Below are positions 1-64,000 of a DNA stretch of 64,000 nt, piece after piece. Source of the stretch: Rhizodiscina lignyota (lineage: Eukaryota); assembly GCA_010015805.1 (NCBI GenBank), contig ML978130.1, positions 806,001 through 870,000 of the forward strand, read 5' to 3'. The translations under genes and the position numbers were made by a program. Each line of letters starts with the position of its first letter. Positions within the stretch are counted from its first letter, which is position 1. The notes beneath the pieces were generated by a model. It did no database searches. It was not told where the DNA came from and saw only the letters and a program-made list of their open reading frames with translations.

Positions 1-702
1 AGATAGGTGGAATGCGATATTCGCAAAATCTAGAAAGCGAGAAGATAACAAGCTGGGCATCAAACAATCTATCACCACTTACAATACCTTTTACGCATCG
101 GGAGGGAGCCATATATCCTGCCGTGATGCCGTACAGGTGCGGAGAAGCGATCATCAGTTTAGGCCTACCACTACCCCGGACTGGAGCTGGGCGGAGGGTG
201 GAGGAGAGCTGCGTCGCGTGAGCTATTGCGTATGTTCAGGGATTTCTCCAAAAAGCGACAATTCTATGGATTGGAAAGGACCCCTAATCTCCAATTTGGA
301 GAAGGCGCAGTTGTTTGTCTCTGAGAATTGGCCATCTCGGGTCATCCGAAACGGTGGAGAACTCGCATAAGCGGAGAGAATTGCAGCAAAGGCTCGGAGT
401 TTGACGGGAATGAGATCATTTGGAGACAGTGAGAAATATCTGAGCCAGAGCAATGTTGACAAAGTAAAAATTTGGATCTCGAAACGACGTTGGAGAGGTC
501 GCGGAGTTAAACATTCCGTGTGGATGAAAGAATGAGGAATTGCAAGGGTGCTTAGAAATCTGACATGTAACTCTATCTCAAATCACGCACGAGACAGCAT
601 ATTCAAACGACAAGTGTTGCTGAAATTTCAATTGCATGTACGAAGCGGATTTACGTAGCCCTCACGATAATACACCCCCAGATCATTCAATTAACAATTA
701 CA

Positions 703-1755
703 ATGGCAAAAGTTCGCCTCGCAATCCTCGACGACTACCAGGACATCGCTCCGGCGAAGTTCTCTCATCTCTCCTCCAAGGTGGATGTCGTCAGCTTTCC
801 CAAAACCCTCAATGCTAGAGATCCAGAGCAAAAGCAGCAGCTCATTGCACAGCTTCAACCGTTCGACATTGTCTCGACAATGAGGGAACGCACCGCGTTT
901 CCGGCAGATGTCGTGAACCAGCTGCCGAACTTGAAGCTGTTGCTCACAACTGGCATGAGGAACGCTTCTTTCGACATGGATGCTTTAACCAAACGTGGTG
1001 TTGTCGTTGCTGGTGCGAAGGGATTTGGTAAAGCAGGAGAGAAATCCGCTCCCACTTCACTTGATTCTACCATGGAACATGGATGGGCAATGATTCTGGG
1101 CCTTGCGCGCCGACTCGCGAGCAGCGACGTTAGTATTGCTAATGGTGGGTGGCAGACGGGCGCCGCATTTGGATTGAAGGCTAAGACCTTGGGCATTCTC
1201 GGCTTGGGTAAGCTCGGAGCTGATACGGCGAGAATCGGGGTTGCTTTTGGCATGAAGATACTTGCATGGTCGACTAGCTTGACTCAAGAAAAGGCAGATG
1301 CGGAGGCTGAGAAGATGGGGTTGGCAAAGGGTGTATTCAAATGCGCTAGCAGCAAGAAAGAGCTGTGCGAGACAGCGGACATTCTGAGCGTCCACTATGT
1401 TCTTTCCGACAGGAGCAGGGGCATTGTTGGTGCAGAGGAGCTGGCACAGCTGAAGCCCAGTGCCCTGGTGGTCAATACCTCGAGAGGGCCATTAATTGAC
1501 GAAGAGGCGCTGCTGAAGACGTTGGAGCAAGGGAAGATCTGGGGTGCGGCGCTGGATGTCTTTGATGTTGAGCCGCTTCCCGCATCGAGTCCGTGGCGGA
1601 CAACTGCATGGGGAAAGGATGGCCGCTCTGAGGTTCTCCTTAGTCCACATATGGGATATGTGGAAGAGGATGCAATGCGTCGTTGGTATGAAGACACTGC
1701 CATAAACGTTGAAACATGGCTGGAAGGACGCAAGCTAGAAACACAAATAAATTAG
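703..1755 (+). CDS. D-isomer-specific 2-hydroxyacid dehydrogenase (phosphoglycerate/glycerate dehydrogenase-like), intronless
   Basis: 350-aa ORF; N-terminal AILDDYQ, Rossmann GLGKLG, VNTSRGPLIDE, AALDVFDVEP and catalytic SPHMG motifs. Confidence 0.9.
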   Translation: MAKVRLAILDDYQDIAPAKFSHLSSKVDVVSFPKTLNARDPEQKQQLIAQLQPFDIVSTMRERTAFPADVVNQLPNLKLLLTTGMRNASFDMDALTKRGVVVAGAKGFGKAGEKSAPTSLDSTMEHGWAMILGLARRLASSDVSIANGGWQTGAAFGLKAKTLGILGLGKLGADTARIGVAFGMKILAWSTSLTQEKADAEAEKMGLAKGVFKCASSKKELCETADILSVHYVLSDRSRGIVGAEELAQLKPSALVVNTSRGPLIDEEALLKTLEQGKIWGAALDVFDVEPLPASSPWRTTAWGKDGRSEVLLSPHMGYVEEDAMRRWYEDTAINVETWLEGRKLETQIN

Positions 1756-1795
1756 TAGAAGAGAAGAACGGTATTCAGTTGGAATATCTATTGGC

Positions 1796-4213
1796 TCACT
1801 GCCTTTCGAGCATGTTGCCATAAGCATTCAGCGATGTGCCAATCAAATCTACTAATTCCCAGACGCTGTCCGGTCTGAAGAGCTTCGCCCACAGCTTGAC
1901 CACTATTGAACTCAGCCTCCGTTCATTGAGCAAGAGCTCCTCCGCAGGTGCTCCGAACTCAGTCTCTTGTACCATGTCAATGACGAACGAAAGCAGTCTG
2001 TTCTCGTGCGAGTCTAAAGGTGGCTCAGGGTATGGTATCGCTACAGCCTCCAGCCATTTAGCAAGAAGCAAAGCACATTCTCGCGAGCATATCGCATGGG
2101 CATTAGACCAGTGAATCACCTGATTCTGTGCAACAAAATTGATCCCCAGCTTGATCGGAATGCTGAGACCATGTGCACAATGTAAAGCTGCCCTGGTGAG
2201 TCGCGCACTTCGCTGAACCGGAGGACTATTCATCATGGCCAATGCAATGCTGTCTGCGTCCCAGCTGCTCAATGACTGAATTGCATCGACTCCTAGGTTT
2301 ATGCGAATATACGCCAGCCGGAGCAGCGCAGTTGATGTGAAAGAAAGAGGCCCGTACTCGTTCATAGGGTTCATCGAAGATTCTTGATTTTGCTCCCAGC
2401 AGGCAGACCAACGCTTCAGAGCTTTTTCAACACACTCAATCTGAGCTTTGAAAGATTGGCCTTCAAGCTGAAGTGGAATTCGGGATGCCCTATGAAGCCA
2501 CCAGATATCTTGGATCAAAGCGTGAATCAGGATGTACCCGCCCAAAGTCGAGATCTGTAACCGAGTTTGACCGTCGCCTTCATCAGTAGCAAAGAGACGC
2601 TGATATGCCTTTTGGATTTCCAGCTCATTGTTCCGACGTACAAACATCTCATTCCATTCAGCTTCGTTCTTGGCCTGCCATTCGCGCTCCGTGCAGGGAA
2701 GCTTGAGCCGGAGGTCATTAAAGAGGATCACGGGGGGCAGATCAAAAATAATGGTATGGATGTTGAAGAAACAGTAGGCGATGAGTTTCGATCTCTTGAC
2801 CAACTCGATGTGAGCCCATGAAGTCCACGAGATATCAGAGGTCTCATCAGGCGCCGCTAGACTCGCGTCTCTCATGACAGAATCCAAAATACTCCGGAGA
2901 CCCCAGGCTTCACGAACCAATGGCCGTCGTCGAAACCATGTTGACATGGCGATGAGTAGCGTTAGACATATGATAATCTCGACGTCAGTTACAGCGGTCC
3001 CATCCAAATGCAACTCCTGTTCCCAATCTGAGGTAATACAGGCTCTTGCGGCATTGGAATTGGAGGCTTGGCGGTCGAGATCCTGTAAGCTGTCGCCATT
3101 TTCCCTATTCCTTCTGTCGCGTCTCCGAATACGCTCCATTACTACGGCGTGAGATGCGTAAAATAGTTCGACTCCTCGCTCAGGCTCTCGATGGTACTGT
3201 GCTCCGAGCGCCGCCAATGCTAGGATGCACTCAACGGAAAGCGACTCCAGTCGGAATGTGGGGACGTGAAAGATCGGGTAATGTCCATGGAACCACGTGA
3301 AATATCCCGACACAAAGCGCGAAAGGGCGTGTGTTGAGGGAATATCAGAGGCCTTATCTGCCTTGTTGAACTGTGAAAGAGTATCGAGAATATGTCCCCG
3401 GAGCAATGGCGTTACAGTTGTATGAGATTTACGATCCACAGATTCGAGAACCTTTTCTTCTGATACATCATCCGGCCCCAGAGAAGGTAGACGAGAGCCA
3501 AGGACTCTTTCTTGTGTTTCCACCGCGGAAGGATGGCTATGGTCATGAGAAACACCAGGTGCTGGTTCAAATGATTCTTGATCGGGGACGCGGAAGGGAC
3601 TGTCTCCATATATGAAAGGAAGTGGCTGAAACGATGGAGAGAATGGATGTGTCGGAAAGGAGATAGTGTTCATGAACATCCCAAAATCGTCCATAGCATT
3701 AACATATGCGCCACTAATATCTGGAACTGAGATATCTGACGTTAGGTGTGACTGCGATTCCGGGGACATGAGGCCTTGGACTATGGCGGGATTCTGCTGC
3801 AATTGGGCGAATGTTCCCAATGGGTTAGCATTTGAAGTCCCTGGGCCAAGACCCATATTGGCGTCGTACACATTGCTATCAAAATGAACGGCTTGTGCAA
3901 CACTGGCAATTGGTGGTAGAGTCGTTTCGTCTTGACTAATAGCATGATTGGAGCCTCCGGCCAGAGTTCGAGTAGTTTCACTGTCTTTCGACGTGTGGAC
4001 AAGGTTGTGATGCCTGGTGAGCAGGTCCTTCCTCGTGAATGCATTTGGACACAAAGTGCATCGGTATGGCTTTACTTTAGTATGCGATCTCTCGTGGCGC
4101 TGGAGGTGCTCCAGCTTCGCAAAGCGCCGGTCACACCGGTGACAGACATGCTTCTTCAGGGAAGGGACAGCTCCAGTGTCGCCGCCGGTAGTCTCTGCGT
4201 TGATGTTGTTCAT
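1796..4213 (-). CDS. C2H2 zinc-finger transcription factor with fungal-specific TF domain (AmdA/AmdX-like architecture)
   Basis: 805-aa ORF; two N-terminal C2H2 fingers (CHRCDRRFAKLEHLQRHERSH, CTLCPNAFTRKDLLTRHHNLVH); Fungal_trans-type segments FHGHYPIFHVPT and LKLPCTEREW. Confidence 0.9.
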   Translation of the reverse strand: MNNINAETTGGDTGAVPSLKKHVCHRCDRRFAKLEHLQRHERSHTKVKPYRCTLCPNAFTRKDLLTRHHNLVHTSKDSETTRTLAGGSNHAISQDETTLPPIASVAQAVHFDSNVYDANMGLGPGTSNANPLGTFAQLQQNPAIVQGLMSPESQSHLTSDISVPDISGAYVNAMDDFGMFMNTISFPTHPFSPSFQPLPFIYGDSPFRVPDQESFEPAPGVSHDHSHPSAVETQERVLGSRLPSLGPDDVSEEKVLESVDRKSHTTVTPLLRGHILDTLSQFNKADKASDIPSTHALSRFVSGYFTWFHGHYPIFHVPTFRLESLSVECILALAALGAQYHREPERGVELFYASHAVVMERIRRRDRRNRENGDSLQDLDRQASNSNAARACITSDWEQELHLDGTAVTDVEIIICLTLLIAMSTWFRRRPLVREAWGLRSILDSVMRDASLAAPDETSDISWTSWAHIELVKRSKLIAYCFFNIHTIIFDLPPVILFNDLRLKLPCTEREWQAKNEAEWNEMFVRRNNELEIQKAYQRLFATDEGDGQTRLQISTLGGYILIHALIQDIWWLHRASRIPLQLEGQSFKAQIECVEKALKRWSACWEQNQESSMNPMNEYGPLSFTSTALLRLAYIRINLGVDAIQSLSSWDADSIALAMMNSPPVQRSARLTRAALHCAHGLSIPIKLGINFVAQNQVIHWSNAHAICSRECALLLAKWLEAVAIPYPEPPLDSHENRLLSFVIDMVQETEFGAPAEELLLNERRLSSIVVKLWAKLFRPDSVWELVDLIGTSLNAYGNMLERQ

Positions 4214-4769
4214 GATCCGTTCGCCAGTTGTCTTCCAACCCGGAGAACATCATGATTAAGAATGATATCCAAAAGTGCAGATAACTTCAATAATGATGGT
4301 GGCGGCTGGTCAGAGACGTCCATCTCCACCACGCCACGGAAAAGGGTGCGCCGAAAAATCTCCGCTGACCCAGGGCCGATCTCCTCACCCAAAAGGGATG
4401 GCATTTGGAACGCGGCTGGTCGCTCTGCTCACCGCATTTCAACATCACTGAGTTAACGGACCTAGAGTCAATAGTTCCGACAGCACTGTGGGCGAGCTAC
4501 TTGCTGACACAGGAAACAGGGCTCACAAAGGCACTTGGACGACTCGCTCGCCCTTGGAACAGTATTGGCACCTGCCCAGTCCACCAGGAATGCTCAGAGC
4601 TCCGCAGATAATTTAACATTACTGTTTCACGATGCCCTGACGTCAATAGAACGCGTGCAATGATCGGAATGTGTCCTTGAGTCTCGTCGGGGTTGATATA
4701 GATGGGGAGAACTACATAAGTATTTTCTACTCAACAATCGTGGACTTTCTCACAATCATTCGTTTCGAG

Positions 4770-6514
4770 ATGCATTTCCTTTCGTTCATTTGCATCTCTT
4801 CGATCGTCTCTGCTGCAGAAATTTCTCACAATGGCTTCAAAATCAGAGGGAAATACGTCTCTCCACAGCCACACCTATTGAAAGCCAGTTGGAAGACCAC
4901 GCAACCCGCCTCTATCACTGTTCCATTGCAGCGTCAAAATGGGGGTCCACCGAGCCAGAAGTACCTGCGGGCCCTGGCAACAACCAACAACCAGACCACC
5001 CTTCAAGCCGGCAAATGGGGCGCAAGCTATCTCGCCCCTGTCATACTCGGTGACAACCAGCAGTTTCAATTCATCATCGACACTGGTTCGTCCGACACCT
5101 GGGTTGCTCAGAATCGCTTTCTGTGCACTGATCCATATACCATGTAAGTAGTCCTTCTACACAACTTCGAGATATGTGCCAATTTGAGAACAGGAGAGCT
5201 GTCCCTGAGAGCGTATGCAATTTCGGACCATTATACAATCCTTCCACATTCCGGCAAATCCCAGACCAGAACTTCAATACCATGTATGGAGATGGTGAGA
5301 TACTGGCCGGCAGCATGGGATACGAGAACGTGACGTTGGCGAACGTGACTGTTCCACACCAAATCATTGCATCAGTCAACCTGGCGTCCTACAGTGGCGA
5401 CGGTGTTTCAAGCGGACTGGTTGGACTGGCGTATCCCAATCTAACGCAAGCTTATCCCGGAAACGATCCTTGGGCAGATGATCTCGATCCCGGATCCAAT
5501 ATTGAATACAGTCCGTTGTTCACAACCATGTGGGAGGTACTCGGTGTACCGCCGCTCTTCAGCATCGCTCTCTTCCGAGGCGATGATAGCGCTAATGGCG
5601 GGGTGTTGTCCTTGGGAGGTCTCCCTGAGGGTCTGAAATATACAAATGATTTTACTAGTGCTTCTATCATGCTCATGCAGGTTGAAGCACAACCAGGTCC
5701 GATAAACGAAGCCTTCACCCCTCCTTTCCTTGCTTTCTACGCCATCGAAGTGGGTAGCGTCTCAATACCTGCACCGCCGGCGTTTCCGAATTCCACAAGT
5801 GGTCGGCATCATGGACATGTTCCTGTCCGCCGGTCTACTGGACGAACTCCACAGAGGCAGGCGCGGAGACATTTCACTAGAAGGAGTCTTGTCCGAGATG
5901 GCAAGAATCAGGACGGTCTCTTGGATCGTCTGTTTCCTCGCCAAGAAGGAGCAGGAGCAGGGCCAGGAGCAGGACCAAATGGCGGGCCAGGAGCAGGACC
6001 AAATGGTGGGCCAGCGACAGGTCCGGAGGCAGGCATAAGCGGAGAATCGGGAACGGGACCGGATCCAGGGCCTGAAGATCCAAGCGACGGAGGAGCCGTG
6101 CCAACTCCGGTAGATGAAGGCGATCAAGGCATAGTGATGATTGTCGATAGCGGGACCACAATCAACTACTTCCCCAATCCAATCGCAGACGCGATTAACT
6201 CGGCGTTCGATCCTCCCGCAGAGTTTGACCCGTTCACTCAGAATTATTACGTTGACTGTAATGCAACAGCGCCTCGGATTGGCATCACCATCAATGGCAC
6301 CGAATTCTTCATCAACCCACAGGACTTGATTCTGCACAACGTTGAGCTGGGAGATGATGCACCTGCTGATATGGAAGCACCTTGCGGATCGGGTGCTGGT
6401 GCTGCGGGTGAGAGTGGTATGTTCGTGCTGGGAGATGTATTTTTGAAAAATGTCCTTGCAGTGTATGATGTTGGTGCTGGGGAGATGAGATTTGCTGCTA
6501 GAGAGAATTATTAA
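4770..6514 (+). CDS. Secreted pepsin-family (A1) aspartic protease, 2 exons (intron 5144-5193)
   Basis: Signal peptide MHFLSFICISSIVSA; catalytic motifs IIDTGSSDTW and IVDSGTT; flap YGDG; C-terminal VLGDVFLKN; GTAAGT...CAG intron joins the two ORFs in frame. Confidence 0.9.
5960..6012 (+). repeat. 24-bp tandem repeat (about 2 copies) encoding GPGAGPNG inside the protease insertion
   Basis: gggccaggagcaggaccaaatgg occurs twice, at 5960 and 5984. Confidence 0.85.
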
Positions 6515-7112
6515 CGGTTATATGGGGAGGCCCCTGGATCATTGAAACTTCTGGGCTCATAGAATACTCCGTAGACGAAGCTTTGCAGAAAAAATCGGTT
6601 AGGTAAAATCGAAGATTCATCTGCGCTCTTGGAGAAAGAGGACACCCGAGTCAGGCATGACTGTAGTCAGTTAAAACTGGATCACCAAGATGAACTACTC
6701 CGAGTTATGGCGGTCAAGAGTGCCTGATATCTGTCAAAGAGCTCGGAGACAACCACGTATCTCGCAGAAGCAGGGTTTGCTGTGCGACGATGTGCAGTCT
6801 ACGTATAGCAGCGCTATCTGATGAAAAGTTGGAGTGGAAGGGATGAAGTGACACCTGCGATGACCAAATGGTGTTGCTGAAGACGCGTGTGCATGTGCGT
6901 TCGCGCTTTCCAGCTGGCCTTTTCTGCGGGCCGGTCCGCGATGCCCGAAACGGCAGTATCAAAACATTCACACATCATCTGTCTCCGTGCAACACTCATC
7001 CTCCTACTCGCCTACGCCCGACATTCCACCCCTCTCATCTTTACGGAAGAGCGTTCTATCGCTCAATTACACTAGTAAAACTACATTTTCCGTCCCCATC
7101 GCTCGAGCCACA

Positions 7113-9911
7113 ATGGCCAGCGTACCTCGAGAACGCGACGCGAATTCCTCGCCAGCCCGGGATGTCTCCCATGGCAGTCCTCCAATGTCGGGTTCAAGCA
7201 CTCCAACGCGATATTCAATAGACCTGTCCGTCCTTGCACGGCCACCAAATAATCAGAACAAGACATATTCACCCTCCAGAGCCTTCACTTCGCGACCATA
7301 CAGAGCCAGAAAGCCCTCCCGAGCCATGAGCACCTCGTCCTTGCCTCTGCCTTCATCTCCTCCTCGAGACAAGATTTCTAGCGACGACGTCGATGGTCCT
7401 GAAGATTTCACAATAAACATGTCATACTGGATGCGCTGTAAGCTATCTAATGCGCTGGATGGCACCGCAGAAGCACCGTCGAAAGAAAGAGAAGTGGATC
7501 GTACATTGGATGAAGGCGTTCTTGGATGGATGGCCAGAGGCAATGAACGACTGATAGATATTCAGAGGCGACGCAGTGTGGATCAGAGATACGATGAAGA
7601 TGCGCCACGGCAGGAAGAAATTGTCCCGCAGCCGATTGTCCAAGAAGAATCTACAGCCGACTCTGCCAACCCAAACGATAGTAGGCCTCACACGCCGATG
7701 CCGGTGGAAGAACGTCACGGTGAAAATGAAGAGAGAAAAGAAGCACCAAGGCAAGAAGACGTTGTTCACAGCCTCTCAAGTGCAACAATCGAGCAGCAAG
7801 AGCAAGCGTTGTCATATCTTTCGGATGACGAGGACCCCAAAGCTCCTGAACCGGACGCATCAAACATCGCAGGTGCCACTTCTATTCTCGTTAGCTCTGG
7901 CGCACCCGAGGGTTCACCTCATAGCACCCGCAAACCGCCTCCAGTGCCACGTCATGCAACTGTGGAAGAGTATTTCAGCACCCCCGCGAAACCAGATCCT
8001 TTCGCCCCGCTGATCGAAAAGGCCGCTCTCGAATATCGTACCGCACATGATCATGGTGCCGAACACCCAGTCCTGAATGACGCCGCCCAAGAGTTTCACT
8101 CTGGCCCGCAATTGCGCATCGCCACTCTTGAAGCGGAAGTGGCATCGCTTACACAGCAGCTCCAGCATTCCCGTCTTGAGATCCGAGAAGCCGTGAAGTC
8201 TAGCCCTAAGGCATACGCAGCTGATCCCAGCGCTTCAGAAGCGGAAGCGCGTAACAAGCTCGAATCCGCAAACCGCCACATTCAAGATCTTACGACACAA
8301 TTAATGAAACGTGAGCGCGAGTGGCTGGACAAGCTCCATGCGGCCGACGTAGAACACGTCTCCGAGCAGCAGCGACTACGCACCAATCTCGAGGCGCAAC
8401 TCCACGAGATCCAGGCGCGCCTTGATCGAACAGAAGAGCATCTCGATTCGGTGTCTAGTGGAGGTCGTTCACCTGCGCAAGAAAACGAAAGGCGAAAAAT
8501 TCCGAAGATTGAATTTGAGAACGAACTTCGTCGCTTGAAAGAGAGCCAAGATGCGCATATCACGGCAACAAATGCTCAAATCCAGCAGCGTAGGAATAAT
8601 CCGTCTGCTACGCCGCGACCCACTCCACCAAATCGTGGAGATTCTGCAGGACTCAGCACTGCAACTCATAGCGTCCACGGCCACATCAAATCTTTCTCGC
8701 TGAACGACGTTCACCCACCTGCATCACCCACCGCTCAGCCTTACCACGATCCTGCCGTTGCAACCTCTAACTTTGACGGCCCACTTTCACAACCCTCCTC
8801 CTCGAACGATCCATACATAAATCGCAAACTCGCGCAGATCCTTGGCGTACCCTTCCTCCCGCCAGCTTTTCACCTGGATCGACTCGTGAGGGCACGAGAG
8901 ACCAAGATTCGCGACTTTGAGACCAAGCTCGAGGAAGTGTGCAAAGAGAAAGCAGAGCTGCAGACTCAGTATGAGACTGACAAGAACGTATGGGACATCG
9001 AAGTGGCAAGATTGAAGGACGAACTGAAGCTTGTGAGGAGCGAAAGCGATGCTAGGGCCGAGTACTTGAGGACCCAGTTGCAAGAACGTGAGGAAGATGC
9101 CGTTGAGGCCCGTCTGCGCTTGGCCAGTGCGAGAAGAGATGCCGAGAGTGCGAGCGAGCGATTGCGAGTGGTCACAGAGGAGCACAGAGAAGAAGTCATC
9201 ACTCTGAAGACTAAGCTTGCAGAGGCAGAGGGCTGGAAGGGCGAATTGATCCGCCAGGTCGACGAGCAACGGAGCCAAATTTTGAAAATGGAGGGAGACG
9301 TGATGAAGCTAAAAGGAGAAAAGAGGAAGTGGGATGCCGATGCAAGGGAACAACGCGCACAAAATGAGGCTGTGCTAGAAGATGTGAGGGGTAGAGCAGA
9401 AGAGGCAGTACGAAAGGCCGGCGTTTTACTCGACAAGGAGAAGAATGGTAGAGTATCGGCAGAGAGGGAGCTCGGAGAGGTAAGAGAAGACATGCATAAT
9501 GTGCGAGAGCAACTCCGATCCTTATCGGTGGATGGTGCCAGCGATCGACGGGACTCCGGCTTCTCCGAGCCTACATTCGAATCATCGCAGAAAGAGGCCA
9601 CTTTCGAGGCCGAGATCAAGTCGCTCCGCGAGGCACTTCAGAAGCAAACTCGAGACGCCGACACTGCTCGCGCCGAAACCGCTGCTGCGAATGACGAGCT
9701 CAGATTGCTTCGAGAGGACATGGTAGCGATTAACGAAGCCATGGATGCAAGGATTGCAAAGATGATGAAGAAGCGTGAGCAGGAGTGGGCTAGTAAATTT
9801 GATGCGCTGTCTAAGGAGCGGAGCAGGATTAGCAAAGCTCTGATGCAGAGCTGGGGCGAGATAGAAGTTGGAGAAAGTGTGCCGCAGGAATATCGGTATC
9901 GATACGTTTAG
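7113..9911 (+). CDS. Large coiled-coil protein, probably a spindle-pole-body-associated SnaD-like protein
   Basis: Long ORF (first ATG 7113) with low-complexity N-half and E/R/K/L-rich heptad C-half; motifs GPEDFTINMSYWM and C-terminal ALMQSWGEIEVG...YRYRYV recall SnaD-like proteins (from memory, not searched). Confidence 0.6.
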   Translation: MASVPRERDANSSPARDVSHGSPPMSGSSTPTRYSIDLSVLARPPNNQNKTYSPSRAFTSRPYRARKPSRAMSTSSLPLPSSPPRDKISSDDVDGPEDFTINMSYWMRCKLSNALDGTAEAPSKEREVDRTLDEGVLGWMARGNERLIDIQRRRSVDQRYDEDAPRQEEIVPQPIVQEESTADSANPNDSRPHTPMPVEERHGENEERKEAPRQEDVVHSLSSATIEQQEQALSYLSDDEDPKAPEPDASNIAGATSILVSSGAPEGSPHSTRKPPPVPRHATVEEYFSTPAKPDPFAPLIEKAALEYRTAHDHGAEHPVLNDAAQEFHSGPQLRIATLEAEVASLTQQLQHSRLEIREAVKSSPKAYAADPSASEAEARNKLESANRHIQDLTTQLMKREREWLDKLHAADVEHVSEQQRLRTNLEAQLHEIQARLDRTEEHLDSVSSGGRSPAQENERRKIPKIEFENELRRLKESQDAHITATNAQIQQRRNNPSATPRPTPPNRGDSAGLSTATHSVHGHIKSFSLNDVHPPASPTAQPYHDPAVATSNFDGPLSQPSSSNDPYINRKLAQILGVPFLPPAFHLDRLVRARETKIRDFETKLEEVCKEKAELQTQYETDKNVWDIEVARLKDELKLVRSESDARAEYLRTQLQEREEDAVEARLRLASARRDAESASERLRVVTEEHREEVITLKTKLAEAEGWKGELIRQVDEQRSQILKMEGDVMKLKGEKRKWDADAREQRAQNEAVLEDVRGRAEEAVRKAGVLLDKEKNGRVSAERELGEVREDMHNVREQLRSLSVDGASDRRDSGFSEPTFESSQKEATFEAEIKSLREALQKQTRDADTARAETAAANDELRLLREDMVAINEAMDARIAKMMKKREQEWASKFDALSKERSRISKALMQSWGEIEVGESVPQEYRYRYV

Positions 9912-10098
9912 TGGACCTACGAAGTACTCTCGGATGGTTGGGAATGTTGTCCTGGGGAACCGTTTTTATTCATGCGATTCGGCGACCGTCGATGGTCCTC
10001 ATGACCTTTGTATATAGTATTTTACGTTATCCTGAAATGCCGCAAACGCCTGTCTAGGGGTATACATCCGAACTTTTTGTCTCGTTCCTTGACAAGCC

Positions 10099-10507
10099 TC
10101 AAAGCAGTCCCTTCCTGGCGAGTTCGACTTTCCTAGCCATTTCGCCATCTTTCCAACCTCCCTTGCTCGCACAAATCGCAATACCATCGCCGAGTTCCAC
10201 CTTGTCCTCCACCTCTGGATGTGCGCAGGGGCAGTGGTGCGGGAAGTGGACGCAGGAAAGTGTTCCAGGGCAAAGGTAGTTCGTGCAGTGCGCTACAAAG
10301 TGGGTGAGCATATTCTCTGGAGAATGTATATCGCTAAAGCCTACCGGAATCGTATTGCTGTTTGTACCATTCTGAGTCGCTGCGGACGTTCTGTGGTGCC
10401 GCTTGCTGCCCTCCTCCGCCGAACATTTGCTCAAAGAATTGGAATTGAGCGGAGGCAGAGGACATGAGGGCAGACATGAGAAGGAAAAGAGTGGCAAGTA
10501 ATTTCAT
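10099..10507 (-). CDS. LCL2: Long chronological lifespan protein 2, 2 exons
   Basis: Spliced product [32 protein letters not shown]...[18 protein letters not shown]...ICASKGG...[11 protein letters not shown]. Confidence 0.88.
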
Positions 10508-10772
10508 CTTGAATATTCTCGAAGCTGAAGTCCGAATAACGATGTAGAGGTGTAGCGAATGAGAGCAGTACTCCAGTTAAAGGTGGTCTTTTGGAAGCTC
10601 GATGCCAAGCCGGCAAGTTCCAGCTACCCCAGATTTTCGAAGGAATAAATTTTAGAAGCGAGTTTGCGTCTTCAACACCACCATAATTGTCGTTACATCC
10701 CTACGTACAATCATCGTCAAGTAAGTGGAGACTGGTCTTTCTTATTCTACTTACACTAATTGGGTATTTAGG

Positions 10773-11031
10773 ATGCATCTCATGTACACCATCGGCCCTG
10801 ACGGCAAGCGCATCTACACTCTTAATAAAATCGTCGGTGGAGAAGTTTCCAAATCTGCGCATCCGGCTCGGTTCTCTCCCGACGACAAATATTCAAAGCA
10901 TCGGGTCACACTGAAGAAGAGATACGGACTGCTTCCTATGCAGCTGAGTACGTTTCCGATTTACGGTGCGATCCAGGTATACTGACTGCGGCGTAGAGGA
11001 AGCAATGGAGAAGAAGGCACTAGGGCAGTAG
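10773..11031 (+). CDS. NOP10: H/ACA snoRNP subunit 3; 5'-UTR intron near 10721-10771 and coding intron 10948-10996
   Basis: MHLMYT...RIYTL...[27 protein letters not shown] is the Nop10 signature. Confidence 0.95.
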
Positions 11032-11278
11032 GGGGAAAGATGCGATATGAGGCGCTTGGAGTGCTAGTTGCATTTGGACGGCGTTATTTTCTGAAGATAT
11101 GGTCATCGAAAGTCACCCCGCGATACAGCCGGGAAGGCGAAATGAGGCCTCGAATTAAGATACCTATGGTTTGAGCGGATCCAAGAGATCCAGAGCTCTA
11201 TCAAGCGATTGCGCAAAAATGAGGCAACATAGGCATCACGCTCTCCAAACCATTTCTCCCGAGTTCAGTACCGAAGTG

Positions 11279-12598
11279 CTACCTCTTCTTCGAATTGACA
11301 TTTCGCCCACCCCCAATCCTTAGACGTCCTCCTTCTCTCCCCTCACTCCTCTTCCCAGAGACAATACTCGGCAAGAAATCCTCATCCATTAAGTCTCTTT
11401 GCTTCTGCCTTTTCTCCTGAGCCATTGCCCGTACGTACTCCTTCTGGTCCTCTGCTAGAATCAAATCATTTCCCCAGCCACCTTTTCCACCGCCCTGGAC
11501 TCGCCCATTCGCAGCTCCAGAAACAGGTTTCGGGACGCTGTATCGGTCGCCGCGCGTATTCCACTGCATGTTGCGTTTCAGGTGCAGCTTGAACTCTCCA
11601 TTGGAATTGGTACTGCACGCGACGCGAGTAAGAGCAGGTTGGCCACATCGAGGACAAAACTGCTTCGTCATGTCCTTTGTCGTCTGAAAGCAGGCGTGGC
11701 ACCGTAGAACGAATGTCTTCAGGTGCTTAACGCGCAGGAATGACGGTGAGAGAAGGTTGAGGTTTATCTGGAGGAGGACGTTCTGCATGGCAAAGTCGGT
11801 TGTCATGGTTGCGACTTGCATTGTCTTGGGTTCGGATTGTTGAGAGGTGTCTAGTGTTGATTCCTTGGTCTGATGGCGCTTGATATTTGACGGTGTTATC
11901 CAGCCTTCTGAGTCCGATGATTCAGATGCTTCGTGGCTCGGTGCAGAAACTTCGTTTTTCACGATAGGTGCGGGAGCCTCTGAAATATCTTGCTCTTCCT
12001 TTGCTATATCGATCTGCGAGACATCCTTCTGTAACCTCTCCACATCTAAGCCTTGCTCTTGCTCGGCATTCAAGCGTGCATCTGCACTGGACTGATTATC
12101 TTGAGGCTTATTTGATTCCGCGGTCGGCGCTGAGGTGTGAACCAGCTCCGTGCTTGTCTCTGAGACCGCTGTAGTCTCCTGTTGTTCACCTGACGCGAGT
12201 TCCTGCTCTTGCGCTTCTAGAGTAGCAGGTGGAGGTCCATTCGTCCTCTTCTGGCCCGGTACTTTTCTTAACCTCCAATCACCTCTGTTTCGCTCACATT
12301 CAAGTTCATAAGCCAATGCAAGAATCTGAATATCAGGCCTGCTTAACACTGCGAGGTCACCAGTCCGCCTGGCGAAGTCTTGGACAAATTGGATACTCTC
12401 TGGCCTTGGATTACGTAGTTCGAGAAATGGAATCAATGTCGTTTCTACCCGTGACCTTGTTGCTTCGTCCTTGATTTCAGTGATGACCGCCGGCGTCGTT
12501 ACAAGCTTCTCCGCCTTCAGGAGGAGACTCGATACAGTTGGCTCATTCTTTATGATCGGACCTGCATCAAGAACGATTGTGTGGACGGGCTTCTCCAT
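11279..12598 (-). CDS. NOB1: 20S pre-rRNA D-site endonuclease
   Basis: PIN domain (VLDAGP, TGDLAVLSRPDIQILAL), GWITPSN, TTDFAMQNV, zinc ribbon RCHACF...FCPRCG, LILAEDQKE. Confidence 0.95.
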   Translation of the reverse strand: MEKPVHTIVLDAGPIIKNEPTVSSLLLKAEKLVTTPAVITEIKDEATRSRVETTLIPFLELRNPRPESIQFVQDFARRTGDLAVLSRPDIQILALAYELECERNRGDWRLRKVPGQKRTNGPPPATLEAQEQELASGEQQETTAVSETSTELVHTSAPTAESNKPQDNQSSADARLNAEQEQGLDVERLQKDVSQIDIAKEEQDISEAPAPIVKNEVSAPSHEASESSDSEGWITPSNIKRHQTKESTLDTSQQSEPKTMQVATMTTDFAMQNVLLQINLNLLSPSFLRVKHLKTFVLRCHACFQTTKDMTKQFCPRCGQPALTRVACSTNSNGEFKLHLKRNMQWNTRGDRYSVPKPVSGAANGRVQGGGKGGWGNDLILAEDQKEYVRAMAQEKRQKQRDLMDEDFLPSIVSGKRSEGREGGRLRIGGGRNVNSKKR

Positions 12599-14945
12599 TT
12601 TCGTCGATAATAGGATTTTTGCGGCTTCTGCGGCTTGAATCCTAGCACTGTGGATGAAATTAGGTGCGCATTTCTCTGTTCAAATTTGTGGCTGGCTGCA
12701 CTCAAATTTCGGGTGTGGCGTTGATTTTTTTTTAAGGCGAAACTTTAGTGCCACCCGACGTGGGAACCCGACCTTCCAAACATAGTGTGGTCACGTGCGC
12801 ATGCCTTTGCAGTAAGGGTGAGGAGACCAAGATTGCTTGGCTTCATCTCCCTATTACTTCTACAGACACATCACCCTTTATAAACTTCGCCATCTACAAT
12901 CCTAAATCCGCCTCAGTGCTCTGTTCAACTCTGCTTCGTTGAGATGATATGTTAATGCTGATAGAACCTCCCGCGTACGCCATTTTGCTCCTTTTAGACC
13001 AGACCTCGTAGTTCGGCGCAACCAAATATCCCAGCACAGCCTCGAATGCCTGAGTACGCTGGCCTATCCGAGAGCTTATTTCCTGCGCAACCTGTACGGA
13101 ATGAGGAGCAGCCACCGCAAGGCCATAGGGTCTGGATTTTGCTCAAGGGCCATCAAGACAGGAGCTTTCAGCGCGCTTGTGGGACAGCCTCTAGGTCTGG
13201 ACCTGACGATACACGGTAGTCTTTAATGCGCATATTTGAATATTAGGAAACGTGGGAATGTTCGAATGCGGTTGAGAAGGGATTTTGTAGAGAGTGGCTT
13301 GCCTTGTCGGCCCTAGACTTACGACAGTCCGTCCGGCGACGTTGCTTCACAAGTACAGACTCAATGGAATCTTACGTTACTCACAGTCCTTCAAGCCTCT
13401 ATCAGAACACGAATCTCGACCCCTTCGAATCATCCCTTCCTTCCCTCCCGCTCTTCCTCGTGTCCGACCAGTATAGACAAAGAGATTTGGTTTGACCAAT
13501 ACATCACCAGCGAGGTGAGTGGGTCAGAAGGGCGGAAAGAGATGCATGTCCCCCACAGGTTGCACGGAATGATACACTATACTGCCGACAAAATTGTCTG
13601 TATCAAATCCCCCATGCTTAAGCTACGAACAGGAGAAGCATACCAAGGAAAGCAGTGACATTGAATAGTACGACATTCGGAATGCTACAATAACAAAACA
13701 GAATACCACCTTACGGAAAACTTATACGGAAAGACTGGATAAAAAGCTGGCTCTAAACAAGCGTTGACCTTCAGACTCGTTTACCAGCTAGGTGCACCAT
13801 TCGCACTTTGGTAGAGGTTATGAGGCGCTGTGGTTTATATGCGGAGCATTTCGTCCGCGGCAAATTTCGGTCGGCCATGGTTCACAAGGTACCAGAATAA
13901 GCAGGATAAGGACTAACCGTACCGACAACATAGCTCTGCCGACAATTAGGATCCGCTCTGACAGCACCAACAACTTCAGATGATGAGCATCATATCAGCA
14001 GATGCTCGTTTCTGGTCATTCTGGGCGCTTTTCTACCACTCTTCTCATCTTAGGGTCTGGCATCCGGCCCATCTGATCCTCTACTTCCCTGTATAGCGGT
14101 CCGGACGCTTCACAAGCTTCTATCTGCCTATACGTTCAATCTTCTGTTATGCTCCCTTTGGGTTGTCAGCATGTCTCTGATGGGTACGATACCCAGTGAA
14201 CTGGTACTACTGCTTTGCCGAATCCTTCGATTGCTTCTATGCATATCGCTAAAGCAGCCTTTTGCATCCCCGCCGGCTATTCCTTCTTGGTTAAGGTGGG
14301 TTCCAGAACTGTGCTATCTTCACCCTGTACGCTGCAGGGATTTTCAGTGGAATCCTGCATGCGGATGATCGCTTGGGTGAGCACGCTGGCCCTGCATACT
14401 AATGGTGTTGGACCAGTGTCGTACAAGCGTGGAGTTCGCGCAGCTCGCAGCCGCTTCGTCGTGGCGCGGGGTTCAAATAACGCCCGGTGAAGCTCGCAGC
14501 AGTCATGCGAAATCGGCCTTGCCGCCGAATGAGATGATTATTTGTGCAACATTGCCATCTCAATGTCCACCCCGATGACATGTTTCTCCAAGCTCATTCA
14601 CATTGAAGTCTTTTGGACCACTCTGCTCTGACAGATCGAATTGAGATGATGAATCCTGCTTGGACTGTCGGGCGCTATGCTATCATCTCGTGTTTTTTTT
14701 TCTATCGTCGATCCTGCCAACGCGGGTGTCAGTGTTGTCCATCATTCTCAATTATCTTTTTGAAGTCAATCCTTTGTCTTATAATTTGTGCCTTTCATTG
14801 AAATGCTTTTCCTTCGCGACATCTCATCACTCATCCAATCATTGCGATTTCTCGAGCCTTTCTGTCTCTCCATCCAGGTATACGCTTGCTCACCGGAGCC
14901 AATCAGATGGCGCAATCCGTATGACAGCTCCTCGAGTCTCACTCT

Positions 14946-16220
14946 TTACCCATTTTGGGCGTTTCGTATTAAATTCCCATGTTTGGGGATGCCAGATGGA
15001 TGCGAACCACTTTTCACCGGTGAAAGGCAACCGGGCAACGGACGGGGCGTGAATATTAGCGTGCAAGCTATGGGCCGTATGATCTGACAGCCAGGATCCT
15101 GCCAGCTTGTGATGTCAGTCAGCTGCTCTTTCTCTTGTTGCCCGGCTGTTCGCCCTGCAGCTCGGAGTCTGTTTCGAATCTCGTACAATAAGACGTTCAT
15201 GGTCTGCTCTTCTAGTATGCGAAAACCGCTGTCCGTTTCGACTCTCGATCGTGCGCATTCCCGTCGGTTATGGAGAGGTCCCGGGAGATCCCAACAGCTT
15301 GGGTCCACACTAAGCTCGCGTCTGCGCAAGCTGTCCTCTGTTTGGTCGACAGGAAAAAGCAAAATGCCTGTAATTCTCAATGGTCCACCTGGCGATTCGC
15401 GGCAATACGGCACTTCTTATACGTCCAGCTCTCCGAGCCTGCCAAAATGCGGCTCTGCTGCTGGGAGTAAACAGTCACGTGGAGGACCCGCTCTCCTTAT
15501 TATGTTTCTATTGAGACAGTACAAAGGATCTCCGAACGATTTGGGCCACCACTACAGCGATCTATCTGTTACCTTGATGTAGCTGGCTTGTCTGGATGCA
15601 TGCTGCACGAGGAGATGCGCTTGCCGTGATCCTTTGGACGCCAGAAGACCAAGATTACCATCTCTAACCGCTCTCTGGCTCACTTTACCGGCAGTAACCG
15701 TGCGACGGGAGTAACCGTGCAAATAGTCGACGCGGGACGAAAAGCCTGCCCTGGTGGCGGTGTAGGATTCCATGAGCGGCACAGGTGCAACACACAACCT
15801 CCCATACCTTGCCATCGGATCCGCACACGTGTAGCTATTCAAGCCCCTGGATCAAACGGAATTATACGAACTCTCGAGTTATTTCGTCGAGGAGCACAAA
15901 CAGACAAGGCAACAATCCGCGACGTGCATCTTGCCCGCCATGGGATGCCAGCATTTATCGACGTCATGCCAGCCAGATCCTTCGGGGATTCTCACATTCC
16001 CTGGCCATTTCAGTGCGCAGTAGTCTGCACCAGGAGCGGGGTAACGGAGCAGCAGCTCTGGGACCATCGCAATACAGTCCTCATAGTGGCCAGTCAAACG
16101 CCGGACCTGGGCTTGTTTGCTTTGTTGCGCAATCAGCCACGGCAAGCCCATCCGCGTAGTCGGGACGATGAGCGAGATTGATGATTTACGCTTCGTTGGT
16201 CGCTGCGCATGGTGCCAGCA
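14946..16220 (-). pseudogene. Possible decayed or multi-exon gene of unknown family
   Basis: One reading frame spans 425 codons with only 4 internal stops (15879, 15852, 15552, 15417); no recognisable domain. Confidence 0.25.
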
Positions 16221-16488
16221 CTATCACTACTACCCTCCGTGTCTGGCTGTATGCAGTCGCAGAGCCGCATCGAGCTCGGGAGAAGATAAAGCGTACAGCT
16301 TTATTGAATCGATTATAACCATGTCTTAAAGACCGCAGTAATTCGACAGCACAGCTTGCTGGGAGTCTAATTAAAATTCTCAACACTGAAAGAGCCCACA
16401 CAATGGTGAGGGTCGTGATTATGGTTTGCAAAATTATTGCAACGCTAATTGGACTTAGGCTGCTGAAAATGCACGAGGATTCTTCTTC

Positions 16489-17318
16489 ATGCTTGATCGC
16501 ATGATACCAAGCGGAGATGTGATGCCCCGCTACACATCACACGGAATCTGGATGCCACCTGTGGTGATGGGTGGCAATCGCAAGGAGCCCGGAGACACTA
16601 CGGGCGTGTTGTTCTACTTCGACGGCAATACTGTTCACCGATGGCAGCAATCCATTGAAGATCTGCAACTTACGCCCTATAGAGTCATGTCCTTCTACTA
16701 CGATCAAGGTCGCTTCTGGTGTGTTCCTTTCGATGCTACGACACAAACGATTGGGGGAAATGAGGATGACGATGAAGATGATGGAAACGACAATCACGCA
16801 CCAGATGCTTGGGGCCTTGTTGGGTTTCAGCATGAGTGGGACCCATCGCAGACGTACACCTCGTACATCATGCGGAATGGGTCTCAGCCAAGATTGATAT
16901 GCCAACGTCCTAGTCAACGCTGGCCTCGAACTCTACTTCCGCCGAATTTCCACAGCCAAGACTTCACTTCAGATGATTATGCACAGTATGGGGGAATGAT
17001 CGGGGAGCTGAACGTCATTATTGCTTTAATGGCTTTCAGTGTCAAGTCACATCGAGTGGAACAGACGCTACCGCAGTGCATGAGACAGGATCGCTGGCGA
17101 GGTCCAACCCTGGATACGGATAGTAATATCGGCCGAGGGTGTATGTTGCATCACTTACTACAACAGAAAACAATGCACGTAATAATTCATTCATAGGGAA
17201 GGATCAACGGGGCATCATCGTTCGCATTTGGACCGCCGCAGGCGCAGTCCTGAATATGAGGACATCGGAGGATCTCGCTTTATTCGAACGAGGCTACTAT
17301 GGAAAGATTTTGGCCTAG
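16489..17318 (+). CDS. Hypothetical protein, 2 exons (intron about 17141-17196)
   Basis: 235-aa ORF with protein-like composition; GTATGT...CATAG intron continues in frame to WKDQRGIIVRIW...GYYGKILA-stop. Confidence 0.7.
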
Positions 17319-17753
17319 ACAGAAATCCCTTTCTCTGACGATTTTACGAACCGACACAATACGTCTTTTCACGAGAGCCTTGACTGCTCGATATACGAAT
17401 GATTCGCGTCCTCCGCATACTAAGGTTATTTCTTGGAATGTTTTGCGAACCTCCTGCAAGTCTTCGCTTAACAATCTCCCAGCGAAGGTCTCTCGTCATA
17501 AATCGAAATTTTACATCACACAGTTGAGAATGACGAACACGAATACTTTTCATGAGTTTGTTGTACGTGCGAGAGTACACTTTGTGCAATGTTCGGGCTC
17601 TTTCTTGACTGTATTTAAACTGCTCGTTGGAATTTGAAATGTACACCAACTATTGCAGATGGATACATACTCCTAGACGCCCGCTCCATGACCGTCACCT
17701 GCATCGCTAGCTAATTCTGTTCATATCTGAGCCATTGTTTCAGCTCGTTCTGA

Positions 17754-19510
17754 TCATTGAACATCCGGTAATCTCACGGCGATATCGCCAGATTGGGTAA
17801 TATACCGTACCCAAGGTAAGGAAGGATATTGAAGCTATGACCAGAAGTCAGCGCATCAGTCAGAAAAAACAAGACCCTCGTTGCTTTTAGAAGCACATAT
17901 GCGATATGCGACATAAGGCTCGGGCCGTCCTGCACCGTCCTGCACGTCTTTACGGGCGCTAGCATATCGATCTTGCATTTGTTGGGTCGGGCGTAAAAGC
18001 TCTTACGCCCCATAAGGCTGGGGCTGCGCAGATCGGACCGGTGAAGCGAAATAGCGAAATACGAGAAGCGCACATACCTTCGGCTCAATAATTTTCAAGT
18101 ACCGCACCTGAATTCCGCTCGTTGTGAAATAGGGGATTTCGAACTTCACGCTGATCGGTCTCTTCGACTTCCCTCCTTGGCCGACACCGCCCATGCTCCC
18201 ACCGAAACCGCCCATCATACCACCGCCCTTCTCATCGTCGCCACGCACGGACGGCAGACCGAGCTCGGCGCGCATGAGAAACTCTTTGCCGCCACCGAAT
18301 TGCTTGATCTTCCAGACAATGGACGATGTCTCCGGTGCGTAGTGGACGGTACCGATGTTTGTGCGGAAGCGAGGGGTGTCGGCGTCCTCGGGGACTGGAA
18401 TCGAGATACTGACGTTATTTGCGGTACTTCGTCGCTTGAATTGTGCTTTTGCCTGTAACATAACTCAGTGATATGAATAAATCTCTTGCTGAAGGAGCAG
18501 TGCAATACCTTGAGCATGTACTCTATTCTGCTGCCGGAATGGCTCTCCACTATGCACTCGACCCAGATCAAAGGCTTGACTTGTGTATTTAACCGATAGC
18601 TCATGAGCTCAAATTCTCCGTCTGGTGGTATGAAGCTTATCGTTCTGTCGTTCTCGAAGCGTGATAGCCTCACGCATTGGTGAAATTTGACGTCTTCCAT
18701 TTCCACCGCCTTCCCTCTTGTGGCACGTCCGGTCGTCTCGAACATGGCCTTGTCGTTCAACCCTAACCGCAGCTCTGGCATGCCGGAAAGGTAGCACTTC
18801 ATCTTGACCGCGCCAAGAATTTCTGATCGTAATACATTTCCACTCGCGGAGACGAGGAGATTGAGGGATTCGATCACGTCGAGGAAGACTTCGTTCTTGC
18901 GGTAGCGGATGCCTTCGCTTCTCCAGCTGACGGCATTTGTGACTGCTATTGGTGGCCGTGCTTGAATCTCGAGCTTGTGAGACTCTTGGGTGATGTACTC
19001 TTGTAATATCTTGGTCTCTGTTGTCTGTGGATGTCCGAAATCCATCATCTCGTCCAACAACTCATAAATGATGACAAAATTGTCCCTTATACTCTCTTCT
19101 TCGAGCTCTTTGAAGTACTCTGTGAAGACTTCCACAATCTTATGAAGGAAAAGAAGGATTTCGGCGGCATTCGTGTTACGCTTTGTCAGAGCGAGGAGAT
19201 AAAGGTTATTGTGGCGGATGTAAAGATACTAAGATCATGTCAGTGTTCCATGCATAGTCAAAGGTCATTCTAGCCTAGAATCGTGACGTACATTGATGCC
19301 TTCATTCGAAAAACATGGTGGGACTGCGGAGCTCTCTTCCTCCGCTTCGCTTAGGAGGATAGGGAATTTCTCCACGGCGGACATAGGTATATCTCCTCTG
19401 TAGTTTCGGGCAAGAAGGGTCTATTCCACAGTGAGCATGCATTTTGGATTCGAATTCCTTGTCTGACAGACCTTGCCCTTGAGGTCGAGAAAGAAGATTG
19501 CCGAAGCCAT
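17754..19510 (-). CDS. APM1: AP-1 adaptor complex mu-1 subunit, multi-exon
   Basis: MASAIFFLDLKGK/TLLARNYRGDIP; EESIRDNFVIIYELLDEMMDFG; YRKNEVFLDVIES; FIPPDGEFELMSYR; last exon LQYPSLPWVRYITQSGD. Confidence 0.97.
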
Positions 19511-20592
19511 AGCGAGAGATGAGGATTGAAGTTCCAGAAGGAGGGGTATTGCGTCTCTCAGATGCTACGATCCTACCGCCACATTGTTGTTGAGTACGTC
19601 AGAAGCGCAGATATCAAGTTGCGAGCAACAGCTCTCGAATACCTGTGAGCGGGAACGTTACAATTGCGGCGCCTCGTATTAATCCTAAAGTTGGTTAGCG
19701 CAACGCCAAGCGAAAAATATCAAACATAAAAGCTTTCTCACCGCACTCGCCTCTTCTCCATCTACAATCACGCATCATTAGACAGTTCAGTACAGCAGCT
19801 AGTCTATTACTTCTTGTTTTAGTCCTGGCCCTTTCATTGCTGTCTTGCGATTCAGAGGTGCGGAGACCGAGTTGAACTCCATTAAGAACTGGCCGCGTAT
19901 CTTCGACCGTGTCGAGCTGATTGCGCGGGCGGTGTCAGAGGGGTCCTACATACTTTCCACATCGTATAATGCTATAAGGTCATTTCTGCGGCATCTTCTG
20001 TCCCTCTTCTGATCACTTTTCCTCTGCTGTGGCCTGTCGTATGCGCTTCACGGCGGACCGAGCCGAATTCGAACGTTGGGGCGAGTAGTTTGGACATCGG
20101 GGCGTTGCATGCGGAGGTCTATTGATAGGTGCATCATCAAGAGCCTGGCTAAGAAACCAGAGTAGAATTTACTTATTCTATAATTGACACAAGTACGTGC
20201 AGCACGATTCCTAATCGGCATGAACTCATCTCGCCTCAAATCGTGTCAGCAAGAAAGGATAAAGACCAGATCTATTCAAGTCGCTCATTCATTGTTCTTC
20301 ATGTGCTGTCTGCATCTCCGTGTTTATTTTCTAACCTCAGAAGACAGCAATCTTTTACCATATCCCTTGCTAGCTTTTGTATGAATAGGATATCTCTCTA
20401 ATTGAAAATTTTCGAACAGGAATCAACTGTCCTGCATTTCACTTCTTTCCGCTGAGCAATGACTCTGCGGACTCTTGATAACGAGCGTTCATTGCTCGCT
20501 CTTGCCTTCCAGTTGTGACTCTTGCTGTCGCAGCACCGGGCACGCCGTTCCATTAAGCACGGATCAATATTATTCTGCTTTGCGAAGGAAAT

Positions 20593-21235
20593 ATGGCACG
20601 ATCCACGGAGGCACCAGTTGATCAGAGAGACACGCCAGGAGCTCAGCAATCCATTGTCGCGGAACGCTCGGAACGTTGCATTGAAAACACACCTTTCCGC
20701 GGCTTCTTTCTCATTGCGCAGCCCTACTGGCCAAAGATCGAAAGATACTTAAGGGAGCACGACCTCGCATACGAGTACTTCCATGCAAGTTTCATCAATA
20801 CTTGCCATAAGCTCACTCCTCCACTTATGAAAGCAGGCCACAAGAAGGATTGGGAAGTTCGGATCTATGAGATCTTGCGAGAGTCTCCGGTTTCATCAAG
20901 CAAGTATGTGGAGGCCTTAGAGATATTCAGGCACGAGTGCGATCCTCCTCCATCTGAAATCGTTGGAGGACCGATCCGATTCACAGATGGTGAGTTGAAT
21001 ATCTCATATCCTTACTGCAGAGCTCGGTTAATACTTCGTGGCAGACCGTGCACACAAAGCCGCACAACTCGCATTGTATTCGAAGTTGTTCACACATGCG
21101 GAACGTGTAAAGCTCGCGCGGGAGAGGAAGGAGACTGAGACATTGGCCCTAGCTACGCTGGTAGATGCCCTCGACGACATCGAACGGCCGGTCGAGGAAC
21201 CTGTGCTTGCGAGTGATATGATGGACATGGACTGA
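20593..21235 (+). CDS. Hypothetical protein, 2 exons
   Basis: ATG-initiated ORF, GTGAGT donor near 20990 and CAG acceptor near 21043, in-frame second exon; no known motif. Confidence 0.55.
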
Positions 21236-21656
21236 TGAAGCCTTGGCCGTGCTTGCATTTATTCACCATGTGAGGATATATTATAGAGCAATAAAGCTAT
21301 CAAGCCAGGCACACACAGCCAGAAGAGGCTGTTCAGAGCGTACATACGAGCTATTCTCACCAAGCTGCAAAAGTTTCATCAAGCATCCACACACAACCAA
21401 ATAGATGGTTGATCATCAGGTGTGTTTGATAAGTTTTCATTCTCGTTCATGTATGGATACTTGTAATGTTGTTGGCTAATACAAGTAGGGCAGGAATGCT
21501 CCAACACCAAAGCAGCCAATTCCGGCAATTCCTCCTATGCCTCGCACATCAATCTTCGCAACTCCCGCACCACTCCAGCTCCAACTTGCTCACACTCAGT
21601 GTGTAGCGCCCTACACCTCTTGTGACCCTCCTGCTTATACCCGCTGTCTCTCCATC

Positions 21657-22523
21657 CTACTTCTCTCCTGCTTCAATGGCGCCCCAGTTGTACAGCTGCT
21701 CAAAGTAACGTTCCTCCTCATCCTCCTCGTCGGGAGCCGACACATCTCCTTTGTGGGTCCCCTTCAGCACGCTCTTGAGCTTCTCTGCGAAGTCATTCGT
21801 CATTCCACCACAGATCACGACATCTTGGAGCTTTCCTAACTCGACCAGGGGATCAAGAAGATGCTGGTACAGTTCCGGACCTTCGGCGAGCTCGTCGAAT
21901 CTGCGCGCCCGCATCCCAGTTGTGTTTGTGTCATAGCGAAGATCTCCGTAGCTGGTGAGCAGCGTGCAAAATCGAACCGTAAGCTTCTTGAGCTTGTTTT
22001 GTTGGCCTGTTAGGCGATGCACCAGTTTCTCGACGCTGACCGCAGCGTGGCGTCGCGGATAGGGTTCGTTGAGCCGAGATCTCACGACGAGGTTAAGCGA
22101 TTGGATACGAGAGAAGACTGTCTTGTCGCTCAGCGTCGCGAACGTATTGATGCATGAACCCAGGCTCCACAATGGAGACATCTTCGTGGATTCCCAGTTC
22201 GTCCCGATCCAGACATGGAATGTTGCGGCACCATAGACGAGATCTGTGACCTCTGCATGCGTATTACGATCGACTCGGGACAAGGCCAGAAGCTCTCGCA
22301 CGTCAGCACCGTGAAGCATCCAGTAGGCTTTGGCTTTGGCTTTGTTCTTCCTGGTCTGCGGATGGAATTCGGCGGTGCGGTGACACCAAATCTTGAAACT
22401 TTTGCATCTCTTGATAGCATCTTGAGGAACAACTTCGATATCGAGTTTCGGAGACATTCCTAACGCGAAGCGGTAGATCTCGAGTCGCATTTCTGCCGGC
22501 AGCGTAGGTAAAGTGGGAGCCAT
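21657..22523 (-). CDS. Hypothetical protein with N-terminal F-box-like motif
   Basis: MAPTLPTLPAEMRLEIYRFAL matches the LP.E.R..IY pattern; later LLALSRVDRNTHAEVTDLVYG is typical of these fungal families. Confidence 0.7.
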   Translation of the reverse strand: MAPTLPTLPAEMRLEIYRFALGMSPKLDIEVVPQDAIKRCKSFKIWCHRTAEFHPQTRKNKAKAKAYWMLHGADVRELLALSRVDRNTHAEVTDLVYGAATFHVWIGTNWESTKMSPLWSLGSCINTFATLSDKTVFSRIQSLNLVVRSRLNEPYPRRHAAVSVEKLVHRLTGQQNKLKKLTVRFCTLLTSYGDLRYDTNTTGMRARRFDELAEGPELYQHLLDPLVELGKLQDVVICGGMTNDFAEKLKSVLKGTHKGDVSAPDEEDEEERYFEQLYNWGAIEAGEK

Positions 22524-23079
22524 GCTGGAAGATTTGGAGGAACTGCTTCTGCTAACCTTTGCCTTGATGAAGGGAACGTGTTGACGAGTTTTCTGGGTTT
22601 TGCGAGAGCGATGAGGAAAGAATCTAACAGATACCATCTGCTGCAAAGCAAGAAGTATTGACTGTGAGTTCTGTGGGATAGTTGTACGTGAAAGGTAAAA
22701 GCTACTAAACGTTGGCGTAGGCAACAATAATAATATAGAATTCACACTGTGGCGTTTTTTGAAAGGCCCGTGCTCCAAACAATCCAAAACCGGAATACCC
22801 CTGTAACCCTTCCGCTCCGCAGCGAGCAGAGCTCAATTCAGAATTACTTTTTAACTGCATTGTAAACTGCGTTCTGAATTTTGAAAAACGCCAGGAACAT
22901 ACGAATGAGTGGATACACTGATTTCAAGTCCTCGAAACCAGGTCAAGAACACGAAATCCGAGCTAGAGGCGATCTTGGGGACGAAACGAATTTTTGATAT
23001 TGAGACTTCCCTCGATTAGATTGGTCTATTTTAATCAGGCTCCCTATTAAACGGCTTGTGGATGCCGCTAATGGGCCTT

Positions 23080-24364
23080 TTAGGAGAAGACAATGCCTCC
23101 ATCGACAATGATGCTTTGGCCAGTGATCTGGTTTGCTCTCTGGCTGGCTAAGAAGCTTACACAGTTCGCGATATCTGCTGGAGTCTGGTGAAGCTTATCA
23201 GTTGTCTACTGTTCCAATTTGCAAGGAGTACGAACCTGCGCTTTCTTGGATGCGGAACGGGCATTGACTGATTCTTCGAATGCTGTCTCCTTGGGCACAT
23301 TATTCCTCTTGGAAACTTCTGTGGCAATCTCATCCCACATCTGCGATAATGTAAGCGACTGGTTGCGACCGGGTCACAGTATCTGGACTCACATTTGTGT
23401 TGACGGGACCAGGACAGTACGCTTTGCTCTGGTTAACGTGAGGGAAGACTGAGAGCTGGGAAAGACTTGCCATTAACCTGAATTCCATACTTGGCCAGAT
23501 CCAAAGCCGCATTCTGAGTCATTCCTCTCACGGTCCATTTCGACACTGAGTACGGGAATGCGTTCCCACTCTAGATATTCGTCAGCCGAGCTCCTCGCGA
23601 ATCATGAACTGTGTATACTTACTGGCCTGTAAGCCGCAATTGATGCAGCTCCAATGATCTTTCCTCCTTTCCCTTGCTTGACCATCTGCTTGGCTGCGAG
23701 TTATGTCAGTCAAATGATCCGTAATGAGAAATGCTTTTGTTATGCTCACCTGCTTCACGGTAGCAGAGGAACGTGCCGCGAGCGTTGACCTTTTATGATC
23801 AGTCAAGACTGCTTGTTCGAGGGTGTGTGGACACCTTCTGCTCCGAAATGCTTACTGATTGGACTTTGTCGAAATCCTCGAGGGTGGTCTCAAGTAACGG
23901 TTTGACGATAATGATGCCAGCATTCGCAATAAAAATCTGAATGTGTGAGGGATGAGTGAGTACAGAGCGGGCCAGAATGTGGTATATACGGTTTAGAGTC
24001 AACATGACCTACGTTTAATTCCCCGAACTCTTTGACTGTAGAGGCTATCAAATTCTGGACATCTCCTTCCTTGCTGATATCGGCAATGATACATGTGGAC
24101 TTTCGACCTTGTTCGCGTTAAAATCCAAAGTGATCCAATCCATGCGGACGCGGCATACCTTTTGCTTCAATCTCGCCTTTGACACCTTCCAAGGGCGAAG
24201 TATTTGCTGGGATATCATTTATCTCAAAAATATTCTGTCAGTAATGGTTATTGCTTGGTTTCAACGAGGATACGAACCGCAACATCGTTTCCGTCATCAG
24301 CTAACTGTAGGGCAATTGCACGCCCGATCCCCCTGGACGCTCCTGTCACGATTGCTACTGGCAT
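23080..24364 (-). CDS. Short-chain dehydrogenase, acetoin/diacetyl reductase (meso-butanediol dehydrogenase)-like, 10 exons
   Basis: Manually spliced: MPVAIVTGASRGIGRAIALQLADDG, FIANAGI, GKIIGAASIAA, YSVSKWTVRGMTQ (YxxxK), VNAYCPGPVNT, QITGQSIIVDGG. Confidence 0.88.
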
Positions 24365-24955
24365 ACTGGGCTGTGGCTGTTACTGTTGGGTTCCTGTCTC
24401 GAGCAAGTTGACGTTTAGGTTTTCAACCATCAATGTCGCAAGAAATCTCGTGAGGAGGTCATCAAGCTCTCCCCGCTCGCCCGCCATGGCAATGTGGACG
24501 CCGCGCTTCCGCTAGTTGGCCGAGGACCCACGGATCCAACCTCGATGAAGTCATTTCATTGCTCAGAGGCATCTGTTTTGCTTTCAAGGAGGCAGCAGAG
24601 CACGTACTTGTCGTCTTCAAGTTGTGGTTGAGATTGTGACTTTCCAGACAGAGACACGAGCCACGGACGGGATTACAAGTACATATATGCACGCCACAGG
24701 GGGATCTCATGAAAATGCACGGAGAAATCTATCTTGCGGCTCTTGGATTGCTGTTTCAAAGTCCACACGTGATGCTCTTATCATGGATAAAGTCTCGGTC
24801 CAAAGAGGAAATAACCCCCGGATTCCGCATCCTTCAAAGCTATCTTTCAACAAGATCTCAACCCTAATGACATCCCATGGTTAGTGAGAATTTGATCTCA
24901 TATCGCTTTAATCACTTTTGATATTTGAAAGGTTTGAGGCCCTTGAGGTCCTGAT

Positions 24956-24997
24956 GAAGGTTGATGAAGGTACCGAAGGTTGATGAAGGTAGCGAAG
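24956..24997. repeat. 19-bp tandem duplication in a divergent promoter
   Basis: gaaggttgatgaaggtacc / gaaggttgatgaaggtagc / gaag. Confidence 0.7.
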
Positions 24998-25241
24998 CCC
25001 CATACCTCGGCGCAATTCCACTCGTTGGTGCGGGGACTTCGTTCAATGCGGCTTGAATGAGACTTTAAGGCATTGACCATAACCTATGAGATGATACGAA
25101 AGTCGCCAGAGAATGGCATCTCTGGGACTTAATACCTCATTCCCAGTCAACGGTCACATTCACCTGACCATCGATCTCTTCTCGTGCAACTGTGTATTTA
25201 GCACATACTCTGTACACAAGAAGCAGAGGATTCCATAAACA

Positions 25242-26135
25242 ATGGAAGTCGACCAGATCAAACAATTGTCATGGAGTGTCAAAACTTCGTACACTGCCTC
25301 CAGCATAATCACCTACAATATCGCTTTGGGCACTGATGGCAACGATCTGAGCCTCTGTTTCGAACGGCACCCCGATTTCCACCCACTTCCAACGTTTGGC
25401 AGCCTTCCGGTGGTAGCTGTAATGGGAGAGGTGACGAGGTCAATGCCAAAATTTCTAATCAATTTCGACCCCAGCCGACATGTTCATGGTGAGCACTTCC
25501 TGGAACTACGACGACCGTTTCCCAAGGAAGCCACGCTAGAGACTACAGCAAAGGTGCTCGACATTGTTAATCGCAGTAGTGGAGTTACTGTGTGCGTCGG
25601 CATCTGGACGAAGGATTTTGCAACAGGACATGAGATTTGCTACAATGAATGGACTTCCTTTATCATCAAAGCATCGGCGAAGGACGCCGCGACCAAGCCA
25701 ATCCCTCGAGGCGCTGCCACGGCATCTCATCCCGCGCCATCGCGAACGCCAGATGCTGTTCTCGAATACAGGACGACTCCTGAGCAGGGCGCACTGTATC
25801 GAGCAGCGTCCGGAGATCTGAATCCTCTTCACATTGACCCAGCTGTTGCAAAAGCTGGAGGATTTCCGGGGCCGATTCTGACAGGAACTTGCACAATTGG
25901 GATCGGTGTTCGGCATATTATCGAAGCATTTGCAAACGGAGACTCAAGTAAGTTTGAGAACGTAAAATTGAGACTGAGTAATGTCGTGTTTCCTGGTGAA
26001 ACTGTCAAGACGGAGATGTGGCGAGAAGATGGAGGCAGAAGGATCGTGTACAGGCAAGTCTCCGGAGAAGACAATAGGGTTGTGATTTCGCAGGCTGCTG
26101 TCGGATTGCGTGATGTTTCAAACGCACGATTATAA
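25242..26135 (+). CDS. Stand-alone (R)-specific enoyl-CoA hydratase 2 (MaoC double hot-dog), peroxisomal
   Basis: Hydratase-2 motif ALYRAASGDLNPLHIDP, VHGEHFL, VFPGET; C-terminal PTS1 -ARL. Confidence 0.88.
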   Translation: MEVDQIKQLSWSVKTSYTASSIITYNIALGTDGNDLSLCFERHPDFHPLPTFGSLPVVAVMGEVTRSMPKFLINFDPSRHVHGEHFLELRRPFPKEATLETTAKVLDIVNRSSGVTVCVGIWTKDFATGHEICYNEWTSFIIKASAKDAATKPIPRGAATASHPAPSRTPDAVLEYRTTPEQGALYRAASGDLNPLHIDPAVAKAGGFPGPILTGTCTIGIGVRHIIEAFANGDSSKFENVKLRLSNVVFPGETVKTEMWREDGGRRIVYRQVSGEDNRVVISQAAVGLRDVSNARL

Positions 26136-26234
26136 TACAATTTGGTATGCGCTGTTACCAAGACCGTTCAGCATCGATGTCATTCTAGGATCATCTCCGT
26201 CGCTGCAGGTGAAAGAGGTCTTCCACGATTCAAA

Positions 26235-27460
26235 TCAATGAGCTGCGCCATTAGATGAGCCTCCTAGCATCTCCTTAAGCACTGAGCAAATGGCATCGCC
26301 CATCTCTTTCGTTCCAGCCTTTCCACCAATATCACTGTCATGCATCAGTACCTTTGCATTTTCCCAGAGAAGTTAGACTTACCCAGTTCTGATTTCAAGC
26401 CCACCTTTGCTCTTATCATCGATTACCTTAGCAACCGCAGCCTCGATTGCATCGGCTTCCTTATACATAACAAAAGAAAATCTAAGCATCATGGCCAATG
26501 ACAGGATTTGCGCAGCTGGGTTGACAATGCCTGCACCCGTTAGCCATAGTGAACCTCGAATCGGCCTCTTAATTTACCTTTGCCTGAAATGTCTGGCGCG
26601 CTACCATGGATAGGCTCATAAATTCCCTTAACTGGCTTGTCCTTTGCCGGAATATCGCAAAGACTTGCACTCGGTAGGACTCCAAGGGTGCCTGTAAGTC
26701 CTCCTGCCTCGTCACTGAGCAAATCACCAAAGGTGTTGTCCGTAACTATCACGCCATTAAACGCGCGTGGATTCTTGATCATAATCATTGCTAGTGAATC
26801 CGCCAATTGGTGCTTCAGCGTCAGCTGTGGGTAGTGTTTCTCAAACACCTCACTGACGACTCGTCGCCATAGCCTCCCGCTTGCTAGAACATTGGCTTTA
26901 TCGGAGCTTGTTACTTGCAATGGTGGGTCATGTTGCAACGCCAAAGCAGCAGCAATATGTGCGCATCGTTCAACCTCCGGACGCGTATATAGCCAAGTGT
27001 CTTGAGCGGAATCGTTGTCTTCAAGCTTTGGTCCGAAATAAGCTCCTCCGCAGTTCTCCCGGACGAGCATGAAGTCTACGCCTTCGACAATTTCAGTCTT
27101 GAGTGGAGAAAGGTGGGTGAGAGACTTGGAGACGAAGGTGCAAGGCCGCAGATTTGCAAATGCCGCTGTTGCCTTTCGCAGAGTGAGCAGGCCCAATTCC
27201 GGATTTGGCCAGGAATGTCCCCATTCCGGACCTCCAGCGCTGCCAAAGAAGATTGCATCGGCCCAGTCTGTCGATAGTTTCACGACTTCATCTGTGACGG
27301 ATTTGCCGTGCTTGTCTATGCTGCAGCCACCACAGAGGTCATGCTTCAGCTCGAATTTCGTGCCGGTGGCCTCTTGGACAACGTCGAGAACTCGGAGAGC
27401 CTGCTCCATGACCTCGGGGCCGACGTGGTCTCCGGGCAAGACAAGAACCTTTTTCGACAT
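26235..27460 (-). CDS. 3-isopropylmalate dehydrogenase-family enzyme (Leu2B-type paralog), 3 exons
   Basis: [61 protein letters not shown]. Confidence 0.9.
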
Positions 27461-28540
27461 GATGAAAATGCTTTCCGAAACGGGCTAGTGCAGACGTTGG
27501 ACTGTGAGATGAAAATAAGTATTGAGTCTGAGATCAGACGGCAGAACAAGATATCCTGCTATTTCTAACTATGAGAAGATGATGACTATTTCATAGGAAA
27601 TGTAGAAGGTTCAAAAGGCTCTGAATGAGACTCTTCCTTTTGAGCTGGATAAGACTTCTCCGACATCGCAGGAGCGAAGGCCGCGGGGACGGAGGGTTTG
27701 GACGCGAGCTTGTGCGGGGATCAGCCCGAGCATCCGAACAACTGCCATGCCTCGCGCTATTATTGTAGAGATTCTGGACGTCGCAACAGTGGGAGGTACA
27801 ATTGGGCAACAGTTTGATGTTGGGAGCTGTTCAACGAGCATGTCGTGGAGGAGAAGATTTTTCCAAGATCAGACGAAACGCCACTCGCCTAAAATCGGCC
27901 AGGGCAAGGAGGCGGTCAAAGGAAAGCTTTGAAGCCAATCATTTAAGGCATCGATGAAACAAATTCAGAGAAGAGCCTATTTCTTTTGGGGCGCTGTGGG
28001 ACAAGCGCACGAGTAAAGGGAGAAACGCGTCCTGACGCGTCCCTATCGATACGACATCGGCGCACGCTCGGCGCCTCTTCTTGGCGGGCACTGTGCGCCT
28101 CATCCCCATCTACCGCCCTTGCGGCTACTTCCCCTCTTCAATCCTATAGCCGTCATATTCCCCCCCAAAGCCGTTGCGTGAAAGCCGTCAAGGCATATGG
28201 GAAGACGAGAATAAGGCCATATCCCGTTACCCCGTAGAGTAGGTATTCATCAAACCCGTTCCTTTCGGGAACGCTTCCGTGCGCGTCCACGAGCCTCTGA
28301 GCCTTGCAACCTCCGGTCCAGAAAAGACTGACAAACTCCCTCGTTTCATTAAATATCTTTACGAATTGTTTAACAATTTGGTCTATGCTGCCTGGCCACA
28401 TACTCATCAAAGTTTGCTTCTCCTCAGCCCCTTGTATTTGAACAGATCGATTAGCCTCCTCACTGGAACGATCAACTTTATAAAGTATATGTCTAGAGCA
28501 GCGTTCGAGATCCTCTAGACCCCGAAAGCACCTCAGAGTC

Positions 28541-29323
28541 ATGGCAGGACTCCTCCGGAACAAGTTTGTGGCTATCACGGGAAGCTCATCAGGGATTGGT
28601 CGAGCCACAGCAATTGCTTGTGCTAAGCAAGGTGGAAATCTGTTATTGCATCATCTTGGTGATTCCCGCGCAAAAGAGGACATTGCCACACTCCAGAAAG
28701 AATTAAAATCTATCGATCCGAAATTGGAATATGTCGACCACGGAGGCGATCTCACTCAACTTGGCGTCTCGGAAGCGCTGGTCAAGAAGGCAAAGGACTC
28801 ATTCGGAACGCTTGATGTCTTAGTCAACAACGCTGGCATCTGCAAGTTTGACGACTTCCATGCAGTTACCCGGGAGACTATGGATAGGCATCTTGCTGTA
28901 AACACCATTTCACCATTCTTCTTAACGCAGGCGGCTACGAGGTTGATGAAGGAGGGCGGACATGGTGGGAGCGTCGTCAACATCGCATCCATAACAGCGA
29001 CACAGGGCTCCTCCCAATTAACTCATTACGCTGCAACGAAGGCGGCTATCTTGGGCTTCACTTTCTCGGCCGCCGTGGCTTTGGGTCCAGATGGAATCAG
29101 GTTCAACAGCGTCTGTCCGGGGACGACCGAGACCAGCATGAACAAGGATGATCTAGACAAGGACGACAAGAGAACGAAGATGGCACTAGCAGTACCACTC
29201 CGACGGCTTGGAAAGCCAGAAGATATTGCTGGAGCGGTGGTTTTCTTTGCTAGCGACTTAGCCGCTTATGTCTCTGGCCAGTCGCTTATCGTTGACGGTG
29301 GCGCTAGCATCAACTATCAGTGA
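28541..29323 (+). CDS. SDR sugar 1-dehydrogenase, L-rhamnose-1-dehydrogenase (LRA1)-like, intronless
   Basis: MAGLLRNKFVAITGSSSGIG, NNAGIC, THYAATKA (YxxxK), PGTTETSMNKDDL, C-terminal VDGGASINYQ resemble fungal LRA1. Confidence 0.8.
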   Translation: MAGLLRNKFVAITGSSSGIGRATAIACAKQGGNLLLHHLGDSRAKEDIATLQKELKSIDPKLEYVDHGGDLTQLGVSEALVKKAKDSFGTLDVLVNNAGICKFDDFHAVTRETMDRHLAVNTISPFFLTQAATRLMKEGGHGGSVVNIASITATQGSSQLTHYAATKAAILGFTFSAAVALGPDGIRFNSVCPGTTETSMNKDDLDKDDKRTKMALAVPLRRLGKPEDIAGAVVFFASDLAAYVSGQSLIVDGGASINYQ

Positions 29324-29917
29324 ATCCATCAAGTACGCCAGCGATTGCTATGAACTCATTTCCTCGCCTATTTGATATGCTTTGTTGCACGGTCAACAGC
29401 GGTGTAAGACCATTGTCCAGCCGGATGAGTTGTGCCGGACGATCGCTTGGATCCACAGTCACCTGGCTCCGGGGCATGTTCATGCAACATCATGTTTGAC
29501 TCGCTTACATACACTGCCGATCTAACCAGTCGTTCGCATCCCCAGAATCGTTGAAAGGGACTTCAAAGGATTTCAGGGCCTTCTCCGCAAATGCGGAGAT
29601 ACTTAGCGTTTCCACACGTGACACGAGTCATTGCACAAAGCTTGTGTTTGCCATATAACCGGTAACGGGTATCAGGCATTCATCAACTTCATGGGGTGGT
29701 AAGGGTTGGATGGCCATGATTGTATCGTGATACTGGGGTCTATTAAAAGGGATAAGGATCGCCCATGGAAGGCCCACAATTTGGATTCTTAAGTTGTGGA
29801 GAAGACCTTTCCTTCCTTTGCATTTCAACATATTTGAACTGTCATTTATCTGATTTCGCTGCGTCTCCATCTCTGTATCACTTCTATCTCGAGCAATTCT
29901 GACGACTTCCAACAACC

Positions 29918-31678
29918 ATGGCCCCACGATTGGAAGGAGGATGGCTGACCGTCGGAATCACATTCACTTGTGGTATGGCCTTCATGTTGTTTGGATATGA
30001 TCAAGTAAGGCTCTATATATTCCAACTGCACCAGAAGTGGCCAAGTAAGCTAATTTAAGATCTAGGGAGTATTTGGCGGTCTGCTCAGCAACAAGCTGTT
30101 TCTGAGGACCTTCGGTAACCCTGATGCAACTATCCAAGGCCAAATCGTCTCGACGTACGACATTGGCTGTGTAAGTTATCTAAGATCCATGAGCGTTGCG
30201 GCGGTGATTTTACTTTCTCTAACGTTGCGTAGATAATTGGTGCGCTATCTTCCATTTTCGTGGCAGACAAACTCGGCAGGCGAAGGTCAATTCAACTGGG
30301 TAAGTTTGGATTTGTTGATGTTCCATTAGGACGTGTCCTAACCTTTCACTAGGCTGTTGCTTCGTTGTAGTCGGCGGATTGCTTCAGGCTACCGCATTCG
30401 GCCTCCCTCAGATGATTATCGGCCGTATCGTTGCAGGCTGCGGCACCGGTTTCAACACGACAGCTGTTCCAATCTACCAATCTGAAACCAGCAAACCCAC
30501 TGAAAGAGGCAAACTGATCGTACTTCAGCTCGTCCTCGTGCTATTCGGCATTGTGATCACGAATTGGATGAATTTCGGCTTCACCTGGGTCCCCAACAAC
30601 GATGTGAGCTGGAGGTTTCCACTGGCATTCCAGGATTTCTTTGCCATCGTCACCATCTTCCTTCTTTACATCATGCCCGAATCGCCAAGATGGCTCTGCC
30701 TTAAAGATCGCCATGAAGAAGCGCGAGTGGTTATATCAAAGCTCCTTGCCAAGCCTGTCGACGATTCCGAGGTCAACGAATCCCTTGAGTTGATGATCGA
30801 TAGCATCAGCCGCGAGCGATCAATGGCAAAGGTCGGCCTCCGCGAGATTTTCTCGAATGGCAGACATCAGACCTTCCGCCGCATTGCGCTAGGTGCTGGC
30901 ACGTCTTTCATGCAGCAAATCGGCGGCACAAATGTCATAGTGTACTACTTGCCGGTCCTTCTGGTTGATTCATTTGGTTTCAGCCAACGCTTAGCCCTGA
31001 TCCTCTCCGCTGTCGACTCAATCTCACTCATGATCTGGGGCTCGGTAGCATCTTTACTTATCGATCGCGTCGGTCGCAGAAAGCTTATGCTTTTCGGAGC
31101 CTTCGGTAACGCCATTTTCTTTGCCATTGCTGCGGCAGGCCTTAGCCAAGACACTAGAGGATGGAACGCGGTTGCAGTGACCGCAATTTTCCTTTACTAT
31201 GTCACCTACGTAAGTCTTCAAGATCGATAACCCCTGAAAATATAACACTGATCAGAATTAGGGTCTCTCCTTCCTGAGCATTCCATTTATGTACCCATCA
31301 GAGATCAACTCCCAACGCATGCGCAACACTGGGTCCGCCATTGCCATGATCACCAATTGGTTGTTCGTGTACGTTGTCGTCCTGATTACGCCGACCGGCG
31401 TCCAGAACATAGGCTGGAAGTTCTACATCATCTTTGCGGTCATCAATTTCTCGTTCCTCCCCTTGATCTGGTACTACTACATTGAAACAGCCAACATGAG
31501 TCTGGAAGAGATTGACCGCATGTTTGAGATCAAGTATGATGCCGGGAAGGAAATGACGTACAAGCAGGCTGCGAAGCGTGCCAGGGAAGAAGTCGAAGTG
31601 ACGAGACTGCAGATTGCTGAAGGCCAGAAGGCAAAGGATGGAGTGACGTATACGATCAGTCACACAGAGAAGGCATAA
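29918..31678 (+). CDS. MFS sugar porter (STL1-like polyol/sugar:H+ symporter), multi-exon
   Basis: LFGYDQG, DKLGRR, GRIVAG, PIYQSE, WRFP, PESPRWL, QQIGGTNVIVYY, DRVGRR, YPSEI, IET motifs. Confidence 0.92.
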
Positions 31679-32331
31679 AGGGGGGAGAAGTTGGAAGAAT
31701 GGGTCATCTTCCGGCATGCTCAACCGGGCAGCAAATCGCGCTGAGAAACTAGAATAAGGGGTGTTATCTCATTATCTCTCCAAAGAACATGTACATAAAA
31801 CAATTTCAGTGTTACTTTGAACATCATACAGACCGCCTGGAGCCCGTGAATGCTAGAGCTTGAGAGAACGATCCAGCTTGCCAGATGGGCCGGACTTGTC
31901 GTCAATACAAGTCGGTGACTTTATTAAAAGCCCGGAGACGGCCTCTCGGCAAGAATGTGGAGTGGCGTCGCCCAATGTGGGGTAGACACCTGAACGCCCA
32001 AAATTGCTTCTCTTCGTCGGCTTTATGCTCATTGCCCAATAACCCCTTATCCGCCGCCAGTGAACCGTTCTCCGCATTTGGAGCATGTGAACAGCAAACA
32101 CCGTGACTAGCCCCTCCCCGTCGTGCGGAATCGCTGGAGCGTTCGCAGCGGGAAAAGCTTCATGAATGCCATTCAAAGTGTTCGTCGATTAGAGCTCTCG
32201 TATGTGAAGTTTATTTCCCTCCCGTCTTCTTCCTCTGCTATTTCACTCGTCTCGATCTATCATCGCATAGCACTGTCTCTAGTGCAGCCCCTTTTGGAGT
32301 CTCATAACGAATTATTCGTTCACGCACAACA

Positions 32332-33352
32332 ATGACCGCAACAGCCGGCATCACACTGCAGAGGACGACTGACTCGTTCTTGCATAATAATGTGTTCGAT
32401 CTTTTCTCTCTCAAAGATCGAGTTGTTGTGATCACTGGTGGAGCGAGAGGCATCGGTCTTGCACTTGCATTTGCTGTTGCTGAGGCAGGAGGACAAGTTG
32501 CAATCCTAGACGCTGCTCCAGATACCCATGAGCATTATAAGCTGCTTCAAGAGAGATGCTCGAAAGTAAAATACTACCAGTATGTGACAAGTAATTAGTC
32601 CTTGTTTCACGTGAGCTTGTAGCTGAGTCCGCAAATCCAGGTCAGATGTCACAGATTATGACAGACTGAAGGGCACATTTGTCGACATAGTTGAAGATTT
32701 TGGTCGCATAGATGGCCTGTGAGAGATATCTATTGATGTTTATCAGAGTTTTGATCTCTAATTTGAGAATAGTATCACCGCAGCCGGGATCTGTCCAGAT
32801 CAACCTTTTCTCGAGCGAGATCCGAAGAGCGTAGAGCGTTGCTTCAAGATTAATACCCTGGGGACGTATTACTGTGCTCAGCTTGCAACAAAGCAGATGG
32901 TGAAGCAAGGGAAGCGAACTTCAGCACCAACATCGAGTGCTGGCTCAATCGTGATGATTGCCTCCATCGCTGCTCACCAGGCGAGTAAGGGACAGTTCAC
33001 CAGCGATTATTGTTCAAGCAAGGGCGCAGTTCTTGCACTGGGCCAGCAGCTAGGAGCAGAATTGGCACCGGTTAATGTGAGGGTGAACTGCATATCCCCT
33101 GGGTAAGACGATCCTCCCGACGGCCATCAAGATGCTAAATCCAAACCATTTAGGTATATCATGACAGATATGACACTAGACATTGCCGATACTCGACCCG
33201 AATTGGCCCAGATCTTTGTCACGGAACCGCCAACGAAGCGAATGGGAGACCGAACTGACTTGAAGGGAGCGGCAGTTTACCTGCTCAGTGACGCAAGTGC
33301 ATATATGACTGGAGGAGAGCTGCTTATCACTGGTGGCATGCACGTAAATTGA
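32332..33352 (+). CDS. SDR, D-arabinitol 2-dehydrogenase/sorbose reductase-like, 4 exons
   Basis: LFSLKDRVVVITGGARGIG, ITAAGI, IASIAA, DYCSSKGAV (YxxxK), VNCISPGYIMT, YLLSDASAYMTG. Confidence 0.88.
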
Positions 33353-33756
33353 ACAATGAGATTCCTGTCCTGATTGAGTGTGCTCTATCCATGGCCTCTA
33401 TTCTACAGCGGAACCACGAGAGATTATCACGTGCACAAGGGGTTCCAACCTCACTAGGCATCAAAGTTACTTTTCTTGAGAGAGAAATATTTTAAGCACG
33501 ATACATAAACTTGGGCAAGAAAGGGCCCATTTTGCACCAAGGGAATTTAGCGTGCCACTTGCATGTGGTATGCACTCTGCAGAGAGGGGCTGGCGCCACC
33601 ATTGCCTTAGGATATAGCCGACGGTTAACGTTCGCCGGAACTCTTCGTTGTGAACATTATTACTGTTTACGGAGCACTGAGAATCAATATAAATCGGACA
33701 AGAAAAGAATTATACTTTTATAGGGGAGAAATTTCAGTCTCAAAAGTTCATTCAAA

Positions 33757-34317
33757 ATGCCTGAAATTACACACAATCGCGTATTCAACCATGTTGCCGT
33801 TTCTGTAACTGACGTGGATGCCACTGTCGCGTGGTACTCGAAGGTGATCCATGCCATCTCATAACTGAAAGAAAAGAAATACTGATAGAAATAGGTGTTT
33901 GGCTTCAAGTTACTTGGGAAAATTACACACATTAAGCGTTCTGAGGCACCTGATGGCGCGATCTTTAGCATCTACCCGGAGAATCTCAATGAGGTGAAGC
34001 TCGCATACATGGCGACGGGCAACGGCGTCGGTTTCGAGATCTTTGAGTTTATCGATCCAAAACCAGAGCCGCAAGAGAGTTTTGCGTACCACAAGACTGG
34101 ATTCTTTCATGTATGCGTCACAGATCCAGATCCTGATGCGTTGGCGGACAAGGTTGTGGCGGAAGGTGGGAAGAGAATAGGGGTCACTGTGAACCCTGCG
34201 GCGAAGACAGCGGCTGGTCAGCCTGTGAAGTGTCTCTATACTGCAGATCCTTGGGGGCATGTTGTAGAGATTTTGGATGTCTCGTTTGAGTGGCTGGGGT
34301 GTAGGACTGCCTACTAA
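33757..34317 (+). CDS. VOC-superfamily (glyoxalase/bleomycin-resistance/dioxygenase) protein, 2 exons
   Basis: FNHVAVSVTDVD...WYSKVFGF, GFEIFEF, GFFHVCV, DPWGHVVEI; His/Glu/His/Glu metal-ligand pattern. Confidence 0.88.
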
Positions 34318-34558
34318 ACTCTGAGGCTGTTGAGAGAGCGGAAGAAGGTTCCTTGTGGATAGGGCGTCATTGCGGCCCACTAAATATTTCGCATATAAGC
34401 GAATGCAAGGGATATCGGCATTACAATATCGAACCTTTGTATCGAATTTTGAACTTTGGATTTTCAACTATTTGATTGATATGCTCAGGCTTCCTATTGA
34501 TCTCTGGTTAAGGCCCTTCTATCGTTGTAGCAAACCCACGATTCGCTCGGCTTCAAGC

Positions 34559-35752
34559 ATGGCTGGGATGAATGGCGAGTTACGCCGGCATCCAGTGTGC
34601 ACGAAAAGAATAACTCTGAATAACGGTAAGGTGAGAACGATAACCGCCAAAGATGCAGCTCATTGACGTGCGACATAAGGTCTGGAAATTCCACTGGTTG
34701 GGCTTGGTACGTGGCAAGGTGCGTCTACTATCTCAATCCAGTAATCGGAGAGCAAGCCCCTGAATATCACGTTATTAGGCCAATTCGGAGCCGCTGGAGA
34801 AGACGAAAAGCTCAAGTCATCAATAATTCATGCCATCAAATCCGGCTACCGCTTGATTGACACCGCGCAATACTACGGCGTTGAAAGCGTCGTCGGTGAG
34901 GCAGTGCGGGAGTGCGGCATCCCGCGTTCAGATATCACAGTTGTCACCAAGTTCTGGCCTTCTCGCGGGCACGAGCCAGAGAAGGCGCTCGAGGAGTCAC
35001 TACGAGACATGAAGCTCGACTACATAGATGTACTGCTACAGCACTGGCCGGCTACTATGACACCGGATGAAAAGCCCTTGCCATATCCCGGAAAACCAAC
35101 ATTCATCGAAGTCTACAAGAGCATGGAAAAGCTCGTTGGCCCGAAGCTGAGAGCGATAGGCGTTAGCAACTACACACAGAAGTTGTTGACATCTTTGCTT
35201 CAGGAAGTTTCGATCGTGCCTGCAATTAACCAGGTGGAGCTGCACGCGCTAAATCCGAATTTGAAGCTCGTTCCGTTCTGTCAGAGTAGAGGTATCCAGG
35301 CCATGTCGTGGAGGTAGGCCTATCAGGACTTAATAGTCTAACACGCACTTTGAGATACGAACTTTGTATATTAACTTCGCAATAGCACCATGGGAAGCGA
35401 GCGACTACCCGGAGAAGAGAATCAGATTCTACACAACCCATTATTCACGCAGATTGCAAAGAACCACGACTGTTCCGCGGCAGTGGTATCTCTTTCATGG
35501 GCTGTGCAGCGAAATATCATCGTCATCCCGAAGAGCAGCTCGGTCAAGCGTATCGAAGAAAATATCAGGCTCGTAACGCTCTCCGACGAAGAAATGCAAA
35601 CTATCAATCAAGCCCACGAGAAGATATTCAAGTTGCGACTCTCAAACACGATCCCAGGGATGCAGTACAAGCTCAATGGGAAGGATACAATCCTCGGATG
35701 GTCGTATCAAGATTTCGGCTGGGAAGATGAACATGGTAATTGGCTACTGTAA
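34559..35752 (+). CDS. Aldo-keto reductase, 4 exons
   Basis: GLGTWQ, IDTAQYY, VTKFW, LQHWP (D/Y/K/H tetrad), IGVSNY, NQVELH, IPKS. Confidence 0.92.
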
Positions 35753-35999
35753 TCGTCATGAGATCAGACGCGGACTGTAACGGGTATCTCAATAGAAGCT
35801 ATGTGGTATATTTATGCAACAGCGCGTGTAGAAGAGCGATCCACTAGAAACATTTTCGTTGAGCCCGCAGCAGACATTTAGCTGTTGGTACAGTATAACG
35901 TATCATATTCTGACACTCATTACTCAGCACTCAACTGGCAATAGTTTTAAAAGCAAAATCACAATCAGCGGCCAATGTGATGCTGCTGATCGTGGTGCA

Positions 36000-38326
36000 T
36001 CATTGCAAAAGCCCAACAGAATCGGTTGCTCCGAAATACGGTGGCATGACGAAATCAGGCGGCGTTTGAAAGGCACTCCCATCATCGAAGAACGTAGATA
36101 GCATCGGGTGCGTCGACCAAGACATCTCGTATCCGGCGACAGCGTTGGGATCTAACAAGCTGACGGCCGTCGGATGCTCCAGTGCGTGGAAGGAGTTCAT
36201 TGTAATATCCACTTCCGAGTCCAATGATGACTCCTGGTTGAGATTGCTAACCAGATTGTCGAAAAGCTTCATGATCCAAGGTGCAGGATCCCATGCCTGA
36301 ATGTTTGTTAGCACTTGACTTGGCCAAGGGAATTGATTAGCCTCACCTCTCTTATATCAGCCCAAGCCATCTGGCAGCTCACGAGTGCGGTCCGACCGAG
36401 CTGAGCCATGAGAGTTTGCGGACTCTTCATCTGCGTGTAAAAAACCACCTGAGCGAGGAAGATGCCCTGAAATGTCTCGTGTGGCATTATAAGCGGATTG
36501 GCCTTCGTGATTATCGTACAAGCTAGAGATGATATTCGCTGGGCTGCGATCTCCGGTATGTGTTGATCTGATTTACTCACGACAGAGCCAGTCTCGCTTG
36601 TCCCGATGTTCGAGTTCAAGTCTACGCGGCCCAAATGTGCAAGAATGAGGTGGTGATTATACTGAATTGACAACGACGAAGAGAAGACGCTGAGATTTAC
36701 AGCGTTGTCCGAAAAGCTCAGCTCCATGGGCAAGGACTTACGCCATGACTGCAGTCGTTCGTCGAGATTTGAGATGGTCGAAGCTTTTACGTGGGGCCTG
36801 TCTATACAAAAGCGAAACGAAACAATCTCTCGTAGGATAATGGCGAGCTCTGAAATCGCAATCTGGTAGAGGCCATAAGTGTTTCTCAACGGATGTTTTG
36901 CAAAATCTGGATCCCGCATGTCGTATTCAAAGTCCTCCATGGTCAGCATCTCTGTATCGGAATGTGTCATATCAATGCGGAATGGCCGACCGACGAGCGT
37001 CCCACATGATGCGTCCCGTACAACGAGAACCCACCAGAGACGTTTGAGGAGACTGCGGTCTTGAGGATTCATGTTCGTTCCAGCCATCGACCGGTGTATT
37101 CCCATGGCTTCTGCAATGGTCACGCCAGTCCCAATCCAGCTGTAGAAGTTCCAGTAGTTATTCGGCCCGCCTCCCCACATAGTCATGAGAATGACGCTTT
37201 GCAGGATTGTGATCTTATTAGCCTCGTAACCCATATCAAACAATGCTTTCGCTTTCCTGTAGAAAGAGAATCGCGCTTGCTTGCGCCCTGCGAATCCCGC
37301 GCGATGGAGAATAGCGAGTGGGCAGAACGTTGCTGAAGCAAAACAAAGAGCGTGGAGCAGAATCCAAGCAATCTTTTTCGCTTTATATTGCTGCATGAAT
37401 TCCTGCCTGTTCACGATTGGATAAAGCGGGTAGACTCTATCCATAAAGGACCCAATCAATGCATCCAAGATTTCTTGCGAGGGATGGTCAAATGCCTCCT
37501 TTGCATTCAGGAAGGCAATATCTTCTGGAAGCATATGTCCAGGGTGCAGGGTCTCTGAGGGCTTTTCAATCTGCATGACCTGAGACTCTAGCAACGGTGG
37601 CCCCGGATGATGCAGTCTGAGTTTGCCATTCTCCTTGAAGTCTTCCATCACCATTGAGAGGGGAAAAGATTCTCCAAGATATGTGATGGAGCATTTGTCA
37701 ATCATGTTCTTCTTGTCCCGGCGACTCTCCAAGAAATGGTCCAGCATCGCCGCCCAGGAAATCTCGCGATATGAAGTCGCGCTTGAGTCGGAGAGGCCAG
37801 ATTCAGGGGAGGTGCCATCGATGCCGGTCGGAACGGAGGAAACTGTTGTCGCAGGCGTCTCATGGGAAATAGGCGCAGTTGATGGGTGGTCTCTTTCCTC
37901 ATGCACAGTGGGCGCTGGAGGCGGCGGTGGCGGTTGGTTGTCCGTTTCGCTCAACGATGTACTTGATCGTCGAAGCTGATGGCTGGCATGATCGACTCCT
38001 GCGTACCGGCTAGAGCTTGGCGAATCTGGCGTATGTCCTGATGGGCCATCTCTTCCGTCATTCGATGCTGGAACAACATTGATTGTGGCTGCTTCCGCGT
38101 CTATTTGAGTGGTATGGTCCTTTCGGGGATGATCGAACTTCGCCTTCTTCCGTGCATATGTGCCTCTTCTTGATTGAATAAGCACACAGTCACTAGGACG
38201 AACATCGCTTGCTTTGCATCGGGAGCAGGGTGTCCCTTTTTCCAGCGCGTCGCATTTGACCCGCCGCTGATTGCAGCGTTTGCATGCCTTTGCGGCCCTT
38301 AGCCTCACGGGACCTTCGACGGCCAT
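36000..38326 (-). CDS. Zn(II)2Cys6 transcription factor with Fungal_trans domain (Ctf1/Far/AmdR-like), 2 exons
   Basis: ACKRCNQRRVKCD...PCSRC...DC binuclear cluster; VYPLYPIV, AEAMGIHR, KRLWWVLVVRD. Confidence 0.93.
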
Positions 38327-38740
38327 GGCGGATGGAATTGAATCGCGTGTGATCGTTGTAGGCGTTTCAATCGAATATCAGCAACAGCCGAAGGAGAAAA
38401 GGCGACATAGCTGCCGACTGCTGACAGACGATATATTTTCACGTTGCGGTTAAGGTTGCGGGGTGGCGTTTCCGACCGTTCGTCAACGAGTCATTTCCCC
38501 CGCAACACATGACCCTCAATGGCATGAGAAAGACGGTCCGATTTGATAGTGCCATTCCTTTGGTCGCACCAGCGCTAGCAATGGCAAATAGCCGCTCTCA
38601 AGCGTTGCACCGCAAGTGAGATATCTAAGCTTGAGACGAAGTATGTCCGCAGGTAGACTTCTACTGCCATTTCTTCAAAGGGCCTCGAACATTGGAGAGT
38701 GTGACCAATTTCCCAAGCATAGAATTTGCCTCGTCGAAGC

Positions 38741-39944
38741 ATGTCGGCCACAACAGCTTCCACAGGGACCATCCAGGCCCTCCGCCTCCATGCTAAGAAG
38801 GACATCCGCGTTGATCAAATAGCATCTCTGTAGGCATTCCTATCCCTGCATAGCAATCGCCACGCCAGCACTCACATATTTCAGACCCTGCAATTCTGAT
38901 GAAGTGAGAGTTCAAATTGCATACTGTGGTGTATGCGGCTCAGACTTGCACGAATATCTATCAGATCCAATCTTCACGCCAGCACCGGGGACAAAGAACA
39001 AATGGACAGGCGTCGAGCTTCCCATTCCGCTCGGTCACGAGATGTCCGGCACTGTCACAGAGGTTGGCAACGATGTCAGTGGAGTCCAAGTCGGCCAAAA
39101 GGTAGCAATCAATCCAGCTCTTGATGACAGACACTACGGCGCAGAGCTCTGCTCCTCATGCAAGACTGGCAAGATCAACATCTGCAAACGCTTTGCAACT
39201 TACGGCTTGAGCGCTCCAAGCGGCGGATTCTCAACAGAAGTTGTTGTAAAGCGATACAACATCCTTCCACTCCCAGACAACGTGCCGCTGAAAGTAGGTG
39301 CGCTTGCGGAACCTTTGGCGGTTGCTTGGCATGCAATCCGATTATCTGGGTTCCAGAAGGGCCAAAATGCGCTGGTTCTTGGTGCTGGGCCTATCGGACT
39401 TGCTATTCTATTGCTCTTACGAGTTTGGGAAGCTGGTAAGGTCATTGTGACGGAAGTCACAGATGCACGCAAAGCACAGGCCGCGAAATTCGGGGCAGAC
39501 TTGGTCGTCAATCCCCTCCAGAAGATCCTGGATGGTGCAGAAGGCGACGAACTTGACCCGGTCATCAACGCCGTCCGAAGCTCCACTGAAGATGGTGTAG
39601 ACGTTGCCTTCGATGCGACTGGCTTACAGTCGACTCTCGACACAGCACTGAAGGCAACGAGACCAGGAGGAACAATTTTCAATGTGGCAATCCATGAGAA
39701 GCCATTGCAACTCAATTTGAACGACATTGCATGCTTCGAAAAGAAACTCTTAGGAGGAATATGTTACACTTACGAGGACTTCGAGGCCGTCATCAAAGCG
39801 ATGAGCTCTGGGAAGATTCCGTTCGAGCAGATGATCACAGCCGTCGTTCCCTTGAGCAATGCTGTAGATGGTGGATTCGAAGAGCTCGTGCGTAATAAGG
39901 CGAAACACGTGAAGATATTGATTCAGCCAGATCCAGCTTCTTGA
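38741..39944 (+). CDS. Zinc-dependent MDR, (R,R)-2,3-butanediol dehydrogenase-like, 2 exons
   Basis: YCGVCGSDLHEY, LGHEMSG, ALAEPLAVAWHA, GAGPIG, HVKILI. Confidence 0.88.
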
Positions 39945-40661
39945 TAGCGTTCTGCCATGTAAATATTCGTACCTTCACAGCACGTATTATTAACATTGAC
40001 TTTGTTCCAAGTCCTGTCGGTCATATTGTATGAAAAACAGCGTCGGCTTACAGAAGATGCCAATTTACATCGAGACCTGTTCTGAGCACCAGCGACGCTC
40101 GCCTCGATGTCTCTGTTACTCTCCCAGGCACGTAATTGAAAGGCGAAGGCAACGGGAAAGGCTTCCGCTGAAAGGGCAAGGGCGTCGCGTCGTCCGTTTC
40201 TGTCCTAGCGTGCTGCTGCATACAGCCGTCAGGAGGTTTGCATATTGCCGTTTCCCCGCCTTTCTCTCTTAGACATAACCGCACCGGCTATCCTAGCGGT
40301 CACGATTTTAATCGCACCGGACCATGGTTTTCGGAGTACAGTTCCGACCCTTTCGCGAATCGCATCCCGATGGTGGCGTCGACGAGGGAGCAAGAATAGT
40401 CGTCGCAAAATCGCTGGCTCAGCATGGAACTCGCGTACGTTCAGCAAGACGAGTTCAACTCTAGAGGGTCGATCATAGTTGAGACAGATGAAATCGCTTC
40501 GCAAGTTGGGGCCAATGATCACAATAAAGATAAATGCGGTACATCATTCACTCCCATTTGCTCACTGGTTTCTTTTACTCCATTGGTATCACAATGTTAA
40601 TGCATGCATCCATTCGCTTTTCAACACCAGTACTTTGAGGCGACGAGCCATGATTGATACA

Positions 40662-41777
40662 TTAATCTGACGTTATTATGCATTTCACCAAATCCGCCGG
40701 CTTCGCTAATACCAACTTCAACGCGTCTGCTGCCTTCTCCAGGTCATACGTATGCGTGACGAGCTGCTTCAAGTCCAATCTACCCGATTTTACCATTTCG
40801 ATGGCCGTGTCAAAGGTATTCGTGTATCTCCATAGTCCCAATAGGTCGATCTCTCGTACTCCAGCGCCTCCAATGTTGATATTTTGCACTGGTGTACCTA
40901 GTCCGACCAGTACCACCTTTCCTCCGGATGCGCAGACCTCGATGCAGGTGTTGACGCACGTGTCAATGCCGGTACAATCGAAAACCACATTTGCTCGATC
41001 AAATCCTGGATGTTGTAGTATCTCTTGTCCTATGCGAGCCGCAAAGTCAGGTTTGGACTCTCCTTCCTGTCCTTTCAATGGCATAGTGAAAATGTGGTCC
41101 GCCATCCCTTTCTTTTTGGCAAATTCAAGCCTTGACTGGTCAATATCAATCATTCCGATCTTCGAGGCGCCCGAAAACTTGGCTATGCTCGCACATAGCA
41201 AGCCAACTGCACCAGCACCGACAATAATTACCGACTGGCCAGCTCTTAACCCACTCCTTCGGATCGCATGTATCGCAACACTGGTTGGCTCGATCATCGC
41301 ACCCTCGATATACGACATATCCTCCGGCATCAGGTACACAGAATCCGCTGGTCGATTATAGATTTGTTGTAAACTGCCCCCGATGGGCGGAAATATGCTC
41401 GCGGACCCGATAAACTTCAACTTCGTACATAAATTATACGTTCCCTCTTTGCAGTGATTGCATTTCCGACACGCAACCTGTGGCTCCACGACTACTCTAT
41501 CGCCGACTTTGATACTCGTCACATCGGAGCCGACAGCAACCACGTCGCCGCAGGCTTCATGTCCAAGTATGAGCGGGTGGCCAGAGAGAATAGGATATGG
41601 TCCATTTTTGCCGTTTTGGTAGTAGTGCATATCTGAGCCACAAATACCTGATGCACGCGGGCGGATTTGGACTTCATCAGGTGCAGGTAAAGCTGTAGGG
41701 ACATCCTCAAGGCGGAGATCCTGTGCACTGTAGAGAAGCGCCGCTCTGTGGGTCTTGGAGGAACCGTTGGCCGCCAT
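40662..41777 (-). CDS. Zinc-dependent MDR polyol dehydrogenase (sorbitol/xylitol/L-arabinitol dehydrogenase family), intronless
   Basis: GICGSDMHYY, LGHEACG, structural-Zn CRKCNHC...NLC, GAGAVG, IDID (NAD preference), WRYTNTF. Confidence 0.9.
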   Translation of the reverse strand: MAANGSSKTHRAALLYSAQDLRLEDVPTALPAPDEVQIRPRASGICGSDMHYYQNGKNGPYPILSGHPLILGHEACGDVVAVGSDVTSIKVGDRVVVEPQVACRKCNHCKEGTYNLCTKLKFIGSASIFPPIGGSLQQIYNRPADSVYLMPEDMSYIEGAMIEPTSVAIHAIRRSGLRAGQSVIIVGAGAVGLLCASIAKFSGASKIGMIDIDQSRLEFAKKKGMADHIFTMPLKGQEGESKPDFAARIGQEILQHPGFDRANVVFDCTGIDTCVNTCIEVCASGGKVVLVGLGTPVQNINIGGAGVREIDLLGLWRYTNTFDTAIEMVKSGRLDLKQLVTHTYDLEKAADALKLVLAKPADLVKCIITSD

Positions 41778-42304
41778 TGTCAAGGACAATATTTAAACTA
41801 GCAGATAATAGAAATTCTGTTGGATAAAGAAGAGAGATCTGAGAGATTTAAAACTTCGTATAATCGAGGTCTTGAAGAAAGTGCTGCACTAAGAACAACG
41901 TCGGCGGAAACGGGATTGCTCCACAGGCGCGTCAAAACGTAGACGAAGAGAAAATAGCACGTTCCGCAAGTCGGCGAACCCGGCAAATGCTAGAATACTG
42001 CTTTCTCGGGATCTTCGCGAATTATCGCATTTGCAAACTATTAGAATCTGGAGACGCGAACTCACGTGTCGAAGCGGCGGAGTAGATATAGCCGTTTGAA
42101 GGTTGTGTTCGTCACCAATGGGGAACAAAATTCCGAATGCCTCGGAGCCCACGTGTAACTGGCCTTCGGCACTTGCTGACAAGATCTCTTGGCTGCATAG
42201 CTAAGAGATGTATCTCAAAAGCAAAGACGAGTAAACTGAGTGCTAACTTTCTCATTAATTATAGGCAATGTCATGTCTATCACGTGTCTCTACTTAGAAC
42301 CAGC

Positions 42305-44067
42305 TCATGATGCGATCGCAGACCCAAAGTGACGAAGATGCTCGATGAGAGGCTTCAGCGTGCCAGCCTGACGCAGAACAAATACTTCTCCCAAGATACC
42401 CAGAGTGAGCGTTCCTGCTGCATATTTCCATGCCGGGTGCATTGGGTGCTTGCCCTTGCCACCAGAGGTGTTGAAGTCCTTCCAGACCGGCCAGTAGAGT
42501 TGCCACCTTTTTGGCGTTAGCATCTTGAAATTGTTGCATTTGATAGGGAGTGACTTACCAGAATAACCATGTGTTATCTGGAGAGTTTGTCGTGTTGCGT
42601 CCGCTTTCATCCAAGTTCCAGTTGCTGCAACCCGCACTCCACACCATATCCTTGAGGCGCGACTGCACGTCATTCGCATAACGAGTCTCGGCCGCCTCTT
42701 TGACATCAATCACCTTGAAGTCATTCTTCAGGATTGGCTTGATCATCGCCTTGATGATGTATTCTACCTGCACTTCGTGTGTGTAAATCACAGAGTTGTC
42801 TGTGAACTGTCAGATTAAACCCGTATTCAGCCAGAGAAGTGGAATACTTACGTGCTGGGAAAGCATTGGGGCCAAAGACGATTCCAAAGTTGGGGAAACC
42901 AGTAACGAATGTCGCGTTGTAAGCTTGAGCTCCTCTGGTGTTCTTCCAGTGCTCGTTGATCGTGATGCCACCCTTGCCCTTGACGACTATCGGGCACAAA
43001 AAGTCCTGGATCTTGAAGCCTGTACTGAGGACAATAGCATCGACATCGATCTCGCGCTTGTTGGTCTTGATACCCGTCTCGGTAAAGCATTGAATCGGCT
43101 CTGTGGTCAGCTCAATGTTGGGGCTGTGGAGACACTCAAGGTAGCCAGGGTCAAAGAGGCGTCGTTTGCAGCCAAGCGGAAACTTCGGGATGAGTATGTC
43201 GTGATACTTCTCCGGCGCTGTCGTTTTCATGTACCAGATGGCGTGCTCGGTAACTTCTCCGCGGTCCCGGACAGACCTTGCACTTTCGGAGGAGTAGAGG
43301 TGGTGGAGCGCATCGGTGTTCTTCCAAAGGTAAAACCGGTAGATCCTATTCCACAGAGGGACATATCTGAAGCACCACTTTTGAAAGGCACTAAACTCGC
43401 TGTTTGGCCGCTCATGAATCCACTGTGGACTCCTTTGGAACTGATAGACCTGCTTCGCTTGCTTCACGATTTCGGGGACCAGTTGAGCTGCTGAACAGCC
43501 ATTCCCAACAACAGCAATGCGCTTGTCTTTCAGGTTGTAGTTGTGGTTCCATCTAGCAGAATGCCAAATTTCTCCCTTGAAGTCTTTCCAGCCCGGAATA
43601 TCGCAGTCTTTGGGTATTGAAATCGTGCCGACGCAAGAGACAAGCATCTCCGCCTCTTTGAAGTACTTGTGTCCGGTCTCAAGGTCATGGAGACCTACAC
43701 GCCACACGCCCTTACCTTCGACCCATGTGGCATCGACAACTTCAGTACCCAGTCGCACATGGGATCGGATACCAAATTTGTCGACGGTGCCATTCAGGTA
43801 CTTGAGAATCTCAGCTTGCTCCGCGAACCGTTTTGACCAATCAGGGTTGAGATTGAAGGAAAAGGAATACAGATGCGAATCAACATCGCACCCAACGCCT
43901 GGATACGTATTAAGGTACCACGTTCCTCCCAATGACTTCTCTCGTTCGTAAATCGTGAAGTTATGGTATCCAACACGTGTCTTGAGGTTCGCTGCAAGTG
44001 CAATGCCCCCGACGCCACAGCCAATGACTATGAGACGGGGTTCGTCGCGCGTGGGAGGAGGCGCCAT
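42305..44067 (-). CDS. Baeyer-Villiger (class B flavoprotein) monooxygenase, 3 exons
   Basis: GCGVGG, GGTWYLNTYPGVGCD, fingerprint FKGEIWHSARW, GNGCSA, LGCKR, STGF. Confidence 0.9.
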
Positions 44068-44762
44068 GGCGAATGTTTACAGCAACTGGGTAATGTCGAT
44101 TCCGTCCGCTTGGACGGGCGAAGAGGTTCCGTAACTTCGCAGCAGAGAGAGCCCTTTCAGAACAGGAGAAGCGAACGGGGAAATGAAATGCACACGACAA
44201 GCACAACTCAGAATTCAACTGAACAGCGAGGACGCGAAAAATATGTCCCGTCGCGGTACCTACCTGCTCACGCTACTAACACGCGCATCTTGCCACGAGC
44301 GGAATTAACATAGGCTGTTGTATCGCGCAAATGCGGTTATATGTATATCTGAAGAACAAACGCGCCCCCACGCGCTGGAACAATTCTCCGAGCAGCATGG
44401 AGGGTCAGGGAGCGTTAAGTCCCGTACTTACACGATTTCGGTTTTGTTCTCGATCTCCAAGAACCAGATGCCGGACAATCAGGTGGCTATGTTGCGGTGT
44501 GGACGGGTTTGTACGGCGTACATTCCCGGCATCGGTAAACCGACGCTTGATATATGGCGACGATGAAAAGCACGCGTAAAGTATTGTCCATCTCGAGTCT
44601 GCTGTGTACTACGCTCTTTCGTGCCTGCTGATCGCACCTTCCTCTCCGTCTTGTGAGGTTAAAGCACATATAACTAATTTCTGTCGAGCCTACACTTGCT
44701 CTTCTTCTTATTCTCACATCACGACACTACTAGAAAGAGAGACTGATCGTCACATATCAAGC

Positions 44763-46847
44763 ATGAACGGCCACCTCGAAACCAACCCCGCGACGAAGCA
44801 GCAGTTTACCGACGATGAGCAGGCTGTTCGAGATATTCGAAAGTTGGTGATTGACTGCTGTCGTCAAAATGGAGCAGGTCACGGAGGCTCTGCCATTGGC
44901 ATGGCTCCGCTTGGTGTTGCGTTATGGAAACACATCATGAGGTACAACCCGAAGAATGGTGATTGGTTCGATCGCGATAGATTCGTACTGTCAAATGGAC
45001 ATGCTGCAATCTTCCTATATACGATGCTCCACATGGCAGGATACCCTGATATGAAGCTTGACGAGCTGAAGATGTATGCGGATCCAAAGAATGTGGACCC
45101 AGAGACTGGCAAATGGAAACACACTATATGCCATGGTCATCCAGAGATCGATGTGTCCGGTGTTGAGGTCACGACTGGCCCATTAGGGCAGGGCGTTGCA
45201 AACTCGGTTGGTTTGGCAATAGCTGCGAAGTCTCTTGCTACAAAATTCAACAAGGACGGGCACGATATCATTAGCTCCCGCATATACTGTGTCACCGGCG
45301 ACGGCTGTCTCCAGGAAGGTGTTGCCAACGAGGCTGTTGCCATTGCTGGCCACTTGCAGCTCGACAACCTCATTCTTCTTTACGACAACAACCAAGTGAC
45401 TTGCGATGGCCCAGCTGACTGGATTGTGTCTGAGGACACCAATGCAAAGTTCAGATCAATGGGCTGGCACGTCATTGATGTGTTTGACGGCGATACCTCT
45501 GTGGACAATATAGTCGGCGCTGTCAACATTGCCAAAGCCGTAACAGGCAAGCCCACATTGATCAACATTAGAACGACAATAGGATACGGCACCTCCACCG
45601 CTGGCACGGCCAAATCACACCACGGCACTTACTCTTCTGAAGATGCCGTTCTCTATGCTGAAGATGTCAGCAAATCTGAAGCACATGTTGTCTCTTCCAG
45701 GACCAAGGCACTATTCGCAACGAAGGCCAAGCAGGGTGAGAAGCTCGAGCAAGAGTGGAATGCCAAACTGGAAAGCTACACGAAGGCATTCCCTGAACAA
45801 GGCAAGGTGCTCCTGGGTCGTATAGAGGGCAAGATTGAGTACGAAGACCTTCTAAAGACTTTTGAGATGCCCAAGGACCTCATGCCTACCCGAACATTCA
45901 ATGGCAAGCTTTTCAAAAACCTTGTCGCAAGCATTCCGAGCGTTATGGCCGGCGGTGCAGATCTCTGGGGCGCGAATCAACTCGGAGATTATTCACACAC
46001 AATTTTTGACGGGAAGCATAGAGATGGACAGGTCATACGCTATGGCATTCGGGAGCACGCCATGGCTGCCATCTCAAACGGCCTTGCAGCATACTCTCCG
46101 GGAACTTTCTTGCCCATCACTGCGACATTCTTCATGTTCTACCTCTACGCCGCACCGGGAGTCCGCATGGGGGCACTGCAAAATCTGAAAGTCATCCACA
46201 TCGCTACACACGACACACTTGGCGAAGGTCAGAATGGTCCGACGCATCAACCAGTAGAAGTCGACTCACTGTATCGCGCAATGCCCAATTTGCTCCACAT
46301 CCGAGCTGCAGATCCCGAGGAAGTTGTTGGAGCGTGGCAGACTGCTCTGTCTGTCAAGGGCAAGTCGATTATCATTGGTCTTGCCAGAGATCCTCCCAAG
46401 GTTGCGATACCCAACAGTGACAGGAACAAGGTCGCAAAGGGAGGCTACGTCGTTGTTGAGAAGGAGAATGCACAAGTCACCCTCATTTCCACTGGATCAG
46501 AGCTCCAATTTGCAGTCGTAGCTGCAGAGAAGCTCAGCGCTGAGGGTATCGTGACCAGAGTCGTAAGCATGCCCTGCATAAAGCTCTTCGACGAACAAAG
46601 CGAGGAGTATCAAGACTCTGTGCTGTCGGAGACTCCACACATCATCTCTCTTGAGGCATATGTGTCGACCATCTGGGCTCGATACTGCACTGCCTCGATC
46701 GGAATGACAACTTTCGGATACTCTGGATCAGGCAATGCGAACTTTGCGAGGTTTGGTCTTGACGATAACGGCGTGTTCAAGAAGGTTAAGGCGCATGTGC
46801 AGAAGACTGGGAAGGGTACGAAGCAGAAGCGCTGGGTCCAGCTGTGA
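44763..46847 (+). CDS. Transketolase of the dihydroxyacetone synthase (formaldehyde transketolase)-like branch, intronless
   Basis: DRDRFVLSNGH, GHPE, EVTTGPLGQG, ThDP motif GDGCLQEG...YDNN, YGIREHAM, TFFMFYLYAAP, GQNGPTHQPVE. Confidence 0.9.
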   Translation: MNGHLETNPATKQQFTDDEQAVRDIRKLVIDCCRQNGAGHGGSAIGMAPLGVALWKHIMRYNPKNGDWFDRDRFVLSNGHAAIFLYTMLHMAGYPDMKLDELKMYADPKNVDPETGKWKHTICHGHPEIDVSGVEVTTGPLGQGVANSVGLAIAAKSLATKFNKDGHDIISSRIYCVTGDGCLQEGVANEAVAIAGHLQLDNLILLYDNNQVTCDGPADWIVSEDTNAKFRSMGWHVIDVFDGDTSVDNIVGAVNIAKAVTGKPTLINIRTTIGYGTSTAGTAKSHHGTYSSEDAVLYAEDVSKSEAHVVSSRTKALFATKAKQGEKLEQEWNAKLESYTKAFPEQGKVLLGRIEGKIEYEDLLKTFEMPKDLMPTRTFNGKLFKNLVASIPSVMAGGADLWGANQLGDYSHTIFDGKHRDGQVIRYGIREHAMAAISNGLAAYSPGTFLPITATFFMFYLYAAPGVRMGALQNLKVIHIATHDTLGEGQNGPTHQPVEVDSLYRAMPNLLHIRAADPEEVVGAWQTALSVKGKSIIIGLARDPPKVAIPNSDRNKVAKGGYVVVEKENAQVTLISTGSELQFAVVAAEKLSAEGIVTRVVSMPCIKLFDEQSEEYQDSVLSETPHIISLEAYVSTIWARYCTASIGMTTFGYSGSGNANFARFGLDDNGVFKKVKAHVQKTGKGTKQKRWVQL

Positions 46848-48824
46848 AAGCGATGCTGGACATCTATTCAAAATGATGGCCACGACTATGCATTCCACTT
46901 TATGGAGTTGGTTACTATTGCTGCTGGGCTTTCAGGAACGAAGAACCAAGTGTTCGCTAAAGGTCGCTCTCTGATATTTAACTCGATTTGCTGATATCTT
47001 CGGAATGCATATAATCACGGACGGCTTGTATGACAAAATTTTGCAAAAACTCTATACACTTAGACCGATTGAACGATTCAAATGAACACAAGTTCCCTGA
47101 AGTAAACTTTCATACTAAGCATCCCCGGCTTTACCCCCTTTAATGCCACTCCTGAAGGCCGCGAGGCCGAAAGCCCGGCCATGCAGCCTATCTGCTCTTG
47201 GACTCTGCTCTCTCGCCTCCGACATCTGGTCCGGGCGAATGCAGAATGGTAAGAGTCGTATGACATTGGTAGATGAGACCGAACTAAGAGCGTCCAGAGA
47301 AATGACAAACCATGCGGACACGGCTCCCGGAGTGGTTTGCCAGAGGTCTGCTTTCAATTTGAAGGATTCGGCAACGGCAAGACCGTAATGATCTACAAAG
47401 GTTCTCAAAGTCCTAGGCACTCGCGGCACTCTGTATTGCTCGTCCAGGAGTCCGGTTATGCTGCTGCTTCGTCGAAGGATCCTTAATCGGGTGGCTGCGC
47501 ATTTCAAATGTTCATTAGTATGGACTCAGTGGAAAAGTCTGGATTTCACTGGCCTGCTCAAGCACACGGCTTGCTCAACTCGAGCGCATCGTAACTCCTG
47601 AGGCATGTTCTGACCAGGCTGCAATCATTGGATAGACGCATGATCAGAGTGGAGACCATTTTGCCGCACCACATCACATCGCTTGGACCACTCCTGACAA
47701 GGTTGTTCTGATAGGTCAATTGGGTTGCAGTGGTACCTCTTGCATGCCTAGAGGATGATAATTATTTGCAATTGGCCGGATCGCAGACGACTCTGGGCAG
47801 ATCGAGGTCACGCCAGAATCTGTGGCCCTCCCAAATCCTACCAGACGCGCATCTCATTGAATCTAGCCTCTATCAACATGACAGAGAGCTAAATAAACCT
47901 TCAAGCGAATAGATGAACCTGTAAGAATGGATACTCGGCTTTACGTGGAGTGCGGGCTGCAGATGTCCACTGTGGACTGACTAAGTCAGACTATGGTGAA
48001 CGACTCAGAAAATGGAGAGAATGATTTGCAAAGGAGATAACATTGGAGAGCGTATAGCCGATGAATTGTATTGAGAAATATGCCCACTCATAAATCCAGC
48101 ATCAACGTGGACGGCGAACAACAGGCGTCGCTATTAATGGCGAAATCGAGACTTAGTTTGAAATGGAGAGGCACAGGATCCAGGATGACTTCGCACGAAG
48201 CCTCTAGGCCATGCATAAGCTCTCGGACAATATTCTGCGCCGTAACTATGAGCTGCATCTCCGCTGTGAAGCGAACGAAGCGTCGCGTCTTAGAGAGAGA
48301 ACGAGAGAGACGATGAACGTCATGAACCACGCGACCGCACATGACTCGGAGGATAGTTGCCGTCCAATAATCCAAGGCAGCTCAGCCGCGGACTTTAATC
48401 TCTTCCGAGTCAGATGCGGCAGCGCTATGACCAGGATGCATTCTTCCCCAACCTGCGTTCATTCCACCCTCCTGGGCCTCCACTCTTTTCCCCAGAATCC
48501 ACTCACTTAGCCTCTGAATCGTCTCGTCCTAAGGATTCGGGTCACATAGCCGCGCTAAAACTGCATACAGCCGCGTGAAATCATGCCAAACTGCCTCAAG
48601 AAACTGGCTTCGAGCAGGAGCGGTTATGTGGAACCGCTTACGCGACGGTGCGGTCTCTTGATAAAAACGTGCAAATACTTTCTATATTTCTTTGGTTTCA
48701 AGATCTTCTTTTGTTTTCGTATCCGGCCGTCTGGCTATAGATCTCATTTGCTGCTTTCACGCATTTTGTGCATAGAAGAAGCATTTACTCCACGGCCCAC
48801 GGCTCCACGGTAACGCAGATCATT

Positions 48825-50526
48825 ATGGGGAAAGGAGATGCTTGGTTCAAGGCCGGACGGCCTACGCAGTTGGCCATCACCTACACGTGCCTCTCAGCAT
48901 TCGTACTGTTAGTCTTCTCAACGAGCAATGTCACAACATGGTAACTGATATGTATTCAGGTTTGGATGGGATCAGGGCGTCTTCGGTGGTCTTGTCACAA
49001 ACCCCGATTTCCTTGATATCGTCAAACATCCTGACCCAGGCTTTCTGGGAATCATTGTCTCGATTTACAACATCGGATGCTTCTTAGGATGTGCCATGAA
49101 CTTCTACGTTGGCAAGAGATTCGGGCGACGAGAGGCAATCGGAATTGCCATGGCCTTCATTTCAGTCGGCGGGCTAATCCAATGTTCCACGTACTCTGTA
49201 AGTCTAATCGTTCACTGATCACGACGAGAGATCTGATTCTAACATGTTTCAAAAGACAGCACAACTCATGGTTGGCCGTATCATCACCGGATTCGGCGTC
49301 GGAATCGACACGTCCACGGTACCCATGTACCAGGCAGAACTTTGCAAGCGTGAACACCGTGGCCGTCTTGTCACCACAGAAGTCCTCTTCACCGCACTGG
49401 GAGTCTCAGGCGCGTACTTCTTCGACTTTGGTCTCAGCTTTGTCGACGGCCCAGTTGCCTGGCGCCTGCCAATCGCTCTACAGATTCCAATGGCTTTCAG
49501 CGTCGCCGCGCTAGTGTACGGACTACCAGAGACGCCTCGTTATCTCGTTCAGAAAGGGCGGATTGACGAGGCTGTGGCTGTCATGTCCAAAGTTTGGAAT
49601 GCACCAGCGGATGATCCGTACATCGTGGCTGAGAAGGAGGACATCATCAAAGCTATCCACCTCGAAGAGGTCGCCCCCTTCAAGTGGCGAACCATCTTCA
49701 AGCGCGACCCCATGCAGACAGGCTGGCGTGTCTTCTTGGCTTGTCTCGTGCTCTTCATGAACCAATGGGCCGGGATCAACGTCATCGTGTTTTATGCCGC
49801 CACCGTCCTTGAGGGTATCGGTCTATCGCGCAATGCGTCCATTGTCGCCGGCGGCTGCCTCAACTTGGCATTTGCCGTAGGTTCGCTCGTACCTGCACTT
49901 GGCGCAGACAAGCTCGGCCGTAGGAAGCCGATGATGTTTGGCGCATTCGGAATGGGTGTGAGCATGATGATGGTTGCTATTCTACTGAGCTTCCAAGGCA
50001 AGAAAGTCGGTCACGCAACGAGCGAGGCGAGCATTGCGTTCTTGATCACGTACATGATCTGCTTTGGAGCCAGCTTGAACGCCATTCCGTGGTGCTACTC
50101 CACGGAGATCCTGCCTCTAAAGATCCGTGCACAGGGCACAGCGCTCGCGGTGTTCAACAACTGGATCTGGGTGTTCCTGATCGTCATGGTCACGCCAACA
50201 ATGGTTGCAAACATCGGATGGAAGACGTACCTTGTGTTCATGGCATTCGTAAGACACCTTCCTCATACTTCCCCGGGCCTTCACATCTGACTTTTTTACA
50301 GAACTTCTCTTTCGTACCAGCAATCTACTTCCTGTTCCCCGAGACAAAAGGTCTCTCGCTTGAGGAGATCGATTACATCTTCCTGAAGGGCGACGAGTTG
50401 CCGGCAGAAGAGCGCCAGTTCTACCAAAACAGCGTCTCAGGACAGGGCGCTGGTGCTGGCGCCTCGCCGGAAACCGACAGCCAAGAGGTCGAGAAGTCGG
50501 CGACACAGGTGGAGAAGGTAGCGTGA
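48825..50526 (+). CDS. MFS sugar porter, 4 exons
   Basis: FGWDQG, FGRR, GRIITG, VPMYQAE, WRLP, PETPRYL, NQWAGINVIVFY, DKLGRR, FPETKG. Confidence 0.92.
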
Positions 50527-50852
50527 AAGAGTAACAGAAATGGAATATGGAGGCTGATGAAAACGACAGGATGGAAATGGAGGCGATGCGAAGGTATAGA
50601 ATTTCGAACATGCGGAATTGCACTGCTTCAAAGGGAAGAGCCTGAGATATATCAAAGAGATGGAGACCAATGTAAATATGGGCGCCTTTTGGCGAGATAC
50701 TTCGAGCTAGCTCGATATAGCTCAGTCTGAGAATTACAGGATCTGAAATTCATCCAAGCATAAATCTCCTCCATGACCATGTGAACCAAAATACTTATCC
50801 AACCATTCAATGCTAATGCCAATCATCAACTCTTCGCTAATGCTCACAAAAA

Positions 50853-52547
50853 TTATTGTGCCTTGGGCTTCTTCCTGATGAGTCCTGCGCCGAGAACGTT
50901 CACTGCTGGTGGCGCATCGACCGTATTGGTCGACGACTGCTCTATCAACACACTTTTCTCAATCTTCGCCTTCTTCCGTACCAGGCCGGCTCCTAATACG
51001 TTCGTACCATCGTTTGCAGCGTGCGAAACTGGATCTGGCCGTTTTTCTAGAGCATCTGCCTTTCTCTTCGGCTTCAGCATCATAGCGTTACCATTCTGAA
51101 TAGATTCTTGCGGTACGGTCGCTTCTTTTTGGCCGGTGACTTCAAATCCCCAATTCTTGCTATCAGGTACACCTCCAAGGATACCCACTTCTTCTATCCA
51201 CTTCGCTGTACTGGCTGACGCGATTTCGAGATTGGCAAAGTCGAGCTTATGTAGCAATTCCATTGCTCGGTTGTACTCCTTTGCTTCGAGAATGATTGTG
51301 CCACGCGATGATACTGGCCATGAATAGTATGGTGTCTTGCTTGGCGTGTTCGAAATTGTTGATAGTTCCGATGCCGCCTTTTTGATGCGAGGGAGGCGGG
51401 GAATCACAGGCCCAGAGAGCTTGCGTCGCTCGCGTGGCTTGCGTCGTGGCTTTGGTGATGATTGATTGCCGGGCGTTGGTGACGACGACCGATCAAACTC
51501 TGAGATGTGAGAGGTGGAGGAAGTTTGGCTCTCACCGAGTCCATTTTCATCACCGTGCAAACCTTCATCAGGAGGGGTGAAGACAACCCAAAGAAAGCCA
51601 ACAAGCCTTCCGGACGAGCATTCTTGTCGGAAAGTCATCATCTCCCAGAATTGTTCAAGGCTCCTGATGCTTCTCCACATCCCATTTCCACGTTTAGACG
51701 GGCTTTCGTGCAAGTTATTATTCGTAGCATCGCGTAGCTCGCTATCGAGTTCGTCCAGGAAGCGTGATTTTGGGTCATCAGGGAAACGAGGGACGAGACA
51801 TCGAGGAGGAGCTTGAGGATGGGAGCAAATATCGCGGAGTGGATGACCCTGTGTCCATCGCTTTCGTAACGAAGGGTTAGAACGGACGGAAGGAGGGAGG
51901 AACGATGCGCTGCTGTCTTCGCCTGGGACTATAAGGTAGCCTTGAGCAGTGGTCTCTTTCTTGTCCTCCCCTTGACTACTCAGCTTGTCTTCTGCGCCAT
52001 ATTCCTGCAGTATTGGATCGACAACGCGACACCACCATCGCACAAGCTCCCTGTCCGTTGACACATGCTTGCTAGGATTCTCGACGCTCCCAGGGAAAAG
52101 GTATTGATCCTGTGCGCGTGCAAAGAGGGAGAGTACAAGCTTCTTGCCTGGCCTTTGTCGATGCCGTATCAAGTAAGAGATGAACGTCGTCGTGATAGAC
52201 CGCAATGGCGATGCATGTGATTTCGGTAAACGCAGCAGTGAAAGGTAGCCGGTAGAATCGGCTTTTGAGACGAACAAAGTTGTGATATGTTTTGTTGTGT
52301 AGATGAGGATCTCAATTGCAAGGAACAGCAATTCGTCGCTTGAGTTTGGCGGTCGAAGGGAGACATTGAGGAAATGCGACTCGCAGTAGGTCCGCTCCGG
52401 CTTCCCGTTCGGTGGTGCTGCGTAGATGGCGGCGCATCGCGTTGGCGGCGTGGAGCAGTTGTAAAACGTAAATTTGAAACCTCTTGGAAGCGAAGCAGCA
52501 AGAAGATCACCAAGGGCTAAACTATTCCGAGTATTTGAAGCCATCAT
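50853..52547 (-). CDS. RTT109: Histone H3K56 acetyltransferase
   Basis: FVSKADSTG, LSLFARAQDQYLFPGS, LVRWW, PRFPDDPKSRF, FWEMMTFRQECSSG. Confidence 0.95.
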   Translation of the reverse strand: MMASNTRNSLALGDLLAASLPRGFKFTFYNCSTPPTRCAAIYAAPPNGKPERTYCESHFLNVSLRPPNSSDELLFLAIEILIYTTKHITTLFVSKADSTGYLSLLRLPKSHASPLRSITTTFISYLIRHRQRPGKKLVLSLFARAQDQYLFPGSVENPSKHVSTDRELVRWWCRVVDPILQEYGAEDKLSSQGEDKKETTAQGYLIVPGEDSSASFLPPSVRSNPSLRKRWTQGHPLRDICSHPQAPPRCLVPRFPDDPKSRFLDELDSELRDATNNNLHESPSKRGNGMWRSIRSLEQFWEMMTFRQECSSGRLVGFLWVVFTPPDEGLHGDENGLGESQTSSTSHISEFDRSSSPTPGNQSSPKPRRKPRERRKLSGPVIPRLPRIKKAASELSTISNTPSKTPYYSWPVSSRGTIILEAKEYNRAMELLHKLDFANLEIASASTAKWIEEVGILGGVPDSKNWGFEVTGQKEATVPQESIQNGNAMMLKPKRKADALEKRPDPVSHAANDGTNVLGAGLVRKKAKIEKSVLIEQSSTNTVDAPPAVNVLGAGLIRKKPKAQ

Positions 52548-52714
52548 GAGCTGAAAGATGAGATGGGGAGACCGGAGGACGCGAGGCGCGTTGAGGTGGT
52601 GGAGCGCCGAAAGTGGTCAAAGCTTCAAAAAGTATTGACGTTTGAAGAAACGCAACCGTTCAATGCTCAATCGACATGCCGCCAATAGCAAAGCCCGCAT
52701 TCTAAACAGAGACA

Positions 52715-53619
52715 ATGGCTTCAGAAATGCCCATCAAGCTGTTATCCACAACCTGTCGCTCTTGCCTGCGCCTGTCGCGCCCGCAGCGGCCCCGAGTCTC
52801 TCCATCGAAAACGCCTTCGACCCCCCTACGACCACTCTCAAGCACACGAGCACTCGCACAAGATGCCGACATAGAAGCAGCAGATCGACCACGATGGCAG
52901 CGTACACCTCCCGCCATGACAATGCCAGTCCGGAATCCTCTGCGGTCAAGAGACTCCGAGTTCAAGGTCAACAATGACCCACGCAGGCTGGATCAGATGT
53001 ATTCTACGCTCCTGGGTGATCGAGGCCCTCACATGCAATTGAGCGATGAGGTGAAATGGTTAGCAGTTACACACAAGAGCTTTGATCATGGACGAAGAGG
53101 ATTCAACGATCGTTTGGCATTCTTGGGTATGACAATTTTTCTTGTCAGAGCTCAGAGGCATACACTGACTAGGCGACCACCATGTAGGCAAGCGAATAGT
53201 TGATCTGCAATTGTCCCTGGCACTTCTAAATGCGCCGAAAGTCCCCTTGCCTACAGAGACGCACGACGAGTACGGCCGGGCGCTATACCATCACCCTGCT
53301 CTAGAGACACTAGACAACCTCACCAATTTCACCAAGACTGAAGCGGTAGATAAGAAACGATTAGCACGGCTGGCAGAACAATATGGATTGCCTGGCGTGA
53401 TAAGATGGAAGCCGAAGAAGGTAAGCTAGATTTTCGCTCCATACTGAGCATAGAAGCTAATATCCATGCGTATAGGCGGACAACCTCAGAGGTGCTGGAA
53501 TAGATTCTGTCCTTGCACAGACCATGTATGCGATCGTGGGTGCATTGGCTCTGGAGAAAGGTGGAGAGGTCGCGAACAAGACTGTCAAGGAAAGAATACT
53601 AAGACCATTGGGTTTGTAG
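52715..53619 (+). CDS. MRPL15: Mitochondrial ribosomal protein mL57 (RNase III-like), 3 exons
   Basis: Basic targeting-like N-terminus; KWLAVTHKSFDHGRRGFNDRLAFLG; RWKPK; YAIVGALALEKGG. Confidence 0.88.
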
Positions 53620-53721
53620 CATAGTTTGTATAGTATATTTACCTTCTCCAAAGATTGAACTGAACGCCCGAAGCAGCTTTCCGTGTTTGGTCTATTGCCT
53701 TCATTCTCAATAGATACAATG

Positions 53722-54711
53722 TTAGTCCCAGAACTTCTCCATATATTTCTTCACAGTTAACGCTTTCACCTCCGGACACAGCTCGTTTACTCGTGCCCTG
53801 AAATATCCTTCTCCCTCTTCATCTCTTGCATACATCATAGCCAAGTCATTCCAGAACAGGCCTATGAAATCTTCCTTCGTTTGCAGCTCTTTCTGCCTCA
53901 CTTCCAGCTCCGTCATCTCCACATACTTGACCTCCATCTTCCTCTTCCTTACCTCTTCAATGACGCGTACCACCTCGTCAATCCGCATCACGCTTCCCGC
54001 CATTCCCATATCAACTTCCCACTTTCCATCTGGCAATGCACACGCCGCAGCGACGAATCTCCCCATATCTCCAATCTCCGTCAGCACAATCCTCGGCACC
54101 TTTCTCTCCCCACTCTCCAGCTCCTTCATACTCATTATCGGAATCTCAACCCTTAGCGTTCCATCCCTTTGAAAAAACAAAAACTCCCCATCATCCCCCT
54201 TCCCTGACATCGCTTCTTCCTCCCTCTCGCATCCATACCCAAGATAATTCATAAACATTCCACACACAAATCTGCACCACTCAAACACATGACCATTCTT
54301 CCGCTGGTCCTCCACCGCTGCTTCGCAAGCCTGCCACACCCCGATCCTTGGCGCCATCTCGGGCATTTTCTCTGCCGCTTTGGGGCCAATGGCGAACTCG
54401 CTCGGCGCGAAGCGCTTTGCTCCTACTGCTATGGCTGCATTCAGAAGGTTGATTTGCGAGAAGGCCCATGTGTCGTCTAATGGCTTCAGGAGAGAAATGA
54501 CAGTATGTACGCCTTTGAGGGTCGCGGTGAGAGACCGGAGGGATAGATAGTTGACACGTCGGATCTCAACGCCTAGATCGAAGAGCCACTGTGGGACCAT
54601 GGAATTGCGAGAAAGGACAATAGGAATATGAGCAGGGTGGAAATGAAGGGCCGTTACGATGGAACGGCCGAGAGCGGGGGAAGTACCACCTGCGACTGCT
54701 ACGACGACCAT
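53722..54711 (-). CDS. NmrA-like/isoflavone reductase-family atypical SDR
   Basis: VAVAGGTSPALGRSIV, GVHTVIS, QINLLNAA, KRFAPSEF, GMFMNY, DMGRFVAAA. Confidence 0.88.
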   Translation of the reverse strand: MVVVAVAGGTSPALGRSIVTALHFHPAHIPIVLSRNSMVPQWLFDLGVEIRRVNYLSLRSLTATLKGVHTVISLLKPLDDTWAFSQINLLNAAIAVGAKRFAPSEFAIGPKAAEKMPEMAPRIGVWQACEAAVEDQRKNGHVFEWCRFVCGMFMNYLGYGCEREEEAMSGKGDDGEFLFFQRDGTLRVEIPIMSMKELESGERKVPRIVLTEIGDMGRFVAAACALPDGKWEVDMGMAGSVMRIDEVVRVIEEVRKRKMEVKYVEMTELEVRQKELQTKEDFIGLFWNDLAMMYARDEEGEGYFRARVNELCPEVKALTVKKYMEKFWD

Positions 54712-55366
54712 GGTTGATTTGATGTAAACACGAGACGTGGCTTTCAGATTATTAGCAATTACGATTTGACCTCGAGACAAAAATAATGCGGTTTGTAGGA
54801 AATGAAAAACATTATTTCTATGCTTGCATATGTGGCAAATAAAGTGATCAACATGCGGTTTCGCACTTCACCATCTTTTTCCGAGAGATCGCGATCCGTG
54901 CCCAATCTGTGATGTCCTGTCGATCGCTCCGCGATCTGCAATGCGCCGTAGTGGATGGCGATAGTCGCGGATTGGAGTGATAGTCTTTAAGAGACCAAAA
55001 TATAAATTATAGAAAATCAAAACATGAACCGGCTGGGATCAAAGTCTGTTCGAATCCAGATATACGACCGAGGAGCATTGCAACGGTGCATTATCATCCT
55101 GAGCCATTCCGCCCAACTGCTTCAGTTCTTAGATGTCAGTTTTTATATATATTTATTTTGTTGGGGGAATATAAAGTATATAAAACCGTCTCTGGATATC
55201 TGAATTTGTCTCTGCAAAATGTCGCCTGGTATCCCGCAGCGTCCAAGGGCAATCAACTCTTCCAATACACCTCAACGTAAGCGAGTCTATCTCTAAAGAC
55301 TCGGTTGTACGTTACTTGGAGTGTACTAGAGAATTCCCATTAGTGCATCTTCCAGTTCTCATATTC

Positions 55367-56704
55367 TTATTCCCGACTGCCTTGCCCCGACTGTCTCATC
55401 CACAAGTCCTTCCGATCCACTCTTCTCGCGTCCTCTGTCGAAGCCTCCGCAAACGGATGACTTCCAAATTGACTCCTGTTCCCCAGAACGACGCCTCGTT
55501 GCTGCCACGAAATAGCGTGATTCATCACGTTCTGCTCGTAAAAATCCCAGCTCACCTCTCCTTTAAAGGCCTGGTCAAGCAGCAGTGCATGCAGCGCAGC
55601 CTGGCCCGTCGAGCCCGCCGTATGCGGCCGAAACGCTGCGAGAGAGTCGCCCACAAGCAATGCTTTGCCACCCAAAAGTCGAGGTTGTGGACTTGGCGGT
55701 AAGTCAGCAATCGCTTGGACGAACGGCTTCTTTGTCTTGTGCACCAGCTCAGCAAACTGAGGGGGAAGGGCAGCGGTTGCCGTGTCTTTCTGCTTCTCCC
55801 ATACACGAGGCTGCATCTTGCCTCCGGTTGGCAAGGTCCAGCGGTGGGTGTTGCCATCGGTATCTGTCATGACATTTCGGAGTTCTTCAGAGCCATCGGC
55901 GAGATTCCAGTACCACACCCAATTGACTAACCTCTTACCGGATTCCAGCGAACTTTCTGGACCCGGAATTGTGTAAGCGAGAATCTGCGTGCTAGATCCA
56001 TGGTAGAATGTAAAGCGCTCCACGAAAACGTCTGTTGCAGCTTGTGAGAGCTCTTGCTCCGGCACTGTGCCCCTGAAGGCAACGTACCCAGCGTAAGTTC
56101 TCACCTTCGCTTCCGGGACGAGTTGTTTGCGGAGATGTGAACTCGGCCCATCTGCGATGATGACGAAGTCTGCTTCCAAGCTTCCACTGCCGCCCGCACT
56201 CCCCTCTCGCACGTCGTCAAATTCGACTTTAACTTTTTCTCCCAAATCCTGGAGCACCGTCGCGCTCCTCCCGTACTCATAAACACCTCTCCCCTCTCCT
56301 TCCTGCGATCCCTCCGCTCCTTCAGGCACATAAGCTGTCCTCCGCCCATCGAAGTTAAACCTGCTCAAATAGTAAAGTAGATCCCAACTCGTCATTCGCT
56401 GCTCCCAGCCCTCTCCATCAATTACATTTCCCTTTTGGTCCAGATACAGGCGCTCTTGACTGCGAACACTGAGGCCGCCCTTCAATCCCTCTGTGCCCCG
56501 TCCAGAGCGGTCGAAGCGTCGGAAGAACTCCGCTGTCGAAGTGCCTGTGACAATACCTGCGCCTTGGTCGTGTAGCAGGGGTGTCGGAGATCGCTCGAGA
56601 ATGGTGACATTATGGCCTTGCCGGAGGAGTGGTATGCCGGTGAACAGACCTGCGAGAGAGCCGCCGACTACAACAATGTCTTTCTTTGGAGATGGTGAGG
56701 ACAT
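55367..56704 (-). CDS. FAD-dependent aromatic hydroxylase, 2,6-dihydroxypyridine 3-monooxygenase-like
   Basis: VVGGSLAGL, DQGAGI, IADGPSS, YAGYVAFRG, NWVWY, LVGD...RPHTA; probable start at MSSPSPKK. Confidence 0.85.
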   Translation of the reverse strand: MSSPSPKKDIVVVGGSLAGLFTGIPLLRQGHNVTILERSPTPLLHDQGAGIVTGTSTAEFFRRFDRSGRGTEGLKGGLSVRSQERLYLDQKGNVIDGEGWEQRMTSWDLLYYLSRFNFDGRRTAYVPEGAEGSQEGEGRGVYEYGRSATVLQDLGEKVKVEFDDVREGSAGGSGSLEADFVIIADGPSSHLRKQLVPEAKVRTYAGYVAFRGTVPEQELSQAATDVFVERFTFYHGSSTQILAYTIPGPESSLESGKRLVNWVWYWNLADGSEELRNVMTDTDGNTHRWTLPTGGKMQPRVWEKQKDTATAALPPQFAELVHKTKKPFVQAIADLPPSPQPRLLGGKALLVGDSLAAFRPHTAGSTGQAALHALLLDQAFKGEVSWDFYEQNVMNHAISWQQRGVVLGNRSQFGSHPFAEASTEDARRVDRKDLWMRQSGQGSRE

Positions 56705-57589
56705 TGTAGAGTGAGAAAGGCTGATAAGGGAAGATGACAAAGGATGAAACGGTATTTTATTTCCGAAAGTTGATGCAAGGTCGCTCAGTCGTCGAAATGT
56801 CAAGTTGAAGATCATTACAAGAGTGGTCAGACCGAGTGCGAATTTATACCTACATTGCAAAAGAGACTTGGATGTATCCGGCCATCCGTCTTCCATGTCA
56901 AACATGTTGTGAACTTCGCCGCCCATGTCATAGCTGAGTAATGCAACTCTACAGCCTCAGCTCGGTGTTAAAGGAGCCATTAACACGTGTGCCAAGCCGC
57001 CTTATACAACGAAGACTCGGCATTGAGGACTTATATAGACTGCGATAGATGATTCCAAGAATCTCTTTTGCTTAGATGCATGAGAGATCGATCGCCGGTC
57101 GGACCGAGAAGGGGGACTGGAACTGGAGGAGACAAACGGACGCTAAGCTTAAAGGGGGTTTAAAATGGGAGGTTGGAATGACTCGTGCCCAACGTTCCTT
57201 ACCAGGTCCCGTTCCTCTGGAAGCATTTGAAATTAGCGATTTTCTTTTGTCAAGCTCTCCAAACTTCGCACATAGTCACTGTAGTACCATTCCCGGAATT
57301 AGTTATTAGCGTGTATGATTTAGCATTCCTTCCATGTGCCTCGACGTTATCCTGCGGAGTCCCTGTCTTCAAAAGGACGATAATTTGCGTTGAAGGATTC
57401 GTCCCACGTCCTGCAGCCCAGGGCCCGATCCTGATCCAATGGGCTGAACGATCTGCAGCGTCTTACGGTCTTCGTATTGTGTAACTTAGCGTTCATCGTG
57501 GCCTTCAGCCTCACCTACCTACTTTGATTTTTGAAGGTGGCTGTCCCGCTCTGTAAGGGCGATGTTGACACGTCTAAAACGCGATCGCT

Positions 57590-59346
57590 ATGTATGGCGC
57601 CGCACGCAGAGCAGTCGATGTATCATTTGCAGAGAAGGGGCGTGGAAATGCCTCATTCATAGAGGTCACTAAGTATGCGAATGTAAGTAATTCTTAAAGG
57701 AGCCTTCTGTTTGAAATGGTTTGATTGACACCGACAGATTGATGATTTCTCGCCGAGCGACTTTCGATATGGCAAACTCAAGGATGCTGAGATCGCGCAA
57801 TGGATCGAACAAAGCGGTCGCTACCAACCTACAAAGGCATCTTCAGGGTCAAAAGATGTCGTCGGTGGTCTCCGCATATTGCTTTGCGAGCGAGCCTACG
57901 GGCTGAAGTTTGATCTTGATCTTGAGACGTATACCACATTGGAGTCGAAGTTTCATCTTCCCGCTGCGACAATCCCAACTTTGGCTAACGAGGCTGGAAC
58001 GTATTCTCGTCATTTCACATATGACAAATCCGACATAAACAAGGTTACACGCATTGGTACGTTTGCTGAAAATAACAATTCAAGGCGTCACTAACTCTAA
58101 TGCAGGTATTATCATCAAGATGCCTCAAAAGCGTGAGATTGCCAATTACGGTTTATCCATGAGTTACGACCTTGATACTGGCTGCACCACCGCATTTATC
58201 TTCGCCTCCGAAATAATGACCCCGTTCGAGACGCGCAATTCGGAATCGAGAGCCATTAAGTACTCCCCACGTTGTAGCGAGGCCCAGCACAGGGTCCCAA
58301 AGCATGATTTGACCGACAAACGCGCAGACGACAAAGTATGGTCTGCCTCAAAGATTGCTATGGAGGAGAGTAGCAAGATGTGGCATACGGAACTAGGGAG
58401 TGTGATCGCAGACTTCTACGATGCTTGGGCTCATCCCACGTGCCTGCCATGCATCATCTTAACTGACCATATGCGCCGCACCAAGCACTTCTGCGAATGG
58501 GGAAAGCCTATGCAGTTAACATGGGAAATTGAACGGGATTTAGGGGTCACTTCGGTTGGGTCTCCGTATGCTTTTGTCCGCGGAGCCTCGTCAGCATATA
58601 GTGTGCAACACATTGATCGAGCGAAAGCAGAAGAACTCACTGTCCGCATCAATACTCAGAGTACGCGCATCCTTTTCACCTCTCGCTCACCAGAGCTAAA
58701 TCGGCGATGCTCCGAGTATATGCTGGCGGTCCACAATATGCTTCCAAAGCTGGGATCTTTTGATCAACTCGGCGGCCCTGTCCATAGCCAACTAGCGGAA
58801 GTTCTTGAATTCAATATTCATCAGGCCGAGGCCGTCAGAAGTCATGTGGAGGGCATGAAGGCACGCATGGCGCTGCAGCTCAATGTACTCTACAGCGTTG
58901 TTGCCCAGGAAGATAACCGGCTATCAGCAAGGCTTGCAGCGAGCAGTGGGAAAGACAGTACGAGCATGAAGATCCTGGCATTCATCACGGCGTTGTTCCT
59001 TCCGGGCACATTCGTGGCGACGCTATTTAGCATGGGAATGTTCGCCTGGCGATTCGACAATGGTACGAGCGCAAATGGAACCGAAAACAGCAGCACAGTA
59101 TCGAACCAATTTTGGATATATTGGGCAACTGCACTCCCGCTCACTGCAGTAACCCTGATCGGCTGGGCGCTCTGGTGGCAGGTCGAGATGAGGGTCTTCC
59201 GGAAGGCATTTGCAGAGGCCTTGGACGAGGCTGAAACTGTGCCAGCGGTAGGAGGAACGGCTGAAGAGGGCGATGTGAAATTAGATCGCCGAAAAAGACG
59301 ACCAGCATGGTTAAAGACTCTCAAAATCGGAGAAGAGCATTCATGA
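57590..59346 (+). CDS. CorA-like domain membrane protein, 3 exons
   Basis: DSTSMKILAFITALFLPGTFVATLFSMGMF and second helix FWIYWATALPLT; introns at about 57683-57737 and 58057-58106. Confidence 0.8.
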
Positions 59347-60085
59347 TTGAAGTTGTTAATCGGAAACTCAAGCGATATACCAAGTCATCTCATTCAACCC
59401 CCATATTTACGTGTTCTGCGCCACACCTGACATCGAACTTATAGAGAAAGCATCCTAGAAGTTCATCTGATGTATTGCACTTGATGTGAGGCTCTCTAAC
59501 GTTTGGAGCTTGAAGGATCTGGGCCTGCGGCCTGTCTTTGTCTAAGAGACACTAGCTTTGTGATGAGTGATCAGTAGCCTATTGCCTCTCGTCGTAATCA
59601 ATCTTCGATTCTCATATGTCGGCTTCATCTTTGCAGCTTTCGGATTTTAGACACTGCCAATTCTCGTCTTTCCAACCTCCGAATCTCCTGTCAACCATCT
59701 GTCCTCCTCCAAAACAAGCTACTGTATGGTCCTGTCGCTCAGTCATCTATTCTCGGGGATGTTTGTGACACATTTGATCGATTATTAACTCAGAGCGAAA
59801 CTCTCTGTCGGCCTAGCTGAAGTTTTCGTCTGAACATGACATAACGAGGTGCATCGAGGCCGTTGTGTACCTAAGTCCGCGAATAGGGCGAGCAGTCCAT
59901 TTTAGCTCTATACTGACATCAGAACCTCGTTCCTTGTACTCTGCTTTGCAATATGTTACTTCCTGTGGTTACAAGGCGATCCGCTTTGGAGGGCTGGTAT
60001 AAAGGTCAGGATCGTCTTTGAGATATCACTTCTCAATACACATTGGAGAGAAACTTTCTTAACGTGTTTCCGTCTTATCCTCAAC

Positions 60086-60931
60086 ATGACTTTCAAAACT
60101 CTCGATTTCAAGTGCGCGTTGGTATGGAAAGGAACTGTTAACTTTCAGACCACCGCTAACATCACGTAGGTTACGGGCGGAGCTGGAGGCATTGGCCGTG
60201 CCATTGCGGAGTATTTCCTCAAGTTGGGCAAGAAGGTCATCATCTGTGGCCGCACGGAATCAAATCTCCAGAACGCGGCGAGAGAGCTCAACAACAAGAA
60301 TCTCTCGTACTATGTGCTCGACACGAGCGACCTTGCGGCGATCCCGGGCTTCATCAAAAAGGTCACGTCAGAGCACCCTGAAGTAGACTGTCTCGTCAAC
60401 AATGCTGGCGTTCAACGGCCTCTCGATGTGAATGAGATGAAGCCAGAAGAATTCCTATCAAAGGCCGACCAAGAGATCAACACCAACATTGGCGGACCCA
60501 TGCATCTCGCTATTGGACTCTTGCCGCATTTCAAGTCAAAGCCCGGCGCTGTGATCATGAATGTCTCTTCCATACTCGGATTCATCCCGATATCGATTGT
60601 CAATCCCGTTTATAATGGCACCAAAGCGTGGCTGCACTTCTGGTCCATGAACCTGAGGACGCAACTCGAACAAGCGGGAGCGAATATCAGAGTGATTGAA
60701 ATCGCACCGCCAACCGTGTCGACGAATTTACACCGTGAGCGAAAGGATCCGTACGACAACACGAAGGACAAGAATGCTTCTGCCCTGTCAGTAGATGAAT
60801 TCATGCAGGAAGTCATTGCCCAGTGGAAGGAGGAGAAGGATACGATTGGCGCAGGGCCAAGCAAGAAGATTGTCGCGAGCTGGTTTAATGAGTTTGGCGA
60901 GGACTATACGAAGGCAGCAGAAAAGAGATAG
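60086..60931 (+). CDS. Short-chain dehydrogenase (DltE-like), 2 exons
   Basis: ALVTGGAGGIG, VIICGR, NNAGVQ, NVSSILG, YNGTKA (YxxxK), EIAPPTV. Confidence 0.9.
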
Positions 60932-61191
60932 AGCAAGAATCAATGTTTGCTTAGACGAAGCTTAACAAGAGATACATATCTGATAGGCGCTACATATTTG
61001 ATACGAGGAAGGTAAAGCGATTAATGCTATTATTCCCACCATCAACCTGCATATTACGCAACGGAAAGTCTTGTTTGAGATTAAACGTCGGAATTTGAAG
61101 AGTGCTGGCGACCTGCGAAAGTTGATGGTCGCCGTGATGAGATGGTGAGCGACCGAGCCAAATCCGAAAGGCCTGATATGCTCATCACATT

Positions 61192-63393
61192 CTATCCAAG
61201 CCTGGCCGCTTCTTTCAACACGCTTGAAGGTTGCTCCGCCTTGGAATCTGACTTCAAATTCCGGACCGATTGCGCAAGACGTCGAAAGGAAGATATGCCG
61301 GAGTTTCGGAGCGTCGATGGAGATGTGCGATACGAGGTAGAACGCAGTACTAGAGCCTCCTCCTCAGTACTCTGCTGAATCTTCGTTTCTCGTTTAAACA
61401 TTTCCCGTGGGAAACCCCGTGGGAGCCTGGAGGTTTGACGATTTAAGTCCCCCCATAGATACTGCACGACCATTGCGGGCCAACACTGGACTCCGAAAGC
61501 ATTGCTTTGCAACACTTTTACCATGAACGCTTTCTCATAGAGCCCAAGCTTCTTGTCAACTAGAACCGTACGATCCATAGTATAACCCAAACCCACTTGG
61601 ACACCGTCGTCAGGTTCGTAACCATCGGAACGAAGGAACAGGTGAGCGGCATTCGATTCGAACTGAGAGTCGGCTCCGACGAACATGGAGTAGACATAAG
61701 ACGACAGAAATCTTGCAGAGAGACTAAGCAACTCAGTAGACCAATATCCCTCCCGGTGGCGCAAGAATCTTGTCCATAGAACAAGAAAGATCGCTCTCGA
61801 CACATCTTCTTCGTCTCCTCTTCGGTTCCTCTCGAATTCCTGCTCGATTTGTAAAACAGTACGTATGTCATCCAGTTGAGAAGTGCACCAAAGAAGGCAC
61901 ATGCGAAAGCCGTCTGGCACTTCTCCATGTGTCTTTATTTTCGTGTAACTACCCGTGTTGTATATCCAGGTATCGTCAATTGCAGTGCGGATACCAAGTG
62001 CGCGGGTGAAGTCGTAGTAGAGTATACTTAACCAGACAGCTTCAAAATCCGTATCCATTTTCACAGATGAATATATGGCGAATATCCTTTCCTTTTCAAT
62101 GTGACTCGTCATTCCCTCGTCATTATTTTCTCTCGAAAATATTTCAGCAAGCAGCATATGGAAAATGAAAATGTGGACGTGATTAACGTGAGGTTCTGTT
62201 GGACGAAGGGACGCGTGAGTTCTCAGAAGCTCGCTGAGGCTGTGAGATAAAGGGGTTCTCAAGCGATATATATCGTAAGGTTCGTATGCGATATCCCGGG
62301 GCCCTCGGCTAATGACCGTTCGTTTGATACGTGCTCCATCTGTATATTGCTGCAAAAGGTGTTTGACAATGGTCCAATGCGATTCCTCGGAAGCTGTTCT
62401 CGCACAACACAGAATGAGCCAGATCCTAATTTTGTCCTTGCGTGAGCACAATGAACAACTAACAGAAGTAGCGAAGTGTCGCAAAAGAAGGACATAGAGA
62501 GTGAAGGCTTCTCTAGGTTCTTGCATGACTGTAAAGAAGTCGGCAGCATGCTTTATTTCACAGAGGTGATCCAAACTGAAATCGTCAGTATGATCGCGCG
62601 CCTCTGCTGAAATTGTCAGGCAAGTCTGCATCGGGTCGTTGTCCTGTGTCAATGGACCGCTTATTTGCCTCTCCTCGAAGTGACAAAGTCCACTACAATT
62701 TTGGTCGTCGGAAGGTCGTTCGACCTGATGAACATACTCTTCTTCATTCTGTGTCTCCGCAGCTCCAGTGTCGGAAGCCAATTCATTCCAATTCAGTGAA
62801 CATATGTTGTCCGGCGCGTGTCGAACACGTTTTCGTGGTGCAGAATAAGATTCGCCAAGCGAGTGCTGCCGTTTTACGTGCTCGCCTGTTGCCGATTCCG
62901 AGATTTCATGAAATCGTGCACTGTCTCCGTGATCCAGCGGCTCTTGTGATTTCATACGGCATTGCTGAATCTCGGTCGCTGTTGAATAAGAATGGGGTCC
63001 ACGGCACGATGTGTCTTCATGAACCTTTGGTTGCTCCAATCTTGTACTGCAGACCTGATCGTTCACTGCAGGACTTCGAGTTGATGCATTGTACTTGCTG
63101 AACCCCCATTTTTTAAATTGTCGAATATACTGATTATTCCTAAGACCCGAAAGGGACGCGTGTCAATGATGGAAACGTAGTGATAGGAGGAACCTCTGCA
63201 AAGGGATTACTTACGTAGCTATAAACTGATGGACTTTTTCCATATGTTCTATAATGGCCGCAAGGGTCTGGTGTTCCACCAGATAGAATTGACGGAGTTC
63301 TTCCTTGAAGTCTTCCCATTTCTGTTCATGATGTCTCTCGGCATACTTCTTAGGCTGCGTTACCCATTCGAAGTCTTTTAAAGAGGATGCCAT
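61192..63393 (-). CDS. Clr5-domain protein, 2 exons
   Basis: N-terminal KWEDFKEELRQFYL...TLAAIIEHMEKVHQFIAT / QYIRQFKKWGFSK is the Clr5 pattern, spliced to a long downstream ORF. Confidence 0.8.
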
Positions 63394-64000
63394 GGATACA
63401 CAGGGAATGGTCGTAAAATTGCAAACATGATCAATCCAGAAACGGAGTGAGCAGGAACCGTAGGAGCCTCGATGGTTGCACTATGGCAAGTTCGGTTTGC
63501 GAATTCTTCTGAACGTTAGCATTAGGTACATTATTAACAAGGACGCACTTCCTTATTGGTTAACAGCCTTGTGGAAGACGCTGCCCCTGCCGCTGAGTTT
63601 TGAAAATTTGCATTCCCTATTTCGTGTTAGCCTGTCTCATGTTCCTTCAGCCTTGCGATGTGGCGGCGCCCGACTCCTTTCTCCATCAGCCAATCAACGT
63701 TATTATCTAACAATTTGCATTTCCTATTGTAGTATGGATCATTACCAGACTTCTACTGCTTGGATAGGTTTATGTCTTCACCGCTTGTCTTCCATGAGGC
63801 AGATGAAAGCTGTGGCCCTCGTCGACGGCACCTGTGGGAATTCAAAATCATCTCAGGCTGACGAGAACCGACTGTCAAGTGTTTGGAGTAGTTGCCTGAT
63901 CTTGCATTTCCAATGTAGGAAATGAAATATTCGAATGATGATAGATTTAAGGAGGCCTTTGCATCCACGGAGACTGTGGTAGTGATCTCATTATCTAGCC

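What the first reader, a model, noticed from the sequence alone, without database searches (positions are those of the whole stretch)
23080..50526. Candidate undescribed kinase-free catabolic cluster for a rare sugar, polyol or diol, with its own Zn2Cys6 regulator
Seen: 14 consecutive genes, none recognisably housekeeping, lie between conserved blocks (APM1 side and RTT109/MRPL15). They comprise six sugar/polyol/diol oxidoreductases (3 SDR, 2 MDR, 1 AKR), two sugar porters, a DAS-like transketolase, a LeuB paralog, a VOC protein, a BVMO, a hydratase-2 and a central Zn2Cys6 TF. Eight of them form four divergent pairs. No kinase, phosphosugar isomerase, aldonate dehydratase, aldolase, PKS or NRPS is present. 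Established: fungi convert aldoses to ketoses through AKR plus MDR/SDR steps, and the known clusters carry enzymes missing here (LRA: lactonase/dehydratase/aldolase; erythritol: kinase/isomerases; GAL: kinase). Inference: this is an uptake, redox and ThDP-cleavage pathway that matches none of those, though it may be two or three adjacent sub-clusters.
Basis: partly seen in the sequence, partly recalled or inferred. Interest (0 to 1): 0.78.

Follow-up and report, generated by a model that had tools for sequence, protein, structure and literature searches.

The report
Conserved fungal dehydrogenase, oxygenase, transketolase cluster
Inside this stretch of metabolic genes sits a compact group of a regulator, alcohol dehydrogenases, a ketone-splitting oxygenase and an unusual transketolase that stays together in many distantly related moulds, and it probably forms an undescribed route for breaking down small diols or sugar alcohols.

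Summary
All 14 genes of the stated families lie at 23083-50526, four pairs are divergent, and no kinase, aldolase, dehydratase, PKS or NRPS domain was detected.

I found no evidence that the 14 genes form one pathway. The right-hand part (36.3-46.8 kb) is a conserved cluster: a Zn2Cys6 factor, a butanediol-dehydrogenase-like MDR, a sorbitol-dehydrogenase-like MDR, a type I Baeyer-Villiger monooxygenase (BVMO) and a DAS-like transketolase (TK).

Orthologues of the SDH-like MDR, BVMO, TK and regulator share contigs, some only 3.5-7 kb long. They also carry adjacent locus tags in Dothideomycetes, Eurotiomycetes, Sordariomycetes and Leotiomycetes. The other nine genes, including both porters and the AKR, could not be tested for co-conservation.

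Best mechanism, inferred only: NAD-dependent MDRs oxidise a vicinal diol or polyol to an alpha-hydroxyketone. The BVMO cleaves it to an acid plus an aldehyde (formaldehyde from a terminal ketol). The TK then fixes the aldehyde onto xylulose-5-phosphate-derived carbon.

My paper searches found no description of this gene combination. No RNA data were available.

The parts
36308..38326 (-). Zn2Cys6 transcription factor (core cluster)
   Evidence: Zn_clus and Fungal_trans domains. It has full-length orthologues at 40-59% identity. Of 20 looked-up representatives, 8 share a contig or nearby locus tags with TK, BVMO or MDR11 orthologues.
38741..39944 (+). MDR10, a butanediol-dehydrogenase-like Zn-dehydrogenase, divergent from the TF (core by position)
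   Evidence: ADH_N and ADH_zinc_N domains. Best PDB match is (R,R)-butanediol dehydrogenase 6ie0 at 180 bits. The model has one intron at 38830-38884. An acidic residue ends beta-2 ('IVTEV'), which suggests NAD. Co-conservation was not tested directly.
40662..41777 (-). MDR11, a sorbitol/xylitol-dehydrogenase-like Zn-dehydrogenase (core cluster)
   Evidence: Best PDB matches are ketose reductase 1e3j at 264 bits, then SDH, LAD and XDH. Of 76 orthologue-range hits, 27 share a contig with BVMO and/or TK orthologues. 'MIDID' at the end of beta-2 suggests NAD.
42305..44067 (-). Type I Baeyer-Villiger monooxygenase, three exons (core cluster)
   Evidence: The annotated 552-aa protein P0123 maps to 44067-42853, 42797-42558 and 42505-42308. 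Best PDB matches are PAMO at 194 bits and CHMO. The motifs GGTWYLNTYPGVGCD and FKGEIWHSARW are present.
44763..46847 (+). DAS-like transketolase, intronless, 694 aa, divergent from the BVMO (core cluster)
   Evidence: Three TK domains. The exact protein is in NCBI. Orthologues at 60-70% identity are named dihydroxyacetone synthase(-like) by their sources.
46848..48824 (.). 2-kb interval without a recognisable gene, upstream of the second porter
   Evidence: No Pfam hit at E 0.5 or better that means anything. The longest ORF, 47118-47525(-), has no credible Atlas relative (score 0.79).
48825..50526 (+). Sugar porter 2 (membership untested)
   Evidence: Sugar_tr domain. The 512-aa model has three introns.
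34559..35752 (+). Aldo-keto reductase (membership untested)
   Evidence: Aldo_ket_red on two exons. The NCBIfam hit is DkgA-like at 121 bits, below cut-off. The best PDB hits are prostaglandin F synthase, D-arabinose dehydrogenase and aldose/xylose reductases. The N-terminal exon is uncertain.
33757..34317 (+). VOC / glyoxalase-I-like protein (membership untested)
   Evidence: Weak Glyoxalase hit. TIGR03645 lactoylglutathione-lyase family gives 88 bits, below cut-off. No PDB relative by sequence.
32332..33352 (+). SDR 3 (membership untested)
   Evidence: adh_short on three exons. A 286-aa model was built.
29918..31678 (+). Sugar porter 1 (membership untested)
   Evidence: Sugar_tr domain. The 5' exons of the model are uncertain.
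28541..29323 (+). SDR 2, related to L-rhamnose 1-dehydrogenase (membership untested)
   Evidence: The exact protein is in NCBI. NF053807 RhamDHLra1 gives 262 bits against a cut-off of 400. PDB 7b81 gives 222 bits.
26235..27460 (-). LeuB-type 3-isopropylmalate dehydrogenase (possibly housekeeping)
   Evidence: Iso_dh domain. TIGR00169 gives 350 bits on the main exon. All 22 listed PDB hits are IPMDH.
25242..26135 (+). Stand-alone hydratase-2 (MaoC), ending in -ARL
   Evidence: MFE-2_hydrat-2_N and MaoC_dehydratas domains. The exact protein is in NCBI. The C-terminus is read.
23083..24364 (-). SDR 1, highly intron-split
   Evidence: adh_short fragments lie on five short ORFs of the minus strand. 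The exon pieces are read. A full model was not resolved.

Best explanation
The 27-kb stretch is an island of accessory metabolic genes, not one demonstrated 14-gene pathway. Its right-hand part (36308-46847) is a conserved gene cluster. It runs Zn2Cys6 regulator, butanediol-dehydrogenase-like MDR, sorbitol-dehydrogenase-like MDR, type I Baeyer-Villiger monooxygenase, DAS-like transketolase.

Proposed working (inferred, not shown):
1. The regulator switches on the four enzymes.
2. The two NAD-type MDRs oxidise a small vicinal diol or polyol to an alpha-hydroxyketone. Candidates are 1,2-propanediol to acetol, 2,3-butanediol to acetoin, or a sugar alcohol to a 2-ketose.
3. The BVMO inserts oxygen next to the carbonyl. 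The resulting acyloxy-hemiacetal falls apart without an esterase into a carboxylic acid and an aldehyde, which is formaldehyde when the ketol is terminal.
4. The transketolase keeps the phosphate-binding residues for a sugar-phosphate donor but has lost the acidic pair that reads the acceptor's 2-hydroxyl. It transfers a C2 unit from xylulose 5-phosphate to that aldehyde and yields glyceraldehyde 3-phosphate plus a ketose (dihydroxyacetone from formaldehyde).

This would explain why no kinase and no esterase are needed.
For: SHOWN.
(1) Domain content and order.
(2) Co-location in other fungi. Of 80 BVMO hits in the orthologue range (55-76% identity), 15 lie on a contig of exactly the same length as a TK orthologue, including contigs of 7220 and 11671 bases.
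(3) Of 76 MDR11 orthologue-range hits (47-66% identity), 27 share a contig with a BVMO (18) and/or TK (15) orthologue. These include contigs of 3505, 4278, 4816, 5200, 6167, 6356 and 6785 bases.
(4) Adjacent locus tags:
- Neodothiora populina: TK _004434, BVMO _004437, MDR _004438.
- Colletotrichum tropicale: MDR _010462, TK _010464.
- Fusarium vanettenii: TK _94736, MDR _94738.
- Recurvomyces mirabilis: BVMO _006926, MDR _006927.
(5) Regulator. Of 20 looked-up representatives, 8 are linked:
- Aureobasidium subglaciale: TF E4T39_07665 against TK E4T39_07661, four genes apart as in the window.
- A second strain: TF _08405 against TK _08410.
- Aspergillus nanangensis: TF _009435 against BVMO _009431.
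- Scytalidium lignicola: TF g1443 against TK-like g1439.
(6) The linked taxa span four classes (Aspergillus as Eurotiomycetes and Fusarium, Colletotrichum and Clonostachys as Sordariomycetes are from knowledge).
(7) The BVMO carries both type I fingerprints and matches PAMO and CHMO.
(8) The TK keeps the equivalents of yeast His30, His69, His103, His263, Arg359, Glu418, His469, His481 and Arg528, but has Gln-Asn where yeast has Glu476-Asp477. EGQNGPTHQ occurs in 110 of the 112 family members in which the motif region was found, out of 120 examined.

INFERRED.
- Substrate class, from the best PDB relatives of the MDRs.
- Precedent for oxygenative cleavage of acetol to acetate plus formaldehyde (Hartmans and de Bont 1986, seen only as cited in the introduction and reference list of PMC9300024).
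- The role of Asp477 in reading the acceptor's 2-hydroxyl is recalled from the transketolase literature and comes from no call.
Against: - No biochemical or expression data exist. No RNA run could be found.
- The regiochemistry of the BVMO step and any release of formaldehyde are speculation.
- The sorbitol-dehydrogenase-type MDR points to sugar alcohols more than to C3-C4 diols.
- The transketolase could equally work in the cleaving direction.
- MDR10 is placed in the core only by position: it sits between TF and MDR11. The same four-gene spacing occurs in Aureobasidium and Scytalidium, and a 6023-base contig holds both a TF and an MDR11 orthologue.
- Linkage is not universal:
  - Elsinoe batatas: MDR-like KVT40_000127 against TK KVT40_000296, 169 tags apart.
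  - Penicillium salamii: MDR on contig 208951 against TK on 288207.
  - Aspergillus crustosus: BVMO on 90843 against TK and MDR on 544098.
  - A. nanangensis: TK on 198367 against BVMO and TF on 198869.
  - Dipodascopsis tothii: BVMO on 488116 against MDR on 442786.
  - Lipomyces doorenjongii: MDR on 3757 against TK on 33844.
  - Knufia peltigerae: TF-like on 423859 against BVMO on 145347.
- Most of the remaining hits sit on contigs too short, or in species absent from the top-120 lists, so they are uninformative.
- No shared promoter word stands out above chance.
- The TK C-terminus (-VQL) is not a canonical peroxisomal signal, unlike what is recalled for yeast DAS.
Confidence: 0.4

Rival explanations
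1. Ketose-cleavage reading. An MDR oxidises a polyol to a free 2-ketose. The transketolase uses that unphosphorylated ketose as donor and passes its C1-C2 unit to a sugar-phosphate acceptor, so carbon enters the pentose-phosphate pathway without a kinase. The BVMO and the second MDR then deal with the leftover aldehyde or with a side substrate.
For: MDR11 is closest to ketose reductase and to sorbitol, xylitol and L-arabinitol dehydrogenases. The TK keeps the phosphate-binding Arg and His residues, which could serve the acceptor as well as the donor. No kinase is present in the island. Two sugar porters lie nearby.
Against: It gives no necessary role to the BVMO, which is as tightly linked as the TK. 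The family-wide loss of the Glu-Asp pair argues against normal recognition of hydroxylated sugar substrates; that interpretation is recalled and comes from no call. The porters were not shown to be co-conserved.
Confidence: 0.2
2. One reading: all 14 genes from 23080 to 50526 form one regulon and one pathway for a rare sugar, polyol or diol.
For: All 14 genes are metabolic or transport genes and are contiguous. Six of the 13 CGG-N10-CCG sites of the window fall in upstream regions of the island.
Against: Co-conservation was found only for the right-hand genes. The LeuB-type gene looks like an ordinary IPMDH, and the hydratase-2 ends in a PTS1-like -ARL, typical of fatty-acid beta-oxidation (the PTS1 reading is from knowledge). 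The CGG-N10-CCG count for the whole window is at chance level (13 against 10.55 expected), and the spacing was picked after looking at 13 spacings. In Aureobasidium, Scytalidium and A. nanangensis the TF lies only 4-5 genes from the TK or BVMO, which fits a five-gene unit.
Confidence: 0.1
3. Cyclitol route. An MDR oxidises an inositol-type cyclitol to an inosose (a substituted cyclohexanone). The BVMO expands and opens the ring to a uronic-acid-type product, which is the same net result as myo-inositol oxygenase. The later steps use the other dehydrogenase.
For: Both MDRs have scyllo-inosose 3-dehydrogenase IolM among their best NCBIfam matches (179 and 192 bits, far below the cut-off of 450). 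The BVMO matches cyclohexanone monooxygenases. Earlier notes on this genome call it wood-dwelling.
Against: The IolM scores are generic for the polyol-dehydrogenase family. The route gives no role to the transketolase. No uronate-pathway enzyme was identified in the core.
Confidence: 0.07
4. No shared pathway: the genes are neighbours through shared chromatin or ancestry only, and each works in a separate process.
For: No expression data exist. No shared promoter motif was found. Linkage is broken in several species.
Against: Linkage of four unrelated gene families across four classes of Pezizomycotina, with changing order and orientation (Neodothiora against the window) and a patchy shared distribution, is hard to keep without selection.
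Confidence: 0.05

Closest known systems
Dihydroxyacetone synthase (formaldehyde transketolase, EC 2.2.1.3) of methylotrophic yeasts, xylulose-monophosphate pathway
   Same: It has the same three-domain ThDP fold. Sources name the orthologues dihydroxyacetone synthase(-like). Donor-phosphate and cofactor residues are kept. The proposed job is the same: capture of a short aldehyde with xylulose 5-phosphate.
   Different: The host is not known as a methylotroph. No alcohol oxidase or dihydroxyacetone kinase lies nearby. The C-terminus is -VQL, not a canonical PTS1. The gene sits with a BVMO and polyol-type dehydrogenases. Orthology to the yeast enzymes was not tested. In Aspergillus the DAS-like genes (TktC) are only assigned by annotation (PMC6231085 and PMC9781776, passages read).
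Bacterial oxygen-dependent acetone/acetol routes: acetone BVMO AcmA with esterase AcmB of Gordonia, and acetol monooxygenase of Mycobacterium Py1
   Same: A flavin monooxygenase cleaves a small (hydroxy)ketone into an acid plus a C1 unit. The Py1 enzyme gives acetate plus formaldehyde from acetol (as cited in PMC9300024, passages read; pathway overview in PMC8630023, passages read).
   Different: These are bacterial. They have no transketolase partner and no polyol-type MDRs, and AcmA needs an esterase. No sequence relation beyond the BVMO family was tested.
Known fungal sugar and polyol catabolic clusters (L-rhamnose LRA, erythritol EYK/EYD/EYI, GAL)
   Same: They are clustered catabolic genes with a Zn2Cys6-type regulator, a transporter nearby and dehydrogenase first steps.
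   Different: Their defining enzymes (lactonase, dehydratase and aldolase; kinase and isomerases; galactokinase) are absent here. None of them contains a BVMO or a transketolase; the composition of these clusters is from knowledge.
AlcR-family regulator, esterase and BVMO trio noted elsewhere in this genome (earlier finding e1-7578695)
   Same: It is a second small conserved fungal unit built around a BVMO and a regulator, and is also read as ketone breakdown.
   Different: It has a different regulator family, includes an esterase, and has no transketolase and no MDRs. I did not check it.

Membership tests
Transketolase superfamily, DAS-like fungal clade | Three TK domains (ThDP-binding N, pyrimidine-binding, C-terminal) | tested here: met
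   PF00456 at 356 bits, PF02779 at 125 bits and PF22613 at 116 bits. PDB transketolases score 355-475 bits over the full length.
Transketolase superfamily, DAS-like fungal clade | Cofactor and catalytic residues and phosphate-binding residues of yeast TKL1 (His30, His69, His103, His263, Arg359, Glu418, His469, His481, Arg528) | tested here: met
   All are aligned to identical residues in the HMMER alignment to 1gpu (positions counted by hand). The residue list is recalled from the TK literature.
Canonical pentose-phosphate transketolase (EC 2.2.1.1) | Glu476-Asp477 pair (G-E-D-G-P-T-H-Q) that reads the sugar hydroxyl | tested here: not met
   The window protein has G-Q-N-G-P-T-H-Q. Of the 112 family members with the motif region, 110 have Q-N. 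TIGR00232 gives 629 bits, below its cut-off of 682.
Dihydroxyacetone synthase (EC 2.2.1.3) | Formaldehyde-dependent activity; orthology to the enzymes of methylotrophic yeasts; peroxisomal targeting | not testable with these tools
   Only source names support it. The C-terminus -VQL is not a canonical PTS1. No yeast DAS sequence was at hand for comparison.
Type I Baeyer-Villiger monooxygenase | Fingerprint FxGxxxHxxxW, motif GGxWxxxxYPGxxxD and two dinucleotide-binding motifs | tested here: met
   FKGEIWHSARW, GGTWYLNTYPGVGCD, GCGVGG and GNGCSA are read in P0123 (the motif definitions are recalled). The best PDB relatives are PAMO, CHMO, OTEMO and steroid monooxygenase at 165-194 bits, against FMOs at 44-51 bits.
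Polyol-dehydrogenase branch of the MDR superfamily (SDH, XDH, LAD) | Zn-ADH fold with best similarity to polyol dehydrogenases | tested here: met
   For MDR11: 1e3j at 264 bits, sheep and human SDH at 237 and 233 bits, LAD at 222 bits and XDH at 208 bits.
Fungal XDH or LAD orthologue | Orthologue-level identity to proteins named as these enzymes | tested here: not met
   The MDR11 orthologue group (47-66% identity) is followed by a drop to 45% or less, where the proteins named L-arabinitol 4-dehydrogenase and sorbitol dehydrogenase begin. The names are those of the sources.
(R,R)-2,3-butanediol dehydrogenase (MDR type) | Closest characterised relative and substrate | tested here: inconclusive
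   For MDR10 the best PDB match is 6ie0 at 180 bits, ahead of ketose reductase at 144 bits. No equivalog cut-off was reached.
Fungal catabolic gene cluster with a pathway-specific Zn2Cys6 regulator | Physical linkage of regulator and enzymes conserved across species | tested here: met
   Of 20 TF representatives, 8 are linked. Of 76 MDR11 hits, 27 are linked. Of 80 BVMO hits, 15 are linked to a TK.
Fungal catabolic gene cluster with a pathway-specific Zn2Cys6 regulator | Co-regulation and regulator binding sites in the promoters | tested here: inconclusive
   No RNA holder was listed. No k-mer is shared by the three core promoters above chance. CGG-N10-CCG is at chance level window-wide.
L-rhamnose (LRA) cluster | LRA1 dehydrogenase plus lactonase, dehydratase and aldolase | tested here: not met
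   SDR 28541-29323 scores 262 bits on the Lra1 model against a cut-off of 400. No lactonase, dehydratase or aldolase family was found in the island.

The most novel reading that the evidence does not exclude
Non-methylotrophic moulds use their puzzling DAS-like transketolases as the last step of an ATP-free, esterase-free oxidative C-C cleavage route. A dehydrogenase makes an alpha-hydroxyketone from a diol or polyol. A Baeyer-Villiger monooxygenase turns it into a self-cleaving acyloxy-hemiacetal. The released formaldehyde (or other short aldehyde) is assimilated on the spot by the transketolase. All of this runs under one dedicated Zn2Cys6 regulator. It would be a new catabolic logic, and it would give these widespread but unstudied genes their natural role.
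Probability: 0.25. Interest if true: 0.8.

Novelty: new variant of a known kind. Interest (0 to 1): 0.6.

Why it matters
DAS-like transketolase genes are common in filamentous fungi that are not known to grow on methanol, and metabolic models only assign them a reaction by annotation (PMC6231085, PMC9781776, passages read). Fungal type I BVMOs are widely mined as biocatalysts, but very few have a known natural substrate (this from knowledge). A conserved unit that ties one BVMO clade to one DAS-like clade, two dehydrogenases and a dedicated regulator makes both questions testable. The regulator gives a genetic handle, the four enzymes are soluble and easy to express, and the candidate substrates are cheap. 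If the aldehyde-capture idea holds, it would be a kinase-free entry of diol or polyol carbon into central metabolism, and a natural BVMO-transketolase cascade of interest for biocatalysis.

Tried and rejected
- Whole-genome search: no genome is held for this window.
- Metagenome synteny scan with a TK alignment: the patterns chosen were generic.
- Scan of prokaryotic genomes with the BVMO: no relative found.
- Scan for the GQNGPTHQ-coding motif in prokaryotic genomes: nine loci. The one I annotated (Bradyrhizobium, L081) has a TK at 36% identity in an operon-like group with a TRAP transporter, ALDH, GMC oxidoreductase, a glycerate-kinase-like gene and Iso_dh, but no BVMO. It is no analogue of the fungal cluster.
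- In L082 the motif match falls in no listed ORF of 150 aa or more, and in L087 it falls inside an 1128-aa ORF of unchecked family. The other six loci were not examined.
- RNA evidence: no RNA holder listed.
- Earlier notes of this scan: nothing on this region or on relatives.
- Promoter motifs: CGG/CCG pairs at spacings 0-12, CGG-N10-CCG window-wide and k-mers shared by the core promoters. Nothing stood above chance.
- Atlas look-up of the longest ORF in the 2-kb gap: no credible relative.
- Literature: 'Baeyer-Villiger monooxygenase' with 'dihydroxyacetone synthase' gave 0 papers. 'Dihydroxyacetone synthase' with 'monooxygenase' and 'sorbitol dehydrogenase' gave 0 papers. 'Baeyer-Villiger' with 'transketolase', 'gene cluster' and 'fung' gave 3 papers that look unrelated from their titles and abstract openings. 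One badly designed search was useless, and one on TK acceptor mutants gave nothing I used.
- Considered and dropped: tartrate or D-malate dehydrogenase for the LeuB-type gene (leuB model 350 bits against tartrate dehydrogenase 135 bits); an FMO or trimethylamine monooxygenase reading of the BVMO (57 bits against 160-194 bits for BVMOs).

Full report
**What is there.**
The window has about 50% G+C and intron-split genes, as in a filamentous ascomycete. No whole genome is held for it.

I translated every stop-to-stop ORF of 65 aa or more between 22.5 and 51.2 kb (193 ORFs) and scanned them against Pfam. I did the same for 149 shorter ORFs (38 aa or more) in the stretches that stayed empty.
- SDR 23083-24364(-)
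- stand-alone hydratase-2 25242-26135(+)
- LeuB-type dehydrogenase 26235-27460(-)
- SDR 28541-29323(+)
- sugar porter 29918-31678(+)
- SDR 32332-33352(+)
- VOC protein 33757-34317(+)
- aldo-keto reductase 34559-35752(+)
- Zn2Cys6 factor 36308-38326(-)
- MDR 38741-39944(+)
- MDR 40662-41777(-)
- flavin monooxygenase 42305-44067(-)
- transketolase 44763-46847(+)
- sugar porter 48825-50526(+)

Gene limits come from my own splice-site scripts and from mapping two annotated proteins back to the DNA. The 5' ends of the AKR and of the first porter, and the full model of the first SDR, remain uncertain.

Four pairs are divergent. No kinase, isomerase, dehydratase, aldolase, PKS or NRPS family was seen. 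The flanks are as stated: an AP-complex mu subunit at 18.0-19.2 kb, RTT109 at 50.9-52.5 kb and an MRPL15-like ORF at 52.7-53.2 kb.

**Caveats on 'none housekeeping'.**
The LeuB-type gene scores 350 bits on the leuB equivalog with only its 306-aa main exon, against a cut-off of 353. The tartrate-dehydrogenase model gives 135 bits. All 22 listed PDB relatives are 3-isopropylmalate dehydrogenases. It may simply be a leucine-biosynthesis gene, but I cannot count copies without the genome.

The hydratase-2 ends in -ARL, a peroxisomal-type ending (from knowledge), as expected for a beta-oxidation enzyme.

**Whose DNA.**
Three intronless products are in NCBI as singletons at 90% identity, on a 1,336,433-base contig. 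In one search the source names the window's own monooxygenase as a protein of Rhizodiscina lignyota. This is a member of the Dothideomycetes, order Aulographales.

No fungal genome collection with context was open to me, and my one metagenome scan was wasted on generic patterns. I therefore used the large protein searches, which list for every hit the length of its contig and often a locus tag. Two proteins on contigs of exactly the same length, from the same source, are taken to lie on the same contig.

The transketolase has a clear orthologue group at 60-70% identity, then a second group at 52-54%. The monooxygenase has a group at 55-76%, then about 50%. The second MDR (MDR11) has a group at 47-66%, then 45% or less.

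*BVMO against TK.* Of 80 monooxygenase hits in the orthologue range, 15 lie on the same contig as a transketolase orthologue:
- unnamed contigs of 7220, 11671, 34916, 36040, 51033, 53721, 64470 and 79671 bases
- Paraphaeosphaeria sporulosa (33301)
- Aspergillus lucknowensis, Clonostachys solani, Elsinoe fawcettii, Pleurostoma richardsiae, A. pseudotamarii and Neodothiora populina

*MDR11 against BVMO and TK.* Of 76 MDR11 hits in range, 27 share a contig with a monooxygenase orthologue (18), a transketolase orthologue (15) or both (6). They include contigs of only 3505, 4278, 4816, 5200, 6167, 6356 and 6785 bases, where the genes must be direct neighbours.

*Locus tags.* They show adjacency in these species:
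- Neodothiora: TK 004434, BVMO 004437, MDR 004438
- Colletotrichum tropicale: MDR 010462, TK 010464
- Fusarium vanettenii: TK 94736, MDR 94738
- Recurvomyces mirabilis: BVMO 006926, MDR 006927

**The regulator.**
A search of 1.84 billion representatives found 304 relatives at E 1e-30 or better, the best being full-length at 40-59% identity. I looked up 20 of them. Eight are linked to the enzymes:
- Aureobasidium subglaciale: TF E4T39_07665 against TK E4T39_07661, both on contig 154478. That is four genes apart, exactly the spacing TK-BVMO-MDR11-MDR10-TF of the window.
- A second strain: TF 08405 against TK 08410.
- Aspergillus nanangensis: TF 009435 against BVMO 009431.
- Scytalidium lignicola: TF g1443 against a TK of the 53% group, g1439.
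- Contig 53721 holds TF, TK and BVMO.
- Contig 59860 holds TF and BVMO.
- Contig 6023 holds TF and MDR11. The window's TF-to-MDR11 span is 5.5 kb, so this leaves room for one gene between them.
- Paramyrothecium foliicola (507297) and Aspergillus insuetus (301015).

One case is unlinked (Knufia peltigerae). Eleven give no information.

**Cases against linkage.**
- Elsinoe batatas: same contig but 169 tags apart
- Penicillium salamii
- the A. crustosus BVMO
- the A. nanangensis TK
- Dipodascopsis tothii
- Lipomyces doorenjongii

The linked taxa cover Dothideomycetes, Eurotiomycetes, Sordariomycetes and Leotiomycetes (and general knowledge).

My conclusion is that TF, MDR11, BVMO and TK form a conserved cluster. 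MDR10 belongs to it by position and spacing only.

**What the core enzymes are.**

*Monooxygenase.* It is a type I Baeyer-Villiger enzyme. PAMO, CHMO, OTEMO and steroid monooxygenase score 165-194 bits, against 44-51 bits for FMOs. Both BVMO fingerprints are present (motif definitions recalled).

*MDR11.* It is nearest to ketose reductase (264 bits) and to sorbitol, L-arabinitol and xylitol dehydrogenases. It is not an orthologue of the proteins that sources name as those enzymes (45% or less).

*MDR10.* It is nearest to (R,R)-butanediol dehydrogenase (180 bits).

Both MDRs have an acidic residue at the end of the second strand of the nucleotide fold. This usually means NAD and hence an oxidative role (from knowledge).

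*Transketolase.* It aligns over its full length with yeast TKL1. It keeps the catalytic histidines, the cofactor glutamate and the three phosphate-binding residues, but has Gln-Asn in place of Glu476-Asp477 (counted by hand). This Q-N pair is a family hallmark: 110 of the 112 members in which the motif region was found, out of 120 examined. As I recall the transketolase literature, that aspartate reads the 2-hydroxyl of the aldose acceptor, and replacing it opens the enzyme to non-hydroxylated aldehydes. This point rests on memory, not on a call.

**How it most likely works.**
The enzymes suggest this order: alcohol, then ketone, then oxygen insertion, then an aldehyde that a transketolase can take.

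If the ketone is an alpha-hydroxyketone, the Baeyer-Villiger product is an ester of a hemiacetal. It falls apart by itself into an acid and an aldehyde. That would explain the missing esterase.

A terminal ketol such as acetol would give acetate and formaldehyde. This is the reaction reported for the acetol monooxygenase of Mycobacterium Py1, which I saw only as cited in PMC9300024. The bacterial acetone and acetol routes are summarised in PMC8630023.

A DAS-type transketolase next door would then remove the toxic aldehyde and bring its carbon into triose phosphate with xylulose 5-phosphate as donor. That would explain the missing kinase.

I give the cluster itself about 0.9 and this mechanism about 0.3. 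The combined statement gets 0.4, because a looser version (a diol or polyol oxidised, cleaved by the BVMO, with an aldehyde handled by the TK) is more likely than the formaldehyde detail.

Rival readings are:
- ketose cleavage by the transketolase (0.2)
- a cyclitol ring-opening route (0.07)
- mere neighbourhood (0.05)

**What did not help.**
- No RNA run is listed.
- No promoter word is shared above chance.
- Prokaryotic genomes hold no close BVMO relative.
- The only bacterial transketolase context that I annotated with the Q-N motif lacks a BVMO.
- Earlier notes of this scan do not cover the region.

**Novelty.**
Searches for BVMO together with dihydroxyacetone synthase gave nothing relevant: 0 papers, 0, and 3 that look unrelated from their titles and abstract openings. 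In Aspergillus the DAS-like genes are only given a reaction by annotation (PMC6231085 and PMC9781776, passages read).

The library holds open-access papers and preprints only, so a description in a subscription journal cannot be excluded.

I rate the finding as a new variant of a known kind: a fungal catabolic gene cluster of new composition, with function unproven.

Noticed in passing
window 23083-24364 (-): The first SDR is cut into about ten short exons within 1.3 kb, far more than its neighbours. Its exon pieces read like an acetoin reductase / 2,3-butanediol dehydrogenase of the SDR type; that resemblance is recalled and was not tested.
   Followed up: partly
window 46848-48824: A 2-kb interval between the transketolase and the second porter has no recognisable gene. 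It holds 6 CGG/CCG pairs at spacings of 9-10 bases between 48335 and 48650. It may be a long regulatory region or an unrecognised gene.
   Followed up: partly
window 29422, 33622, 38459, 44527, 48347, 48621: Six of the window's 13 CGG-N10-CCG sites lie in upstream regions of island genes. The window-wide count is at chance (13 against 10.55 expected), and the spacing was chosen after the fact. This is a weak lead for the regulator's site.
   Followed up: partly
window 21660-22832 (-): A 391-aa open frame without a Pfam hit resembles Ascomycota DUF7730 proteins by language-model features (score 0.97). It lies between the APM1-like gene and the first SDR, so the accessory island may start further left than 23080.
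   Followed up: partly
L081 7564-9612 (+) and neighbours (Bradyrhizobium jicamae contig): A bacterial transketolase (36% identical) shares the fungal family's 'CHGHPE' and 'GQNGPTHQP' motifs. It sits among a LysR regulator, a 3-hydroxyacid-dehydrogenase-like gene, a hydrolase, a TRAP transporter, a HAD hydrolase, an aldehyde dehydrogenase, a GMC oxidoreductase, a glycerate-kinase-like gene and an Iso_dh gene. Four more Bradyrhizobium loci carry the motif.
   Followed up: partly
P0121 / P0373 (Scytalidium lignicola, locus tags g1439 and g1443): A transketolase of the second, 52-54% identity DAS-like group also lies four genes from an orthologue of the regulator. Both DAS-like groups may therefore sit in related clusters.
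   Followed up: no
window 53725-54867 (-), 55370-56956 (-), 60170-60928 (+): Beyond RTT109 and the MRPL15-like ORF lie further accessory-type genes: an NmrA-like protein, an FAD-binding aromatic-hydroxylase-like monooxygenase and another SDR.
   Followed up: no
window 6864-9908 (+), 58039-59343 (+), 61195-63162 (-): Three long open frames (1015, 435 and 656 aa) have no Pfam family at E 1e-5 or better.
   Followed up: no
window 1799-4249 (-): An 817-aa frame combines C2H2 zinc fingers with the fungal-specific transcription-factor domain. It lies next to a D-2-hydroxyacid dehydrogenase gene (571-1752).
   Followed up: no
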